Source of the DNA: Fibrobacteria bacterium
Lineage (GTDB): Bacteria > Fibrobacterota > Fibrobacteria > UBA11236
Length of the DNA: 31,536 bases
Assembly: GCA_041746255.1 (NCBI GenBank)
Contig: JBGTHM010000108.1
Span: forward strand, 1-31,536
Reading direction: 5' to 3'
Position numbers and translations under genes: made by a program. The notes beneath the pieces were generated by a model. The model did no database searches, was not told the DNA's origin, and was given only the letters and a program-made list of their open reading frames with translations. Shown piece after piece: positions 1 through 31,536 of the stretch. Numbering within the stretch: the stretch's first letter is position 1; each line of letters opens with the position of its first letter.

Positions 1-937
1 CGGGCACGTCGACCTTGAAATCAACTATTGCGGAACCGCCCGCCGGAACCAAAGTAGTCTGTACATTCCTTTGATTCGGGATGGTACCGCCTTCCGTATA
101 GACCACGTCGAAAATCTCGCCAATTACGTGGAATGACGAAACCAGATTAGGGCCGCCGTTGCCGACGAAGAGGCGCAGGGTTTCACCGACCTGGGCTTTA
201 ACGGCATTATCGCCGGCCATGGCCCCGACCGCTCCGTTGAAAACCACATAATCCGCATCTTCCCTTACGGCTTTTTCCATGGAAAAGGCCTGCAGGCCAG
301 GCGCCCCATATTTTCCTTCGGTATAAAAATCGCTTTGCATGACATAGAATTCACGGTCAACTTTGGGAAGCCCGCCTTTGGGTTCCACAAAAATGAGACC
401 ATACATACCATTGGCGACATGCATGCCTACAGGCGCGGTGGCGCAATGATAAACATAAAGACCGGGGTTAAGCGCTTTGAAGGAAAAGACGGAAGTATGG
501 CCCGGCGCCGTAAAGGAGGCGGCCGCTCCTCCGCCAGGCCCCGTCACCGCATGTAAATCGATGTTATGCGGTACCTTGGAATCGGGGTGATTATGTAAAT
601 GGAATTCCACTTCGTCTCCTTCACGGATACGTATGAATTTTCCCGGAACGCTGCCGCCGAAGGTCCAGAATACATAGCGGGTTCCATCAACAATGGTTTT
701 TTCGACTTCGGTGACTTCCAGATGCACTACCATCTTGGTGGCATGCGTACGGGTAATGGGCGGTGGCACATTGGGAGCGTCGGTCAGAATCGCCACTTCC
801 TCTCCGACAATCCGGTCATCGGCGGGCGCCTGGGATTTCTTCTCGCCATTGTTGCAGGCCGATAGGGTTCCCGCCAGAGCAAAGGCAAGCCCCAGAGTGA
901 AAATTCGAAATGGAAGGGAAGTTTTAGGAAAAGACAT
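1..937 (-). CDS. nirK: Copper-containing nitrite reductase (AniA/clade II-type, lipoprotein), 3' end truncated by window edge
   Basis: Manual minus-strand translation from ATG at 937 (AAGGAG RBS upstream): [28 protein letters not shown] (lipobox LSAC)...[19 protein letters not shown]...[15 protein letters not shown]...[20 protein letters not shown]...[18 protein letters not shown]...QTTLVPAGG. The T1/T2 Cu ligand motifs and the SSFHVIG catalytic His motif are diagnostic. Not in the ORF track because the stop lies outside the window. Confidence 0.97.
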
Positions 938-1009
938 GATTATACTCCTTGAGTTTAATTCGCATTGCGAGACTCGATTTCCAATCTCAACACACATACC
1001 GTATACCAA

Positions 1010-1025
1010 AGCAAAAATCCGGCCA
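1010..1025 (-). promoter_or_regulatory. Sigma-54 (-24/-12) promoter for nirK
   Basis: Minus strand reads TGGCCGGATTTTTGCT: GG-N10-GC with TTGC at -12, about 70 bp upstream of the nirK start. Confidence 0.7.
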
Positions 1026-1055
1026 CACTTTAAAAGATAACCGAACATCTGATCC

Positions 1056-1075
1056 AAAAGACAAATATGTCCATT
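1056..1075. promoter_or_regulatory. Operator-like box, copy 1 (GAY-N6-RTCCATT)
   Basis: AAAAGACAAATATGTCCATT aligns with the copies at 1263-1282 and 6671-6690. Confidence 0.55.
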
Positions 1076-1144
1076 AAGAGGCGATTCAAGCCATCGAACT
1101 CCGTTGAATCCCCGAATGCGCTTTATATCAGCCTTTGGCATCCT

Positions 1145-1169
1145 GAATGGCCCAATTTTCTGGCCATTC
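1145..1169. promoter_or_regulatory. Perfect 8-bp inverted repeat, candidate upstream activator site for a sigma-54 enhancer-binding protein
   Basis: GAATGGCC-N9-GGCCATTC lies about midway (~130-145 bp) between the two divergent -24 elements. Confidence 0.45.
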
Positions 1170-1262
1170 TGTCAATTATAAGCTCAAAAACCCGGCATTT
1201 TGGCAAACGATAAATAGCCTCGTTCGCGGTTTTTCATCTTATTATCACAGACATGGAAAGTA

Positions 1263-1282
1263 TATGGATTAATATATCCATT
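1263..1282. promoter_or_regulatory. Operator-like box, copy 2 (palindromic ATGGAT-N6-ATCCAT)
   Basis: TATGGATTAATATATCCATT has perfect 6-bp arms and sits about 20 bp upstream of the -24 element at 1303. Confidence 0.6.
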
Positions 1283-1301
1283 GATGTCACCCGCGCGTTT
1301 C

Positions 1302-1317
1302 CGGCATACCGATTGCT
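1302..1317 (+). promoter_or_regulatory. Sigma-54 (-24/-12) promoter for the bd-like oxidase cluster
   Basis: CGGCATACCGATTGCT closely matches YGGCAYR-N4-TTGCW, ~55 bp upstream of ATG 1371. Confidence 0.75.
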
Positions 1318-1370
1318 CGGAAAGCATGGAATAACTCTACCCTCTTCAAGCCAGGACAGGATCGCTTGAT

Positions 1371-3443
1371 ATGCTAGACAAAGGAATTATCGGATTGACG
1401 GGCCTTATGTTTCTGGCTTTAGGGTTGCTGACGCCCTCTCCGGCAACGGCGGAAACCCAAATCCATCCGCTCATCGAAAAGAGCAATTGCCTGGCCTGCC
1501 ATCAGATAAGTGGCAAAGCGATAGGTCCGAACTTTTCCGAAATAGCTTTAAAGTACGGCAAACAAGATTCCCGGAAATTACTGGAAAAAATCCGGGACGG
1601 AGGCAGTGGAACTTGGGGAGCCATCCCCATGCCCCCCCATCCGCAACTTTCCGAATCCGACCTGCAAGCGATGGTCGAATGGATTCTGGCTTTAGGCGAG
1701 AAATCAGCCCCGGCGGTCGCCAAATCCCCCAGGCTGGGAACCAAACCCGGGGAAATGATTGAATACCGGCAATTTCCCATCATTGGAAGCCGGGTGGCGA
1801 TTTGGATCCTGGCCCAGTTGCATCTCATGTTTGCCGCCTTCGTACTCGCCGTCCCCATGTTTGCCTTGATAATCGAATATATCGGCTACCGCACCGGCGA
1901 AAAGCGTTATGACCAACTCGCCCATGAATTCACCAAACTGCTTTCGACTTCCTTTTCCTTTACGGCCGCATTGGGAACCCTGCTCACCTTCATGCTTTAC
2001 TTTCTCTATCCGAAATTGATGACGTATCTGACTTCCATTTTCGGTTGGACTTTCCTGCCCTACGTTCTCCTGTTTTTCGGGGAGGCGGTTTTCCTCTATT
2101 CCTACTACTACGGCTGGGGAAAGTTCAGTCCCCGAATCCACCTCGCTTTGGGAGTAGGCCTCAACCTTACCGGTATCGGAATCCTTTTCATCGCCGACGG
2201 ATGGCTGACCTTCATGAATACTCCCGGCGGGGTGACTGAGACGGGTGAGCTGCTCTCGACCTGGGATGCCGTCAACAATTACACCTGGATGCCCATCAAC
2301 ATCCATCGCCTGATCGCCAACGTGGCTTTCGGCGGCTCCATTGCGGCCGCTTACGGGGCGTATAAATTTCTGGGAGCCAAAACCGACGAAGAGAAGGCCC
2401 ATTACGATTGGATGGGTTATATGGGCAACTTCATCGCAATCGCAGCCCTGCTCCCCCTCTCCTTTGCGGGGTATTGGCTGGGTAAGGAAATCTACGCCTA
2501 CTCCCAGAACATGGGCATGACCTTAATGGGGGGCGCCTTTTCCTGGCTATTCATCATCCAAGGGGTACTCATCGGAGTTCTCTTTCTCGCCGCCAACTAT
2601 TACCTGTGGCTTGGCATGGGCCGCATACAGGGGGCTGAACGATTCCGCGGTTTCATTAAATGGTTGCTGGCCGTGATTACCATTTGCTTTATCGTATGGG
2701 CCACACCGCATTCCCTGATCGCCACCGTGCAGGAGGCGAGAGCCATGGGAGGCTCCCACCATCCCTCGCTGCGGGTTCTTGGAGTGATGTCGGCCAAGAA
2801 CACGGCCGTGAACATTCTCATTCTCACCACTTTCGTCAGCTTCCTGCTCTACCGCAGGGGAAACAAACAGGCTACGGTATCCTGGGCAAGATACGGCAAC
2901 TATGCCCAGTTCGGAATTTTCGCGGGGGTCTCCCTCTTCGTGATTTTTCTGGGAGTTTACGGCTATTTCGTGGAAGCGGCCGTGCGCATCAAGCTCTCCA
3001 TCCCGCAAGTGTTATCGGTACTTTTCGCCATGGTATCCGTTACGATATTGGACATAGCGTTGTTTCACAAGGCGAAGATAACCGGTGAAATCAAATGGGG
3101 AAGCATGCCCAGGAGAGCGCAATACGCCCTGTTTCTCATCGCCATCACTTTCACCTGGATCATGGGGCTCATGGGATACGTGCGCTCGGGAATCCGTCAG
3201 CATTGGCATGTACATGGCATCATGCGCGACACATCGCCCGAGGCCTATACGCCCACCTTGGGATTCGCCGCCAATGTGGTTTCCATCACCGTAATGATGT
3301 TTTTCGCCTTGATTTCCATCGTCTTTTGGCTGGCCAGCCTTACCGGCCGGAAAAATTGGAGCCCGCCTCCCATAAGCGGAATGGCTCCGCCGCCCGGAAT
3401 TTCCTTGCAAGCCATGCCGAGCGATAAGGAGGCTGCGCATTGA
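1371..3443 (+). CDS. Cytochrome c551/c552-like domain fused to a cytochrome bd-like (CydA-like) integral membrane oxidoreductase subunit
   Basis: Signal peptide, then a class I cyt c (CLACH...GPNF..IA.KY...GGSGTWGAIPMPPH), then many TM helices. CydA-equivalent motifs: QLHLMFAAFVLAVP (His19-like), FFGEAVFLYSYYYGW, IHRLIANVAFGG (His186-like), and RSGIRQHW in place of xExGRQPW. No recognisable Q-loop. Confidence 0.85.
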   Translation: MLDKGIIGLTGLMFLALGLLTPSPATAETQIHPLIEKSNCLACHQISGKAIGPNFSEIALKYGKQDSRKLLEKIRDGGSGTWGAIPMPPHPQLSESDLQAMVEWILALGEKSAPAVAKSPRLGTKPGEMIEYRQFPIIGSRVAIWILAQLHLMFAAFVLAVPMFALIIEYIGYRTGEKRYDQLAHEFTKLLSTSFSFTAALGTLLTFMLYFLYPKLMTYLTSIFGWTFLPYVLLFFGEAVFLYSYYYGWGKFSPRIHLALGVGLNLTGIGILFIADGWLTFMNTPGGVTETGELLSTWDAVNNYTWMPINIHRLIANVAFGGSIAAAYGAYKFLGAKTDEEKAHYDWMGYMGNFIAIAALLPLSFAGYWLGKEIYAYSQNMGMTLMGGAFSWLFIIQGVLIGVLFLAANYYLWLGMGRIQGAERFRGFIKWLLAVITICFIVWATPHSLIATVQEARAMGGSHHPSLRVLGVMSAKNTAVNILILTTFVSFLLYRRGNKQATVSWARYGNYAQFGIFAGVSLFVIFLGVYGYFVEAAVRIKLSIPQVLSVLFAMVSVTILDIALFHKAKITGEIKWGSMPRRAQYALFLIAITFTWIMGLMGYVRSGIRQHWHVHGIMRDTSPEAYTPTLGFAANVVSITVMMFFALISIVFWLASLTGRKNWSPPPISGMAPPPGISLQAMPSDKEAAH

Positions 3444-4264
3444 AAAACTTCATGAACATCCTCTTATTCACCTTGTTGGTTACCGCTTTCTATACCTATG
3501 TGGGCCATATGGTACCCCAACAGGAATTCCATCCTCCCCAGGAATTGGAAATACGTCCCGATATGTCCACCGCCGAATTGGTGGAAGTCGGACGCGAGCT
3601 TGCCGCCGGAAAAGGAACTTGCATGGCCTGCCATACCCTCGGCAAAGGCGAGGGCGGGCGTTTTCCCGATCTGGAAAACATAGGAGTGAAAGCCGAGAGC
3701 CGGCGCCCGGACATGAGCTCCCTGGATTATCTGGCGGAATCGCTATACGAACCCGAAGCCTTCATCGTAGAAGGCTTCAACCCGGGCATGCCCGCCGTGC
3801 ATAAAGCCCCAATCAGTTTATCCGATGCCGAAATCATCGCCATTATCGCCTGGATGCAAACGCTGGGAGGAGAGGCAACCGTCGGCCTTTCCGCTACCCA
3901 TAAATACTCCGGGGCGTCAGCTCAATCAGAATCGCCGGTTGCCACCAAAGTTGCAGGAGAAAAATTTCTTGGGGTAGCCGCCGTCGATGGTCCTGGGGTT
4001 TACCAGAAATACGGATGCTCATCCTGTCATAGTATGTCCTCATCCGAAAGCCTGCTGGGTCCCTCTTTGGCGAATATCGGCAACCGTCTCACAACACCCG
4101 AACTCTATCGGGCCCTGCTGGAACCCGATGCCGTGGTAGCGGAGGGATACGCGCCGGGAGTAATGGCGGCCTCCTTGGCAGCCTCGGGATTTTATGAAAA
4201 AGCAACCGCCGGCGAATTACGCGTATTGGTGGAGTTCCTTTCAACCCGGAAAGGTGCACAATGA
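3440..4264 (+). CDS. Membrane-anchored diheme cytochrome c
   Basis: TTG start overlaps the upstream TGA, with an AAGGAGG RBS. N-terminal TM, CMACH and CSSCH motifs, and repeated YLAESLYEP/LYRALLEPDA..GY motifs typical of class I cyt c domains. Confidence 0.9.
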   Translation: MKNFMNILLFTLLVTAFYTYVGHMVPQQEFHPPQELEIRPDMSTAELVEVGRELAAGKGTCMACHTLGKGEGGRFPDLENIGVKAESRRPDMSSLDYLAESLYEPEAFIVEGFNPGMPAVHKAPISLSDAEIIAIIAWMQTLGGEATVGLSATHKYSGASAQSESPVATKVAGEKFLGVAAVDGPGVYQKYGCSSCHSMSSSESLLGPSLANIGNRLTTPELYRALLEPDAVVAEGYAPGVMAASLAASGFYEKATAGELRVLVEFLSTRKGAQ

Positions 4265-5073
4265 ATATCTGGGTTTTATCCGGCGTCATGGTCTTCTTGA
4301 TGGGACTGAGATTTTTCCGTCCGAACATACTCGCCTGGTTGACGGCGATATGGATTTCCTGCTTCATTTTTCTCCGCTATGGAATAGAACCGCCCGCCCC
4401 GGCCTCCATCGTCAAATTTTTCATGGCCATCATCACCGGGTCTTTGGCCCTATATGCAACGGCCGATGCCGGGCGAATGGACGAAGCCCTATCGTTACTC
4501 AAGAAATGGACCACCGAGCCGCGATATCGACGCCTATTGGCAATCGGAATCTTGGTGATTCCAGTTTTTCTGGGTTACGGCGCCTACAGACAAGCATCGC
4601 TCGGAGTCCAACCTCCTTCCTCCGGAAGAACCGTCCATCCGGCTCCTCCCGACGAAATCACTTTCAAGGGGAAGCGCATTGATCTGATAACCGGAGACAA
4701 CCCTTACCGAAAATTGGAGACCACCGATAAGGAAGCGTTCGCGAGCCACCTCGAAAATGGCCGGAAAATCTATTATCAAAACTGTGTCTTTTGTCATGGA
4801 GACAATATGGAGGCCGAAGGAAACTTCGCCCATGGGTTTGATCCGCTTCCGGCGAACTTTCTCCAGGCCACCACCATCGCCATGTTGGAAGAAAGCTACC
4901 TGTTCTGGCGTATCGCCAAAGGAGGCCCCGGGCTACCGGAAGCGGGAACGCCTTGGTTAAGCAGCATGCCGGCCTGGGAGGATCGGCTCAGCGAAGAGGA
5001 TATCTGGGATGTCATTATGTTCCTTTACGAATTCACAGGACATCGGCCCCGTGCCAAGGAGAATGTGAGATGA
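4261..5073 (+). CDS. Membrane protein (about 4 TM) with C-terminal monoheme cytochrome c
   Basis: ATGA overlap, hydrophobic N-half, CVFCH, and WRIAKGGPGLP..SMPAW with a distal Met. Confidence 0.88.
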   Translation: MNIWVLSGVMVFLMGLRFFRPNILAWLTAIWISCFIFLRYGIEPPAPASIVKFFMAIITGSLALYATADAGRMDEALSLLKKWTTEPRYRRLLAIGILVIPVFLGYGAYRQASLGVQPPSSGRTVHPAPPDEITFKGKRIDLITGDNPYRKLETTDKEAFASHLENGRKIYYQNCVFCHGDNMEAEGNFAHGFDPLPANFLQATTIAMLEESYLFWRIAKGGPGLPEAGTPWLSSMPAWEDRLSEEDIWDVIMFLYEFTGHRPRAKENVR

Positions 5074-6650
5074 GCCTGACGCAACGAATTGCAGTGAAAG
5101 GCCGTTGGCGTGGAAACATGATTTTGTCGCTATCCCTTTTAATCGTCATGAAACTATCCGTGGAAAACGCGGGCGCTGCCGATGCGAAACAACTTGAGAG
5201 AGGAAAGGCAATCTACGACGCGAAGTGCAGCCAATGCCACGGTTACGCAGGCGACGCCAAAGCGGTGGGTGCTGAATACAATCACCCCTTACCCCGCGAT
5301 TTCACTTACGGAGTCTATAAGATTCGCACCACCGAAAGCGGCGAACTTCCCACCGACCGGGATTTACGCAATATCATCCGCAAGGGAATGCCCTATACCG
5401 GAATGCCGCCATGGCCACGCTTGACCGATCAGAATCTCGACGACGTGGTGCAATACATCAAAACCTTCGCCGATGATTTTTCCGATTCGGTGATGACTCC
5501 CATCGAAATCGTCATTCCCAAGGCTCCCAAATATTCGGAGGAATCCGCCCGGAAAGGCCTGGAAATTTTTCGCGAAAACAAGTGCATGGATTGTCATGGC
5601 GAATTCGGACGAGGCGACGGAGAGTCCGCCCCCACTTTAACGGACGATTGGAATCAATTCATCCATCCCGCTAATTTGACCAAACCCTGGACCTTCAGGG
5701 GGGGCGCCGAGCGCGAAGACATTTACCGAACCATCGTAACCGGCCTGAATGGAACGCCTATGCCTTCCTTCGCCACCATCGAAGAGGAGGATCGCTGGCA
5801 TCTGGTGAATTATATCCATTCGCTCTCTCCGAACAAAAAGGCTCCCTATACCAACCTGGTACTCGGAGAATTTTCGGACGAGCCTTTGGACTTGGAGCGC
5901 GGGGACGAGCTTTTTAAGAATGCGACGCCATCCCTCTTTCCCGTGGTTGGTCAAGTCATTGAAGATCCCCGCAGTTTTCAACCGGCCGCAAATGCCATTT
6001 CGGTGCAGGCCGTTTACGACAGCACGCATGTCGCCATTCGTCTGTCATGGCACGATATGAGTGCGCAGCGAAAGGGTAGCAATACCCCGGTCACCCAAAC
6101 GGTTCGGAATGATTCGAGCGAACCGAGCGCGGTAATATCCAAAAACCCGTCCCAGGAGGTCTATTCCGATGCCGTAGCCTTGCAAATACCCCACAAGTCG
6201 CCCAGTGGCCGGGCATTGCCCTACTTCCTCTTCGGCGACGGAAAAAACCCCGTCGATATCTGGTTCGCTGACCTCGGAAAAGACTCTCCGCAAGGCTTCA
6301 TCGGCAAGGGAGCGTCCAACCTTACCGCAGCCGAATCAGACCTCCATATGCGAAGCGATTACCGTGACGGGGAATGGTCCGTCATTTTTAAAAGTCCGCG
6401 CCATCCCGAAAAAGGCATGCCTTTCCATCCGGAAGAATTCATCCCCATTGCGTTTTCTATTTGGGACGGATTTTCAGAGGAAACCGGCAATAAGCGAGGC
6501 ATCACTTCCTGGTACAACCTGTACTTGAAATCACCCGTGCAAACCTCCCCTTTCCTTCCGGCGGCGCGAAAGGCAGGCCTAGCCATGGGATTGCAAATCG
6601 TATTGCTTTTCGCGTTACGCCACCATTATCGACGCAAGGGTAACTTGTAA
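5070..6650 (+). CDS. Diheme cytochrome c with ethylbenzene dehydrogenase gamma-like (EB_dh/DOMON-like) domain and C-terminal TM anchor
   Basis: True start is probably ATG 5070 (ATGA overlap, AAGGAG RBS), not 4953. CSQCH and CMDCH. EB_dh-like motifs: VQAVYD..HVAIRLSWHD, SDAVALQIP, VDIWF, YRDGEWSVIFK, IAFSIWDG..ETGNKR. Confidence 0.85.
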   Translation: MSLTQRIAVKGRWRGNMILSLSLLIVMKLSVENAGAADAKQLERGKAIYDAKCSQCHGYAGDAKAVGAEYNHPLPRDFTYGVYKIRTTESGELPTDRDLRNIIRKGMPYTGMPPWPRLTDQNLDDVVQYIKTFADDFSDSVMTPIEIVIPKAPKYSEESARKGLEIFRENKCMDCHGEFGRGDGESAPTLTDDWNQFIHPANLTKPWTFRGGAEREDIYRTIVTGLNGTPMPSFATIEEEDRWHLVNYIHSLSPNKKAPYTNLVLGEFSDEPLDLERGDELFKNATPSLFPVVGQVIEDPRSFQPAANAISVQAVYDSTHVAIRLSWHDMSAQRKGSNTPVTQTVRNDSSEPSAVISKNPSQEVYSDAVALQIPHKSPSGRALPYFLFGDGKNPVDIWFADLGKDSPQGFIGKGASNLTAAESDLHMRSDYRDGEWSVIFKSPRHPEKGMPFHPEEFIPIAFSIWDGFSEETGNKRGITSWYNLYLKSPVQTSPFLPAARKAGLAMGLQIVLLFALRHHYRRKGNL

Positions 6651-6653
6651 ATT

Positions 6654-6669
6654 CGGCAAGGGAATTGCA
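6654..6669 (+). promoter_or_regulatory. Internal sigma-54 (-24/-12) promoter for the downstream half of the cluster
   Basis: CGGCAAGGGAATTGCA: GG-N10-GC with TTGCA, just after the 6650 stop in the only large intergenic gap of the cluster. Confidence 0.65.
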
Positions 6670-6670
6670 T

Positions 6671-6690
6671 AACAGACAATTTTATCCATT
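6671..6690. promoter_or_regulatory. Operator-like box, copy 3, overlapping the predicted transcription start
   Basis: AACAGACAATTTTATCCATT aligns with the boxes at 1056 and 1263. Confidence 0.55.
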
Positions 6691-6820
6691 TATATGCCAA
6701 GGGAGTGCCGGATGACCGCCCAAAAGACCCTCAAAACACCTTTTAGCCGCTGGCATGGGCTTTGATATGGAAAAGGAGGATGCCTTGCCGAAATCGAAGC
6801 ATGAAAAAGGAATACTTTAC

Positions 6821-7729
6821 ATGAAAACGGCGCTATTGGGAATTTTACTTTTTGCCACGGGAACGTTCGCCGGTTCGGAACTTTTACCTTCTTCCGTGAG
6901 GGGCGAAGGGGTATACCAAAGAGCCTGTGCGGCATGCCATGGCGACAACGGAGACGGCCAAGGCCCGGCGGCGAAATTCCTCGATCCCCTTCCACGCGAC
7001 TTTATTGCCGGTCAGTATAAATTCCGCTCCACACCCAGCGGAGAATTGCCGACGGATGCGGATCTGATCCGTATCGTGGAAGACGGTATTCCCCGTACCC
7101 AAATGCCCGGCTGGAAGCGGCTGCTCACACCCCAAGAAATTCATGACGTGGTGGCCTATCTCAAAACCTTCAACGCGGATTTCCAGGAATTCGGAGCCCC
7201 CGAGGCCATCACGGTTCCCACTCCCCCAGCGGCTTCTCCCGCCCTCATCGAAGAAGGCCGCATGGTTTACATGGTCATGGAATGCTGGGCCTGCCATGGT
7301 GGAAGCGGAAAAGGGAACGGCGCTTCCGCCAAGGGCCTTAAGGACGATGCGGGAAATAAAATCCTTCCCTGGAACTTGACGAATTTCCGCTACAAGGCGG
7401 GTAACGATCCCCATACACTTTACCGCACTATTTCCACCGGATTGAACGGAACCCCCATGCCTTCCTTCACGGGCGTATTTCTCTTCGAAGGAGGTCAATT
7501 CGACGCAGCCAAGTATTCCGAGGCCTATGGAGAAGAGGATATTCAATTACTGCGAGCGTATTTCCGTGCCCAACCCTCGTTGACCGCGCTGGAATCCATG
7601 ACCGATGAAGATCGAAAGCACCTGGAAGAAAAACGGAAATGGGCCCTGGTCCATTACGTCGGCTCTTTGCCCAAGAAGCCGAATCTGTTTCACCGGCTAT
7701 TCTGGGCGGACACGGAAGTGACCAAATGA
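6821..7729 (+). CDS. Periplasmic diheme cytochrome c (paralog of the diheme domain of 5070-6650)
   Basis: Probable start MKTALLGILL at 6821 (signal peptide). CAACH and CWACH. Shares PLPRDF..G.YK.R.T.SGELPTD.DL and TGLNGTPMPSF with the upstream protein. Confidence 0.9.
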   Translation: MKTALLGILLFATGTFAGSELLPSSVRGEGVYQRACAACHGDNGDGQGPAAKFLDPLPRDFIAGQYKFRSTPSGELPTDADLIRIVEDGIPRTQMPGWKRLLTPQEIHDVVAYLKTFNADFQEFGAPEAITVPTPPAASPALIEEGRMVYMVMECWACHGGSGKGNGASAKGLKDDAGNKILPWNLTNFRYKAGNDPHTLYRTISTGLNGTPMPSFTGVFLFEGGQFDAAKYSEAYGEEDIQLLRAYFRAQPSLTALESMTDEDRKHLEEKRKWALVHYVGSLPKKPNLFHRLFWADTEVTK

Positions 7730-7752
7730 CCCCTGGAAAGGAGATGAGAGTT

Positions 7753-8277
7753 ATGCAGTCATGGCTATTCCTTCTATCGCTAGGACTTGTCGGCTTGTTG
7801 CTGGCGGCATGCGTAGAACCTGTGGGGAGCGGAACCGGACTAACCGAAAGCGGGAGGCTCGCGGCAGCTCCCACTCCAATCGATACGGCAAACCCCGATC
7901 CGGTCGATCCCGGACCCGTGGATACCAATGCGCTCGCCGCAAACTTTTTCGCCAACCAGGTTCTGCCGATATTCCAGGAGAATTGCACCCAATGCCATTC
8001 GCCGGGATCACAGGGCTATAACTACACCAAATTGACCCTGGAACTCGATAAGGCTTATGCCGCCCTGGTGAACGTTCCTTCCACCGAAATGAAGGCGCCC
8101 CGGCCGGAAATGTTGTTGGTAAAACCCGGAATGCCCGACAGCAGCTTTCTCTACAATAAAATCGCGTTCGACAAACCGCTGGCCTTCGCCCGCATGCCTC
8201 TGCAGAAACCAAAACTTTCCGCTACCGATATCGATATCATAAAGAAATGGATCGAGGGTGGATCCCCGGAAAATTGA
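7753..8277 (+). CDS. Monoheme cytochrome c lipoprotein (planctomycete-cytochrome-c-like domain)
   Basis: AAGGAG RBS 9 nt before ATG 7753 (alternative start 7726). Lipobox LAAC and Pro-rich linker, then F..QVLPIFQENCTQCH...LVKPG.PDSS.L..KI...MP...LS..DI..I.KWI..G. Confidence 0.82.
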   Translation: MQSWLFLLSLGLVGLLLAACVEPVGSGTGLTESGRLAAAPTPIDTANPDPVDPGPVDTNALAANFFANQVLPIFQENCTQCHSPGSQGYNYTKLTLELDKAYAALVNVPSTEMKAPRPEMLLVKPGMPDSSFLYNKIAFDKPLAFARMPLQKPKLSATDIDIIKKWIEGGSPEN

Positions 8278-8298
8278 AGTGAAGAAGGAGTTATTGTG

Positions 8299-9384
8299 AT
8301 GCGCATGTATAAATCCACCATCAGCCTGACTTTCGGGATAATTGGAGCCTGCTTGTTCGCGGCAGCGCCGAGGATATACGCCGAGCCTTATATCGCCGTC
8401 CGTTCGGGAATGAAGTGCAGCGTATGCCACGTCAACAAATCCGGCGGGGGAATGCGCACCGATTACGGGTCCGTATACTCCCAATACCAATTGCTCCTGG
8501 CCACGGCGGGAGGGAAAAAGTTGCCGTTTTCCTTCGATCCCAAATTGAACAAATCCATAACCGTAGGCGCCAATTGGCGCGTGGAACAGGTACGCATATC
8601 CCAATACACCAACGACAGCGGGAAGGTATTTCCCTCTGCCGATGAATCCACCATCCGCGAAGGAAACCTGTACCTCAACCTGGAATTGGTCAAAAATTTC
8701 CTTTCCCTTTATATCGACCAGACCATGGCTCCATCTTCGACTAATCGCGAATTTTTCGCCACCGTCGAAGGACCCCATAACACCTTCTTCAAATTCGGAC
8801 GCATGCTGCTTCCTTATGGATTGAGACTGATGGATGACGAAGCATTCATCCGCAATACAACCAACTACACCTACAATCGACATGATTTGGGATATGAAGT
8901 AGGATGGGAGCCCGGCCCCGTTTCGGCCATCGTCAACGTCACCAATACCCAACTCTCGTCGGTGGGTTCGGTAAACTTCCGCCGGGTACGGGTTGGCGGA
9001 TCCTACGGCTCGGCCATCCAGAAGCTGGAGCGGGATAAAAAGAACACCTACGGGATATTCGGGGGAGCCAATGCCGGAATGTTCACCTTTTTGCTGGAGC
9101 GGAACTGGACTAAAAACGTCGATATTAAAAGCGTATCGACGCTGGCGGAAGTAAATGTATTACCGATACGCGGCCTCAACTTCAAGACCACCTATGAATA
9201 CCTGCATCCCGATACCATGATACCCCGGGATCAGAACGGGCAGCAGCGCTATACCTTCGGAGCGGAGCCGTTTTTGACCCAGTGGTTTCAAATCGGATTG
9301 TACTACCGTAAAAACGACTGGATTCCCCAAAACGGTCCCAAGAACCAGGATCAAATCATCGGCAGGCTGCACACTTTCTTTTAG
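8299..9384 (+). CDS. Monoheme cytochrome c-outer membrane beta-barrel (porin) fusion, Cyc2-like architecture
   Basis: Signal peptide, then AEPYIAVRSGMKCSVCH directly after the cleavage site, then alternating beta-strand-like segments (FKFGRMLLPYG, LGYEVGW, YTFGAEPF) ending in an aromatic beta-signal (RLHTFF). Confidence 0.75.
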   Translation: MRMYKSTISLTFGIIGACLFAAAPRIYAEPYIAVRSGMKCSVCHVNKSGGGMRTDYGSVYSQYQLLLATAGGKKLPFSFDPKLNKSITVGANWRVEQVRISQYTNDSGKVFPSADESTIREGNLYLNLELVKNFLSLYIDQTMAPSSTNREFFATVEGPHNTFFKFGRMLLPYGLRLMDDEAFIRNTTNYTYNRHDLGYEVGWEPGPVSAIVNVTNTQLSSVGSVNFRRVRVGGSYGSAIQKLERDKKNTYGIFGGANAGMFTFLLERNWTKNVDIKSVSTLAEVNVLPIRGLNFKTTYEYLHPDTMIPRDQNGQQRYTFGAEPFLTQWFQIGLYYRKNDWIPQNGPKNQDQIIGRLHTFF

Positions 9385-9429
9385 CCTATCGCCAAAAAGT
9401 CCATCATAAACATCACCGGAGGAAATACC

Positions 9430-10122
9430 ATGACATGCATACGAAAAACCAGCTTACTGCTCCTCGCCGGAGCCTGCGCCCTATGGGCGGGAGGCAGCAT
9501 CACCGGAACCGTCAAGGTGAAAGGCGACATCCCCAAGGATGAAACCCGCATCGTCACCAAGAATGCCGAGCAATGCGGAGCCAAAATGAACGCGCAAAAG
9601 TATGTCATTTCCGCTTCCGGCGGCGTGAAATGGGCGGTCGCCATGCTGGAAGAAGCCCCCAAAGGTGGAAAGGCTTGGGGCCAAGTCGACCTGGTCTACA
9701 ACAACAAAGAGTGCCGATTCGAGCCGCATGTTCTCATTGCGCCCACCGGAGGTACCTTGAAGGTTTCCAATAGCGACGACATGTTGCATAACGCCAATTT
9801 TTCCCAGGTCGAGGGAGACAAGAAAAAGGGAATCGTCAATCTCGCCCTGCCGCGCAAGGGATTGGTGCTTGAGAACAATCGGATACTTCGGAGGGCCGGA
9901 CTTATTTCCGTCGAATGCGACGCGCATGACTTCATGCAGGGCTGGATCTGGTCGCTTCCCCATCCTTACGCTTCGGTCACCGACAGCAACGGCGGTTTCA
10001 AAATCGATGACGTGCCGCCCGGATCGTATAAATTGAAAGTCTGGCACGAAGGACTGGGTGAAAAAATCGTAGAGGTCAAAGTCGAGGACGGCCAGGACTC
10101 CAAGGTAAACGTCGAGCTTTGA
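9430..10122 (+). CDS. Secreted cupredoxin-like / carboxypeptidase-regulatory-like domain protein
   Basis: GGAGG RBS and signal peptide. Motifs GSITGTV, CRFEPHV, NSDDMLHN, CDAHDFM (His...Cys-x2-His-x2-Met, type-1-Cu-like) and FKIDDVPPGSYKLKVWHE. Confidence 0.75.
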   Translation: MTCIRKTSLLLLAGACALWAGGSITGTVKVKGDIPKDETRIVTKNAEQCGAKMNAQKYVISASGGVKWAVAMLEEAPKGGKAWGQVDLVYNNKECRFEPHVLIAPTGGTLKVSNSDDMLHNANFSQVEGDKKKGIVNLALPRKGLVLENNRILRRAGLISVECDAHDFMQGWIWSLPHPYASVTDSNGGFKIDDVPPGSYKLKVWHEGLGEKIVEVKVEDGQDSKVNVEL

Positions 10123-10155
10123 AACCCGTACGGATTGGTCGCAAAGGGAATGACG

Positions 10156-11421
10156 ATGCTTACGCCGCAAGAGAAATTCACCCCCTATCTTGTGGCCGTC
10201 AACCTCACCGCCAGCTGCAATCTGGCGTGCGCGCATTGCTATATGGACGCGGACCAGCGTGGCAAACCCGCTTCCGACGAACTGGATAACGCGGAACTGG
10301 CGGGGCTTTTCCAGGAAATCGCCGAACGGGCGCCCGGCACCATTATCGTGCTCACCGGCGGCGAACCCTTGCTCCGCCCCGATCTTCCACTCATCGTCGC
10401 ATCCGGGGCGAAGGCGGGATTGCGCATGGTATTGGGAACCAATGGTTTATTGCTTACGCCCGAAAAGATTTCGCTTTTAAAAACCGCCGGACTTCAGGGA
10501 GTGGGCGTAAGCCTGGACGCCGTGGAGCCATCCGCCCATGATGAATTCCGCGGAGTACCCGGCGCATTCGCGCGGGCGCGCCAAGGAATCAAAAATTGCC
10601 GCGCACAGGACTTGCATGTGCAAATCCATTTCACCTTGACCCGCAAACAATTGGGACGCGAACAGGACGTGGTCAGCATGGCCAGGGAACTTGGAGCATC
10701 CATCGTCAATTTCTTTTTCCTGGTATGCGTCGGACGCGGTCAATCCGCAATGGACCTCACCCCGGAGGAATACGAAAACGCCCTGATCCGTATCGCGCGC
10801 TTGCAAAGGGATTCCCGCGAGATTCTGGTGCAGTCGCGTTGCACCCCGCATTTCAAGCGCATTCTTTACGAAACCGATCCGCAATCCGAATTCACCCGTG
10901 CCACCGGCTATGATGGCGGAGGCTGCCCAGCCGCAACCCATTATTGCCGCATCACCCCCAAAGGCGATATGACCCCCTGCCCTTACCTCGAGCTATCGGG
11001 AGGCAATATAAAGGAAAAAGGGTTCTGGAAAATCTGGGACGAGGCCAGGCTGTTCCAATCTTTTCGCGATCCATCCCTGTTGCAAGGGCGGTGCGGAAGT
11101 TGCGAGTACAAATTGATATGCGGAGGGTGCCGCGCCCGATCGCTGGCCGAAACCGGCAATTTGATGGGAGAGGATCCGAGTTGTTCCTACCAGCCGGTCG
11201 GAGGCGAAACGATTCCTGCGCGCTTGGAAAACGGACCGGAGCAAGTGGTTTGGACGCAAGCGGCGCGGGAGCGCCTGATAAAGGTTCCCCTTTTCTTGCG
11301 ACCCATGATCCGGAAAAAACTGGAAGAAAGAGCGCTACGCGAAGGCGTGGAAGTCACCCCGGAATTGATGCAGAAACACCGCTCCGAAAGACAAGCCCAA
11401 TTGGGCATGCGTTTCGGATAG
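10156..11421 (+). CDS. Radical SAM/SPASM protein, NirJ/AhbC/AhbD-like, with C-terminal PCP_red domain
   Basis: CNLACAHCY (CxxxCxxC), GGEPLLRPD, CTPHFKRI, SPASM cysteines GCPAA..YCRI...PCPY...CGSCEYKLICGGCRAR...DPSC, and C-terminal WTQAARERLIKVPLFLRPMIRKKLE. Start chosen from RBS spacing. Confidence 0.88.
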   Translation: MLTPQEKFTPYLVAVNLTASCNLACAHCYMDADQRGKPASDELDNAELAGLFQEIAERAPGTIIVLTGGEPLLRPDLPLIVASGAKAGLRMVLGTNGLLLTPEKISLLKTAGLQGVGVSLDAVEPSAHDEFRGVPGAFARARQGIKNCRAQDLHVQIHFTLTRKQLGREQDVVSMARELGASIVNFFFLVCVGRGQSAMDLTPEEYENALIRIARLQRDSREILVQSRCTPHFKRILYETDPQSEFTRATGYDGGGCPAATHYCRITPKGDMTPCPYLELSGGNIKEKGFWKIWDEARLFQSFRDPSLLQGRCGSCEYKLICGGCRARSLAETGNLMGEDPSCSYQPVGGETIPARLENGPEQVVWTQAARERLIKVPLFLRPMIRKKLEERALREGVEVTPELMQKHRSERQAQLGMRFG

Positions 11422-11440
11422 CAACGTCAGGAGAAGATCC

Positions 11441-14400
11441 ATGCAAATCGCCACCGCCGAAAAAATACCGCCTCTACCCGCGAACGTCATTGTAGGCGAG
11501 AATTCCGTGGACGTGAATTTGACTTCCGGTCTCAAGCGCCTGCCGCTGATTCCCTTGCCCGATCGCATGGTGGATTGGATGGAAGAGGGCCGCCGGTCGA
11601 TGTACGACAAGCTCCAAAACAAAGGCAAGCCGGCGTTCTTCTCCTCGCATCTGCCCGTCATGGTAACGTGGTCGGGAGACAAGGACATTCCTTTCAATTG
11701 CTCGAACAAGGGCGTCGGGCTCATCCCCAAGGAAAAATACCTGAAGCATTATATCCAGGTTTTCCGTTCGGTGCTGGAAAAAACCAAAGGCCGCCCTTGG
11801 CAAGAATCCATGGCGGAAAGAATCAAAGCGGTGTCGAGTTTTTATTTCAAACGCGAAGCCATCGATCTGCGCGCCTTGACCACTTTGGAAATTTTCCAGA
11901 AAACCACCTACCGAAATCTCATGTCCAATCCCATCGCGTCCTTGCATTACACGGGCAATGCACCCGATTACATGAGCTTTCAGGTCAATTGCGCGGTAGA
12001 GATAATCGGACCCGATGACCCCCGCCACACCTTTATCAAATTGGCCCGGGTGATGTTCGAATACGACAGTTTCCATATCGCCCAACCGGAATTTCCGCAC
12101 GCCTACATACTTTGGATCACCGAAGTGGGAGACAAGACTCCCTTTCGCGTAGAACAAAAGCCGGAGAACGTCGTCCATGTGAAGGGACGCGGCGATTTGG
12201 AATGGGACCCCGAAGCCATGCAATCGGTAAACCGCGCCCCCGGAATGATCCGGCAATTCATCACCGAGTCCATCGAAAAATACGCCCTTTCGCGCGGCTT
12301 CACGCGCATCGACGCCAAAGTGGTGCGCGAAGCCCGGGAAGTGATGGAACGCAATACGACTGCCGACGGCGAGGATAAACCCGCGTCCCAGCCCGAACAG
12401 CCCGTCGATTTGACCCGGTATCAGAGCATTTACGTGGGGCTCGATTCTTCGGAGCTTTCCACCGCCGCCACCGAATTGGCCGTGCGCATGGGAAAGACCT
12501 ACGGGTCCACCCTGCACGGTAGCCACGTATACGCCGCCAAAATGCATGACAACCGATTCCGTGCCATGGAAGGAGGCCTGCCTGCTGAATATCAACAAGA
12601 GAAGGAGCTGGAAAAACAACGTAAAATCCATGACAGCCTCATCACCAAAGGTTTGGAGCTCATCACCGACTCCTATCTCGAGGTCATGGCGCGCGAATGC
12701 GCGAAACATCAGGTAACCTATACCCCGGTTTCACTCGAAGGGAAGAATTGGCAGGCTCTCTCCAAAGATATCGCTTCGCACGCTCACGACCTCATAGTCT
12801 TCGGCGGTTTCGGCATCGGCCGTGTCAGCCGATCCCTGCTCGGCTCGGTGACGGAGAGAACCCTGCGACGTGTGCGGCGCGATTTCCTTATTTGCAAGCG
12901 CACGGAGATGGAGAATCAATCGGATACCATCGTGGTCTGCCTCGACGGCAGCGAGAGAAGTTGGGGCGGGTTGCAACGAGCCTTCAGCCTGGCCGAAAAA
13001 TTCGATAAACGTATCGTAGCGGTTTCCGCCTTCGATCCCTATTTCCATTATGCCATGTTCAAGAGCCTCAATACGGCGCTGACGGACAAGGCCCGCAAGG
13101 TTTTCAAATTCGAGGAGCAGGAAAAGCTCCACGAAGACATCATCGATTCGGGATTGGCGAAAATCTATCAGTCCTATTTGAATATCGCGGAAAGACTAGC
13201 CGAAAAAGCCGGGGTTTCCATCGATACCAAATTGCTGGACGGCAAACCCTTTGAAAAAATCCTGCAATATTGCGAAGAAAATCCGCCCTGGCTCGTGGTA
13301 CTCGGACGCATCGGCTTCCACAGCGAAGAAGACATGGATTTGGGCAGCAATACGGAAAACCTGTGCCGCATGTCCCCCTTCAATTTGCTGATAGTGGAAA
13401 GTAAAAGCAAACCCCCGGTGGAATTCCAGGCCGAAGAGACGGTGAGTTGGACGGTGGAAGCCAAGGAGCGCATGCATAAGGTTCCCGATATGGCGCGCCC
13501 CATGGCAATGAAGGCCATCCAAGGATATTGCATTGCCGAAGGCCATACCGTCATCACCGAATCCATTCTTTTCGAAGCGTTGCGATCCATCATGCCTCCC
13601 GAGGCGCTGGCCCGCATGGGAATCGATCTCGAAGCCAAACGCGAAGCCGAAGCGGAGGTTGTCGATCGAATCGAACTGTCTTTCCGCTGTCCCGTATGCG
13701 GATTCCATCATCAAGGTTCCCGGCCCGTCTCCTGCCCCGTATGCGGCCGTGAAGGAGCGGTGTTCCAACTGCTGGAAAAATCGGAAGTGAAGGACGGCGA
13801 AGCCCAAAACACGCTGGGCAACCGCAAACTGATATGGGAACGCGAAGCCTTGGAAAAGATCGAGGCGATACCCGATCCGGTTTGGCGCGAACAATTACGC
13901 AACCGGGTAGAGAAACGGGCCTTGACTGACAAAGCCGCCGGCGTCACGGTGGAAATGGTTCAAGCCGCGCAGGAAGTCCAATCCTTCGCCGCGCCGGTTT
14001 CGAGTGGCGGACACCAGAACCCCACCCTGCCGACAAACGTTCCATCCTCGGCCGCGGCGAAGCCGCTTTGGACCGAAGCCGGATTGGAACGTCTCGAACG
14101 CATACCCGAGGGCTTTATGCGGCATGCGGCCAAGACCACGGTGGAAAAATTCGCGGTTGAAAAAGGCCATCTGCAAATCAGCCTGGAAGTGGCGGAAGCC
14201 GGACTGGGAAAGGCCCGGGAAATGATGCGGGATGCCATGGCCGGCCGTATCGCACATCCAGGGGCCGAAGTACCGGAAGCCACAGGAACGGTAGCTTGGG
14301 AATGCCATGTATGCGGATTCACTGCCGATGGAAGCAAACCGAGTGAATGTGGCAATTGCGCCACCGGTCATTTCATGCCGGTGACTTCGGAGAAACACGC

Positions 14401-14788
14401 GAAGCTGCCACTCTCGGTCTTCCAAAAACTGGATTGGGATACTGATTCGCTACAACGTCTGGAACGGGTCCCCGAAGGTTTCATGCGCGACATGACCCGC
14501 TGGCGCGTTGAGAAGTGGACGCGCGCGGACGGTCGGAATAAAGTGGATTTCGCCGCTATGGCCGATAAATTCGAAAATTGGGCCGAAGGCAGCGCAAAAC
14601 ACAAGACGACGCTGCCTTGGAGCCAGGAAGCCGAAGCCAGGGCGAACCGTATCCCCGGTTTCATTCGAGCGATAGTAATGAAAGAAGTGGAGAAAAGGGC
14701 TCAATTTCTGGGAAAAACCACAATCGATGAAAGTGGTTTCGACGAGGCCGTAAAGCATTGGTCCGCTACCGGATCCTTTCACGGTTAA
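11441..14788 (+). CDS. Multidomain protein: split-barrel (PNPOx-like) N-domain, 2 universal stress protein domains, 2 rubredoxin-like Cys4 domains, 6 PCP_red repeats
   Basis: USP motifs IYVGLDSSE..S...LLGSVTERTLR and IVVCLDGSERS...LGSNTENL. Cys4 motifs CPVCG..CPVCG and CHVCG..CGNC. Six W..EA..R...(V/I)P..(F/M)R-type repeats. N-domain contains TTLEIF..TTYRNL..NP.ASL.YT....SFQVNC.VEI. Confidence 0.85.
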   Translation: MQIATAEKIPPLPANVIVGENSVDVNLTSGLKRLPLIPLPDRMVDWMEEGRRSMYDKLQNKGKPAFFSSHLPVMVTWSGDKDIPFNCSNKGVGLIPKEKYLKHYIQVFRSVLEKTKGRPWQESMAERIKAVSSFYFKREAIDLRALTTLEIFQKTTYRNLMSNPIASLHYTGNAPDYMSFQVNCAVEIIGPDDPRHTFIKLARVMFEYDSFHIAQPEFPHAYILWITEVGDKTPFRVEQKPENVVHVKGRGDLEWDPEAMQSVNRAPGMIRQFITESIEKYALSRGFTRIDAKVVREAREVMERNTTADGEDKPASQPEQPVDLTRYQSIYVGLDSSELSTAATELAVRMGKTYGSTLHGSHVYAAKMHDNRFRAMEGGLPAEYQQEKELEKQRKIHDSLITKGLELITDSYLEVMARECAKHQVTYTPVSLEGKNWQALSKDIASHAHDLIVFGGFGIGRVSRSLLGSVTERTLRRVRRDFLICKRTEMENQSDTIVVCLDGSERSWGGLQRAFSLAEKFDKRIVAVSAFDPYFHYAMFKSLNTALTDKARKVFKFEEQEKLHEDIIDSGLAKIYQSYLNIAERLAEKAGVSIDTKLLDGKPFEKILQYCEENPPWLVVLGRIGFHSEEDMDLGSNTENLCRMSPFNLLIVESKSKPPVEFQAEETVSWTVEAKERMHKVPDMARPMAMKAIQGYCIAEGHTVITESILFEALRSIMPPEALARMGIDLEAKREAEAEVVDRIELSFRCPVCGFHHQGSRPVSCPVCGREGAVFQLLEKSEVKDGEAQNTLGNRKLIWEREALEKIEAIPDPVWREQLRNRVEKRALTDKAAGVTVEMVQAAQEVQSFAAPVSSGGHQNPTLPTNVPSSAAAKPLWTEAGLERLERIPEGFMRHAAKTTVEKFAVEKGHLQISLEVAEAGLGKAREMMRDAMAGRIAHPGAEVPEATGTVAWECHVCGFTADGSKPSECGNCATGHFMPVTSEKHAKLPLSVFQKLDWDTDSLQRLERVPEGFMRDMTRWRVEKWTRADGRNKVDFAAMADKFENWAEGSAKHKTTLPWSQEAEARANRIPGFIRAIVMKEVEKRAQFLGKTTIDESGFDEAVKHWSATGSFHG

Positions 14789-14848
14789 ATCCGCTGAATC
14801 CGCCGAATCCGCTTTTGGACTCGGGAATTTGTATTTATCTGTATCTCA

Positions 14849-15871
14849 ATGCGACCCGAATCCCGATTCCCAATCCGCGGTTTTTTCCGCCAGGCATTTG
14901 CCCAAACTCACCGGCTCGTATTCGCCTTATGCGTTTGCGCTATTCTGATTCCTAAGCCATGCCGAGCTGCTTCCACCGCGGCCGCGCACCAAGTGCCTTT
15001 TACGGTAGAGTATCGGAACGAGGCGAGCAAGTACCGGATCAACAGCGTATTTTTAATGCCCGGCGAAGAGCTCACCCTTAGAGTCCATGCGGATTCACCC
15101 TTACAAAGTTTCCGCATTGATTTTCCGGACGGACAGGCGCCGCAAAATAGCCGCAACTCCGCGACTTACACCGCTCCACTTGTACCAGGAGCTTATCAAG
15201 CCATGGTACACGAGGAAACGGCGGGCGATACGGCGCTTTTCAATATCTTCGTGATGGTTCCGAGAACCGTCAAAGAGGGCGAATTCCTGAAAGGTTATCG
15301 TATCGGCCATTATCCGGCCAAGCCCCTGAAAAACCTGGATATTTACAAGCAGCCACCTGGGTTCATCCAAGTGACCGAGGAATTGCATAACCTCAAGGTC
15401 TCGCCCCGATTTACCCTGGGACAATTCTTGTGCAAGCAGAATTCCGACTTTCCGAAATTCCTGCTGTTACAAGAACGCTTGCTGCTTAAACTCGAGGCCA
15501 TCATCGATAAACTGAACGAAGAAGGCCATCCCGTCACCACCTTGCATGTCATGAGCGCGTATCGCACCCCCCATTATAACAAGGCCATTGGAAACGTCGA
15601 GTACAGCATGCATCAATGGGGAGGCGCCGCGGATATCTTCGTGGATGAATCCGCGAACGGAAAAATGGACGACCTCAATAAAGATGGAATAATCGATGGA
15701 AAGGATTCCGACATTCTCATCGATATCGTGGAGCAAGTCGTCAACCATACGAATTATCTCGGAGGCATCGGCAAATACAAGGCGAACCATGCGCATGGCC
15801 CCTTCGTGCATGTCGACGTGCGTGGCTCCCGGGCTACCTGGGGATTTACGCCGATTACTTCCCTGCCCTAA
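14849..15871 (+). CDS. Peptidase M15A-family (D-Ala-D-Ala carboxypeptidase-like) secreted protein
   Basis: SAYRTPHYN, SMHQWGGAADI and FVHVDVRG Zn-ligand motifs, plus a signal peptide and a DxNxDG loop. Confidence 0.85.
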   Translation: MRPESRFPIRGFFRQAFAQTHRLVFALCVCAILIPKPCRAASTAAAHQVPFTVEYRNEASKYRINSVFLMPGEELTLRVHADSPLQSFRIDFPDGQAPQNSRNSATYTAPLVPGAYQAMVHEETAGDTALFNIFVMVPRTVKEGEFLKGYRIGHYPAKPLKNLDIYKQPPGFIQVTEELHNLKVSPRFTLGQFLCKQNSDFPKFLLLQERLLLKLEAIIDKLNEEGHPVTTLHVMSAYRTPHYNKAIGNVEYSMHQWGGAADIFVDESANGKMDDLNKDGIIDGKDSDILIDIVEQVVNHTNYLGGIGKYKANHAHGPFVHVDVRGSRATWGFTPITSLP

Positions 15872-16023
15872 CTTTCCTTTTCCATGGGGTCGGGATGACC
15901 GCGTTGGTAGGGATAGGGATTTTTATTCATCCTGCGAAAAGCCTTGATGGTAAAAAACAGGACCAGGGCCAGTAATACGAAACCCAGTATGCCCAAAAGG
16001 ACAGTCGTGGTCATGACGCTCAT
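15868..16023 (-). CDS. Small single-pass membrane protein (51 aa)
   Basis: MSVMTTTVLLGILGFVLLALVLFFTIKAFRRMNKNPYPYQRGHPDPMEKES*. GGAGAG RBS; its TAG overlaps the convergent TAA of the M15 gene. Below the ORF-track length cutoff. Confidence 0.6.
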   Translation of the reverse strand: MSVMTTTVLLGILGFVLLALVLFFTIKAFRRMNKNPYPYQRGHPDPMEKES

Positions 16024-16101
16024 GCTCTCTCCCGTCGATATTAGCTTACCAGCAAGTTATATTCCTGGGATAACGTGCGCAAGCTCCGCCAGGAGCCGAT
16101 A

Positions 16102-17172
16102 TTAACGGGAAAATATAGGAGTAGACAGGGATTTACGCGCCCCATGGGATGCTGCATTCGGTGCAAGGGGTGGAAACTGCATACGACCCGTCGCATCGAA
16201 GCCGAGGCTACCTTCAGGTACCCTTCCGCCCCACCCAATACTGCCGGAAAGAGCGCCTCCCCGCGTCGCTTGTGCGGGTGAAAGCGAGACCACGTCTGGG
16301 GAGTCGTTGCATCCAATGGGTTGGCGCGACACCACGAAGTGATCGAAATACCTTTCCTGTCGTTTGGGAGATCCGCTGTTCCAATGGTTCTCCAGGAAAA
16401 TCGCGTTGAGTCCGTAGCTGGTATATCCCCGCACGAAATCCACCCCTTCCCGCTTTGCTTCCAGCTTACCGTTGACCCAAAAGGCGGTGACGCCGTCGCT
16501 TTTTCCCGGGCTATTCAGGCGTACATACGATTCGATGCACATCCATTTTCCGCCGGAGTCCGGGCTGAAAATGCGGGAAGCGCCTTTGGCCTGGCCAATC
16601 CACTCCATATTAGCGAAATTGTTATAGCCTTTACATTTGACATTATTGTTTCCATCCACGCAGCGCACGGGATCCAACATGAGGTTTTCCTGGTTACCCG
16701 TCCATAAATGGGCGATCATGGCCTGCGACCAGTCGGAACCGGAGATGACGGTAGCGCGCGAAAGCTTATACGGCGCTCCCTGCCAGCCCTTTTCCATGCG
16801 TACGAATACACGATAGTGGATTTCCCGGAAGGTTTCATCGGGAAAAACACCACGATTCATGTAGGAGGAAGGATTTTTACCGAAACCCAGCTTGAGATTT
16901 CCCGCCTCCACCTCGCCGGGCTGCCAAATGACCCGCATTCCGCGGCTGTCGCCGCGGCCGACCCCGACAATGGCGGCGAAATCGCCTTTATTGTTATCCA
17001 CCTCGAAATAGCGGCCCGGCCCCACCAGAGCGGCGCTCGACTCGAAGTCGTCGCAGAAAATCCAAGCCGGATTCCGCGTGCGCCAATCCTTGCACTCACC
17101 GGCCAGGGAGTCCAGGCTGAACCCGCACATAAAAAGCATCAAGGGCATGGTAACGGGCGAAAGCAGGCGCAT
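16102..17172 (-). CDS. Secreted polysaccharide-lyase-like / concanavalin A-fold protein
   Basis: Signal peptide, FCDDFE, EIHYRVFVRM, W.CIESYVRLNSPGKSDG...WVNG, and LENHWN...RYFDHFVVS. Low-complexity C-tail with a DATGR motif. Confidence 0.6.
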   Translation of the reverse strand: MRLLSPVTMPLMLFMCGFSLDSLAGECKDWRTRNPAWIFCDDFESSAALVGPGRYFEVDNNKGDFAAIVGVGRGDSRGMRVIWQPGEVEAGNLKLGFGKNPSSYMNRGVFPDETFREIHYRVFVRMEKGWQGAPYKLSRATVISGSDWSQAMIAHLWTGNQENLMLDPVRCVDGNNNVKCKGYNNFANMEWIGQAKGASRIFSPDSGGKWMCIESYVRLNSPGKSDGVTAFWVNGKLEAKREGVDFVRGYTSYGLNAIFLENHWNSGSPKRQERYFDHFVVSRQPIGCNDSPDVVSLSPAQATRGGALSGSIGWGGRVPEGSLGFDATGRMQFPPLAPNAASHGARKSLSTPIFSR

Positions 17173-17441
17173 GGAAAACCCTTTCGTGCATATCCCCCTT
17201 CAGGACCGGAAACCCGGGTGCCGGCCCGCTTCGACTTCGCTTACAGGATAAGCGAGTGGGCATTCCTGGAAAGGGATGGTTGATAGAGGTTTATTGATAG
17301 TAGCGGCAACATCTCGAATATGCAACTGTTTTTTTGGTTTTTTGCGGCTGGAAAAAAATGGGGAAAATCGCCCCGATTCCCCGTCCAAAGGGCTTTAGGA
17401 AGCTTTTCTTCCCGACTGATAAACCTGTCGAAGGTTTGGCC

Positions 17442-17472
17442 TTGACCTTGCCCCAAATCCGGGTGCTATACT
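17442..17472 (+). promoter_or_regulatory. Sigma-70-type promoter (extended -10)
   Basis: TG-C-TATACT at 17464-17472, with TTGACC further upstream (19-nt spacer). Confidence 0.4.
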
Positions 17473-17509
17473 CGAATACCATATGCGGTGTCGGATTCGC
17501 GGAGGGGTT

Positions 17510-17785
17510 ATGCTGAATCGATTCATGCGGAAACAGTTCGGGTCGAAAGGGAAATGCATCCTGGTTGCATTCCTTTCCGTGAATGGGTTATCCGCGTGCA
17601 TCGCGGATTCCGGATCGGAAGGATCGGGAGATGCCGTAATCGAGAGCCGCTCTCCCGTATCTCCGGGGTTACGGGCGGAACCACAGGGAGAAGGCATTCC
17701 CGAGGGATGCTCGATGGTCTATCGCGCCGACATGGGAAAACAGGTTTTACACTGCCCCGATAAATCCCCTCCGCCGCCTCCTTGA
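17510..17785 (+). CDS. Small hypothetical lipoprotein
   Basis: GGAGG RBS before ATG 17510, LSAC lipobox-like motif, a Cys pair and a poly-Pro end; 4 nt before the next gene. Confidence 0.55.
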   Translation: MLNRFMRKQFGSKGKCILVAFLSVNGLSACIADSGSEGSGDAVIESRSPVSPGLRAEPQGEGIPEGCSMVYRADMGKQVLHCPDKSPPPPP

Positions 17786-17789
17786 CTCC

Positions 17790-19253
17790 GTGAACAACCA
17801 GGGAATCGCAAAAATCCTGCTGGACCACAGCCTCGCCACCCGTGAGCAATTGGAATCCCTGTGGCCCCAATTGAACGGACATGCGAATATCGCCGAACTG
17901 ATGGTGGGCGAAGGGTTGCTCGAACCGCAGGTCTATCGGCAATTGCTCGAGTATATCGCGAAGTTGGATGGGAAAAGTCCGGAAAAGCCTGTTGCGGAAA
18001 CCGTAAACAAAGCGCCAGTCCCTTCACCTCCGGACCAACCACCCACCCCGAGCGCCGGACAGCCGAACCCGGTTTCCAAACCAAAAGTTAAAGCCAAAAC
18101 CGCCCAGCCGGGAGAATTGCTTCCCATCGAGTTCCGCGGGCGCGCCGGTTTGGAACCCAGCGCAGCCACGGTCCCCGACAAGGTGGGCCCGGAAAGCACC
18201 TGGGAGGAAATCCTTCGCTTCGGCCGCGGCTGTGGCGCCACCGATCTCCACCTGTCTTCGCAAAGACCGTTGCTACTACGTTATCACGGCGGACTCCACC
18301 CCGCCGCTGAGGGAATTTTCCCGGTCGAGGCCGTGGAAACGCTGCTGGCCTCGGCGCTCACCCGGGAAGAACTCGCCCTCTTCAACGACAAGGGAGATTT
18401 TGAGTTCGTGTATACCCTGGAGGGCGCGGGCCGCTTTCGGGTTACCGCCATGCGGCATGCCAAGGGCCTGGACATAACGGTGCGCATCATTCCCATGCAT
18501 ATCCGCAGCTTCGAGGAATCCGGGCTTCCCGAAGGCTGCCGGGATCTCACCCGCTGGTCGCAAGGTCTCGTGCTGGTTACGGGTCCCGCCGGCTGCGGGA
18601 AAACCAGCACCTTGGCCACGCTGGTGGAAATGGTCAATCAATCCCGCCAGGACCATATCATTACGGTGGAAAAGCCGGTGGAAATCGTCTATACGCCCGC
18701 ACAATGCCAAATCACCCAGCGCGAACTCGGGCTGCACTCCCTTTCCCGCGACAACGCCTTGCGCGCCGCCCTGCGTCAGGACCCGGACATCATCGTCATC
18801 AGCGAGTTACGTGATCTCCAGGGTATTTCCATGGCCGTTTCTGCGGCGGAAACCGGCCATCTGGTTTTCGCCACCATGAATACCACCAACGCCTCGCGTA
18901 CCATCTACCGGCTCATCGATTCCTTTCCCGCGGACGAGCAGGCCATCGTCCGCAATATGATTTCCGAAAGCTTGCGCGGAGTCATATCCCAACAATTGCT
19001 TCCGCTCCTCGACGGTTCGGGCGTGGTTCCGGCTTACGAAGTATTGCTGGTCACTTCCGCGGTCGCCAACCTCATCCGCAAGGATGAGACCCATCAATTG
19101 GGCTCGGCCATGATGACCGGAAAGGGTTCCGGTATGGTCCTTCTCGACGATTCGCTGCGCCGCTTGGTGGAGACGGGCTTGGTCGCACCCGAAGAGGCAT
19201 ATAAACGCGCCAACAGCCCCAAGGATTTTGAACGTTACCTGAAAAAGGCCTGA
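17790..19253 (+). CDS. PilT/PilU-family type IV pilus ATPase with N-terminal extension
   Basis: ATDLHLS, GRFRV, LVLVTGPAGCGKTSTLA, LRAALRQDPD, ETGHLVFAT and AVANLIRK. Helical N-terminal extension plus a Pro-rich linker. Confidence 0.9.
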   Translation: MNNQGIAKILLDHSLATREQLESLWPQLNGHANIAELMVGEGLLEPQVYRQLLEYIAKLDGKSPEKPVAETVNKAPVPSPPDQPPTPSAGQPNPVSKPKVKAKTAQPGELLPIEFRGRAGLEPSAATVPDKVGPESTWEEILRFGRGCGATDLHLSSQRPLLLRYHGGLHPAAEGIFPVEAVETLLASALTREELALFNDKGDFEFVYTLEGAGRFRVTAMRHAKGLDITVRIIPMHIRSFEESGLPEGCRDLTRWSQGLVLVTGPAGCGKTSTLATLVEMVNQSRQDHIITVEKPVEIVYTPAQCQITQRELGLHSLSRDNALRAALRQDPDIIVISELRDLQGISMAVSAAETGHLVFATMNTTNASRTIYRLIDSFPADEQAIVRNMISESLRGVISQQLLPLLDGSGVVPAYEVLLVTSAVANLIRKDETHQLGSAMMTGKGSGMVLLDDSLRRLVETGLVAPEEAYKRANSPKDFERYLKKA

Positions 19254-19258
19254 GAACC

Positions 19259-20311
19259 ATGGCGCAATTGGATTCCTATTTCGATACCCTTATCCAAGCC
19301 GGCGGTTCCGATTTGCATTTGCTGGAAGGTTCCGCCCCGAAAATGCGGCTGCACGGCCATTTGGATTGCCTGCCCGGAGAGATGCCGCTAACCCGCGAGC
19401 GGCTGGAAACCCTGTTGGCGGAAATCTGTCCCGCATCGTTGTGGGAGGACTTTGCGGAGACCGGCGATGTCGATTTCGCCTATGCTTACCCCGGCAAAGC
19501 CCGCTTCCGCGCCAATTATCTACGGCAATTCCATGGTAACGGCGCCATTTTTCGCGTGATACCCTCGCGTATAATGACCTTGGACGAATTGGGTGCGCCC
19601 CCGGCGCTAAAAACCTTCGCTTCCCTGCAATCCGGTCTGGTTCTCGTAACCGGCCCTACGGGTAGCGGAAAGTCCACCACATTAGCTGGTGTAATCGACC
19701 ATATCAACAGCGACTTCATCCGCAAAATCGTGACCATCGAACAACCAGTGGAATTCATGCACGTGCCCAAGCAATCGCTCATCGTGCACCGGGAGGTGGG
19801 ACCGGATACCGAGAGCTTCGCATCGGGGCTGAAAGGGGCGCTTAAAAGCGACGCCAATATCGTGCTGGTAGGCGAAATGCGCGATCGCGAAACCATTGAA
19901 TTGGCGCTGACGGCGGCGGAAACGGGCATGCTGGTTTTCGGCACCCTGCATACCAATTCGGCGGCCAAAACCATTGACCGCATCATCGATACCTTTCCCG
20001 CGCAACGGAAAAACCAGGTGCGTTCCCTGCTCGGCAATAGCTTGCGAGGAGTGGTCGCCCAGCAATTGCTCCCCACCGCGAACGGAAAGGGAAGGCAAGC
20101 CGCTTATGAAATCCTCTTGTATACTTCGGCGCTACCGGGTATCGTCCGCTCGGGCGACACCTCGAAATTGATGACTATGATGCAAACGGGTCGGCAACTC
20201 GGGATGCAGACCATGGACGACTGCCTGCTGGAGATGGTGCAATCGGGTCGTGTCACCCAGGAAGCCGCCTACTTCAAGGCGCTCGACAAAACCCGCTTTC
20301 GCGCCAAGTAG
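19259..20311 (+). CDS. pilT: PilT-family type IV pilus retraction ATPase
   Basis: GSDLHL, ARFRAN, LVLVTGPTGSGKSTTLA, VGEMRDRETI, FGTLHTNSA and GMQTMD. Confidence 0.88.
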   Translation: MAQLDSYFDTLIQAGGSDLHLLEGSAPKMRLHGHLDCLPGEMPLTRERLETLLAEICPASLWEDFAETGDVDFAYAYPGKARFRANYLRQFHGNGAIFRVIPSRIMTLDELGAPPALKTFASLQSGLVLVTGPTGSGKSTTLAGVIDHINSDFIRKIVTIEQPVEFMHVPKQSLIVHREVGPDTESFASGLKGALKSDANIVLVGEMRDRETIELALTAAETGMLVFGTLHTNSAAKTIDRIIDTFPAQRKNQVRSLLGNSLRGVVAQQLLPTANGKGRQAAYEILLYTSALPGIVRSGDTSKLMTMMQTGRQLGMQTMDDCLLEMVQSGRVTQEAAYFKALDKTRFRAK

Positions 20312-20319
20312 GGCCGTCG

Positions 20320-20802
20320 CTAACCGAGCGGACTTTTTTTCCGGCCTTGGATACTTTCATCAAATCGCACCAACGTGTCCAGACAATCCAATGCGAACAC
20401 GCTCAAGGAGGTGTCGCGTAATGCATAACCCACGCCGAAAATTTCGGAACCTGGGAAAAAATGGTCCGGCGCATAGCCCTCCCAGCAAAAAAATCCCCCA
20501 TTGCCGGGCAGATTGAAAAGGACGCACACAAAGCTCTCACCCGATCGGGCCTCCTGTGCGAATGCCCTGACCGCCGCTTCCGTGGCCTTTTGCATGCCCG
20601 CATATTCTTCGCGTGGTCCGAGTTCGAAAGGTCCGCATACCCGGGCTTCAAGCGCGCCTTCCCCATAAGAAATGGTTTTGACATAAGCCTGCAAATTGAA
20701 AACCCGCTGCTCCACCTGCGATACCCAATTGTGAGGCGTGGGGTATTCCGGATAAGCGGCCAAGATGAAAGCCAAGGAACGGCTTCCCTGCCATAGCTTC
20801 AT
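20320..20802 (-). CDS. Hypothetical protein (~160 aa)
   Basis: The ORF fills the gap between pilT and panE; a strong GAGGAG RBS precedes ATG 20802. No motif recognised. Confidence 0.55.
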   Translation of the reverse strand: MKLWQGSRSLAFILAAYPEYPTPHNWVSQVEQRVFNLQAYVKTISYGEGALEARVCGPFELGPREEYAGMQKATEAAVRAFAQEARSGESFVCVLFNLPGNGGFFCWEGYAPDHFFPGSEIFGVGYALRDTSLSVFALDCLDTLVRFDESIQGRKKSPLG

Positions 20803-20923
20803 GGAATTTCTCCTCTTTTCGAAATCTTGTATTTCTTGCGAATGCATCTTTCCAGGGTGGTTAGACGATTCTATGCGGCGATAATGTGCCAAAGGAGTGA
20901 GGCTGCGACTACTTACATTTCTG

Positions 20924-21844
20924 TTACATTAAGGGTCTCAGAAATTGCAATTGCCGCATCAGCAGACGCACCGCCGGCATATCCACCCCGGCTTTTTCGG
21001 CGACGGATAAGGGGGCGGCATAAATGGCCTCCCATTCCAGCGGCCTACCCGCCAGAAAATCCAGGCGCATGGAGGGGTCGTAGGCAATCATGGTTTGGGT
21101 ATCCTCCATCAGCTTATCGATAAGGGAGCCTTGGAAGTCATGGCCCAAGACATTCGCCACTTGCAATACTTCCTGCATCAAGGCCAACGCCGCGGCGCGG
21201 CCCTCCGCACGGTTCATGATTTCCCGGGTATTCGCATTCAGCACAACCGATAGGCCGTTGAAGGGAATATTCCACAGCAACTTGCGCCAGCGGGCTTTTT
21301 CGAGGTTGGCCACCGCCCGGGTTTCTATGCCGGCGGCGGAAAAGATTTCCGCCCAGCGTAGCGAAAGTGCGCTGGGTTCGGTTGTCGGGTTTGGGCCGAA
21401 TTCCCCCAACGTGACGGACCCGTAATCCTGGTGTTCGATAACGGCGGGCCCGGCTTTGCGCGCGCACAGAAAAGCCAATCCTCCCAGTACCCGACCGGTG
21501 CCGACCAGCCGCTCAATATGCGCTTCGTTGCCCAATCCATTCTGTAAGGTGATAACCACGCCGTCGGACTTTAATACCCGGGGCAGGTAATCCTTGAGGA
21601 TGCCATTAGCAGTGGTTTTCAGCCCTACCAGCACGGCGTCGCTGGGAGGCAGACTGTCGGGAGAGTTATGGGCATCGACATGAGGCAAGACAAAATCGCC
21701 TCGGGGTGAAAGCACGCGGATTCCATTTCTACGGGCCTCCGCATAATCGCTCCGCAGGACGAAATGGACCGCATGACCGGCCCTTTGCAATAAGGCGCCA
21801 TAATAGCCTCCCAATGCACCGGTACCGATAACGGTTATGACCAC
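20924..21844 (-). CDS. panE: 2-dehydropantoate 2-reductase (ketopantoate reductase family)
   Basis: VIGTGALGGYYG Rossmann motif, TLQNGLGNE, WRKLLWNIPFN and PSMRLDF...E. Probable GTG start at 21844. Confidence 0.88.
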   Translation of the reverse strand: MVITVIGTGALGGYYGALLQRAGHAVHFVLRSDYAEARRNGIRVLSPRGDFVLPHVDAHNSPDSLPPSDAVLVGLKTTANGILKDYLPRVLKSDGVVITLQNGLGNEAHIERLVGTGRVLGGLAFLCARKAGPAVIEHQDYGSVTLGEFGPNPTTEPSALSLRWAEIFSAAGIETRAVANLEKARWRKLLWNIPFNGLSVVLNANTREIMNRAEGRAAALALMQEVLQVANVLGHDFQGSLIDKLMEDTQTMIAYDPSMRLDFLAGRPLEWEAIYAAPLSVAEKAGVDMPAVRLLMRQLQFLRPLM

Positions 21845-21854
21845 AGGCGCGCCC

Positions 21855-22328
21855 TTAGAAAAAACGGAATAGCGGACGAGCCGCCGCGGACCCGGGCCAG
21901 GGAGTGCCAATCAGGGTAATCAAAAGGCAGAGGCCAAAGAAAATGGCCGCAAGCCGGTGAGCTTTGACGGCCTCTCCAATTTTCCCCCACTTGAAGGCTT
22001 TCACCTTGCCAATATGAGCCAGAGCCACCACCGCCAACATCATGAATCCATGTTCCACCGCCCAGAAGCGTATAACGGGATCGCGCATGGCTCCACCGAA
22101 ATCGGAAAATGCCGCCGTGGTGACGGGGCTGAGAAAGAGGTATAGAATAAGGCCGAGTAGCAGCTGCACGTCGATGGAGATGACGGCGAAACGCCCGACT
22201 TTCTGGTCCAGGCCCGACCAGGGCTTTTTACCGATAAGTCCCACGAAGGCGCGAATGGTGGCCCATGCCAGTAAAATCAACACAATCCACCGTAACCAGG
22301 AATGGATAAACAGGGTAAAAACGTACAT
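21855..22328 (-). CDS. Four-helix integral membrane protein (putative cytochrome b-like family)
   Basis: GAGG RBS before ATG 22328. Motifs HSWLRWIVL, DVQLLLGLILY, EHGFMM..V.LAHIG and a C-terminal PW; several His in TM segments. Confidence 0.7.
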   Translation of the reverse strand: MYVFTLFIHSWLRWIVLILLAWATIRAFVGLIGKKPWSGLDQKVGRFAVISIDVQLLLGLILYLFLSPVTTAAFSDFGGAMRDPVIRFWAVEHGFMMLAVVALAHIGKVKAFKWGKIGEAVKAHRLAAIFFGLCLLITLIGTPWPGSAAARPLFRFF

Positions 22329-22395
22329 GGCCACCTCTTTTGGAATTTTGACGTCGAAACTCGCCCAAAAGGTAATTATGTCGCCGCTTTTTAAT

Positions 22396-22424
22396 TTGCA
22401 TTTTCGGGGTCGAAATGCTATTTT
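22396..22424 (+). promoter_or_regulatory. Sigma-70-type promoter of the rpmG-HIT-hemB operon
   Basis: TTGCAT-N17-TATTTT with a TGn extension; same layout as the parE promoter. Confidence 0.5.
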
Positions 22425-22485
22425 TCCCAAAAATTACACCGTTTTTGCGTCCACCTGAGGCGCCGTAGATTGCAGGAGATTTCTC

Positions 22486-22668
22486 ATGCCGCAGATTAAA
22501 GGTAAACGCGTCGTCGTCACGCTCGAATGCACCGAAGCCCGCCCCGCGGGGATGTCGCCTTCGCGTTACATGACCACCAAGAATAAATCCAAGCAGCCCA
22601 GCCGCATTGAACAAAAGAAGTACAATCCGTACATGCGCAAGCGCACCCTCCACCGCGAAGTAAAGTAA
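22486..22668 (+). CDS. rpmG: 50S ribosomal protein L33
   Basis: R..VTLECTE...RYMTTKNK...[21 protein letters not shown], with an AGGAG RBS. Confidence 0.95.
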
Positions 22669-22681
22669 ACTTCAGGCATCC

Positions 22682-23074
22682 ATGGCCACGATCTTCACAC
22701 GCATCATCAGCGGTGAGATTCCCGGCGAAAGGATTCTCGAAGACGACCTTTTTTTCGCCTGCCTGGATATCCGTCCCATCAATCCCGGACACACGCTCAT
22801 CCTCCCCAAACGGGAGGTGGAAAATCTTTTTGAGCTTACCGAAGCTGAAACCGCGGGTATTTGGGTATTCGCACGCAAGGTAGCACGGGCATTGCCCAAG
22901 GCCGTGACCTGCGCCCGGGTCGGGGTTATTGTCGCCGGCTTTGAAGTGCCCCATGCGCATATTCACCTGGTACCCATTTCAGGTGAAGGAGAATTACGAT
23001 TTGATCGCGCTAAGGCGGCTAAAAATGAAGACTTACGTGAATTAGGCGAAAAGATTCGCGCGGCTTTGAACTAA
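22682..23074 (+). CDS. HIT-family nucleotide hydrolase
   Basis: TIFTRIISGEIP, DIRPINPGHTLILPK and the VPHAHIHLVP histidine triad. Confidence 0.95.
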   Translation: MATIFTRIISGEIPGERILEDDLFFACLDIRPINPGHTLILPKREVENLFELTEAETAGIWVFARKVARALPKAVTCARVGVIVAGFEVPHAHIHLVPISGEGELRFDRAKAAKNEDLRELGEKIRAALN

Positions 23075-23076
23075 CC

Positions 23077-24078
23077 ATGCGCACCCCATCCGATTTTCCT
23101 CTCGACCTACCGTCCCGACCCCGCCGTAACCGTAAATCGGACTCCATGCGACGTCTGGTCAGGGAAACCCGAATGTCTCCCGCCGATTTCATCCTTCCGC
23201 AATTTCTGGTGGAGGGTAAGGGTCAAAAACAAGCCATAGCTTCCATGCCCGGAGTTTACCGGCTAAGCGCCGATCTCCTCATCGAAGAAGCCCGGCGCGC
23301 ATTCAAGCTGGGTATTCCCGCCATTGCCCTCTTCCCCGCTCTTCCCGATGCTTTAAAGGATGTTTCGGCCACCGAATCGGTCAATCCCAACGGATTATTA
23401 CAACAAACCATTAAGCGCCTCAAAGATGCTTTGCCCGAATTGACGATTATTACGGATGTGGCCATGGACCCCTATTCCAGCGATGGCCATGATGGCCTGG
23501 TGGAAAATGGCCAAGTGGTCAACGATAAAACCTTGCCGATTCTGGCTGCCATGGCGCTATCGCAAGCGGAAGCCGGAGCCGATATGGTCGCCCCCTCCGA
23601 TATGATGGACGGACGTATCGGTTACATCCGCCGCGCCTTGGATGAATCCGGATATGCGAATGTCGGCATTCTCGCTTATTCCGCTAAGTACGCCTCGGCT
23701 TTTTACGGTCCTTTTAGGGAAGCTCTCGATTCGGCTCCTCGCCATGGCGACAAACAAACTTATCAAATGGACCCTGCCAATGCCCGTGAAGCCCTGCGCG
23801 AGGTCTCCCTGGATGTGGACGAAGGGGCGGATATGGTCATGGTGAAACCGGCCGGGCCTTATCTGGATATCATCCGTCAGGTGAAGGATTTCGTGGAGGT
23901 ACCGGTAGCCGCTTATCAGGTAAGCGGTGAATATGCCATGCTCCTAGCGGCCACCCAACTCGGCTGGCTCGATGGTCAAAAAGCCATGCTCGAGTCCCTG
24001 CTTTCCATCCGGCGTGCGGGTGCGGATTGCATTCTCACGTATTTTGCCCTAAAAGCCGCGGAAGCTCTTACTGAATAA
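23077..24078 (+). CDS. hemB: Delta-aminolevulinic acid dehydratase (porphobilinogen synthase), Asp-rich metal site
   Basis: RPRRNR, DVAMDPYSSDGHDG, PSDMMDGRI, SAKYASAFYGPFREA, YQMDPAN, MVKP and AYQVSGEYAM. Confidence 0.97.
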   Translation: MRTPSDFPLDLPSRPRRNRKSDSMRRLVRETRMSPADFILPQFLVEGKGQKQAIASMPGVYRLSADLLIEEARRAFKLGIPAIALFPALPDALKDVSATESVNPNGLLQQTIKRLKDALPELTIITDVAMDPYSSDGHDGLVENGQVVNDKTLPILAAMALSQAEAGADMVAPSDMMDGRIGYIRRALDESGYANVGILAYSAKYASAFYGPFREALDSAPRHGDKQTYQMDPANAREALREVSLDVDEGADMVMVKPAGPYLDIIRQVKDFVEVPVAAYQVSGEYAMLLAATQLGWLDGQKAMLESLLSIRRAGADCILTYFALKAAEALTE

Positions 24079-24092
24079 CGACTTATATCAAT

Positions 24093-24791
24093 ATGATTAC
24101 CGACCTTCATCTGCAAAAATTCCTGGAAGGGCGGCTTTCGGTAGATGAATCCGAAGCGGTGCGGGAGATGCTGAAAAAATCTCCGGAATTGCAGGAAAGA
24201 CTGGATGCACTTGAGGGTCGTTCGCAAATTGTGGGGCGGTCGCGGTGGGCTCGCCTCTTCCTGGACCGCAAAGATACGCGTCGTAAATCCAAGTGGACAT
24301 ACCTTCCCATTGTCATTCTCATTCTGTTCATTTTCTCACTGGCAGGGCATTGGTTCTCCCGGCCGGGTGATAATTCCACTTTCACGTATCAAGCCGGAAA
24401 TGCCTCGGCAGTTGAATTGCTTTACGATGGAGAGCAGCATTGGCGCTACCTCGACCTCCGCTATTCACCCACCGATAGCCTCACATTCAGTATTCGGGAC
24501 AAGGGTCGCTATTACGTGGGCGTTTACGCCCTGTATAACCGCGACGGCAACCCGGAAGTTATTCCGGTTTTCTCCGGGGTGGAACCCTTCGCCCGCTCCG
24601 GTAACATGCCGAAGTTCATGCTGCAGGACCACGACGGAAACCCTGCCTCAACTGCCCCCGACCATTTTCTGGTCGCCTACCATGCTGATTTTCTCCCTCG
24701 GGTTCAGCCTGAAATCATCCCTTTTCTCTGGTCACAGGGTGCGTCTCCCGGGTTTCACTTCCAGATTTTCTCCCTTTCCCAATCCCAATAG
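24093..24791 (+). CDS. Hypothetical single-pass membrane protein, anti-sigma-factor-like N-terminus
   Basis: Short N-terminal helical domain (LQKFLEGRLS..E...V...L), a basic stretch, one TM, then an extracytoplasmic domain. Confidence 0.6.
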   Translation: MITDLHLQKFLEGRLSVDESEAVREMLKKSPELQERLDALEGRSQIVGRSRWARLFLDRKDTRRKSKWTYLPIVILILFIFSLAGHWFSRPGDNSTFTYQAGNASAVELLYDGEQHWRYLDLRYSPTDSLTFSIRDKGRYYVGVYALYNRDGNPEVIPVFSGVEPFARSGNMPKFMLQDHDGNPASTAPDHFLVAYHADFLPRVQPEIIPFLWSQGASPGFHFQIFSLSQSQ

Positions 24792-24839
24792 CCTCTTTCA
24801 CCGCCTAATTTCGCCATTTTACCCAATTTTCTCAAAAAA

Positions 24840-24868
24840 TTGACACACCCCAGCGGGGTTGATATTTT
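24840..24868 (+). promoter_or_regulatory. Sigma-70-type promoter of parE-parC
   Basis: TTGACA-N17-TATTTT with a TGn extension. Confidence 0.6.
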
Positions 24869-24884
24869 CCTTCGAGGCCAAATA

Positions 24885-24902
24885 ACTGTTCATATGAGCA
24901 GT
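24885..24902. promoter_or_regulatory. Near-perfect palindrome, candidate LexA/SOS box
   Basis: ACTGTTCATATGAGCAGT (one mismatched pair), just downstream of the predicted -10. Confidence 0.5.
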
Positions 24903-24997
24903 AGGTCGCAAATTTGCTTTTAAATTCCCCAAATTGAGTATGTATAATGGCGGTGGACTGGACCCCCGAGGGATTTCCGGCACCCAATGAGGTAGGC

Positions 24998-26938
24998 ATG
25001 GCGAAAACCGCCGCGAAATTAACTCTGAAAAAGGCTGAAATGGAAAATGCCGTTACCGGTAAAAAGCCGGTTTATGATGAAAGCAGTATCAAATCCCTGG
25101 ATTGGATTGAACATATCCGCCTCCGACCGGGTATGTATATCGGTAAGCTGGGAAATGGCTCCGCCCCCGACGATGGCATCTACGTCCTTTTCAAGGAAAT
25201 CGTGGATAATGCCATTGATGAATATATCATGGGTGCGGGCAAGCAGGTGGAAATCTCCATCGAGGACGACACGCTGGTTATACGCGATCACGGACGAGGC
25301 ATTCCCCTGGGGAAGCTGGTGGAATGCGTTTCCAATATCAATACCGGTGGAAAATACGAGGGCGAAGCCTTTAAAAAATCGGTGGGACTGAACGGAGTGG
25401 GAGCCAAGGCGGTCAACGCGCTGTCTTCCGAGTTCTACGTACAATCTTTCCGCGACGGGGTAACCCGCAGCGCCTCCTTTAAACGGGGGAAATTGATAAA
25501 AGTGGAAAAGGATAAGTCCACAGCAGAATCGAATGGCACCCTGGTCCGCTTCACTCCCGATGCGGATATTTTCCCGAAATACCGTTGGATGCCCGATTAT
25601 CTGCAAGAACGCATCTTGTATTACTCCTATTTGAACGCCGGGCTTACGCTCATTTTCAATGGCCAGAAATTCCTTTCCAAAAATGGCCTCTTCGACCTCC
25701 TCACCCACCATACCGACGACACCATCCGCTACCCCATCATTCATTTGAAGGAAGGGGATATGGAGGCGGCCCTGACCCACGACGGGTCTTATGGAGAGCG
25801 GTATTTCTCCTTTGTAAACGGGCAATATACCGTGGAAGGCGGCACCCATCTGGCGGCCTTCCGCGAAGGTGTGGTCCGGGCGTGTAAAGACTTCTATAAA
25901 AAAGATTTCGACGCCAACGATATCCGTTCCTCCATCGTAGCGGCGATTTCCATACGTATGCACGAACCCGTGTTCGAATCGCAAACTAAAACCAAACTCG
26001 GCTCCACGACCTATGACGAGAAGGGCGGCTCCCTGCGCACCTGGATCGTGGACTTCGCGCGCCGCCACTTGGAACAATACCTGCATAAAAATCCGGAGGC
26101 TGCAAAAAACCTGCTGGTTAAAATCCAGCAGAACGAGCGCGAACGCAAAGAAATGGCGGGAGTGCGGCGGCTGGCCAATGAGCGGGCGAAAAAAGCCAAC
26201 CTCCACAATAAGAAATTGCGCGATTGCAATGTGCACTACAACTCCAACCATAAGCAACGGGAGTTGTCTGAAATTTTCATAACCGAAGGCGATTCGGCTT
26301 CGGGGTCCATCACCAAGGCCCGGGAGGTGCGCTTCCAAGCGGTTTTCTCCCTCAAAGGCAAGCCGCTAAATTGCTACGGCATGTCGAAAAAAGTCGTTTA
26401 TGAAAATGAGGAGTTCAACCTGCTTCAGCACGCCTTGAATATCGAGGATGGGCTGGAAAACCTGCGTTACAACCGGGTCATCATTTCCACCGATGCCGAT
26501 GTCGACGGCATGCATATCCGTCTGCTGCTGCTCACCTTTTTCCTCCAATTCTTTCCGGACCTAGTGCAAAAAGGCCATATCTATATTCTGCAAACCCCCT
26601 TGTTCCGAGTGCGCAACAAGAAGGAAACCCATTATTGCTACAGCCAAACCGAAAAATTGGAAGCACTGAATAAGTTGGGCAAGAACGCCGAGATTACCCG
26701 TTTCAAAGGGCTGGGTGAAATCTCGCCCGATGAGTTCAAGGCCTTCATCAGCAAGGACATACGCTTGGAACCCGTAATTTTGCACGGCGAAACCAAACTG
26801 CACGAGGTGCTGGAGTATTACATGGGAAAGAACACTCCCAGCCGCAGGGAATTCATCGTGGAAAACCTCCGCATCGAAGAGGATATCGTGGAAGAACGCG
26901 ATGTCTCGCCCGCCGAAAAGGAAGACGATAATGGTTAA
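24998..26938 (+). CDS. parE: DNA topoisomerase IV subunit B (GyrB/ParE family)
   Basis: [56 protein letters not shown] and RFKGLGE. Start set at ATG 24998 (GAGG RBS). Confidence 0.9.
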
Positions 26939-28916
26939 GTCGCCGGAATTCGCACCCCATGTTCAGACCATGTACCGGGACTATTTCCTGGACTATGCCT
27001 CCTATGTGATAACCGACCGTGCCGTGCCCCATCTGGCCGACGGCCTCAAACCCGTGCAAAGGCGTATCCTGCATTCCATGCGCGAAGTGGAAGACGGACG
27101 TTTCCACAAGGTGGCCAATATCATCGGGAATACCATGAAATACCACCCGCATGGCGACGCGGCCATCGGAGATGCCTTGGTGAACATGGGTCAAAAGGAT
27201 TTGCTTATCGAAACCCAGGGGAACTGGGGCGATCCCATGACGGGCGACAGCGCCGCGGCGGCGCGCTATATCGAATCCAAGCTGAGCAAGTTCGCTCTGG
27301 AAGTAGCCTTCAATTCTTCCACTACGACCTGGCAACGATCTTACGACGGCCGTAATCTGGAGCCGATTCTGCTCCCCATGAAATTCCCCCTGGTGCTGGC
27401 GCAAGGCGCCGAGGGTATCGCGGTGGGATTGGCCACCAAAATCGTGCCGCACAACTTCGTGGAATTGATCAAGGCCTGCATCGCGGTTTTGAAAAAAGAG
27501 AAGTTCAAACTGCTGCCGGATTTCCCCACCGGCGGCATGGTGGACGCATCCAATTATAATGACGGGCAGTCAGGCGGAAAATTGAAAATCCGCGCCAAAA
27601 TAGTCCAGTTCGACAACCGAACTCTGGTGATCACGGAGATCCCCTTCAGCACCACCACCCCGGCGCTGATAGACTCCATCGTTTCCGCCAACGAAAAAGG
27701 CAAAATCAAAATCAAGCGCATCGAAGACAAAACGGCCCAGAAGGTGGAAATCGTCATCCACCTGCCGTTGGGTTCCGACCCGGACAAGACCGTCGACGCG
27801 TTGTATAAATTTACCGATTGCGAAGTATCGATATCGCCCAATTGCTGCGTGATTTTCGAAAACCGTCCGGTTTTCCTGGGTGTCTCCGAACTGCTCGAGC
27901 TCAGCGTGCAAAATACCGTGAAGCTGCTTAAGCTCGAATTGGAAATCCGCAAACGGGAGCTGGAAGAAAAATGGCATATGCGTTCGCTGGAAAAGATTTT
28001 CATCGAGGAGCGCATTTACCGTAAAATCGAAACCTGCGAAACCTGGGAAGCCATTCTCAAGACCATAGACGCGGGTCTCAAGCCTTTCAAAAAGGACTTC
28101 ATCCGCGAAGTCACCACGGAGGATTTAACCCGCCTCACGGAAATCCGCATCAAGCGCATTTCCCGTTTCGATTCGCAGCGGGCCGAAGAAGAACTTCTTT
28201 CCCTCACCAAATACATCGGCGAAACCGAAAAGAACCTGCGCAATCTCACCCGTTACGCCACCGCCTATTATGAAAACCTGCTGGAGAAATTCGGCAAGGG
28301 ACGCCAGCGCAAAACCAAACTCGCGCGCTTCGAGGAGATTTCCGCCGCCGACGTAATCCTCTCCAACCTGAAGGTGTATATCGAGCGCGAAGCGGGATTC
28401 GTGGGCACCTCGGTGAAAAACGGCGAACTCATCGGTGAATTCTCGCCGCTGGACGAAATCATCGCTTTCAAAGAAGACGGCACCTTTACCGTAACTAAAG
28501 TGACGGATAAAACCTATGTCGGAAACAAAATTCTTTTCGCCACCAAATTCAACCGCGAAGAAGGCGATCAAATCATTTACAATATGCTGTATCGCGACGG
28601 ACGGGGCGGCCCCACCTTGGCCAAACGCTTCACGGTGGGCGGCATCACCAGGGACAAGCAATACGATTTGACCAAGGGCAGCGCGCAATCCAAAATCTGG
28701 TATCTCGAGGAGCAACCGGCCAAAGGCGCGGACAAGGTGCAAATCCTGCTTGTGCCTCAGCCGCGGGTCAAGAGCGAGATCAATCTCAACTTCGAAGATT
28801 TCGAAGTGAAGGCGCGCGGCACCAACGGAAGCACGGTCACCAAACACCCGGTGAAAAAAGTGGTGCGGCTGACCAAAGTTGCCAAAGCGGAAGAAAGTGG
28901 ATCCAAGAAGCGCTAA
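26931..28916 (+). CDS. parC: DNA topoisomerase IV subunit A (GyrA/ParC family, short CTD)
   Basis: [29 protein letters not shown] (catalytic Tyr) and PDFPTGG. No GyrA-box; overlaps the parE stop. Confidence 0.88.
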
Positions 28917-28974
28917 GGGGAGGGTTCAATTCCCACCCTTCTCCGGCAGCATTATTCGCCCGGTAAGGCATACC

Positions 28975-29150
28975 AAGAACTGATTGGAAATAATAAGGTG
29001 AATTATTTTTGATGCATAAATATTTTTATTTGAGTTTTTTGATTTTATATAAGTCTATATATTATAATGTTTTATAGATATTTTTAAATAGGCTGATGAA
29101 TTAAAATATTTTTGTTAATTTTTTTTCGGTATTTTTTTCATTCCTTCTGA
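28975..29150. other. Strongly AT-rich intergenic region, likely promoter/regulatory
   Basis: Long A/T runs contrast with GC-rich flanks; TATAAT-like hexamers present; no ORF supported. Confidence 0.6.
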
Positions 29151-29211
29151 GTATTCTTGCATCTGACGGGAGCCATAAGCAACCGGATAGACAACTCTTA
29201 AGGAGAATAAC

Positions 29212-30009
29212 ATGAAAATGCCCCAGATAATTCCATCCCTATTCATCACCGCAACCCTATTAACTGGCTGTCTGACACAGGAGGATGGCGATCGTGAAGG
29301 CCACAGCAGCGCCCGGATCGAGTTCAAGGCCCTTTCCGCCAAAACCGCCGCCACTCCGGGAGCCCCTCTCACCCTGAAGGATGATTCGGGCCTAATTTTT
29401 ACCATTGCGGAGGCACGAGTCAATATTCGACGTATCCGTCTGGATTCCGAAGGTGGCGATTCCTGCAAATCAGCCAACTCCGGGGTGAACTCATTGCCGA
29501 CACGATGCGACCTCCCGGATCTTGATTTAACCGGCCCCTTTGTGATTGACCTTTTGACGGGAATTTCCACCCCTATGCCTGAATTACTGAGTATCCCGGC
29601 CGGTGATTATCGTCGCTTGAAAATCCGTATAGAGGACGCACGCGCAGAAGATGGACTCGTGACGGAAAATGACGAATTGAATGGAAACTCCCTCGTGGTG
29701 AAGGGGACATACGGTTCCGAAGCGAAGCCTTTTCACTTGGCATTGAATTTTATGGAAGATATCGAAGTTGAAAGCTCCGATGTCATGAAATTAAATTCAG
29801 GCGCCGTCGCAAAAATTCTGGTTTCCCTCGACATCAGTAAATGGATGGCCGGACTCAATTTCGACGCCTGCCTCAAACAAGAAAAAGTGGCTGTTGCAAA
29901 CGCGAAAAGGCTGACGCTTACCGATAATTCCGAACTGGGCAAATGCATGGACGTTGAAAATGTTTTGAAGAAAAACATCAAGTATTCTCTACACATGGAA
30001 AAAAAATAA
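29212..30009 (+). CDS. Hypothetical lipoprotein (beta-rich, DUF4382-like)
   Basis: TAAGGAG RBS, lipobox LTGC, and IPAGDYRRLKIRI / NSLVVKGTY motifs. Confidence 0.75.
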   Translation: MKMPQIIPSLFITATLLTGCLTQEDGDREGHSSARIEFKALSAKTAATPGAPLTLKDDSGLIFTIAEARVNIRRIRLDSEGGDSCKSANSGVNSLPTRCDLPDLDLTGPFVIDLLTGISTPMPELLSIPAGDYRRLKIRIEDARAEDGLVTENDELNGNSLVVKGTYGSEAKPFHLALNFMEDIEVESSDVMKLNSGAVAKILVSLDISKWMAGLNFDACLKQEKVAVANAKRLTLTDNSELGKCMDVENVLKKNIKYSLHMEKK

Positions 30010-30027
30010 GGCTCTGGGCAATTCCGG

Positions 30028-30891
30028 ATGCAACCCATCATGAATAATCTGCCTGACATATACGCGTATCTGGATTACCGCCAGTACCTCCGCGATGCGT
30101 TCACGGCCTTGCAGAATTCCCGTCCGGGATTGTCCTATCGCGGCTTCGCACGCGATGCCGGTTACTCCTCCCCGAATCTCCTCCAACTCCTAATCGGAGG
30201 AGAACGGGACATGAACCCCATCCAAATCGCCGGAACTGTGCGGGTTCTGGGGTTACGCAAAGGTAGAGCGGAATATTTCGCGGCCCTCGTGGCTTTTAAT
30301 CAAGCCCGAACGCATGAAGACAAAAACCTCCAGTACCGGCGACTGATGCGCGCCCGTCCCTATAATCTCGACCGCGCCACCGAGAGCGCAAACAAATTGG
30401 AGTACCGCTATTTCGAGAAGTGGTACAATCCCGTCGTTCGTGAATTGTTGGTACACAGGGACTTCAATGGGGACATGGGATGGATAGCCGATCATATCCA
30501 TCCGCGAATTTCCGTTTCCGAAGTGGACCGATCCGTCCGCCTGCTGGAGGAAATAGGCTTCGTAAAAAAAGACGGGAATTCGGGGAAATGGTTCCAGACC
30601 GAGACCGTCATCCGAACTCCCTCACAGGTTTCTTCACTGGCGGTGGCCAACTACCAGCGTGCCATGTTTAACCTTGGGTCCGAAGCCATCGAAGGCTTTC
30701 CCCAGGAACAACGGGAATTACGCTCGATAACGCTGGGCATTTCCCAAAAAACCTATCAAAGCATTCAACGCCGCATGGATGCACTGTGGAAGGAACTGCT
30801 GTCCTTGGCTGCCGGCCCGGAGCCGGTTGAGGAAGTTTGCCAAGTCAACTTACAATTGTTTCCCTTGACCAAAGGGGAATCCCATGAATAG
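30028..30891 (+). CDS. TIGR02147-family protein (N-terminal HTH-like + DUF4423-like domain)
   Basis: IYAYLDYRQYLRD, LSYRGFARDAGYSSPN.L, YFAALVAFNQA, YFEKWYNPVVREL, RELRSITLGIS and QVNLQLFPLT. Confidence 0.88.
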   Translation: MQPIMNNLPDIYAYLDYRQYLRDAFTALQNSRPGLSYRGFARDAGYSSPNLLQLLIGGERDMNPIQIAGTVRVLGLRKGRAEYFAALVAFNQARTHEDKNLQYRRLMRARPYNLDRATESANKLEYRYFEKWYNPVVRELLVHRDFNGDMGWIADHIHPRISVSEVDRSVRLLEEIGFVKKDGNSGKWFQTETVIRTPSQVSSLAVANYQRAMFNLGSEAIEGFPQEQRELRSITLGISQKTYQSIQRRMDALWKELLSLAAGPEPVEEVCQVNLQLFPLTKGESHE

Positions 30892-31536
30892 GCTAGCCAA
30901 GAAGTGGGAAAAAATCCTGTTGGCTATACTCCTTCTCGCCGCCGGCATTCTTACCGCCTGCATAGCTGATAGATCCGCGGGAGGCACGGGGGTCGGCAAT
31001 CCCCCGCAGCATGCGCAAGCCGAACTTGCCTTCGCAGCCACATCCCTCTCCAAAACCACGACCATGGCGAAAATCGCAGGCAGGGATTTGATTCCCTCTT
31101 CGGATTTCGAAAATGGTTTTAAGTTGAGTGACCGGGGTGGAATGAGTCTGATCCTGACTGAAGCAAGGGCCCACATCGGTGGAATCCGCATACGGTTACC
31201 GAATGATGTTACGTGTTCCAGTCAGTTGGAGGAACCCTGTCAAGCGAGGGATATTAAACTTGACGGACCCTTTTTCGCCGATTTAATCTCGGGTGTTCCT
31301 CCCGCCGAATTGGCTGCGATCCGTATTCCCGTCGGTAACTATCATAGGGTGGATATAAAATTGGATCCCTACCGTCCCGATTCGGAACCCGCTTTACGGG
31401 AACCGGAAATGGCAGGATACAGTATGCTTTTGCGAGGCACGTTCACTTACCAGGGGTCAGCGAATCGAACCTTTGTGATGCTGCTGCGTTTCGATGAAGA
31501 GGCCCGCATTGAAGCTAAAGACTCAATCCAAGTGAT
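30884..31536 (+). CDS. Hypothetical lipoprotein, paralog of 29212-30009, truncated by window end
   Basis: Manual translation MNRLAKKWEKILLAILLLAAGILTAC (lipobox) IADRSAGGTGVGNP...EARAHIGGIRI...LDGPFFADLISG...IPVGNYHRVDIKL...GYSMLLRGTF. Open to the window edge and overlaps the upstream stop. Confidence 0.8.
   Translation, partial: MNRLAKKWEKILLAILLLAAGILTACIADRSAGGTGVGNPPQHAQAELAFAATSLSKTTTMAKIAGRDLIPSSDFENGFKLSDRGGMSLILTEARAHIGGIRIRLPNDVTCSSQLEEPCQARDIKLDGPFFADLISGVPPAELAAIRIPVGNYHRVDIKLDPYRPDSEPALREPEMAGYSMLLRGTFTYQGSANRTFVMLLRFDEEARIEAKDSIQV

Follow-up and report, generated by a model that had tools for sequence, protein, structure and literature searches.

What is the ten-gene cytochrome cluster that lies back to back with nirK in this Fibrobacterota genome, and does it belong with nirK? 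Genes g1–g10 occupy the plus strand at 1371–14788, and nirK lies on the minus strand, pointing away. This divergent layout, described in an earlier note on this DNA, is borne out by the coordinates, as are the overlapping stop and start codons of the first four genes (TTGA at 3440–3443 for g1/g2, ATGA at 4261–4264 for g2/g3 and ATGA at 5070–5073 for g3/g4). Our recount agrees with the ten CxxCH motifs in seven proteins reported there (two each in g2, g4 and g5; one each in g1, g3, g6 and g7). Pfam cytochrome c models match six of the seven, all but g7, for which the Pfam scan returned no match. The window, the whole stretch of DNA analysed here (31,536 nucleotides), contains the following features:

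1–937, minus strand: nirK, first ~312 codons (TIGR02376, 305.9 bits against a cut-off of 296.3, profile positions 9–286)
938–1370, no strand: divergent intergenic region between nirK and g1 (read directly from the sequence), with an inverted repeat, ATGGAT-N6-ATCCAT, at 1264–1281
1371–3443, plus strand: g1, c551/c552-type cytochrome c with a CydA-like OR-N-type domain (PF01654, PF00034)
3440–4264, plus strand: g2, membrane-anchored dihaem cytochrome c (PF00034 twice; Kustd1711 homologue)
4261–5073, plus strand: g3, about four TM helices with a monohaem cytochrome c domain (Pfam, CxxCH, conservation)
5070–6650, plus strand: g4, dihaem cytochrome c with an EB_dh-type (NxrC-like) haem b domain and a C-terminal anchor (PF13442, PF00034, PF09459)
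6821–7729, plus strand: g5, periplasmic dihaem cytochrome c (PF00034 twice)
7744–8277, plus strand: g6, lipoprotein monohaem cytochrome c (lipobox LLAAC, one CxxCH, weak PF13442)
8296–9384, plus strand: g7, fused monohaem cytochrome and 16-strand outer-membrane porin (predicted model, pLDDT 80.9)
9430–10122, plus strand: g8, secreted protein with type-1-copper-like ligands and a CarboxypepD_reg-like C-terminal domain (PF13620, ligand conservation)
10150–11421, plus strand: g9, AhbD/NirJ-group radical SAM/SPASM enzyme with a C-terminal PCP_red (profile matches)
11441–14788, plus strand: g10, 1115-aa cytoplasmic fusion (unassigned N-domain, six PCP_red, two USP, two rubredoxin-like knuckles)

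From gene order, domains, folds, conservation and distribution, we infer a substrate, a direction of electron flow, complex formation and a cofactor role. We propose, with a probability of roughly 0.55, that the cluster is a composite three-module operon that would carry extracellular electrons through cytochromes c to a bd-like terminal reductase. Module A comprises g1–g4, module B g5–g7 with g8, and module C g9 and g10.

The center of module A is g1, which has a signal peptide and 13–14 helices, lacks the Q-loop and matches only positions 2–243 of the 418 in the PF01654 profile (91.4 bits). The ten best PDB fold matches of its predicted model (pLDDT 76) are all CydA chains, and its N-terminal cytochrome c domain matches PDB 2d0s (4.8e-23). 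The protein has 7182 database relatives, with 159 positions at least 97% conserved. H151, equivalent to E. coli H19, is present in 62 of 66 aligned sequences, and E238 (equivalent to E107) and the TM5 histidine H312 are present in all 66; the first proton-channel glutamate of CydA is replaced by tyrosine (Y231) across the g1 family. When neighbourhoods were surveyed across genomes, homologues of g2, g3 and g4 followed g1 in order in 59 of the 60 loci with at least 3.5 kb of downstream sequence, spanning about ten phyla, with g3 and g4 fused in three loci (L057, L058 and L062). Neither CydB nor a second CydA was found in the genome or in any of 78 loci.

The earlier note presented the system as undescribed, which does not hold for this core: by sequence, g1–g4 are the OR-N-type 'bd-like' module that Murali et al. 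2021 had already catalogued and that occurs in many phyla. Within the cytochrome bd superfamily, OR-N (Murali, Gennis & Hemp 2021, bioRxiv 10.1101/2021.01.16.426971) is the family to which the 'bd-like oxidase' known from Nitrospira and Nitrospina belongs, as does TO_1 of Ca. Manganitrophus (PMC9040806). Module A shares with OR-N the CydA four-helix core with its haem ligands, the absence of a Q-loop and of CydB, ~14 helices and cytochromes c encoded in the operon; a periplasmic haem b protein is found both here and in TO_1 as described in PMC9040806. Nitrospinaceae homologues, 33% identical to g1, are placed in OR-N1/N2 in a portion of PMC10839748, whereas here there is a single CydA-like subunit, and an N1/N2 pair occurs in none of the 78 loci. 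Further differences are the outer-membrane genes inserted in the operon and the N-terminal c551 fusion, which we find among Fibrobacterota database homologues and in 2 of 66 extracted sequences. O2 reduction by OR-N is a published hypothesis, and no member has been purified, according to the same portion of PMC10839748.

By these features, module A would be a cytochrome-c-dependent bd-like terminal reductase: a CydA-like haem protein without a quinol loop, with a c551-type domain fused at its periplasmic N terminus and accompanied by three membrane-anchored carriers (a dihaem c, a four-helix monohaem c and a dihaem c with a haem b domain). Electrons from periplasmic carriers would most likely go to O2, with NO as the alternative, and proton uptake on the cytoplasmic side would make the reaction generate membrane potential. 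The same genes might instead act in reverse (uphill) electron flow, as a cytochrome c:quinone or cytochrome b relay. A role of this kind has been proposed for some TO complexes of Manganitrophus, bd-like complexes that may pass electrons to quinone (PMC9040806), and neither the g4 haem b domain nor the four g3 helices have an assigned role. We regard such a relay as distinctly unlikely, as the operon encodes no quinone-site features and no NrfD/cytochrome b membrane subunit, and the residues that ligate haem in the oxygen-reducing core are conserved.

The earlier note also coupled the cluster to NirK and suggested that it may be an alternative NO reductase. The nirK gene probably starts at 937, preceded by AAGGAG (the longest ORF begins at 1141), and runs off the window at base 1. 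Its remainder lies on another contig, C105: TIGR02376 positions 286–323 match the end of C105, the nirK translation reads through both contig ends, and the C105 part (33807–34331) includes a C-terminal cytochrome c domain matched by PF00034. The signal peptide of NirK is AniA-like, being of the lipoprotein type and ending in LSAC, and the cytochrome c domain comes in addition to it. On C105, nirK is followed by nirV-senC-nnrS, and ~17 kb from the end of nirK there is a B-type haem-copper enzyme without the cross-link tyrosine, together with an Rrf2 regulator; we consider this enzyme a candidate NO reductase. Profile searches of the window found no haem-copper oxidase, cydB or nor gene, as the earlier note had said, but the window is the entire contig C108, and absence from it therefore says little. 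The idea that no nor accompanies nirK fails beyond the window, both at the C105 enzyme and in a sister-family genome (G136), where norR and a norCBQD-like set lie directly before nirK. Neither NosZ nor nitrate reductase had a profile match over cut-offs in the genome.

Across genomes, nirK adjoins 1 of the 61 OR-N loci that have at least 3 kb of sequence upstream, a locus of the window's own genus; NnrS, NirV and RIC adjoin 1 of 78. An aa3-type (A-family) oxidase operon lies in the flank of 26 of the 78 loci and SCO1/SenC in 17. Within the window's own order, NirK-bearing genomes without an OR-N cluster (9 of 17) are about as many as those with one (8 of 9). No more than 5 kb separates g1 from nirK or nnrS in the window's genome (G000) and in G152, G173 and G142, four genomes that are close kin and not independent. 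We conclude that nirK is a local, lineage-specific neighbour and no conserved partner of the cluster.

These distributions bear directly on the proposal that NirK is partnered by the bd-like complex as its missing NO reductase. The proximity of nirK or nnrS to g1 in the four genomes, the 8 of 9 OR-N genomes of the phylum sample that have NirK, the lack of a NOR-sized or tyrosine-less haem-copper match in G166, G173, G199 and G187, and the ability of canonical cytochrome bd to turn over NO (part of PMC11214002) are all consistent with it. The rarity of nirK, NnrS, NirV and RIC beside other loci, the NirK-bearing genomes without OR-N, the kinship of the four adjacent cases, the C105 enzyme and the nor set of G136 argue against it, as do genus g2 genomes, which have just two haem-copper matches each, aa3- and cbb3-sized. 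With a nirK association largely lacking across loci and a candidate NO reductase just beyond the window, we consider the proposal very unlikely.

Module B would connect this core to the cell surface. The dihaem cytochrome g5 is paralogous to the dihaem portion of g4, and g6 homologues stand directly ahead of g7 homologues in every case. The 362-residue g7 has an N-terminal CxxCH, and its model best matches OprP (2o4v) and OprO (4rjw) in the PDB; its family comprises 1469 representatives at E ≤ 0.001 and has the signature AEPYxAxRxGxK-CxxCH-xNxTGGGxR. The same two templates are reported for Cyc2 (Keffer et al. 2021, PMC8406198), with which g7 also shares a signal peptide followed by one CxxCH, a 16-strand porin and pairing with small periplasmic cytochromes. 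Against a Cyc2-type reading, the Cyc2 motifs PxFAR[Q/K][T/Y] and PxL are absent from g7 and from all 134 family members inspected, and g7 falls below the 365-aa limit of the Cyc2 screen. Judged by these motifs, g7 combines a Cyc2-like architecture with membership of a putatively separate family. The g8 ligand residues H120, C163, H166 and M169 are shared by all 28 homologues compared; neither Pfam nor PDB sequences gave a cupredoxin match for this protein, so its cupredoxin fold is only putative.

The order g1–g4, g5–g7(–g8), g9–g10 recurs in six more genomes of the same Fibrobacterota family, and only within this family is the g5–g7 trio inserted in the OR-N operon. Elsewhere, one Rhodothermales MAG has g8-g7-g6-g5 divergent from and adjoining g1–g4, the trio stands alone in seven genomes, and G136, of the sister family f2, has its trio on one contig and its OR-N cluster on another. 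In genus g2 the trio is present but OR-N is not; therefore, module B does not require module A. The window's genome has four g7-type porins; outside the window, g6/g7-like pairs occur on C97 and on C20, and one end of C86 holds a g7-like gene.

Module B could instead feed NirK, with electrons from the haem-porin reaching the NirK cytochrome c domain, Fe(II) or some other external donor being oxidized at the expense of nitrite, and g1–g4 serving as a branch or relay. NirK has its own cytochrome c acceptor domain and is divergently adjacent, the genome combines nirK, a tyrosine-less haem-copper enzyme and four g7-type porins, and eNOR-type enzymes are tied to nitrate-reducing Fe(II) oxidation in Gallionellaceae in the part of PMC11214002 concerned. 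Such a route is nevertheless unlikely, given that nirK adjacency is limited to one family, that genus g2 shows no linkage between the trio and nirK and that nitrate reductase and NosZ were not found over cut-offs.

Further parallels come from two other known systems. In the Acidithiobacillus ferrooxidans rus operon (cyc2, cyc1, cox genes and rusticyanin), as here, a terminal oxidase is encoded together with a blue copper protein and with cytochromes of the outer membrane and the periplasm, the latter dihaem. It differs in having an aa3-type rather than a bd-like terminal enzyme and porin and copper proteins of other families; the host here is a member of the Fibrobacterota, possibly from a neutral setting. 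The second comprises the accessory carriers of the anammox nxr cluster and the dihaem cytochrome that is chain B of PDB 6h5l: g2 matches Kustd1711 over residues 43–265 (PDB 7zs0, 6.2e-30), and g4 and g5 match 6h5l_B at 3.6e-44 and 4.3e-48, respectively. Part of PMC11791136 places the Kustd1711 hemes at ~+350 mV and reports blue copper proteins in the anammox nxr cluster as well. In contrast to that cluster, NXR genes are absent here, and the carriers are membrane-anchored and sit beside a CydA-like protein.

These carriers also bear on the direction of flow. Porin-cytochrome systems can run either way, and g6 and g7 are at the cell surface; the module might thus send electrons outward to metal oxides or humics, with g1–g4 as the inner-membrane entry point and not a terminal reductase. 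This is highly improbable: g1 has no quinol site, the neighbour genes in other phyla are aerobic oxidases, and a homologue of a +350 mV cytochrome and type-1 copper ligands would fit high-potential acceptors rather than low-potential electron export.

Module C supports the earlier note's assignment of a NirJ/Ahb-like radical SAM enzyme to the cluster. The g9 protein has CxxxCxxC and SPASM motifs and aligns full-length to the AhbD and NirJ2 profiles (TIGR04545, 296 bits; TIGR04055, 277.8 bits), although both scores are below the 500-bit equivalog cut-offs; it also differs from AhbD/NirJ in its extra PCP_red, in the lack of AhbA/B and in its place beside a bd-like enzyme. It is the sole AhbD-like gene in the genome, which has a ferrochelatase and no AhbA/B domain; we therefore rejected a role for g9 as housekeeping haem b synthase. 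Among the 47 loci with at least 9 kb of downstream sequence, g9-like genes lie beside the OR-N cluster in 28 and g10-like genes in 39, the latter split into separate genes in other phyla, and g8, g9 and g10 all accompany OR-N clusters across phyla. Family resemblance and co-location suggest that g9 and g10 probably act in cofactor maturation; the USP domains of g10 may equally well be regulatory.

Taken together, the data support the earlier note's picture of respiratory genes in Fibrobacterota that span several compartments and center on a CydA relative without a Q-loop. In the composite operon that we favor, module B would be a surface electron wire (outer-membrane haem-porin, outer-membrane lipoprotein cytochrome, periplasmic dihaem cytochrome and blue-copper-like protein) that probably supplies module A with electrons taken up outside the cell, for instance from Fe(II). 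In the cytoplasm, g9 and the PCP_red/USP scaffold would probably provide module A with a modified haem, by making or inserting it. The neighbouring nirK-nirV-senC-nnrS operon may share the cytochrome c pool. The OR-N core g1–g4 was known; what is new here is the outer-membrane trio inserted among the OR-N operon genes in this Fibrobacterota family.

The genome (G000; 4.59 Mb in 130 contigs, completeness 100%) contributes the window as one entire contig, C108, on which nirK faces away from a plus-strand cluster of ten genes, g1–g10, spanning positions 1371–14788.

Genes of nirK and the adjoining cluster in the window
Probable start 937, running off base 1, minus strand: nirK, with a ribosome-binding site and a lipoprotein signal (LSAC) if the start is at 937
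1371–3443, plus strand: g1, CydA-like subunit with a cytochrome c domain
3440–4264, plus strand: g2, membrane-anchored cytochrome
4261–5073, plus strand: g3, membrane-anchored cytochrome
5070–6650, plus strand: g4, membrane-anchored multihaem cytochrome
6821–7729, plus strand: g5, dihaem cytochrome c
7744–8277, plus strand: g6, lipoprotein cytochrome c
8296–9384, plus strand: g7, haem-porin
9430–10122, plus strand: g8, putative copper protein
10150–11421, plus strand: g9, radical SAM protein
11441–14788, plus strand: g10, multidomain PCP_red protein

The g1/g2, g2/g3 and g3/g4 junctions are 4-base overlaps (TTGA, ATGA and ATGA), the widest gap in the cluster is ~170 bp, between g4 and g5, and ten CxxCH motifs are spread over seven of its proteins. 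Because the layout, overlaps and motif count all re-read as claimed, the earlier note's description of nirK and the cluster is correct. A scan for sigma-type promoters and terminators returned five promoter-like sites against a shuffle mean of 11.9, with terminators at chance level. The nirK–g1 intergenic region contains an inverted repeat, ATGGAT-N6-ATCCAT (1264–1281), that may be a regulator site. Farther along the window (17790–20311 and 23077–28916) lie two T2SSE-type secretion ATPases side by side, followed by HemB (ALAD) and a GyrB/ParE–GyrA/ParC-type topoisomerase pair, all ordinary genes with no evident link to the cluster.

The product of g1 consists of a signal peptide, a c551/c552-type domain (4.8e-23 to PDB 2d0s) and a CydA-like membrane domain, with a body of 13–14 helices. 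In its predicted model (pLDDT 76, pTM 0.78), which has 13 long helices and one short one, the fold is closest to CydA: CydA chains fill the first ten places among the PDB matches (E 6e-8 to 9e-6). When g1 is aligned by HMMER to CydA chains of known structure, H151 falls on H19 of E. coli, E238 on E107 and H312 on the histidine of TM5, which we take to be the haem b558 ligand; the first channel glutamate of CydA is replaced by an invariant tyrosine, Y231. Among 66 homologues from the loci extracted in this study, the H151 position is histidine in 62 and lysine in 4, and E238, Y231, H257, H312, H464 and H613 belong to the 159 positions that are at least 97% conserved. The protein thus has the features of the OR-N family of the cytochrome bd superfamily: a CydA-type N-terminal helix bundle with haem-ligand residues, ~14 helices (N1/N2 type) and no Q-loop, the PF01654 match (91.4 bits) covering only the first 243 of 418 profile positions and the PDB alignments stopping before the Q-loop. 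Assignment to OR-C is ruled out by helix number and haem c position, as the haem c domain of g1 is N-terminal, whereas OR-C enzymes have eight helices and a C-terminal haem c. A 33% identity to Nitrospinaceae homologues gives the OR-N placement indirect support.

The three overlapping genes that follow encode cytochromes. The product of g2 is homologous to Kustd1711 (PDB 7zs0; 6.2e-30), which PMC11791136 describes as a dihaem cytochrome encoded in the anammox nxr cluster, its hemes lying near +350 mV. That of g3 has about four helices and one haem c, and g4 combines a dihaem part, an EB_dh-type haem b domain and a C-terminal anchor; the dihaem part matches chain B of PDB 6h5l (3.6e-44), termed a Kuenenia HAO in bioRxiv 10.64898/2026.07.28.741245. 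Together, g1–g4 are like the OR-N enzymes portrayed in bioRxiv 10.1101/2021.01.16.426971 in having no quinol site, ~14 helices and cytochrome c partners, and they resemble TO_1 of Ca. Manganitrophus, which, in PMC9040806, 'contained a periplasmic cytochrome b'. This core is already known from comparative genomics; PMC10839748 states that the composition and function of OR-N enzymes still await experimental confirmation.

Downstream of the core, g5–g7 form a trio that would extend to the outer membrane. The predicted fold of g7 is a 16-strand porin (pLDDT 80.9) whose best PDB matches are OprP (2o4v) and OprO (4rjw). For Cyc2, Keffer et al. (PMC8406198) report the same two templates, a signal peptide and one N-terminal CxxCH, and further define the protein by an AxPxFAR[Q/K][T/Y] motif upstream of CxxCH and PxL downstream; in that work Cyc2PV-1 was expressed in E. 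coli and assayed for Fe(II) oxidation. As modeled, g7 shares with Cyc2 the signal peptide, the single N-terminal CxxCH and a 16-strand porin resembling OprO/OprP. A profile search for g7 returned 1,469 cluster representatives at E ≤ 0.001; among the best 150 of these, 134 have an N-terminal CxxCH, and none of the 134 contains the Cyc2 motifs (PxFAR[Q/K][T/Y], PxL). They have a signature of their own, with [A/S/G]EP upstream of CxxCH in 124 of 134 and GGG downstream in 124 of 134. By shared fold and architecture, g7 is therefore Cyc2-like in design, yet it falls outside Cyc2 by motif.

Homologues of g7 occur in 17 of the 201 genomes of our Fibrobacterota sample, including 13 of 21 in family f1 and 3 of 4 in the sister family f2. 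The order g1–g4, g5–g6–g7(–g8), g9–g10 is kept in G152, G142, G199, G130, G173 and G166, with g8 not found in G130, and the trio stands alone amid housekeeping genes in G036, G040, G098, G044, G034, G188 and G136. In a Rhodothermales MAG (L033), g8–g7–g6–g5 lie divergently beside g1–g4, which is a second, independent linkage of the trio with the core. The window's genome has four g7-type haem-porins in total; the extra copies (C97:91613–93129, C20:11309–13366 and C86:26467–27402) are each cut by or near a contig end, the C86 gene lacking its start. Those on C97 and C20 have small cytochrome genes directly upstream, forming g6/g7-like pairs, and the C20 copy follows a trihaem lipoprotein.

The last gene before the cytoplasmic module, g8, has the type-1 copper ligand set (His, Cys, His, Met) in H120, C163, H166 and M169, invariant in 28 of 28 homologues; searches for a cupredoxin match came up empty in Pfam (E up to 5) and among PDB sequences (E up to 10). 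Because g8 is found alongside OR-N clusters in loci of Rokubacteria, Myxococcota, Opitutales and Anaerolineae type, it belongs to the core as much as to the trio.

The cytoplasmic module comprises g9 and g10. The g9 protein aligns end to end with the AhbD and NirJ2 models at 296.0 and 277.8 bits, below their 500-bit equivalog cut-offs, and by sequence is a member only of the wider AhbD/NirJ group; it carries a PCP_red domain and is the only AhbD/NirJ-like gene product of the genome. A role as the housekeeping haem b synthase is ruled out by the presence of a ferrochelatase and by the lack of any AhbA/B-type domain among the genome's proteins. The g10 protein begins with an unassigned domain, which has no match in Pfam and a score of 0.90 to PNPOx-like proteins in the Atlas (a lead only), followed by six PCP_red domains, two USP domains and two rubredoxin-like knuckles. 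In Rhodothermales the parts of g10 are encoded separately, in the company of a NUBPL/Mrp-type ATPase and a further PCP_red protein. In one such locus (L008:14896–21599), downstream of the OR-N genes, PCP_red is found on four proteins, namely a radical SAM enzyme, a USP protein, a small protein and a region matching g10 of the window, with a NUBPL/Mrp-type P-loop ATPase among them. The PCP_red domain sits beside a tetrapyrrole in BchB. This placement and the AhbD/NirJ relationship of g9 suggest, by analogy, that g9–g10 modify or insert haem. The PCP_red domain may be a shared docking module.

The window's part of NirK alone scores 305.9 bits, above the TIGR02376 equivalog cut-off of 296.3, and the remainder of the protein lies on contig C105. 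The profile match ends at position 286 at window base 2, and positions 286–323 find their match at the very end of C105, on the same strand; the translation reads across the two contig ends (…FKVDVP, then PGTLILVDHS…) and on into a Pfam cytochrome c domain. On a sister-genus contig (L006), genes for a HemN-like protein, RIC, NnrS, SenC, NirV, NirK and g1 stand in the same order in one piece, and a Logan contig from the probable source run reaches 14,255 bases upstream of window base 1. On these grounds C105 is treated as joining C108.

Genes of contig C105
Reading away from nirK: FGE-sulfatase-type gene (nirV-like), SCO1/SenC, NnrS
Further genes: RIC/ScdA-type hemerythrin, two radical SAM proteins (one HemN-like), class II ribonucleotide reductase, GAF histidine kinase
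C105:11798–20301 (locus L089): Rrf2 regulator, then a seven-gene cluster with a very divergent haem-copper oxidase (HCO)-like protein, CuA-type subunit II, B-family-like subunit I, SCO1, a cytochrome b/4Fe-4S/FlpD-like fusion and a UbiA-type prenyltransferase

The divergent HCO-like protein of this cluster (500 aa) scores 39.9–42.5 bits to PF00115. The B-family-like subunit I (571 aa) has ba3 oxidases as its closest PDB relatives (2.5e-46), but HTSQQ replaces the HPIVY of Thermus ba3, so the cross-link tyrosine is absent; a neighboring gene matches PF00116 (CuA-type subunit II). Loss of this tyrosine in B-family relatives with CuA subunits is, in PMC11214002, the mark of eNOR/sNOR/nNOR-type NO reductases, and the C105 enzyme, tyrosine-less and paired with a CuA-type subunit II, is by its sequence a candidate B-family-derived NO reductase. 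At E ≤ 1e-60 its subunit I is found only in the window's genome among 31 genomes of the order; G152, of the same genus, carries a piece of the partner HCO-like gene where one of its contigs ends. The other oxidases of the genome are two of aa3 type and one fused cbb3 CcoNO. A canonical cydAB elsewhere was dropped from consideration, as neither CydB nor a second CydA was found in the whole genome, and no match to NosZ, NarG or NapA reached the cut-offs there.

The lack of a nor gene had been taken as support for coupling between NirK and the bd-like cluster. That support largely falls away with the tyrosine-less candidate on the adjoining contig, and with a norCBQD-like set in G136, a genome of the sister family. 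There, L136 (G136:C12:376000–388000) carries in a row norR, a dihaem cytochrome c, a 442-aa C-family-like HCO, an AAA ATPase, a 575-aa protein, NirK and a nirV-like gene. The NorR scores 621.6 bits against a cut-off of 476, and nirK directly follows the norCBQD-like set; this NirK is classical (367 aa), without a cytochrome domain, and the row lies 26 kb from the OR-N cluster of the same genome. In a PF00115 survey of the 31 order genomes, most have aa3-type and fused cbb3-type enzymes, and a third class (~215 bits, open frames of 454–639 aa) occurs in G136, G142, G130, G108, G205 and G201. The seven genus g2 genomes with NirK in the sample have only two HCO matches each in this survey.

The proposed coupling to NirK, whether the cluster acts as an NO/O2 reductase or as a conduit feeding NirK, is not conserved in neighborhoods of other genomes. 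Relatives of g1 at E ≤ 0.001 number 7,182 among the 8,000 candidates scored, many of them 70–77% identical across phyla; they include one named from Rhodocaloribacter litoris, a cultured carrier. A locus scan with one genome per species returned 78 loci, by record titles from Rhodothermales, Acidobacteriota, Myxococcota/'Deltaproteobacteria', Opitutales, Methylomirabilota/Rokubacteria, Anaerolineae, Binatia, Krumholzibacteria and others. Leaving out of the gene and nirK counts two Nitrospinaceae loci, whose g1 homologues are 33% identical and which have no g2–g4 homologues, g2, g3 and g4 homologues follow in order in 59 of the 60 loci whose downstream flank is 3.5 kb or longer; where that flank reaches 9 kb, g10-like genes are present in 39 of 47, g9-like in 28 of 47 and g8-like in 14 of 47. 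The g3 and g4 homologues of L057, L058 and L062 (Methylomirabilota-type loci) are fused into one ORF of ~730–790 aa. Only 1 of 61 loci with at least 3 kb upstream has nirK, and that one (L006) is from the window's genus. A flank survey queried with the C105 proteins and the genome's own oxidases found an A-family oxidase in 26 of 78 loci, SenC/SCO1 in 17 and CtaB in 7; NnrS, NirV and RIC each occur in one of 78, in all cases L006, and a second CydA-like gene in none. The OR-N cluster is therefore associated widely with genes of aerobic respiration and not with N-oxide genes.

Within the phylum, in the sample of 201 genomes, whose relatives are not independent, the g1 core is present in 9 and NirK above the cut-off in 17; NirK accompanies g1 in 8 of 9 genomes and is also found in 9 of 17 f1/f2 genomes without g1. 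These NirK figures, like those for HCOs, include G194, which is flagged unpublished; without it the NirK figures become 16 of 200 and 8 of 16. The two genes lie at most 5 kb apart in G000, G152 (same genus) and G173, 56 kb apart in G166 and 26 kb in G136, and on separate contigs in G130, G142 and G199; the divergent neighbor of g1 in G142 is an NnrS gene. In two genus g2 genomes (G034:C23 and G193:C31), nirK and the gene for the fused cbb3 oxidase share a contig, ~9 kb apart, and nirK in the window's family thus tends to lie near respiratory genes generally.

These observations suggest a route for electrons through the products of the operon. The haem of g7 would admit electrons at the outer membrane, and the lipoprotein cytochrome g6 would relay them to g5 in the periplasm, to the copper protein g8, or to both. 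The next carriers would be the anchored cytochromes g2–g4 and the c551 domain of g1, which is attached at the periplasmic end of helix 1, the helix bearing H151. The haem centre of g1 would come last, reducing O2 (possibly NO) with cytoplasmic protons. We infer the inward direction because the relatives of g2 are high-potential, g8 has copper ligands, a quinol site is absent and the neighborhoods in other phyla contain oxidases; g1–g4 would make subunit contacts as a complex. Having a cytochrome c domain itself, NirK may draw on this cytochrome pool. Nothing in the data makes it a partner of the bd-like complex.

In its boldest form, to which we give a probability of roughly one in five, the operon would be a self-contained lithotrophic chain in a hot-spring lineage of Fibrobacterota. 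A new family of Cyc2-like haem-porins would oxidise extracellular Fe(II) or another metal or mineral donor. By way of the lipoprotein cytochrome, the dihaem cytochrome and the blue copper protein, the electrons would then reach a terminal oxidase of bd-like type with a radical-SAM-modified haem. Under scarce O2, nitrite would take over as acceptor of the same chain, through the adjacent NirK with its fused cytochrome c and the haem-copper enzyme that lacks the tyrosine.

In the literature searched, of limited coverage, we found no Cyc2-like trio inserted in a bd-like operon, no g7 family with its own signature and no AhbD-like/PCP_red module as a conserved OR-N partner. PMC10654088 does not mention Fibrobacter or Bacteroidota. 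Of the listed papers on Fibrobacterota, nirK and cytochromes, none, judged by title and abstract opening, treats the cluster, and a search joining bd-like, radical SAM, cytochrome c and gene cluster gave no match.

The OR-N 'bd-like' enzymes are taken to act as terminal oxidases in organisms that oxidise nitrite or manganese, and we know of none that has been characterised. They are widespread, as the g1 relatives from many phyla attest. The gene link between an OR-N enzyme and an outer-membrane haem-porin wire suggests what feeds the enzyme, the natural c551 fusion to the catalytic subunit supports cytochrome c as donor, and the conserved radical SAM partner of AhbD/NirJ type hints at an unusual haem. 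The g7-type family, with its 1,469 representatives, would fail the published Cyc2 motif screen as quoted, and iron-oxidation surveys that rely on this screen may therefore overlook such porins. If true, the lithotrophic chain would be the first case in which a porin-cytochrome is genetically hard-wired to a bd-like oxidase, and it would give a handle on the function of OR-N enzymes.

Follow-up and report, generated by a model that had tools for sequence, protein, structure and literature searches.

Clusters encoding a cytochrome bd-like protein of 14 helices that lacks the Q-loop have been described from Nitrospina, Nitrospira and anammox bacteria (Lücker 2013, PMC3578206; Mundinger 2019, PMC6606698). 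These proteins, termed OR-N, have been proposed to be cytochrome c-oxidising O2 reductases (Murali, Gennis and Hemp, 2021 preprint, 10.1101/2021.01.16.426971; PMC10839748, on Nitrospinota; PMC12342949), and a cytochrome c donor for the family is accordingly a published hypothesis (PMC3578206; 10.1101/2021.01.16.426971; PMC10839748). According to the preprint, OR-N2 often stands without a second cydA (10.1101/2021.01.16.426971), and a CuB-like site has been claimed for NIDE0901, as relayed by PMC6606698. In nitrite oxidisers, OR-N proteins are presumed to serve as terminal oxidases, and very similar proteins are encoded in at least 598 species genomes from many phyla. Here we analyse a bd-like gene from a Fibrobacteria bacterium, contained in a contig of 31,536 nucleotides (the window). 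We consider it probable that the product of this gene is the membrane subunit that bears the haems in a Nitrospira-type "cytochrome bd-like" respiratory complex (OR-N, most likely OR-N2) with a lineage-specific c552 domain, fed by cytochrome c and most likely reducing O2. As an enzyme the protein is of no new kind: it is a member of the already catalogued and widespread OR-N family, which the initial annotation had not recognised.

The open reading frame at 1371..3443 on the forward strand is a real gene, whose 690-residue product runs from a signal peptide through a class I cytochrome c552 domain and an Ala/Pro linker to a membrane domain of 13 helices (Table 1). A single hydrophobic segment also stands at the start of unfused orthologues. 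The N-terminal domain has a CxxCH motif, a distal Met and a small all-helical fold, as class I cytochromes c551/c552 do. Its residues 37-108 match Cytochrom_C (PF00034) with an E value of 3.9e-8, comparison with solved cytochromes c552/c551 gives 2d0s_A at E 4.8e-23, and the AlphaFold2 model of the domain superimposes on 2d0s with Z 12.7 and an rmsd of 1.7 Å over 79 residues. In the alignment to c552, Met87, which we take to be the axial haem ligand, sits in a P-M-P-P motif. The initial annotation had called a fused, exported monohaem c domain joined to the membrane domain by an Ala/Pro linker, and both calls hold: the linker occupies about residues 113-131, with pLDDT below 50 at residues 114-126 of the model, and its closing E-Y-R-x-F-P motif is common to fused and unfused relatives.

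Table 1. Features of the bd-like gene and its downstream neighbours, with positions in the window.
Feature	Position	Strand	Details
Signal peptide or signal anchor of the bd-like protein	1371..1451	+	residues 1-27; hydrophobic helix 2-20; Ala-x-Ala before Glu28 (predicted cleavage)
Fused class I cytochrome c551/c552 domain	1452..1706	+	residues 28-112; CxxCH C40/C43/H44; Met87; PF00034, 2d0s_A
Flexible linker, Ala/Pro/Lys-rich	1707..1763	+	residues 113-131; ends in conserved family motif E-Y-R-x-F-P
13-helix membrane domain, CydA fold	1764..3365	+	residues 132-665; PF01654, structure comparison
His151, equivalent to E. coli CydA His19, active-site haem ligand	1821..1823	+	conserved in 36/38
His312, equivalent to CydA His186, haem b558 ligand	2304..2306	+	conserved in 36/38
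Four inserted transmembrane helices replacing the Q-loop	2541..2963	+	residues 391-531; model secondary structure
GRQPW remnant R609-Q-H-W-H-V-H615	3195..3215	+	after helix 12; hhalign 72.7%, E 3.2e-5
Membrane-anchored dihaem cytochrome c	3440..4264	+	274 aa; start overlaps bd-like stop by 4 bases
Four-helix membrane domain plus monohaem cytochrome c	4261..5073	+	270 aa; 4-base overlap
Dihaem cytochrome c plus EB_dh/NxrC-like periplasmic haem b domain, C-terminal anchor	5070..6650	+	526 aa; PF09459, TIGR03477; 4-base overlap
Two further c-type cytochrome genes	6755..8277	+	dihaem 6755-7729, monohaem about 7726-8277; outside the widely conserved cassette
Radical SAM/SPASM enzyme, AhbD/NirJ2 type, C-terminal PCP_red domain	10135..11421	+	NCBIfam matches
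Protein with six PCP_red repeats, two Usp domains and rubredoxin-like motifs	11441..14788	+	1115 aa; Pfam

Within the membrane domain, residues 140-381 match Cyt_bd_oxida_I (PF01654) with E 6.1e-26 and 91.4 bits against a cut-off of 26.2, the match spanning only profile positions 2-243 of 418. The AlphaFold2 model of the whole protein, built without cofactors, has a pLDDT of 83.2, and Foldseek matches it to CydA chains with E values from 4e-9 to 3e-6. VIA superposition of the membrane domain on ten solved CydA chains gives Z scores of 29.7-32.7 and rmsd values of 3.6-4.5 Å over 338-364 aligned residues, extending from about 132..667 in the model and from about 2..508 in the chains. The domain originally likened to CydA does adopt that fold, and the Q-loop in it is not intact.

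Conserved and altered ligands were mapped by profile-profile alignment against 30 canonical CydA sequences (E. coli and 29 from the window's own phylum), in which the mapped positions are conserved in 25-30 of 30; conservation within the family was counted in a 38-sequence alignment of bd-like relatives. The N-terminal half aligns with canonical CydA at a probability of 99.4% (hhalign, E 1e-21). As first proposed, the equivalents of His19 and His186 are kept, and the equivalents of Glu107 and His126, which are Glu238 and His257, are retained in 32 and 37 of the 38 family members. The position of Glu99, occupied by Glu in 29/30 canonical sequences, is Tyr231 here and Tyr in 35/38 relatives, and in the profile alignment CydA homology ends at Gly382, the position of Lys252. 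The C-terminal part aligns at a probability of only 72.7% (hhalign, E 3.2e-5), and on that alignment Glu445, present in all 30 canonical sequences, corresponds to Leu600 (Leu in 35/38 relatives), which is flanked by the conserved Met598 and Met601 and separated by a 6-residue insertion from Arg609, the counterpart of Arg448. Gln449, Pro450 and Trp451 then correspond to Gln610, His611 and Trp612, with Arg609 found in 35/38 and Trp612 in 36/38 family members, and the position of Met393 falls in a 9-residue gap of the same 72.7%-probability alignment. Canonical CydA sequences of the same phylum keep Lys252, Glu99, Glu445 and Met393 in 29-30 of 30 cases.

The altered GRQPW motif without its Glu, noticed at the outset, is recovered at this 72.7% probability as an RQHW remnant with Leu600 at the Glu445 position; the assignment is supported by the profile-profile alignment only, the single-sequence alignment of this segment to 5doq being non-significant (score -2.6). 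The extra histidines that the initial annotation reported around the motif hold up in part: His613 is conserved in 34/38 relatives and His611 in 25/38, whereas His615 is particular to this sequence, with His in 2/38 and Tyr in 27/38. The Q-loop with Lys252 and Glu257 is absent, as had been claimed, and four transmembrane helices (391-416, 422-444, 473-496 and 506-531 in the AlphaFold2 model) stand in its place; the periplasmic loop 445-472 bears conserved His447, Glu455, His463 and His464. The resulting map tells kept from replaced cytochrome bd ligands in the bd-like family. Since Glu99, Glu445 and apparently Met393, which hold or flank haems, are missing, a di-haem site of the cytochrome bd type may not exist in the same form in this protein.

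The genome, which is 100% complete, contains no match to CydB (PF02322), in agreement with the earlier statement that cydB is lacking, and the bd-like gene is its sole match to PF01654. In E. coli, CydB is the subunit in which the O2 channel and an additional proton path are located (10.1101/2021.01.16.426971), and its absence speaks against an oxidase. The host also has five haem-copper-family genes and does not need another oxidase, which counts in the same direction.

The bd-like gene is the first in a cassette, followed by two membrane-anchored cytochromes c and a dihaem-c/NxrC-like haem b protein, and the start and stop codon overlaps at 3440/3443, 4261/4264 and 5070/5073 constitute translational coupling. 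Each cassette gene recurs in 97-100% of those related loci that extend far enough downstream: the dihaem cytochrome c in 68/70 loci with at least 1 kb downstream, the four-helix cytochrome c in 66/66 with at least 1.9 kb, and the dihaem-c/haem b gene, whose EB_dh domain is the only one in the host genome, in 60/60 with at least 3.5 kb. The four-helix cytochrome c was modelled by AlphaFold2 with a pLDDT of 73.8, and comparison of the model with 48,161 chains gave no match above Z 8; its haem domain resembles class I cytochromes, including ActE of alternative complex III (ACIII) (Z 6.5-7.2), and its membrane part gives generic helix matches only. Counterparts of the two cytochrome genes beyond the cassette were found outside the window in one related locus only (L007). 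A promoter and terminator scan gave results no better than shuffled sequences.

As to how often the fusion occurs, a question raised by the initial annotation, the N-terminal c552 domain is restricted to a single order within the window's phylum. Because unfused orthologues are 64-76% identical to the fused protein, the haem c domain was added late to an OR-N protein. In a quick tree, the protein groups with sequences 64-76% identical to it from Rhodothermales, Acidobacteriota, Calditrichia, Myxococcota and others, and this large clade is separate from the one holding the homologue named for Nitrospira/Manganitrophaceae (P0144; P0144/P0271 is 41% identical to the bd-like protein). A donor gene for the c552 domain was not identified among the neighbours of unfused loci, where the best match, a weak one, was the cytochrome c tail of a COX2-like gene (L044/L045, 30% identity, E 1e-6). 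As a natural construct, the fusion is direct evidence, at the level of protein architecture, that supports the proposal of cytochrome c as donor, and it is self-contained enough to be used for expression.

From these data, the complex is most likely a cytochrome c-fed terminal oxidase. The respiratory neighbours of the gene in other phyla are in keeping with this: an ActB-like gene of ACIII is upstream in 30/54 loci and COX1 in 11/54. Cytochrome c rather than quinol as electron partner, the proposal with which the analysis began, fits the c552 fusion, the three coupled c-type cytochrome genes downstream, and the loss of Lys252 together with the whole Q-loop; it is deduced from gene content and residues, and the idea itself was already in print. 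Likewise, the single CydA-like gene in the genome fits a putative placement in OR-N2, which often stands without a second cydA. Periplasmic c-type cytochromes would deliver electrons by way of the fused c552 haem, the haems of the cassette, or both; these would then reach the His312 haem, close to the periplasmic face, and go on to the His151 haem. At the latter, a small oxidant, most likely O2, would be reduced with protons drawn from the cytoplasm via Glu238 and His257, and the charge separation would build a membrane potential, as in cytochrome bd. Because our literature search found no purified or assayed member of the bd-like (OR-N) family, we put O2 reduction forward as a hypothesis.

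Genes further downstream bear on the cofactor. The radical SAM enzyme matches the NCBIfam AhbD model with E 4.3e-88 and 296 bits, below the cut-off of 500, and NirJ2 with E 1.5e-82. Among 201 genomes of the window's phylum, its orthologues occur in 9/9 genomes with the bd-like gene and 0/192 without it, an exact co-occurrence that hints at a modified haem; the enzyme is likely a tetrapyrrole-modifying partner, and the strict association offers a testable lead to an unusual cofactor. A relative of the PCP_red-repeat protein is found downstream in 48/51 loci with at least 7.5 kb of sequence there, and together the two proteins may supply a modified haem. The early suggestion that the active site may hold cofactors or substrates other than haem d and O2 is indirectly supported by this tightly linked AhbD/NirJ-like gene and by the absence of Glu99, Glu445 and apparently Met393. 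Taken further, and only tentatively, these observations raise the possibility of a third kind of terminal oxidase chemistry, in which the cassette would use a modified tetrapyrrole made for it: the AhbD/NirJ-type enzyme would change the side chains of haem, its product would have the PCP_red-repeat protein as carrier, and a remodelled active site (Tyr231 for Glu99; Leu600 with Met598 and Met601 for Glu445; periplasmic His447, His464 and His613) would bind that product instead of haems b595 and d, with the c552 fusion marking cytochrome c as the physiological donor.

Other readings of the locus must be weighed against a cytochrome c-fed oxidase. One, which we judge rather unlikely, is that the complex transfers electrons without any oxygen chemistry, as a module connecting the quinone pool or parts of ACIII with periplasmic cytochromes c in either direction, so that the fused c552 domain is an exit rather than an entry. 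This possibility was raised by Lücker 2013 (PMC3578206) and in the N. moscoviensis paper (PMC6606698), and it draws on genomic context, since ActB-like ACIII genes lie directly upstream in those 30/54 related loci, as well as on the loss of Glu99, Glu445 and apparently Met393. Structurally, the model is also similar to ActC, the membrane subunit of ACIII (6btm_C, Z 20.0, rmsd 4.2, 313 residues), although at 8% identity between helical membrane proteins this may reflect a shared helix arrangement only. Against such a module, no residue of the CydA quinol site is kept (Lys252 is Gly382, and there is no Q-loop), while the retained His19, Glu107 and His126 equivalents belong to the catalytic haem and proton channel and would be superfluous in a mere wire.

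It is also conceivable, but improbable, that the complex reduces or detoxifies NO or another small oxidant instead of O2, together with a neighbouring NirK and with c551/c552-type cytochromes feeding both. A NirK gene (TIGR02376, E 3.7e-91) does lie 230 bases upstream, divergent from the bd-like gene, a 76% identical NirK stands about 4-5 kb upstream in a related locus (L008), and the active-site residues are unlike those of true cytochrome bd. The linkage is not a general feature: NirK occurs in 1/80 related loci, and in five genomes of the fused clade it is present in four and adjacent in none (in two it is on a different contig, and in the others it lies at distances of 27 kb and 56 kb). 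ACIII and caa3-type oxidase genes are far commoner neighbours. Finally, that this is an ordinary quinol-oxidising cytochrome bd subunit I with an acquired cytochrome c domain is hardly credible despite the database name "cytochrome ubiquinol oxidase subunit I" carried by relatives and the above-cut-off PF01654 match, because that match stops at 243 of 418, four helices replace the Q-loop, the nearly invariant Lys252, Glu99, Glu445 and apparently Met393 are lost, and the genome has no CydB.

Among known systems, the closest is OR-N of Nitrospira, Nitrospina, anammox bacteria and Ca. Manganitrophus. As reported for OR-N, the protein has CydA-like first four helices with the His19 equivalent, membrane helices instead of the Q-loop, no quinol site and no CydB, and its 13 helices plus signal segment correspond to about 14 hydrophobic segments; the operon likewise combines c-type cytochromes with a periplasmic haem b protein, and a matching cluster appears in PMC6606698. 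It differs in the c552 domain placed between signal peptide and membrane domain, and in its host, which we take not to be a nitrite oxidiser because a type II DMSO reductase alpha subunit was not found in the genome (best 27.6 bits against a cut-off of 985). With canonical CydA (6rko/6rx4 of bd-I, 7ose of bd-II, 5doq of G. thermodenitrificans, 7d5i/9r2g of mycobacteria), it shares the overall fold and the equivalents of His19, Glu107, His126, His186, Arg448, Gln449 and Trp451, but it has 13 helices rather than 9, lacks the Q-loop, Lys252, Glu99, Glu445 and apparently Met393, has neither CydB nor CydX, carries a fused haem c, and has c-type cytochromes as partners. The OR-C family, as described in the preprint, similarly comprises CydA homologues that lack a quinol site and whose own polypeptide includes a CxxCH motif for haem c; they have eight helices and a multihaem extension at the C-terminus, and an OR-C1b paralogue lies next to them (10.1101/2021.01.16.426971). 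In contrast, the bd-like protein has 13 helices and one N-terminal haem c in a genome with no second CydA-like (PF01654) gene, which places it outside OR-C. The functional parallel to the fusion would lie elsewhere, with the c552 domain playing the role of the cytochrome c domain on subunit II of caa3 oxidases. In caa3-type cytochrome c oxidases, a class I electron-donating cytochrome c is fused to subunit II of the oxidase that it feeds; in that case the cytochrome follows the C-terminus of a cupredoxin subunit, and the enzyme superfamily is unrelated to cytochrome bd.

The bd-like protein joins an N-terminal cytochrome c552 domain to a membrane domain related to CydA. In Pfam searches, residues 37–108 match cytochrome c and residues 140–381 match Cyt_bd_oxida_I (91.4 bits, cut-off 26.2), the latter match stopping at position 243 of a 418-position profile. 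Among proteins of solved structure, those matched were cytochromes c552/c551 for the N-terminal part (2d0s_A, E 4.8e-23) and, for the membrane part, CydA of mycobacteria (E 1.1e-15), Geobacillus (1.6e-11) and E. coli (3.8e-5). An AlphaFold2 model built on A1, our 38-sequence family alignment (mean pLDDT 83.2, pTM 0.79), begins with a hydrophobic signal segment (residues 2–20) and continues through a haem c domain that is small and helical and a linker (pLDDT <50 at residues 114–126) into 13 transmembrane helices. Given an exported N-terminus, it has the N-out, C-in topology of CydA. When compared by VIA-align with ten CydA chains, as the initial annotation had proposed for those of E. coli and Geobacillus, the model aligned over 338–364 residues (Z 29.7–32.7, rmsd 3.6–4.5 Å), and its c552 domain superposed on 2d0s (Z 12.7, rmsd 1.7 Å), bearing out the fused c551/c552 domain recognized earlier. 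Since the aligned span, from model residues ~132–138 to ~659–667, takes in almost the whole of the CydA chains (E. coli CydA residues 2–508, for example), the membrane domain of the model has the CydA fold over its full length, plus four extra helices (391–416, 422–444, 473–496 and 506–531) that occupy the place of the CydA Q-loop. ActC, the NrfD-like subunit of alternative complex III (ACIII), also aligned with the membrane-domain model (window 1764–3365; 6btm_C, Z 20.0, 313 residues, 8% identity; 6f0k_C, Z 18.9).

Ligand positions were mapped by profile-profile alignment (hhalign) of the bd-like family with 30 canonical CydA sequences, comprising the annotated E. coli cydA and 29 genes from genomes of the same phylum. 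Residues 128–390 align with a probability of 99.4% (E 1e-21). In this region E. coli His19, Glu107, His126 and His186 correspond to His151, Glu238, His257 and His312, Glu99 is replaced by Tyr231, and Lys252 falls on Gly382, where homology stops; with four modelled helices following instead, the reported absence of a Q-loop holds. For the C-terminal part (residues 500–670) the probability is just 72.7% (E 3.2e-5), and the helix order of the profile map is matched by the structural alignment, which extends to the end of CydA. Here Met393 lies inside a nine-residue gap, Trp441 equals Trp596, Glu445 is replaced by Leu600, Gly447 equals Gly602 and is followed by a six-residue insertion, and Arg448-Gln449-Pro450-Trp451 becomes Arg609-Gln610-His611-Trp612, so that the altered GRQPW motif and lost glutamate had been read correctly in substance. 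Canonical sequences keep every mapped position (25–30 of 30), and the bd-like family conserves its own replacements, Tyr231 and Leu600 (each 35/38 in A1), together with Met598 (34/38), Met601 (31/38), Arg605 (37/38), His464 (34/38), His447 (29/38) and Glu455 (36/38). As for the extra histidines noted near the motif, His613 is a family feature (34/38), whereas His615 is peculiar to this protein, the position being Tyr in 27 and His in just 2 of 38.

The family is widespread, and downstream synteny is near-universal. Of 8000 candidates scored in a protein database search, 7182 were relatives at E <1e-3, and with one genome taken per species a relative is encoded in at least 598 genomes (598 of the 619 candidate stretches listed). 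One homologue, named from Nitrospira sp. and Ca. Manganitrophaceae, has 41% identity with the window's protein. The bd-like gene is followed by genes for a dihaem cytochrome c (68 of the 70 related loci whose downstream flank reaches 1 kb), a 4-helix cytochrome c (66/66, flank of at least 1.9 kb) and a dihaem-c plus EB_dh protein (60/60, flank of at least 3.5 kb); in the window, successive genes of this four-gene cassette overlap by four bases, and the genome has no EB_dh domain besides that of the cassette. One myxococcotal locus, L079, carries two divergent cassettes (2284–6750, −; 7875–12735, +). Upstream neighbours, in loci that include L015, L085, L044 and L032, are ACIII ActA/ActB-like genes in Acidobacteriota and Myxococcota (30/54 loci) and caa3-type COX2/COX1 genes in Rhodothermales (11/54).

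Genes of the window and their main assignments
Feature	Position	Strand	Remarks
NirK	2–1141	−	TIGR02376, E 3.7e-91; extends past window edge
bd-like ORF	1371–3443	+	690 residues
ORF, 362 aa	8296–9384	+	signal-like N-terminus, single CxxCH at residue 41, C-terminal aromatic residue
Radical SAM/SPASM protein	10135–11421	+	C-terminal PCP_red domain
Usp/PCP_red protein	11441–14788	+	1115 residues; six PCP_red repeats (Pfam), two Usp domains, rubredoxin-like motifs
Two adjoining T2SSE/PilB-like ATPase genes	17790–20311	+	
hemB (delta-aminolevulinic acid dehydratase)	23077–24078	+	PF00490, E 4.8e-141
GyrB/ParE-like and GyrA/ParC-like topoisomerase pair	24947–28916	+	ORF overlap 38 bases

The N-terminal fusion is far more restricted. 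Among the 120 best matches, the N-terminal domain is included in 35, whose alignments span 90% or more of the query, and 28 of the 120 have a precomputed Pfam cytochrome c match; the 85 without that coverage are unfused proteins of ~560–630 residues, 70–78% identical over the membrane domain, the named ones being from Krumholzibacteria, Calditrichia, KSB1 and Rhodothermia. Only three of the best 80 loci (L007–L009, labelled Fibrobacteres/Fibrobacteria) are fused, the match beginning at residue 83–131 in the remaining 77. Nine of 201 sampled genomes of the phylum hold the bd-like gene, and these nine belong to two families within a single order; in seven the match starts no later than residue 32, in one it starts at residue 122, and the ninth has a fragment. 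In unfused relatives a single hydrophobic segment is separated by a short spacer from a conserved E-Y-R-x-F-P motif, and in fused forms the c552 domain is inserted between signal segment and motif. A quick maximum-likelihood tree of the 38 A1 membrane domains groups the 12 N-fused sequences with one unfused Krumholzibacteria sequence (13 in all, SH-aLRT 92); parsimony on this tree requires two changes, and a single origin of the fusion may be envisaged. Three relatives (P0121, P0123 and P0134) bear C-terminal extensions of ~200–290 residues with a CxxCH motif, probably fusions with the downstream cytochrome c gene, which would mean that cytochrome c fusion has occurred at both ends. Our literature search found no description of the N-terminal fusion, which is named in a JGI annotation.

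A radical SAM/PCP_red module is linked to the cassette. PCP_red domains bind tetrapyrroles, as in the BchB structure, and all seven matches in the genome lie within the radical SAM and Usp/PCP_red genes. In NCBIfam the radical SAM protein is matched best by AhbD, a haem b synthase (E 4.3e-88, its 296 bits falling short of the 500 required), and by NirJ2 (E 1.5e-82); our search found no paper connecting bd-like proteins with AhbD or NirJ. Ferrochelatase is encoded elsewhere in the genome, so the radical SAM enzyme is probably dispensable for bulk haem. Of the 201 sampled genomes, the nine that hold the bd-like gene, and no others, have a full-length orthologue (55–85% identical, PCP_red tail included), which lies on the same contig in six; remaining matches are at most 41% identical, most stopping before residue 400. 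Because these genomes are kin, they represent one lineage rather than nine independent events. Across phyla, in the 51 loci whose flank extends 7.5 kb or more, a Usp/PCP_red relative lies downstream in 48, a radical SAM gene in at least 20 and an Mrp/NUBPL-type ATPase in 17. The 362-aa ORF, which has no Pfam or NCBIfam match, recurs as a 62%-identical copy at the equivalent place in the fused-clade locus L007 and may encode an outer-membrane haem protein. The hemB gene lies ~8 kb downstream of the cluster, probably by coincidence.

The initial annotation proposed cytochrome c rather than quinol as electron partner, and an active site that may hold cofactors or substrates other than haem d and O2. 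This interpretation is supported in part. Our results show how the protein is built, which residues it has retained or lost, and that its cassette is conserved; from these we infer which way electrons flow, that O2 is the substrate, and which haems are carried. The host genome (4.59 Mb, 100% complete) contains five haem-copper-family genes, the bd-like gene is its sole PF01654 gene, and CydB (PF02322) is unmatched throughout, extending to the whole genome the earlier remark that cydB is missing. The main alternative is that the bd-like complex is an electron-transfer or quinone-linked module, as suggested by the ACIII ActB-like genes upstream in 30 of 54 loci and by the similarity of the model to ActC (Z 20.0). 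The divergent, adjoining copper nitrite reductase gene makes for a weak tie to the chemistry of nitrite or NO, since that adjacency is not conserved among relatives. Nor is the host a nitrite oxidiser of the NXR type: for the type II DMSO reductase alpha subunit, the best match in its genome scores 27.6 bits, where the cut-off is 985.

We regard the bd-like protein as a lineage-specific fused variant of a known yet uncharacterised family, in which the fusion and residue map sharpen, without answering, the old question of what bd-like oxidases do. The cluster type was reported in Nitrospira moscoviensis and is kept in Nitrospina and anammox bacteria (PMC6606698; PMC3578206). Lücker (2013) had already described a bd-like protein that is predicted to have 14 helices, retains the haem b ligands, has membrane helices where the Q-loop would be and lacks every quinol-binding residue (PMC3578206). 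The preprint of Murali, Gennis and Hemp, in which the word "N-terminal" does not occur, named the family OR-N, with 14 helices in OR-N1 and OR-N2, the latter often lacking a second cydA (10.1101/2021.01.16.426971). Later genome papers treat OR-N as a putative cytochrome c-oxidising O2 reductase and describe its subunits and function as still without experimental proof (PMC10839748; PMC12342949). In the OR-C family of the same preprint, haem c is C-terminal on an 8-helix protein (10.1101/2021.01.16.426971), whereas here it is N-terminal on a protein of 13 helices.

Follow-up and report, generated by a model that had tools for sequence, protein, structure and literature searches.

A PCP_red-repeat universal stress protein and its AhbD-like radical SAM partner, probable members of an undescribed maturation module for a bd-like oxidase

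Described relatives of the locus

OR-N, or bd-like, complexes are proposed terminal oxidases of Nitrospira, in nitrite oxidation and comammox, and of Manganitrophus; they are poorly characterised, and their role has been inferred from genomic and expression data, as far as the available parts of the sources go (PMC6606698, 10.1101/2021.11.15.468770, 10.1101/2021.01.16.426971). The OR-N name, given to a family of the cytochrome bd superfamily, comes from the last of these, while the available text of the other two describes a TO_1 complex operon that encodes c-type cytochromes together with a periplasmic EB_dh haem-b protein (10.1101/2021.11.15.468770) and a bd-like/alt-NxrC cluster with c-type cytochromes and an EB_dh haem-b protein (PMC6606698). 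In their available portions the three papers mention no radical SAM enzyme, although the supplementary OR-N tables of the bioRxiv preprints may list operon neighbours, and the terms “universal stress” and “stress protein” occur zero times in the corresponding portions of two of them. A literature search covering PCP_red/PF08369, radical SAM, USP, bd-like oxidase, Nitrospira and Manganitrophus returned no description of the module discussed here; nothing relevant was found on AhbD in Nitrospira, and the accessible part of PMC5095920 brings in Nitrospira solely as a chlorite dismutase template. The locus under study lies in a window of 31,536 nucleotides from a Fibrobacteria bacterium (GCA_041746255.1, JBGTHM010000108.1), the whole stretch of DNA that was analysed. 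Its operon contains c-type cytochromes and an EB_dh protein, as do the TO_1/OR-N operons of Nitrospirota to the extent that these are covered by the available texts, but differs from them in that subunit I bears an N-terminal cytochrome c domain and in that the closest named relatives of the genome are Fibrobacteria MAGs.

In BchB of dark-operative protochlorophyllide reductase (DPOR), the C-terminal PCP_red domain forms a lid that covers the pigment site in the opposite half of the enzyme. The available parts of the DPOR literature do not state the role of this domain, and the Pfam description knows PCP_red solely from a tetrapyrrole enzyme. The 1115-residue protein of the window contains the same domain family (PF08369, E 7.5e-46 over six repeats), with a direct phmmer match to ChlB residues 442-504 (PDB 2xdq chain B). 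Unlike BchB/ChlB, it has no nitrogenase-like Oxidored_nitro domain detectable with Pfam, carries PCP_red six times and shares it with a radical SAM enzyme; the NCBIfam BchB models match it over their last ~55-60 positions only, at 87-90 bits versus 490-509, which places it outside BchB/ChlB. Across the whole 4.59-Mb genome PCP_red has seven matches, all in the USP protein (six) and the radical SAM enzyme (one), and since there is no other, the organism lacks BchB.

Architecture of the 1115-residue protein

The open frame (Table 1) starts 20 nt past the radical SAM stop codon, with an AGGAGA Shine-Dalgarno-like motif 7-12 nt 5' of its ATG; a promoter and terminator scan gave signal no better than shuffled sequences. 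The domain order is a split barrel, one PCP_red repeat, a tandem ATP-type USP pair, and then five further PCP_red repeats, among which the two Cys4 knuckles are set.

Table 1. Features of the operon and of the 1115-residue protein, in window coordinates
Feature	Position	Strand	Details
Upstream same-strand genes	1371..10122	+	short gaps
Putative OR-N-type bd-like subunit I, cytochrome c-fused	1371-3443	+
Cytochrome c/EB_dh periplasmic haem-b protein	4953-6650	+
Secreted protein	8296-9384	+	362 aa, no assignment
CarboxypepD_reg-like protein	9430-10122	+
AhbD/NirJ2-like radical SAM/SPASM enzyme	10135..11421	+	C-terminal PCP_red aa 373-414, 37.3 bits
Split-barrel/PCP_red/USP protein	11441..14788	+	open frame, 1115 aa
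N-terminal split-barrel (PNPOx-like) domain	11441..12160	+	aa 1-240, two-helix insertion aa 98-135
PCP_red repeat 1	12197..12340	+	aa 253-300, 38.9 bits
USP domain 1	12413..12907	+	aa 325-489, G455-x2-G458-x9-G468-S469, 36-residue helix
USP domain 2	12920..13402	+	aa 494-654, G622-x2-G625-x9-G635-S636
PCP_red repeat 2	13442..13579	+	aa 668-713, 34.6 bits
Cys4 knuckle 1, rubredoxin-like	13688..13744	+	C750/C753/C765/C768, RUBY_RBDX best stretch aa 748-775
PCP_red repeat 3	13829..13969	+	aa 797-843, 29.5 bits, singly below cut-off
PCP_red repeat 4	14063..14197	+	aa 875-919, 42.2 bits
Cys4 knuckle 2, RCKP-type rubredoxin-like	14303..14359	+	C955/C958/C970/C973, 24.7 bits vs cut-off 45
PCP_red repeat 5	14429..14560	+	aa 997-1040, 30.9 bits, singly below cut-off
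PCP_red repeat 6	14612..14749	+	aa 1058-1103, 35.6 bits

Most of what the first-pass annotation had read from the DNA withstood the profile searches. The six PCP_red-like repeats it proposed all start in frame and coincide with six Pfam stretches whose summed 154.4 bits exceed the gathering score of 32.5 bits, four of the six also passing singly; the seventh repeat, placed at the end of the upstream radical SAM protein, is found there, and W, P and R are invariant in all seven. Repeat 4 has the most invariant columns of all the repeats across phyla in the homologue alignment. The two USP domains return as two stretches of Usp (PF00582, E 5.5e-32, 111.7 bits), and the two Cys4 knuckles as CxxC...CxxC sites, with RUBY_RBDX (PF21349) matching in two stretches at 27.5 bits against a cut-off of 26.5. 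The suggested cytoplasmic location agrees with the prediction of neither a transmembrane segment nor a signal peptide. The knuckles are dispensable within the family, being missing from the gammaproteobacterial forms and from P0096 and P0115 in the alignment, and reduced to a single one in a 697-aa Nitrospira-type form. The description of the architecture as unusual failed: a family search returned 1012 proteins at E <= 0.001, publicly annotated just as “universal stress protein”.

The N-terminal domain has no Pfam or NCBIfam match of its own; PNPOx_N (PF01243, cut-off 28.1 bits) does not match it, and in four of 16 split-barrel homologues scores 19.9-27.4 bits, below the cut-off in every case. 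Because a PDB sequence profile search reached E 0.11-0.18 at best (2htd, 1rfe), a fold search was needed; a protein atlas lead pointed to the “PNPOx family” (score 0.87). The AlphaFold2 model (pLDDT 91.8, pTM 0.87) gave 20 Foldseek matches at E <= 0.001 and places the domain, by predicted fold, in the FMN-binding split-barrel (PNPOx-like) superfamily. Its best structural match is HupZ (Z 12.3, rmsd 1.9 A, 119 aligned residues), and among the 50 VIA-align matches listed all are PNPOx-like, flavin-, F420- or haem-binding split-barrel proteins, the sole kind among the Foldseek matches too, so that the N-terminal split barrel of the initial reading is upheld at the level of the model. HupZ (7kpz), HutZ (3tgv), ChuZ (3swj) and FMN-bound YviC (7eg5) match with Z 9.4-12.3 over 117-128 residues, and F420-bound Rv1155 (4qvb) is a Foldseek match at E 1.5e-4; identity to these five is 9-13%, and, compared with known split barrels, the window domain is enlarged by a two-helix insertion of 38 residues and, at its N-terminus, by a beta extension of 37 residues. 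Flavin/F420 binders and haem binders are both represented among the structural matches.

The place of this domain relative to the rest of the protein varies. It stands alone, at ~235 aa, in most of 162 representative clusters; in one locus (L005/G004) it forms a separate 317-aa gene of barrel plus PCP_red, in P0136 and P0154 it lies C-terminal to USP-USP-PCP_red and in P0153 C-terminal to three PCP_red, and in all four strong Nitrospirota matches a stand-alone split-barrel gene directly follows the USP and radical SAM genes. The split barrel is an additional gene that loci may lack; here it has been fused, and SAR324-type loci keep as separate genes the two that the window protein unites. The 175-aa ORF that follows the radical SAM gene in Nitrospirales was rejected as a counterpart of the N-domain: the two have no similarity, and the ORF encodes a membrane protein of CopD-like type.

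By its predicted structure, the USP core is an ATP-type tandem USP. The G-x2-G-x9-G-S motif is kept in both domains and invariant in 13 aligned homologues, in line with the nucleotide binding to USP that the initial reading put forward as possible; we take G-x2-G-x9-G-[ST] to be the ATP motif of UspFG/MJ0577-type USPs. The top Foldseek matches of the predicted structure, Rv2623 of M. tuberculosis (PDB 3cis/2jax), TTHA0350 of T. thermophilus with ATP (PDB 3ab8) and UspE, likewise have two USP domains per chain, with E from 3.8e-17 (Rv2623, the best) to 1.7e-15 and a TM-score of up to 0.83 on the target's length for TTHA0350. Sequence identity to these known tandem USPs is 14-20%, and the window protein departs from them in having a 34-36-residue helix in each domain, rich in invariant His, Asp and Glu, in being fused to a split barrel as well as to knuckles and PCP_red repeats, and in being locked to a radical SAM neighbour. 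That it is a generic stress-response USP in a neighbourhood without functional meaning would suit both this fold and its public annotation, solely “universal stress protein”. Such a reading, already disfavoured, is nevertheless highly improbable in view of the 66% mean column identity of the core over 36 sequences, the fusions with a split barrel, the PCP_red domain shared with the radical SAM enzyme and the adjacency of the two genes in 75 of 80 loci across phyla.

Gene pairing, oxidase linkage and the radical SAM partner

The family core is the tandem USP, usually accompanied by PCP_red repeats (three to six in the forms scanned, none in some), and the Cys4 knuckles and the split barrel are optional. 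USP-only forms of ~380 aa without any PCP_red (L108, L112) are also paired, so pairing does not depend on repeats in the USP protein. The proposed tie of the USP gene to the radical SAM gene proved strong: in 75 of 80 loci on genome contigs, a PCP_red-tailed radical SAM gene is its direct neighbour, and of the five misses four (L008, L015, L023, L046) stop at contig edges, leaving L077 as the one true exception. The radical SAM gene lies upstream of the USP gene in L001-L010 and downstream in Nitrospirota, and since gene order varies between lineages in this way, the adjacency is maintained rather than simply inherited. Homologues of metK, ahcY and the CopD-like gene occur in 26, 23 and 61 of the 80 loci, as in a Nitrospirales locus (L018) where the pair stands beside metK/ahcY and before the CopD-like membrane gene.

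In the window, the block upstream of the pair includes further c-type cytochrome genes, and its gene order recurs in L002-L007 and in the Nitrospirota loci L108 and L109. Subunit I matches Cyt_bd_oxida_I with 91.4 bits over model positions 2-243 (Pfam) and shares 48-50% identity with bd-like proteins of Nitrospirales and Manganitrophus; by similarity it may be classed as OR-N-type. Genomes with either gene hold both in 4 of 4, 46 of 49 and 6 of 7 cases in three phylum samples, counts that are clade-structured, with kin not independent, the own-phylum sample amounting to one cluster and one event. Specifically, the USP core was found in four of 151 genomes of the own phylum, with the OR-N oxidase (>860 bits) in the same four and on the same contigs; among 151 Nitrospirota genomes, 46 have both, two the USP only, one the oxidase only and 102 neither; in 121 genomes of a third phylum, six have both (3-8 kb apart), one the USP only and 114 neither. 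An OR-N match was absent from three of ten further USP-positive genomes (G306, G309, G311; 1.8-3.6 Mb, completeness not given).

Operon sharing and this co-occurrence in three phylum samples sustain the earlier claim of a tie to bd-like oxidase genes. Proximity to the oxidase genes holds for loci of the window's own type and some of Nitrospirota, and not for Nitrospirales, the bulk of the family. Outside Nitrospirales the USP and OR-N oxidase genes are often in one operon: the pair shares it with the oxidase in the Nitrospirota loci L108 and L109 and is divergent from it in L110. In Nitrospirales, which make up most of the 80 loci, the pair and the oxidase genes are widely separated, and in G001 the latter are elsewhere on the chromosome.

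The partner enzyme is a member of the radical SAM superfamily with a SPASM domain (Pfam Radical_SAM 80.2 bits, SPASM 33.7 bits). Its CX3CX2C cysteines (C28, C32, C35) and seven SPASM cysteines (C264/C282/C320/C323/C329/C332/C350) are invariant in 36 sequences. Five of its seven best NCBIfam matches are AhbD (296 bits), NirJ2 (278 bits), NirJ1, AhbC and NirJ, the remaining two (TIGR04053 and pseudo_SAM_Halo) having no function name; AhbD, NirJ2, NirJ and AhbC are full-length family matches that have the CX3CX2C motif and the seven SPASM cysteines in common with it. At 296 bits the enzyme falls below the 500-bit AhbD equivalog cut-off of TIGR04545, a model on which true AhbDs in Nitrospirota score 516-534 bits. 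It is 35% identical to true AhbD and has an extra C-terminal PCP_red domain, whereas the two true AhbD ORFs inspected end ~5 residues past the AhbD model without such a tail. An above-cut-off AhbD (522-531 bits) accompanies the PCP_red-type gene beside USP in G188, G282, G236 and G156, and a 433-445-bit AhbD-like gene accompanies a PCP_red-type gene in G241, G261, G289 and G301. Because several genomes thus also carry true AhbD, the partner is, by sequence, a paralogue of AhbD. As the organism's sole haem b route it is ruled out, HemF, HemJ and ferrochelatase being encoded in the window's genome.

This resemblance opens a second reading, in which the pair serves a general, O2-independent late haem b route without oxidase specificity: the radical SAM enzyme would act, under scarce O2, as a coprohaem decarboxylase or as a coproporphyrinogen dehydrogenase, and the USP/PCP_red protein as its regulator or as a haem chaperone, while the link to OR-N would reflect no more than a shared microaerobic lifestyle. 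The best model match of the enzyme is indeed the haem b synthase AhbD, and an anaerobic bypass would be useful because the window's genome has the O2-dependent HemF yet no HemN_C match. In three Nitrospirales and Manganitrophus genomes HemF is unmatched and HemN_C weak (26.5-34.9 bits), in G001 the radical SAM enzyme of the pair is the sole AhbD-like match, and in L112 the pair sits between isc and cobalamin genes. We regard the general route as possible though rather unlikely, since at least eight Nitrospirota genomes encode a true or near-true AhbD in addition to the enzyme, which scores well short of the AhbD cut-off, shares an operon with the oxidase in four phyla (going by record titles) and has, within phyla, a scattered distribution that follows that of the oxidase exactly.

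A protein maturase that cross-links or otherwise modifies an oxidase subunit, with PCP_red in substrate recognition or docking by analogy with the leader-binding domains of peptide maturases, would agree with the complete seven-cysteine SPASM domain, with SkfB and PqqE as the nearest solved structures by sequence, and with an operon shared with many secreted cytochromes. It is quite unlikely: peptide maturase models score 126-150 bits against 165-296 bits for the tetrapyrrole clade, the enzyme is cytoplasmic while the subunits of the oxidase lie in the membrane or the periplasm, annotated Nitrospirales operons have no candidate substrate gene, and PCP_red is described in Pfam for a tetrapyrrole enzyme alone.

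Proposed function and meaning

The 1115-residue protein probably belongs to a cofactor-maturation module, so far undescribed, that serves a bd-like respiratory oxidase. As to its place there, we see about even chances that it is the scaffold and regulatory, non-catalytic subunit of a cytoplasmic module that processes or hands off haem and serves OR-N oxidases. The enzyme of the module would be the adjacent AhbD/NirJ2-like radical SAM protein, acting on an iron tetrapyrrole, either a haem precursor or haem, and its client would be the cytochrome complex of OR-N type (“bd-like”, TO_1-type) that the upstream genes encode. The radical SAM enzyme, the USP protein and the split-barrel protein all carry small helical PCP_red domains; by docking or by capping the tetrapyrrole, these shared elements may keep the components in contact and relay the product. 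Binding of an adenine nucleotide to the tandem USP core would gate or stabilise the assembly, and the ligand of the split barrel might be either a flavin, with which to reduce the radical SAM cluster, or the haem that is produced. It is tempting to go further and suppose that the module makes or installs an OR-N-specific cofactor, a new haem derivative from a new branch of the AhbD/NirJ clade, with PCP_red as a hand-off relay gated by USP-bound nucleotide; this extension is unlikely as it stands. If it is true, a third kind of terminal oxidase would have a maturation pathway of its own, on a par with haem a/o synthesis in the case of haem-copper oxidases.

The conserved cytoplasmic radical SAM module, which accompanies OR-N oxidases across phyla, offers a concrete handle on these complexes. 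The contribution of the window is the fused form, which ties the split-barrel protein into the module. The association described here also places in a functional context, for the first time, a protein family that occurs in hundreds of species under no other label than “universal stress protein”, and likewise the PCP_red domain outside chlorophyll synthesis.

Architecture and fold of the 1115-residue protein

The mosaic that the first-pass annotation had read from the sequence, in which USP domains, Cys4 knuckles and PCP_red repeats follow a split barrel, is confirmed by 1115 open codons and by Pfam, which reports PCP_red in six stretches (E 7.5e-46), Usp twice (E 5.5e-32) and, at 27.5 bits against a cut-off of 26.5, two rubredoxin-like knuckles. 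The upstream gene stops 20 nt before the ATG, and AGGAGA lies ahead of this start codon; no membrane segments are predicted in the protein. All six proposed repeat starts are in frame, at residues 253, 668, 797, 875, 997 and 1058, and the two knuckles, both CxxC-x11-CxxC, occupy residues 750-768 and 955-973. The assignment of the repeats to PCP_red also held in a PF08369 scan of the whole 4.59-Mb assembly (130 contigs, completeness 100), where six of the seven matches fall in this frame and the seventh forms the C-terminal end of the radical SAM protein upstream, as had been proposed. Scored singly, five of the seven exceed the 32.5-bit cut-off; in their alignment W, P and R are invariant, and identity to the first repeat is 22-36%.

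Residues 1-252 have no match in Pfam or NCBIfam. When 1.84 billion representatives were searched exhaustively with phmmer, 162 relatives emerged at E <= 0.001, most of them stand-alone proteins of about 235 aa, and PNPOx_N was found below threshold in 4 of the 16 scanned. The AlphaFold2 model of this domain (44-sequence alignment; pLDDT 91.8, pTM 0.87) has 20 PDB matches at E <= 0.001 in Foldseek, those listed being split-barrel or PNPOx-like by name, as are all of the best 50 rows of a VIA-align pass over 48,161 chains. HupZ ranks first there (Z 12.3, rmsd 1.9 A over 119 residues), and YviC with FMN is among the best matches (Z 11.5). Haem binders among the structural matches (HupZ, HutZ, ChuZ, MSMEG_6519, KtzT) are mixed with binders of flavin or F420, so the split-barrel proposal can be taken as settled for the modelled fold but not for the ligand.

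A word-indexed search returned 1012 relatives of the whole protein at E <= 0.001. Coverage of the query reaches at least 96% in 26 of the best 120, and among the matches listed the near-full-length relatives bearing names are Fibrobacteria MAG proteins. Forms of about 770-900 aa from Nitrospirota, Manganitrophaceae and SAR324 cover the last 71% of the query, and a 697-aa form from Nitrospirales covers 54%; the source annotation of these shorter forms is "universal stress protein". In a 13-sequence alignment, invariant columns cluster in the USP core and in the second and fourth PCP_red repeats, and G-x2-G-x9-G-S is kept in both USP domains; the first knuckle is missing from P0057, P0096 and P0115, and the second from P0096, P0101 and P0115. 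The USP-core model (pLDDT 90.0) contains two helices of 34-36 residues, and structurally it comes closest to Rv2623, TTHA0350-ATP and UspE, all of them tandem USPs.

Coordinates of the features discussed, in the window unless a related locus (L) is named
Feature	Position	Strand	Details
Upstream gene set	1371-10122	+	all on one strand, short gaps or overlaps
Cytochrome c-fused CydA-like protein	within 1371-10122	+	upstream set
Five further CxxCH-bearing ORFs	within 1371-10122	+	four with above-threshold Pfam cytochrome c, one of these also with an EB_dh haem-b domain
Secreted protein	8296-9384	+	upstream set; 362 aa, one CxxCH
CarboxypepD_reg-like protein	9430-10122	+	upstream set; 230 aa, hydrophobic N-terminus
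1115-aa protein	11441-14788	+	split barrel, USP, PCP_red, Cys4 knuckles
Antisense ORF inside the gene	11474-12709	-	411 codons; presumably a shadow frame
Two adjoining T2SSE-family secretion/pilus ATPases	17790-20311		487 and 350 aa
hemB (porphobilinogen synthase)	23077-24078		ALAD, E 4.8e-141; 8 kb downstream of the module, unrelated genes between
GyrB/ParE-like and GyrA/ParC-like gene pair	24947-28916
Low-G+C bin	29001-30000		G+C 0.441; other 1-kb bins 0.51-0.61 except 1001-2000 (0.490)
CopD-like protein	L018:13472-13999
CopD-like protein	L045:15311-15775
CopD-like protein	L077:5745-6188
Protein of solely four PCP_red repeats	L045:14270-15256		Manganitrophaceae; 328 aa, after radical SAM
USP, radical SAM and split-barrel trio	L112:6485-15323		one Nitrospirota lineage; flanked by genes for Fe-S assembly (Rrf2, TusA, cysteine desulfurase, IscU) and for cobalamin (CobS, histidine phosphatase, CobQ)

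The radical SAM partner and haem b synthesis

The predicted pairing with a radical SAM enzyme is borne out well beyond this genome. A pattern scan with one genome per species found at least 564 relatives of the USP protein among 600 stretches; of the 80 loci retained for neighbourhood comparison, 75 have a radical SAM gene beside the USP gene by tblastn. Four of the others (L008, L015, L023, L046) reach contig ends, leaving L077 as the true exception. The partner precedes the USP gene in L001-L010 and follows it in the loci from Nitrospirota.

The window's partner, a radical SAM/SPASM protein encoded at 10135-11421, scores highest among NCBIfam models with AhbD (296 bits, cut-off 500) and NirJ2 (278), followed by TIGR04053 and then NirJ1, AhbC and NirJ. 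Its CX3CX2C motif and all seven of its SPASM cysteines are retained without change across 36 homologues. Peptide maturase models score below these, and we regard a protein maturase, for all that the SPASM cysteines are retained, as improbable.

Identification of the partner as simply AhbD was rejected on its lower score tier, its PCP_red tail and co-resident AhbD genes. Across 151 Nitrospirota genomes, matches to the AhbD model fall in three tiers: a first at 516-534 bits, which exceeds the cut-off and is present in 29 genomes; a second at about 393-458 bits; and a third at 285-344 bits, the PCP_red-tailed type, whose gene lies beside the USP gene in most genomes by coordinate comparison. The PCP_red type accompanies a first-tier AhbD in four genomes (G188, G282, G236, G156) and a second-tier gene in four others (G241, G261, G289, G301). 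Two ORFs of the first tier stop roughly 5 residues past the model, without a tail, and the window's partner is 35% identical to one first-tier AhbD.

These relationships bear on whether the module serves a general anoxic route to haem b, as AhbD-like scores might suggest. The window's genome encodes HemF, HemJ and one ferrochelatase (ChdC and HemN_C have no match there), and thus a complete oxygen-dependent haem b route without the partner gene; we consider a general anoxic role rather unlikely, though less so than a protein maturase.

Variable extras of the module

What is conserved across these loci is a tandem nucleotide-type USP and an AhbD/NirJ-like radical SAM protein with a PCP_red tail, accompanied by variable extras: PCP_red arrays, Cys4 knuckles, a split barrel or a CopD-like protein. 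Nine of the 80 loci carry the split barrel (L001-L007, L009, L010). It is fused in the window and in G005; in L005 (genome G004) and L006 a frame of barrel plus PCP_red stops after 317 and 328 codons, respectively, and a separate USP gene lies downstream. Elsewhere it is C-terminal to USP-USP-PCP_red (P0136, P0154), N-terminal to USP-USP (P0138, P0139) or placed after three PCP_red repeats (P0153). Strong matches occur in four genomes of the Nitrospirota sample (G301, G241, G261, G289), where, as in L112, the split-barrel gene directly follows USP and radical SAM; none was found in the three Nitrospirales and Manganitrophus genomes examined.

A CopD-like membrane protein of 147-175 aa follows the radical SAM gene in 61 of the 80 loci, and its gene is kept in L077 despite the missing partner. 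Its family matches (CopD, DUF4149, UPF0093/HemJ) are all sub-threshold. Since the CopD-like and split-barrel genes never occur together among the loci examined, they may be alternatives to each other.

The module tracks OR-N oxidases

Genomes of Nitrospirales and Manganitrophus hold several paralogues that share 48-50% identity with the window's CydA-like protein. The Nitrospira literature calls these paralogues "bd-like" oxidases (PMC6606698); their Manganitrophaceae counterpart is TO_1 (10.1101/2021.11.15.468770), and they correspond to the family that Murali et al. (10.1101/2021.01.16.426971) name OR-N. Of the other upstream genes, the one for the 362-aa secreted protein, without a Pfam or NCBIfam match, has homologues among the related loci in L001 and L002 only, and the CarboxypepD_reg-like gene recurs in oxidase clusters of other phyla (two copies in Nitrospirota locus L108, one in L110). 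The L001 cluster has the same gene order as the window at 67-86% protein identity, and its genome carries an oxidase gene elsewhere, 94% identical; its bin label, an order unrelated to Fibrobacteria, is probably wrong.

For each phylum sample, genomes were counted that hold the USP core, a strong OR-N match, both or neither; these counts are clade-structured rather than independent events. In the window's phylum (151 genomes) both were found in 4, on the same contigs, neither in 147 and one alone in none; eight other genomes have weak CydA-like matches only. Among 151 Nitrospirota genomes, 46 have both, 2 the USP core only (G156 and G172, with fragmentary matches), 1 the oxidase only (G180) and 102 neither. 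The phylum of G005 (121 genomes) has 6 with both, 3-8 kb apart, 1 with USP only, none with the oxidase only and 114 with neither. A separate set of 10 USP-positive genomes includes 7 that have the oxidase.

A stronger argument is that adjacency recurs across several phyla, in operons that differ in arrangement. In Nitrospirota outside Nitrospirales, USP/radical SAM and oxidase genes share one operon, ordered in L108 as bd-like, cytochromes, USP, a CsgG-like gene and radical SAM; L109 resembles it, and L110 is divergent. In Nitrospirales proper the pair lies away from the oxidase genes, preceded by divergent metK/ahcY (26 and 23 of the 80 loci) and followed by the CopD-like gene. A neighbourhood without meaning is a highly improbable explanation.

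A full-text literature search found no paper on the module. In the parts consulted, radical SAM goes unmentioned in all three sources cited here, and "universal stress" and "stress protein" are absent from the two of them checked. We give about an even chance to a reading in which the 1115-aa protein would be the scaffold and regulatory subunit of a module that processes a haem-type cofactor, or hands it over, for the OR-N oxidase.
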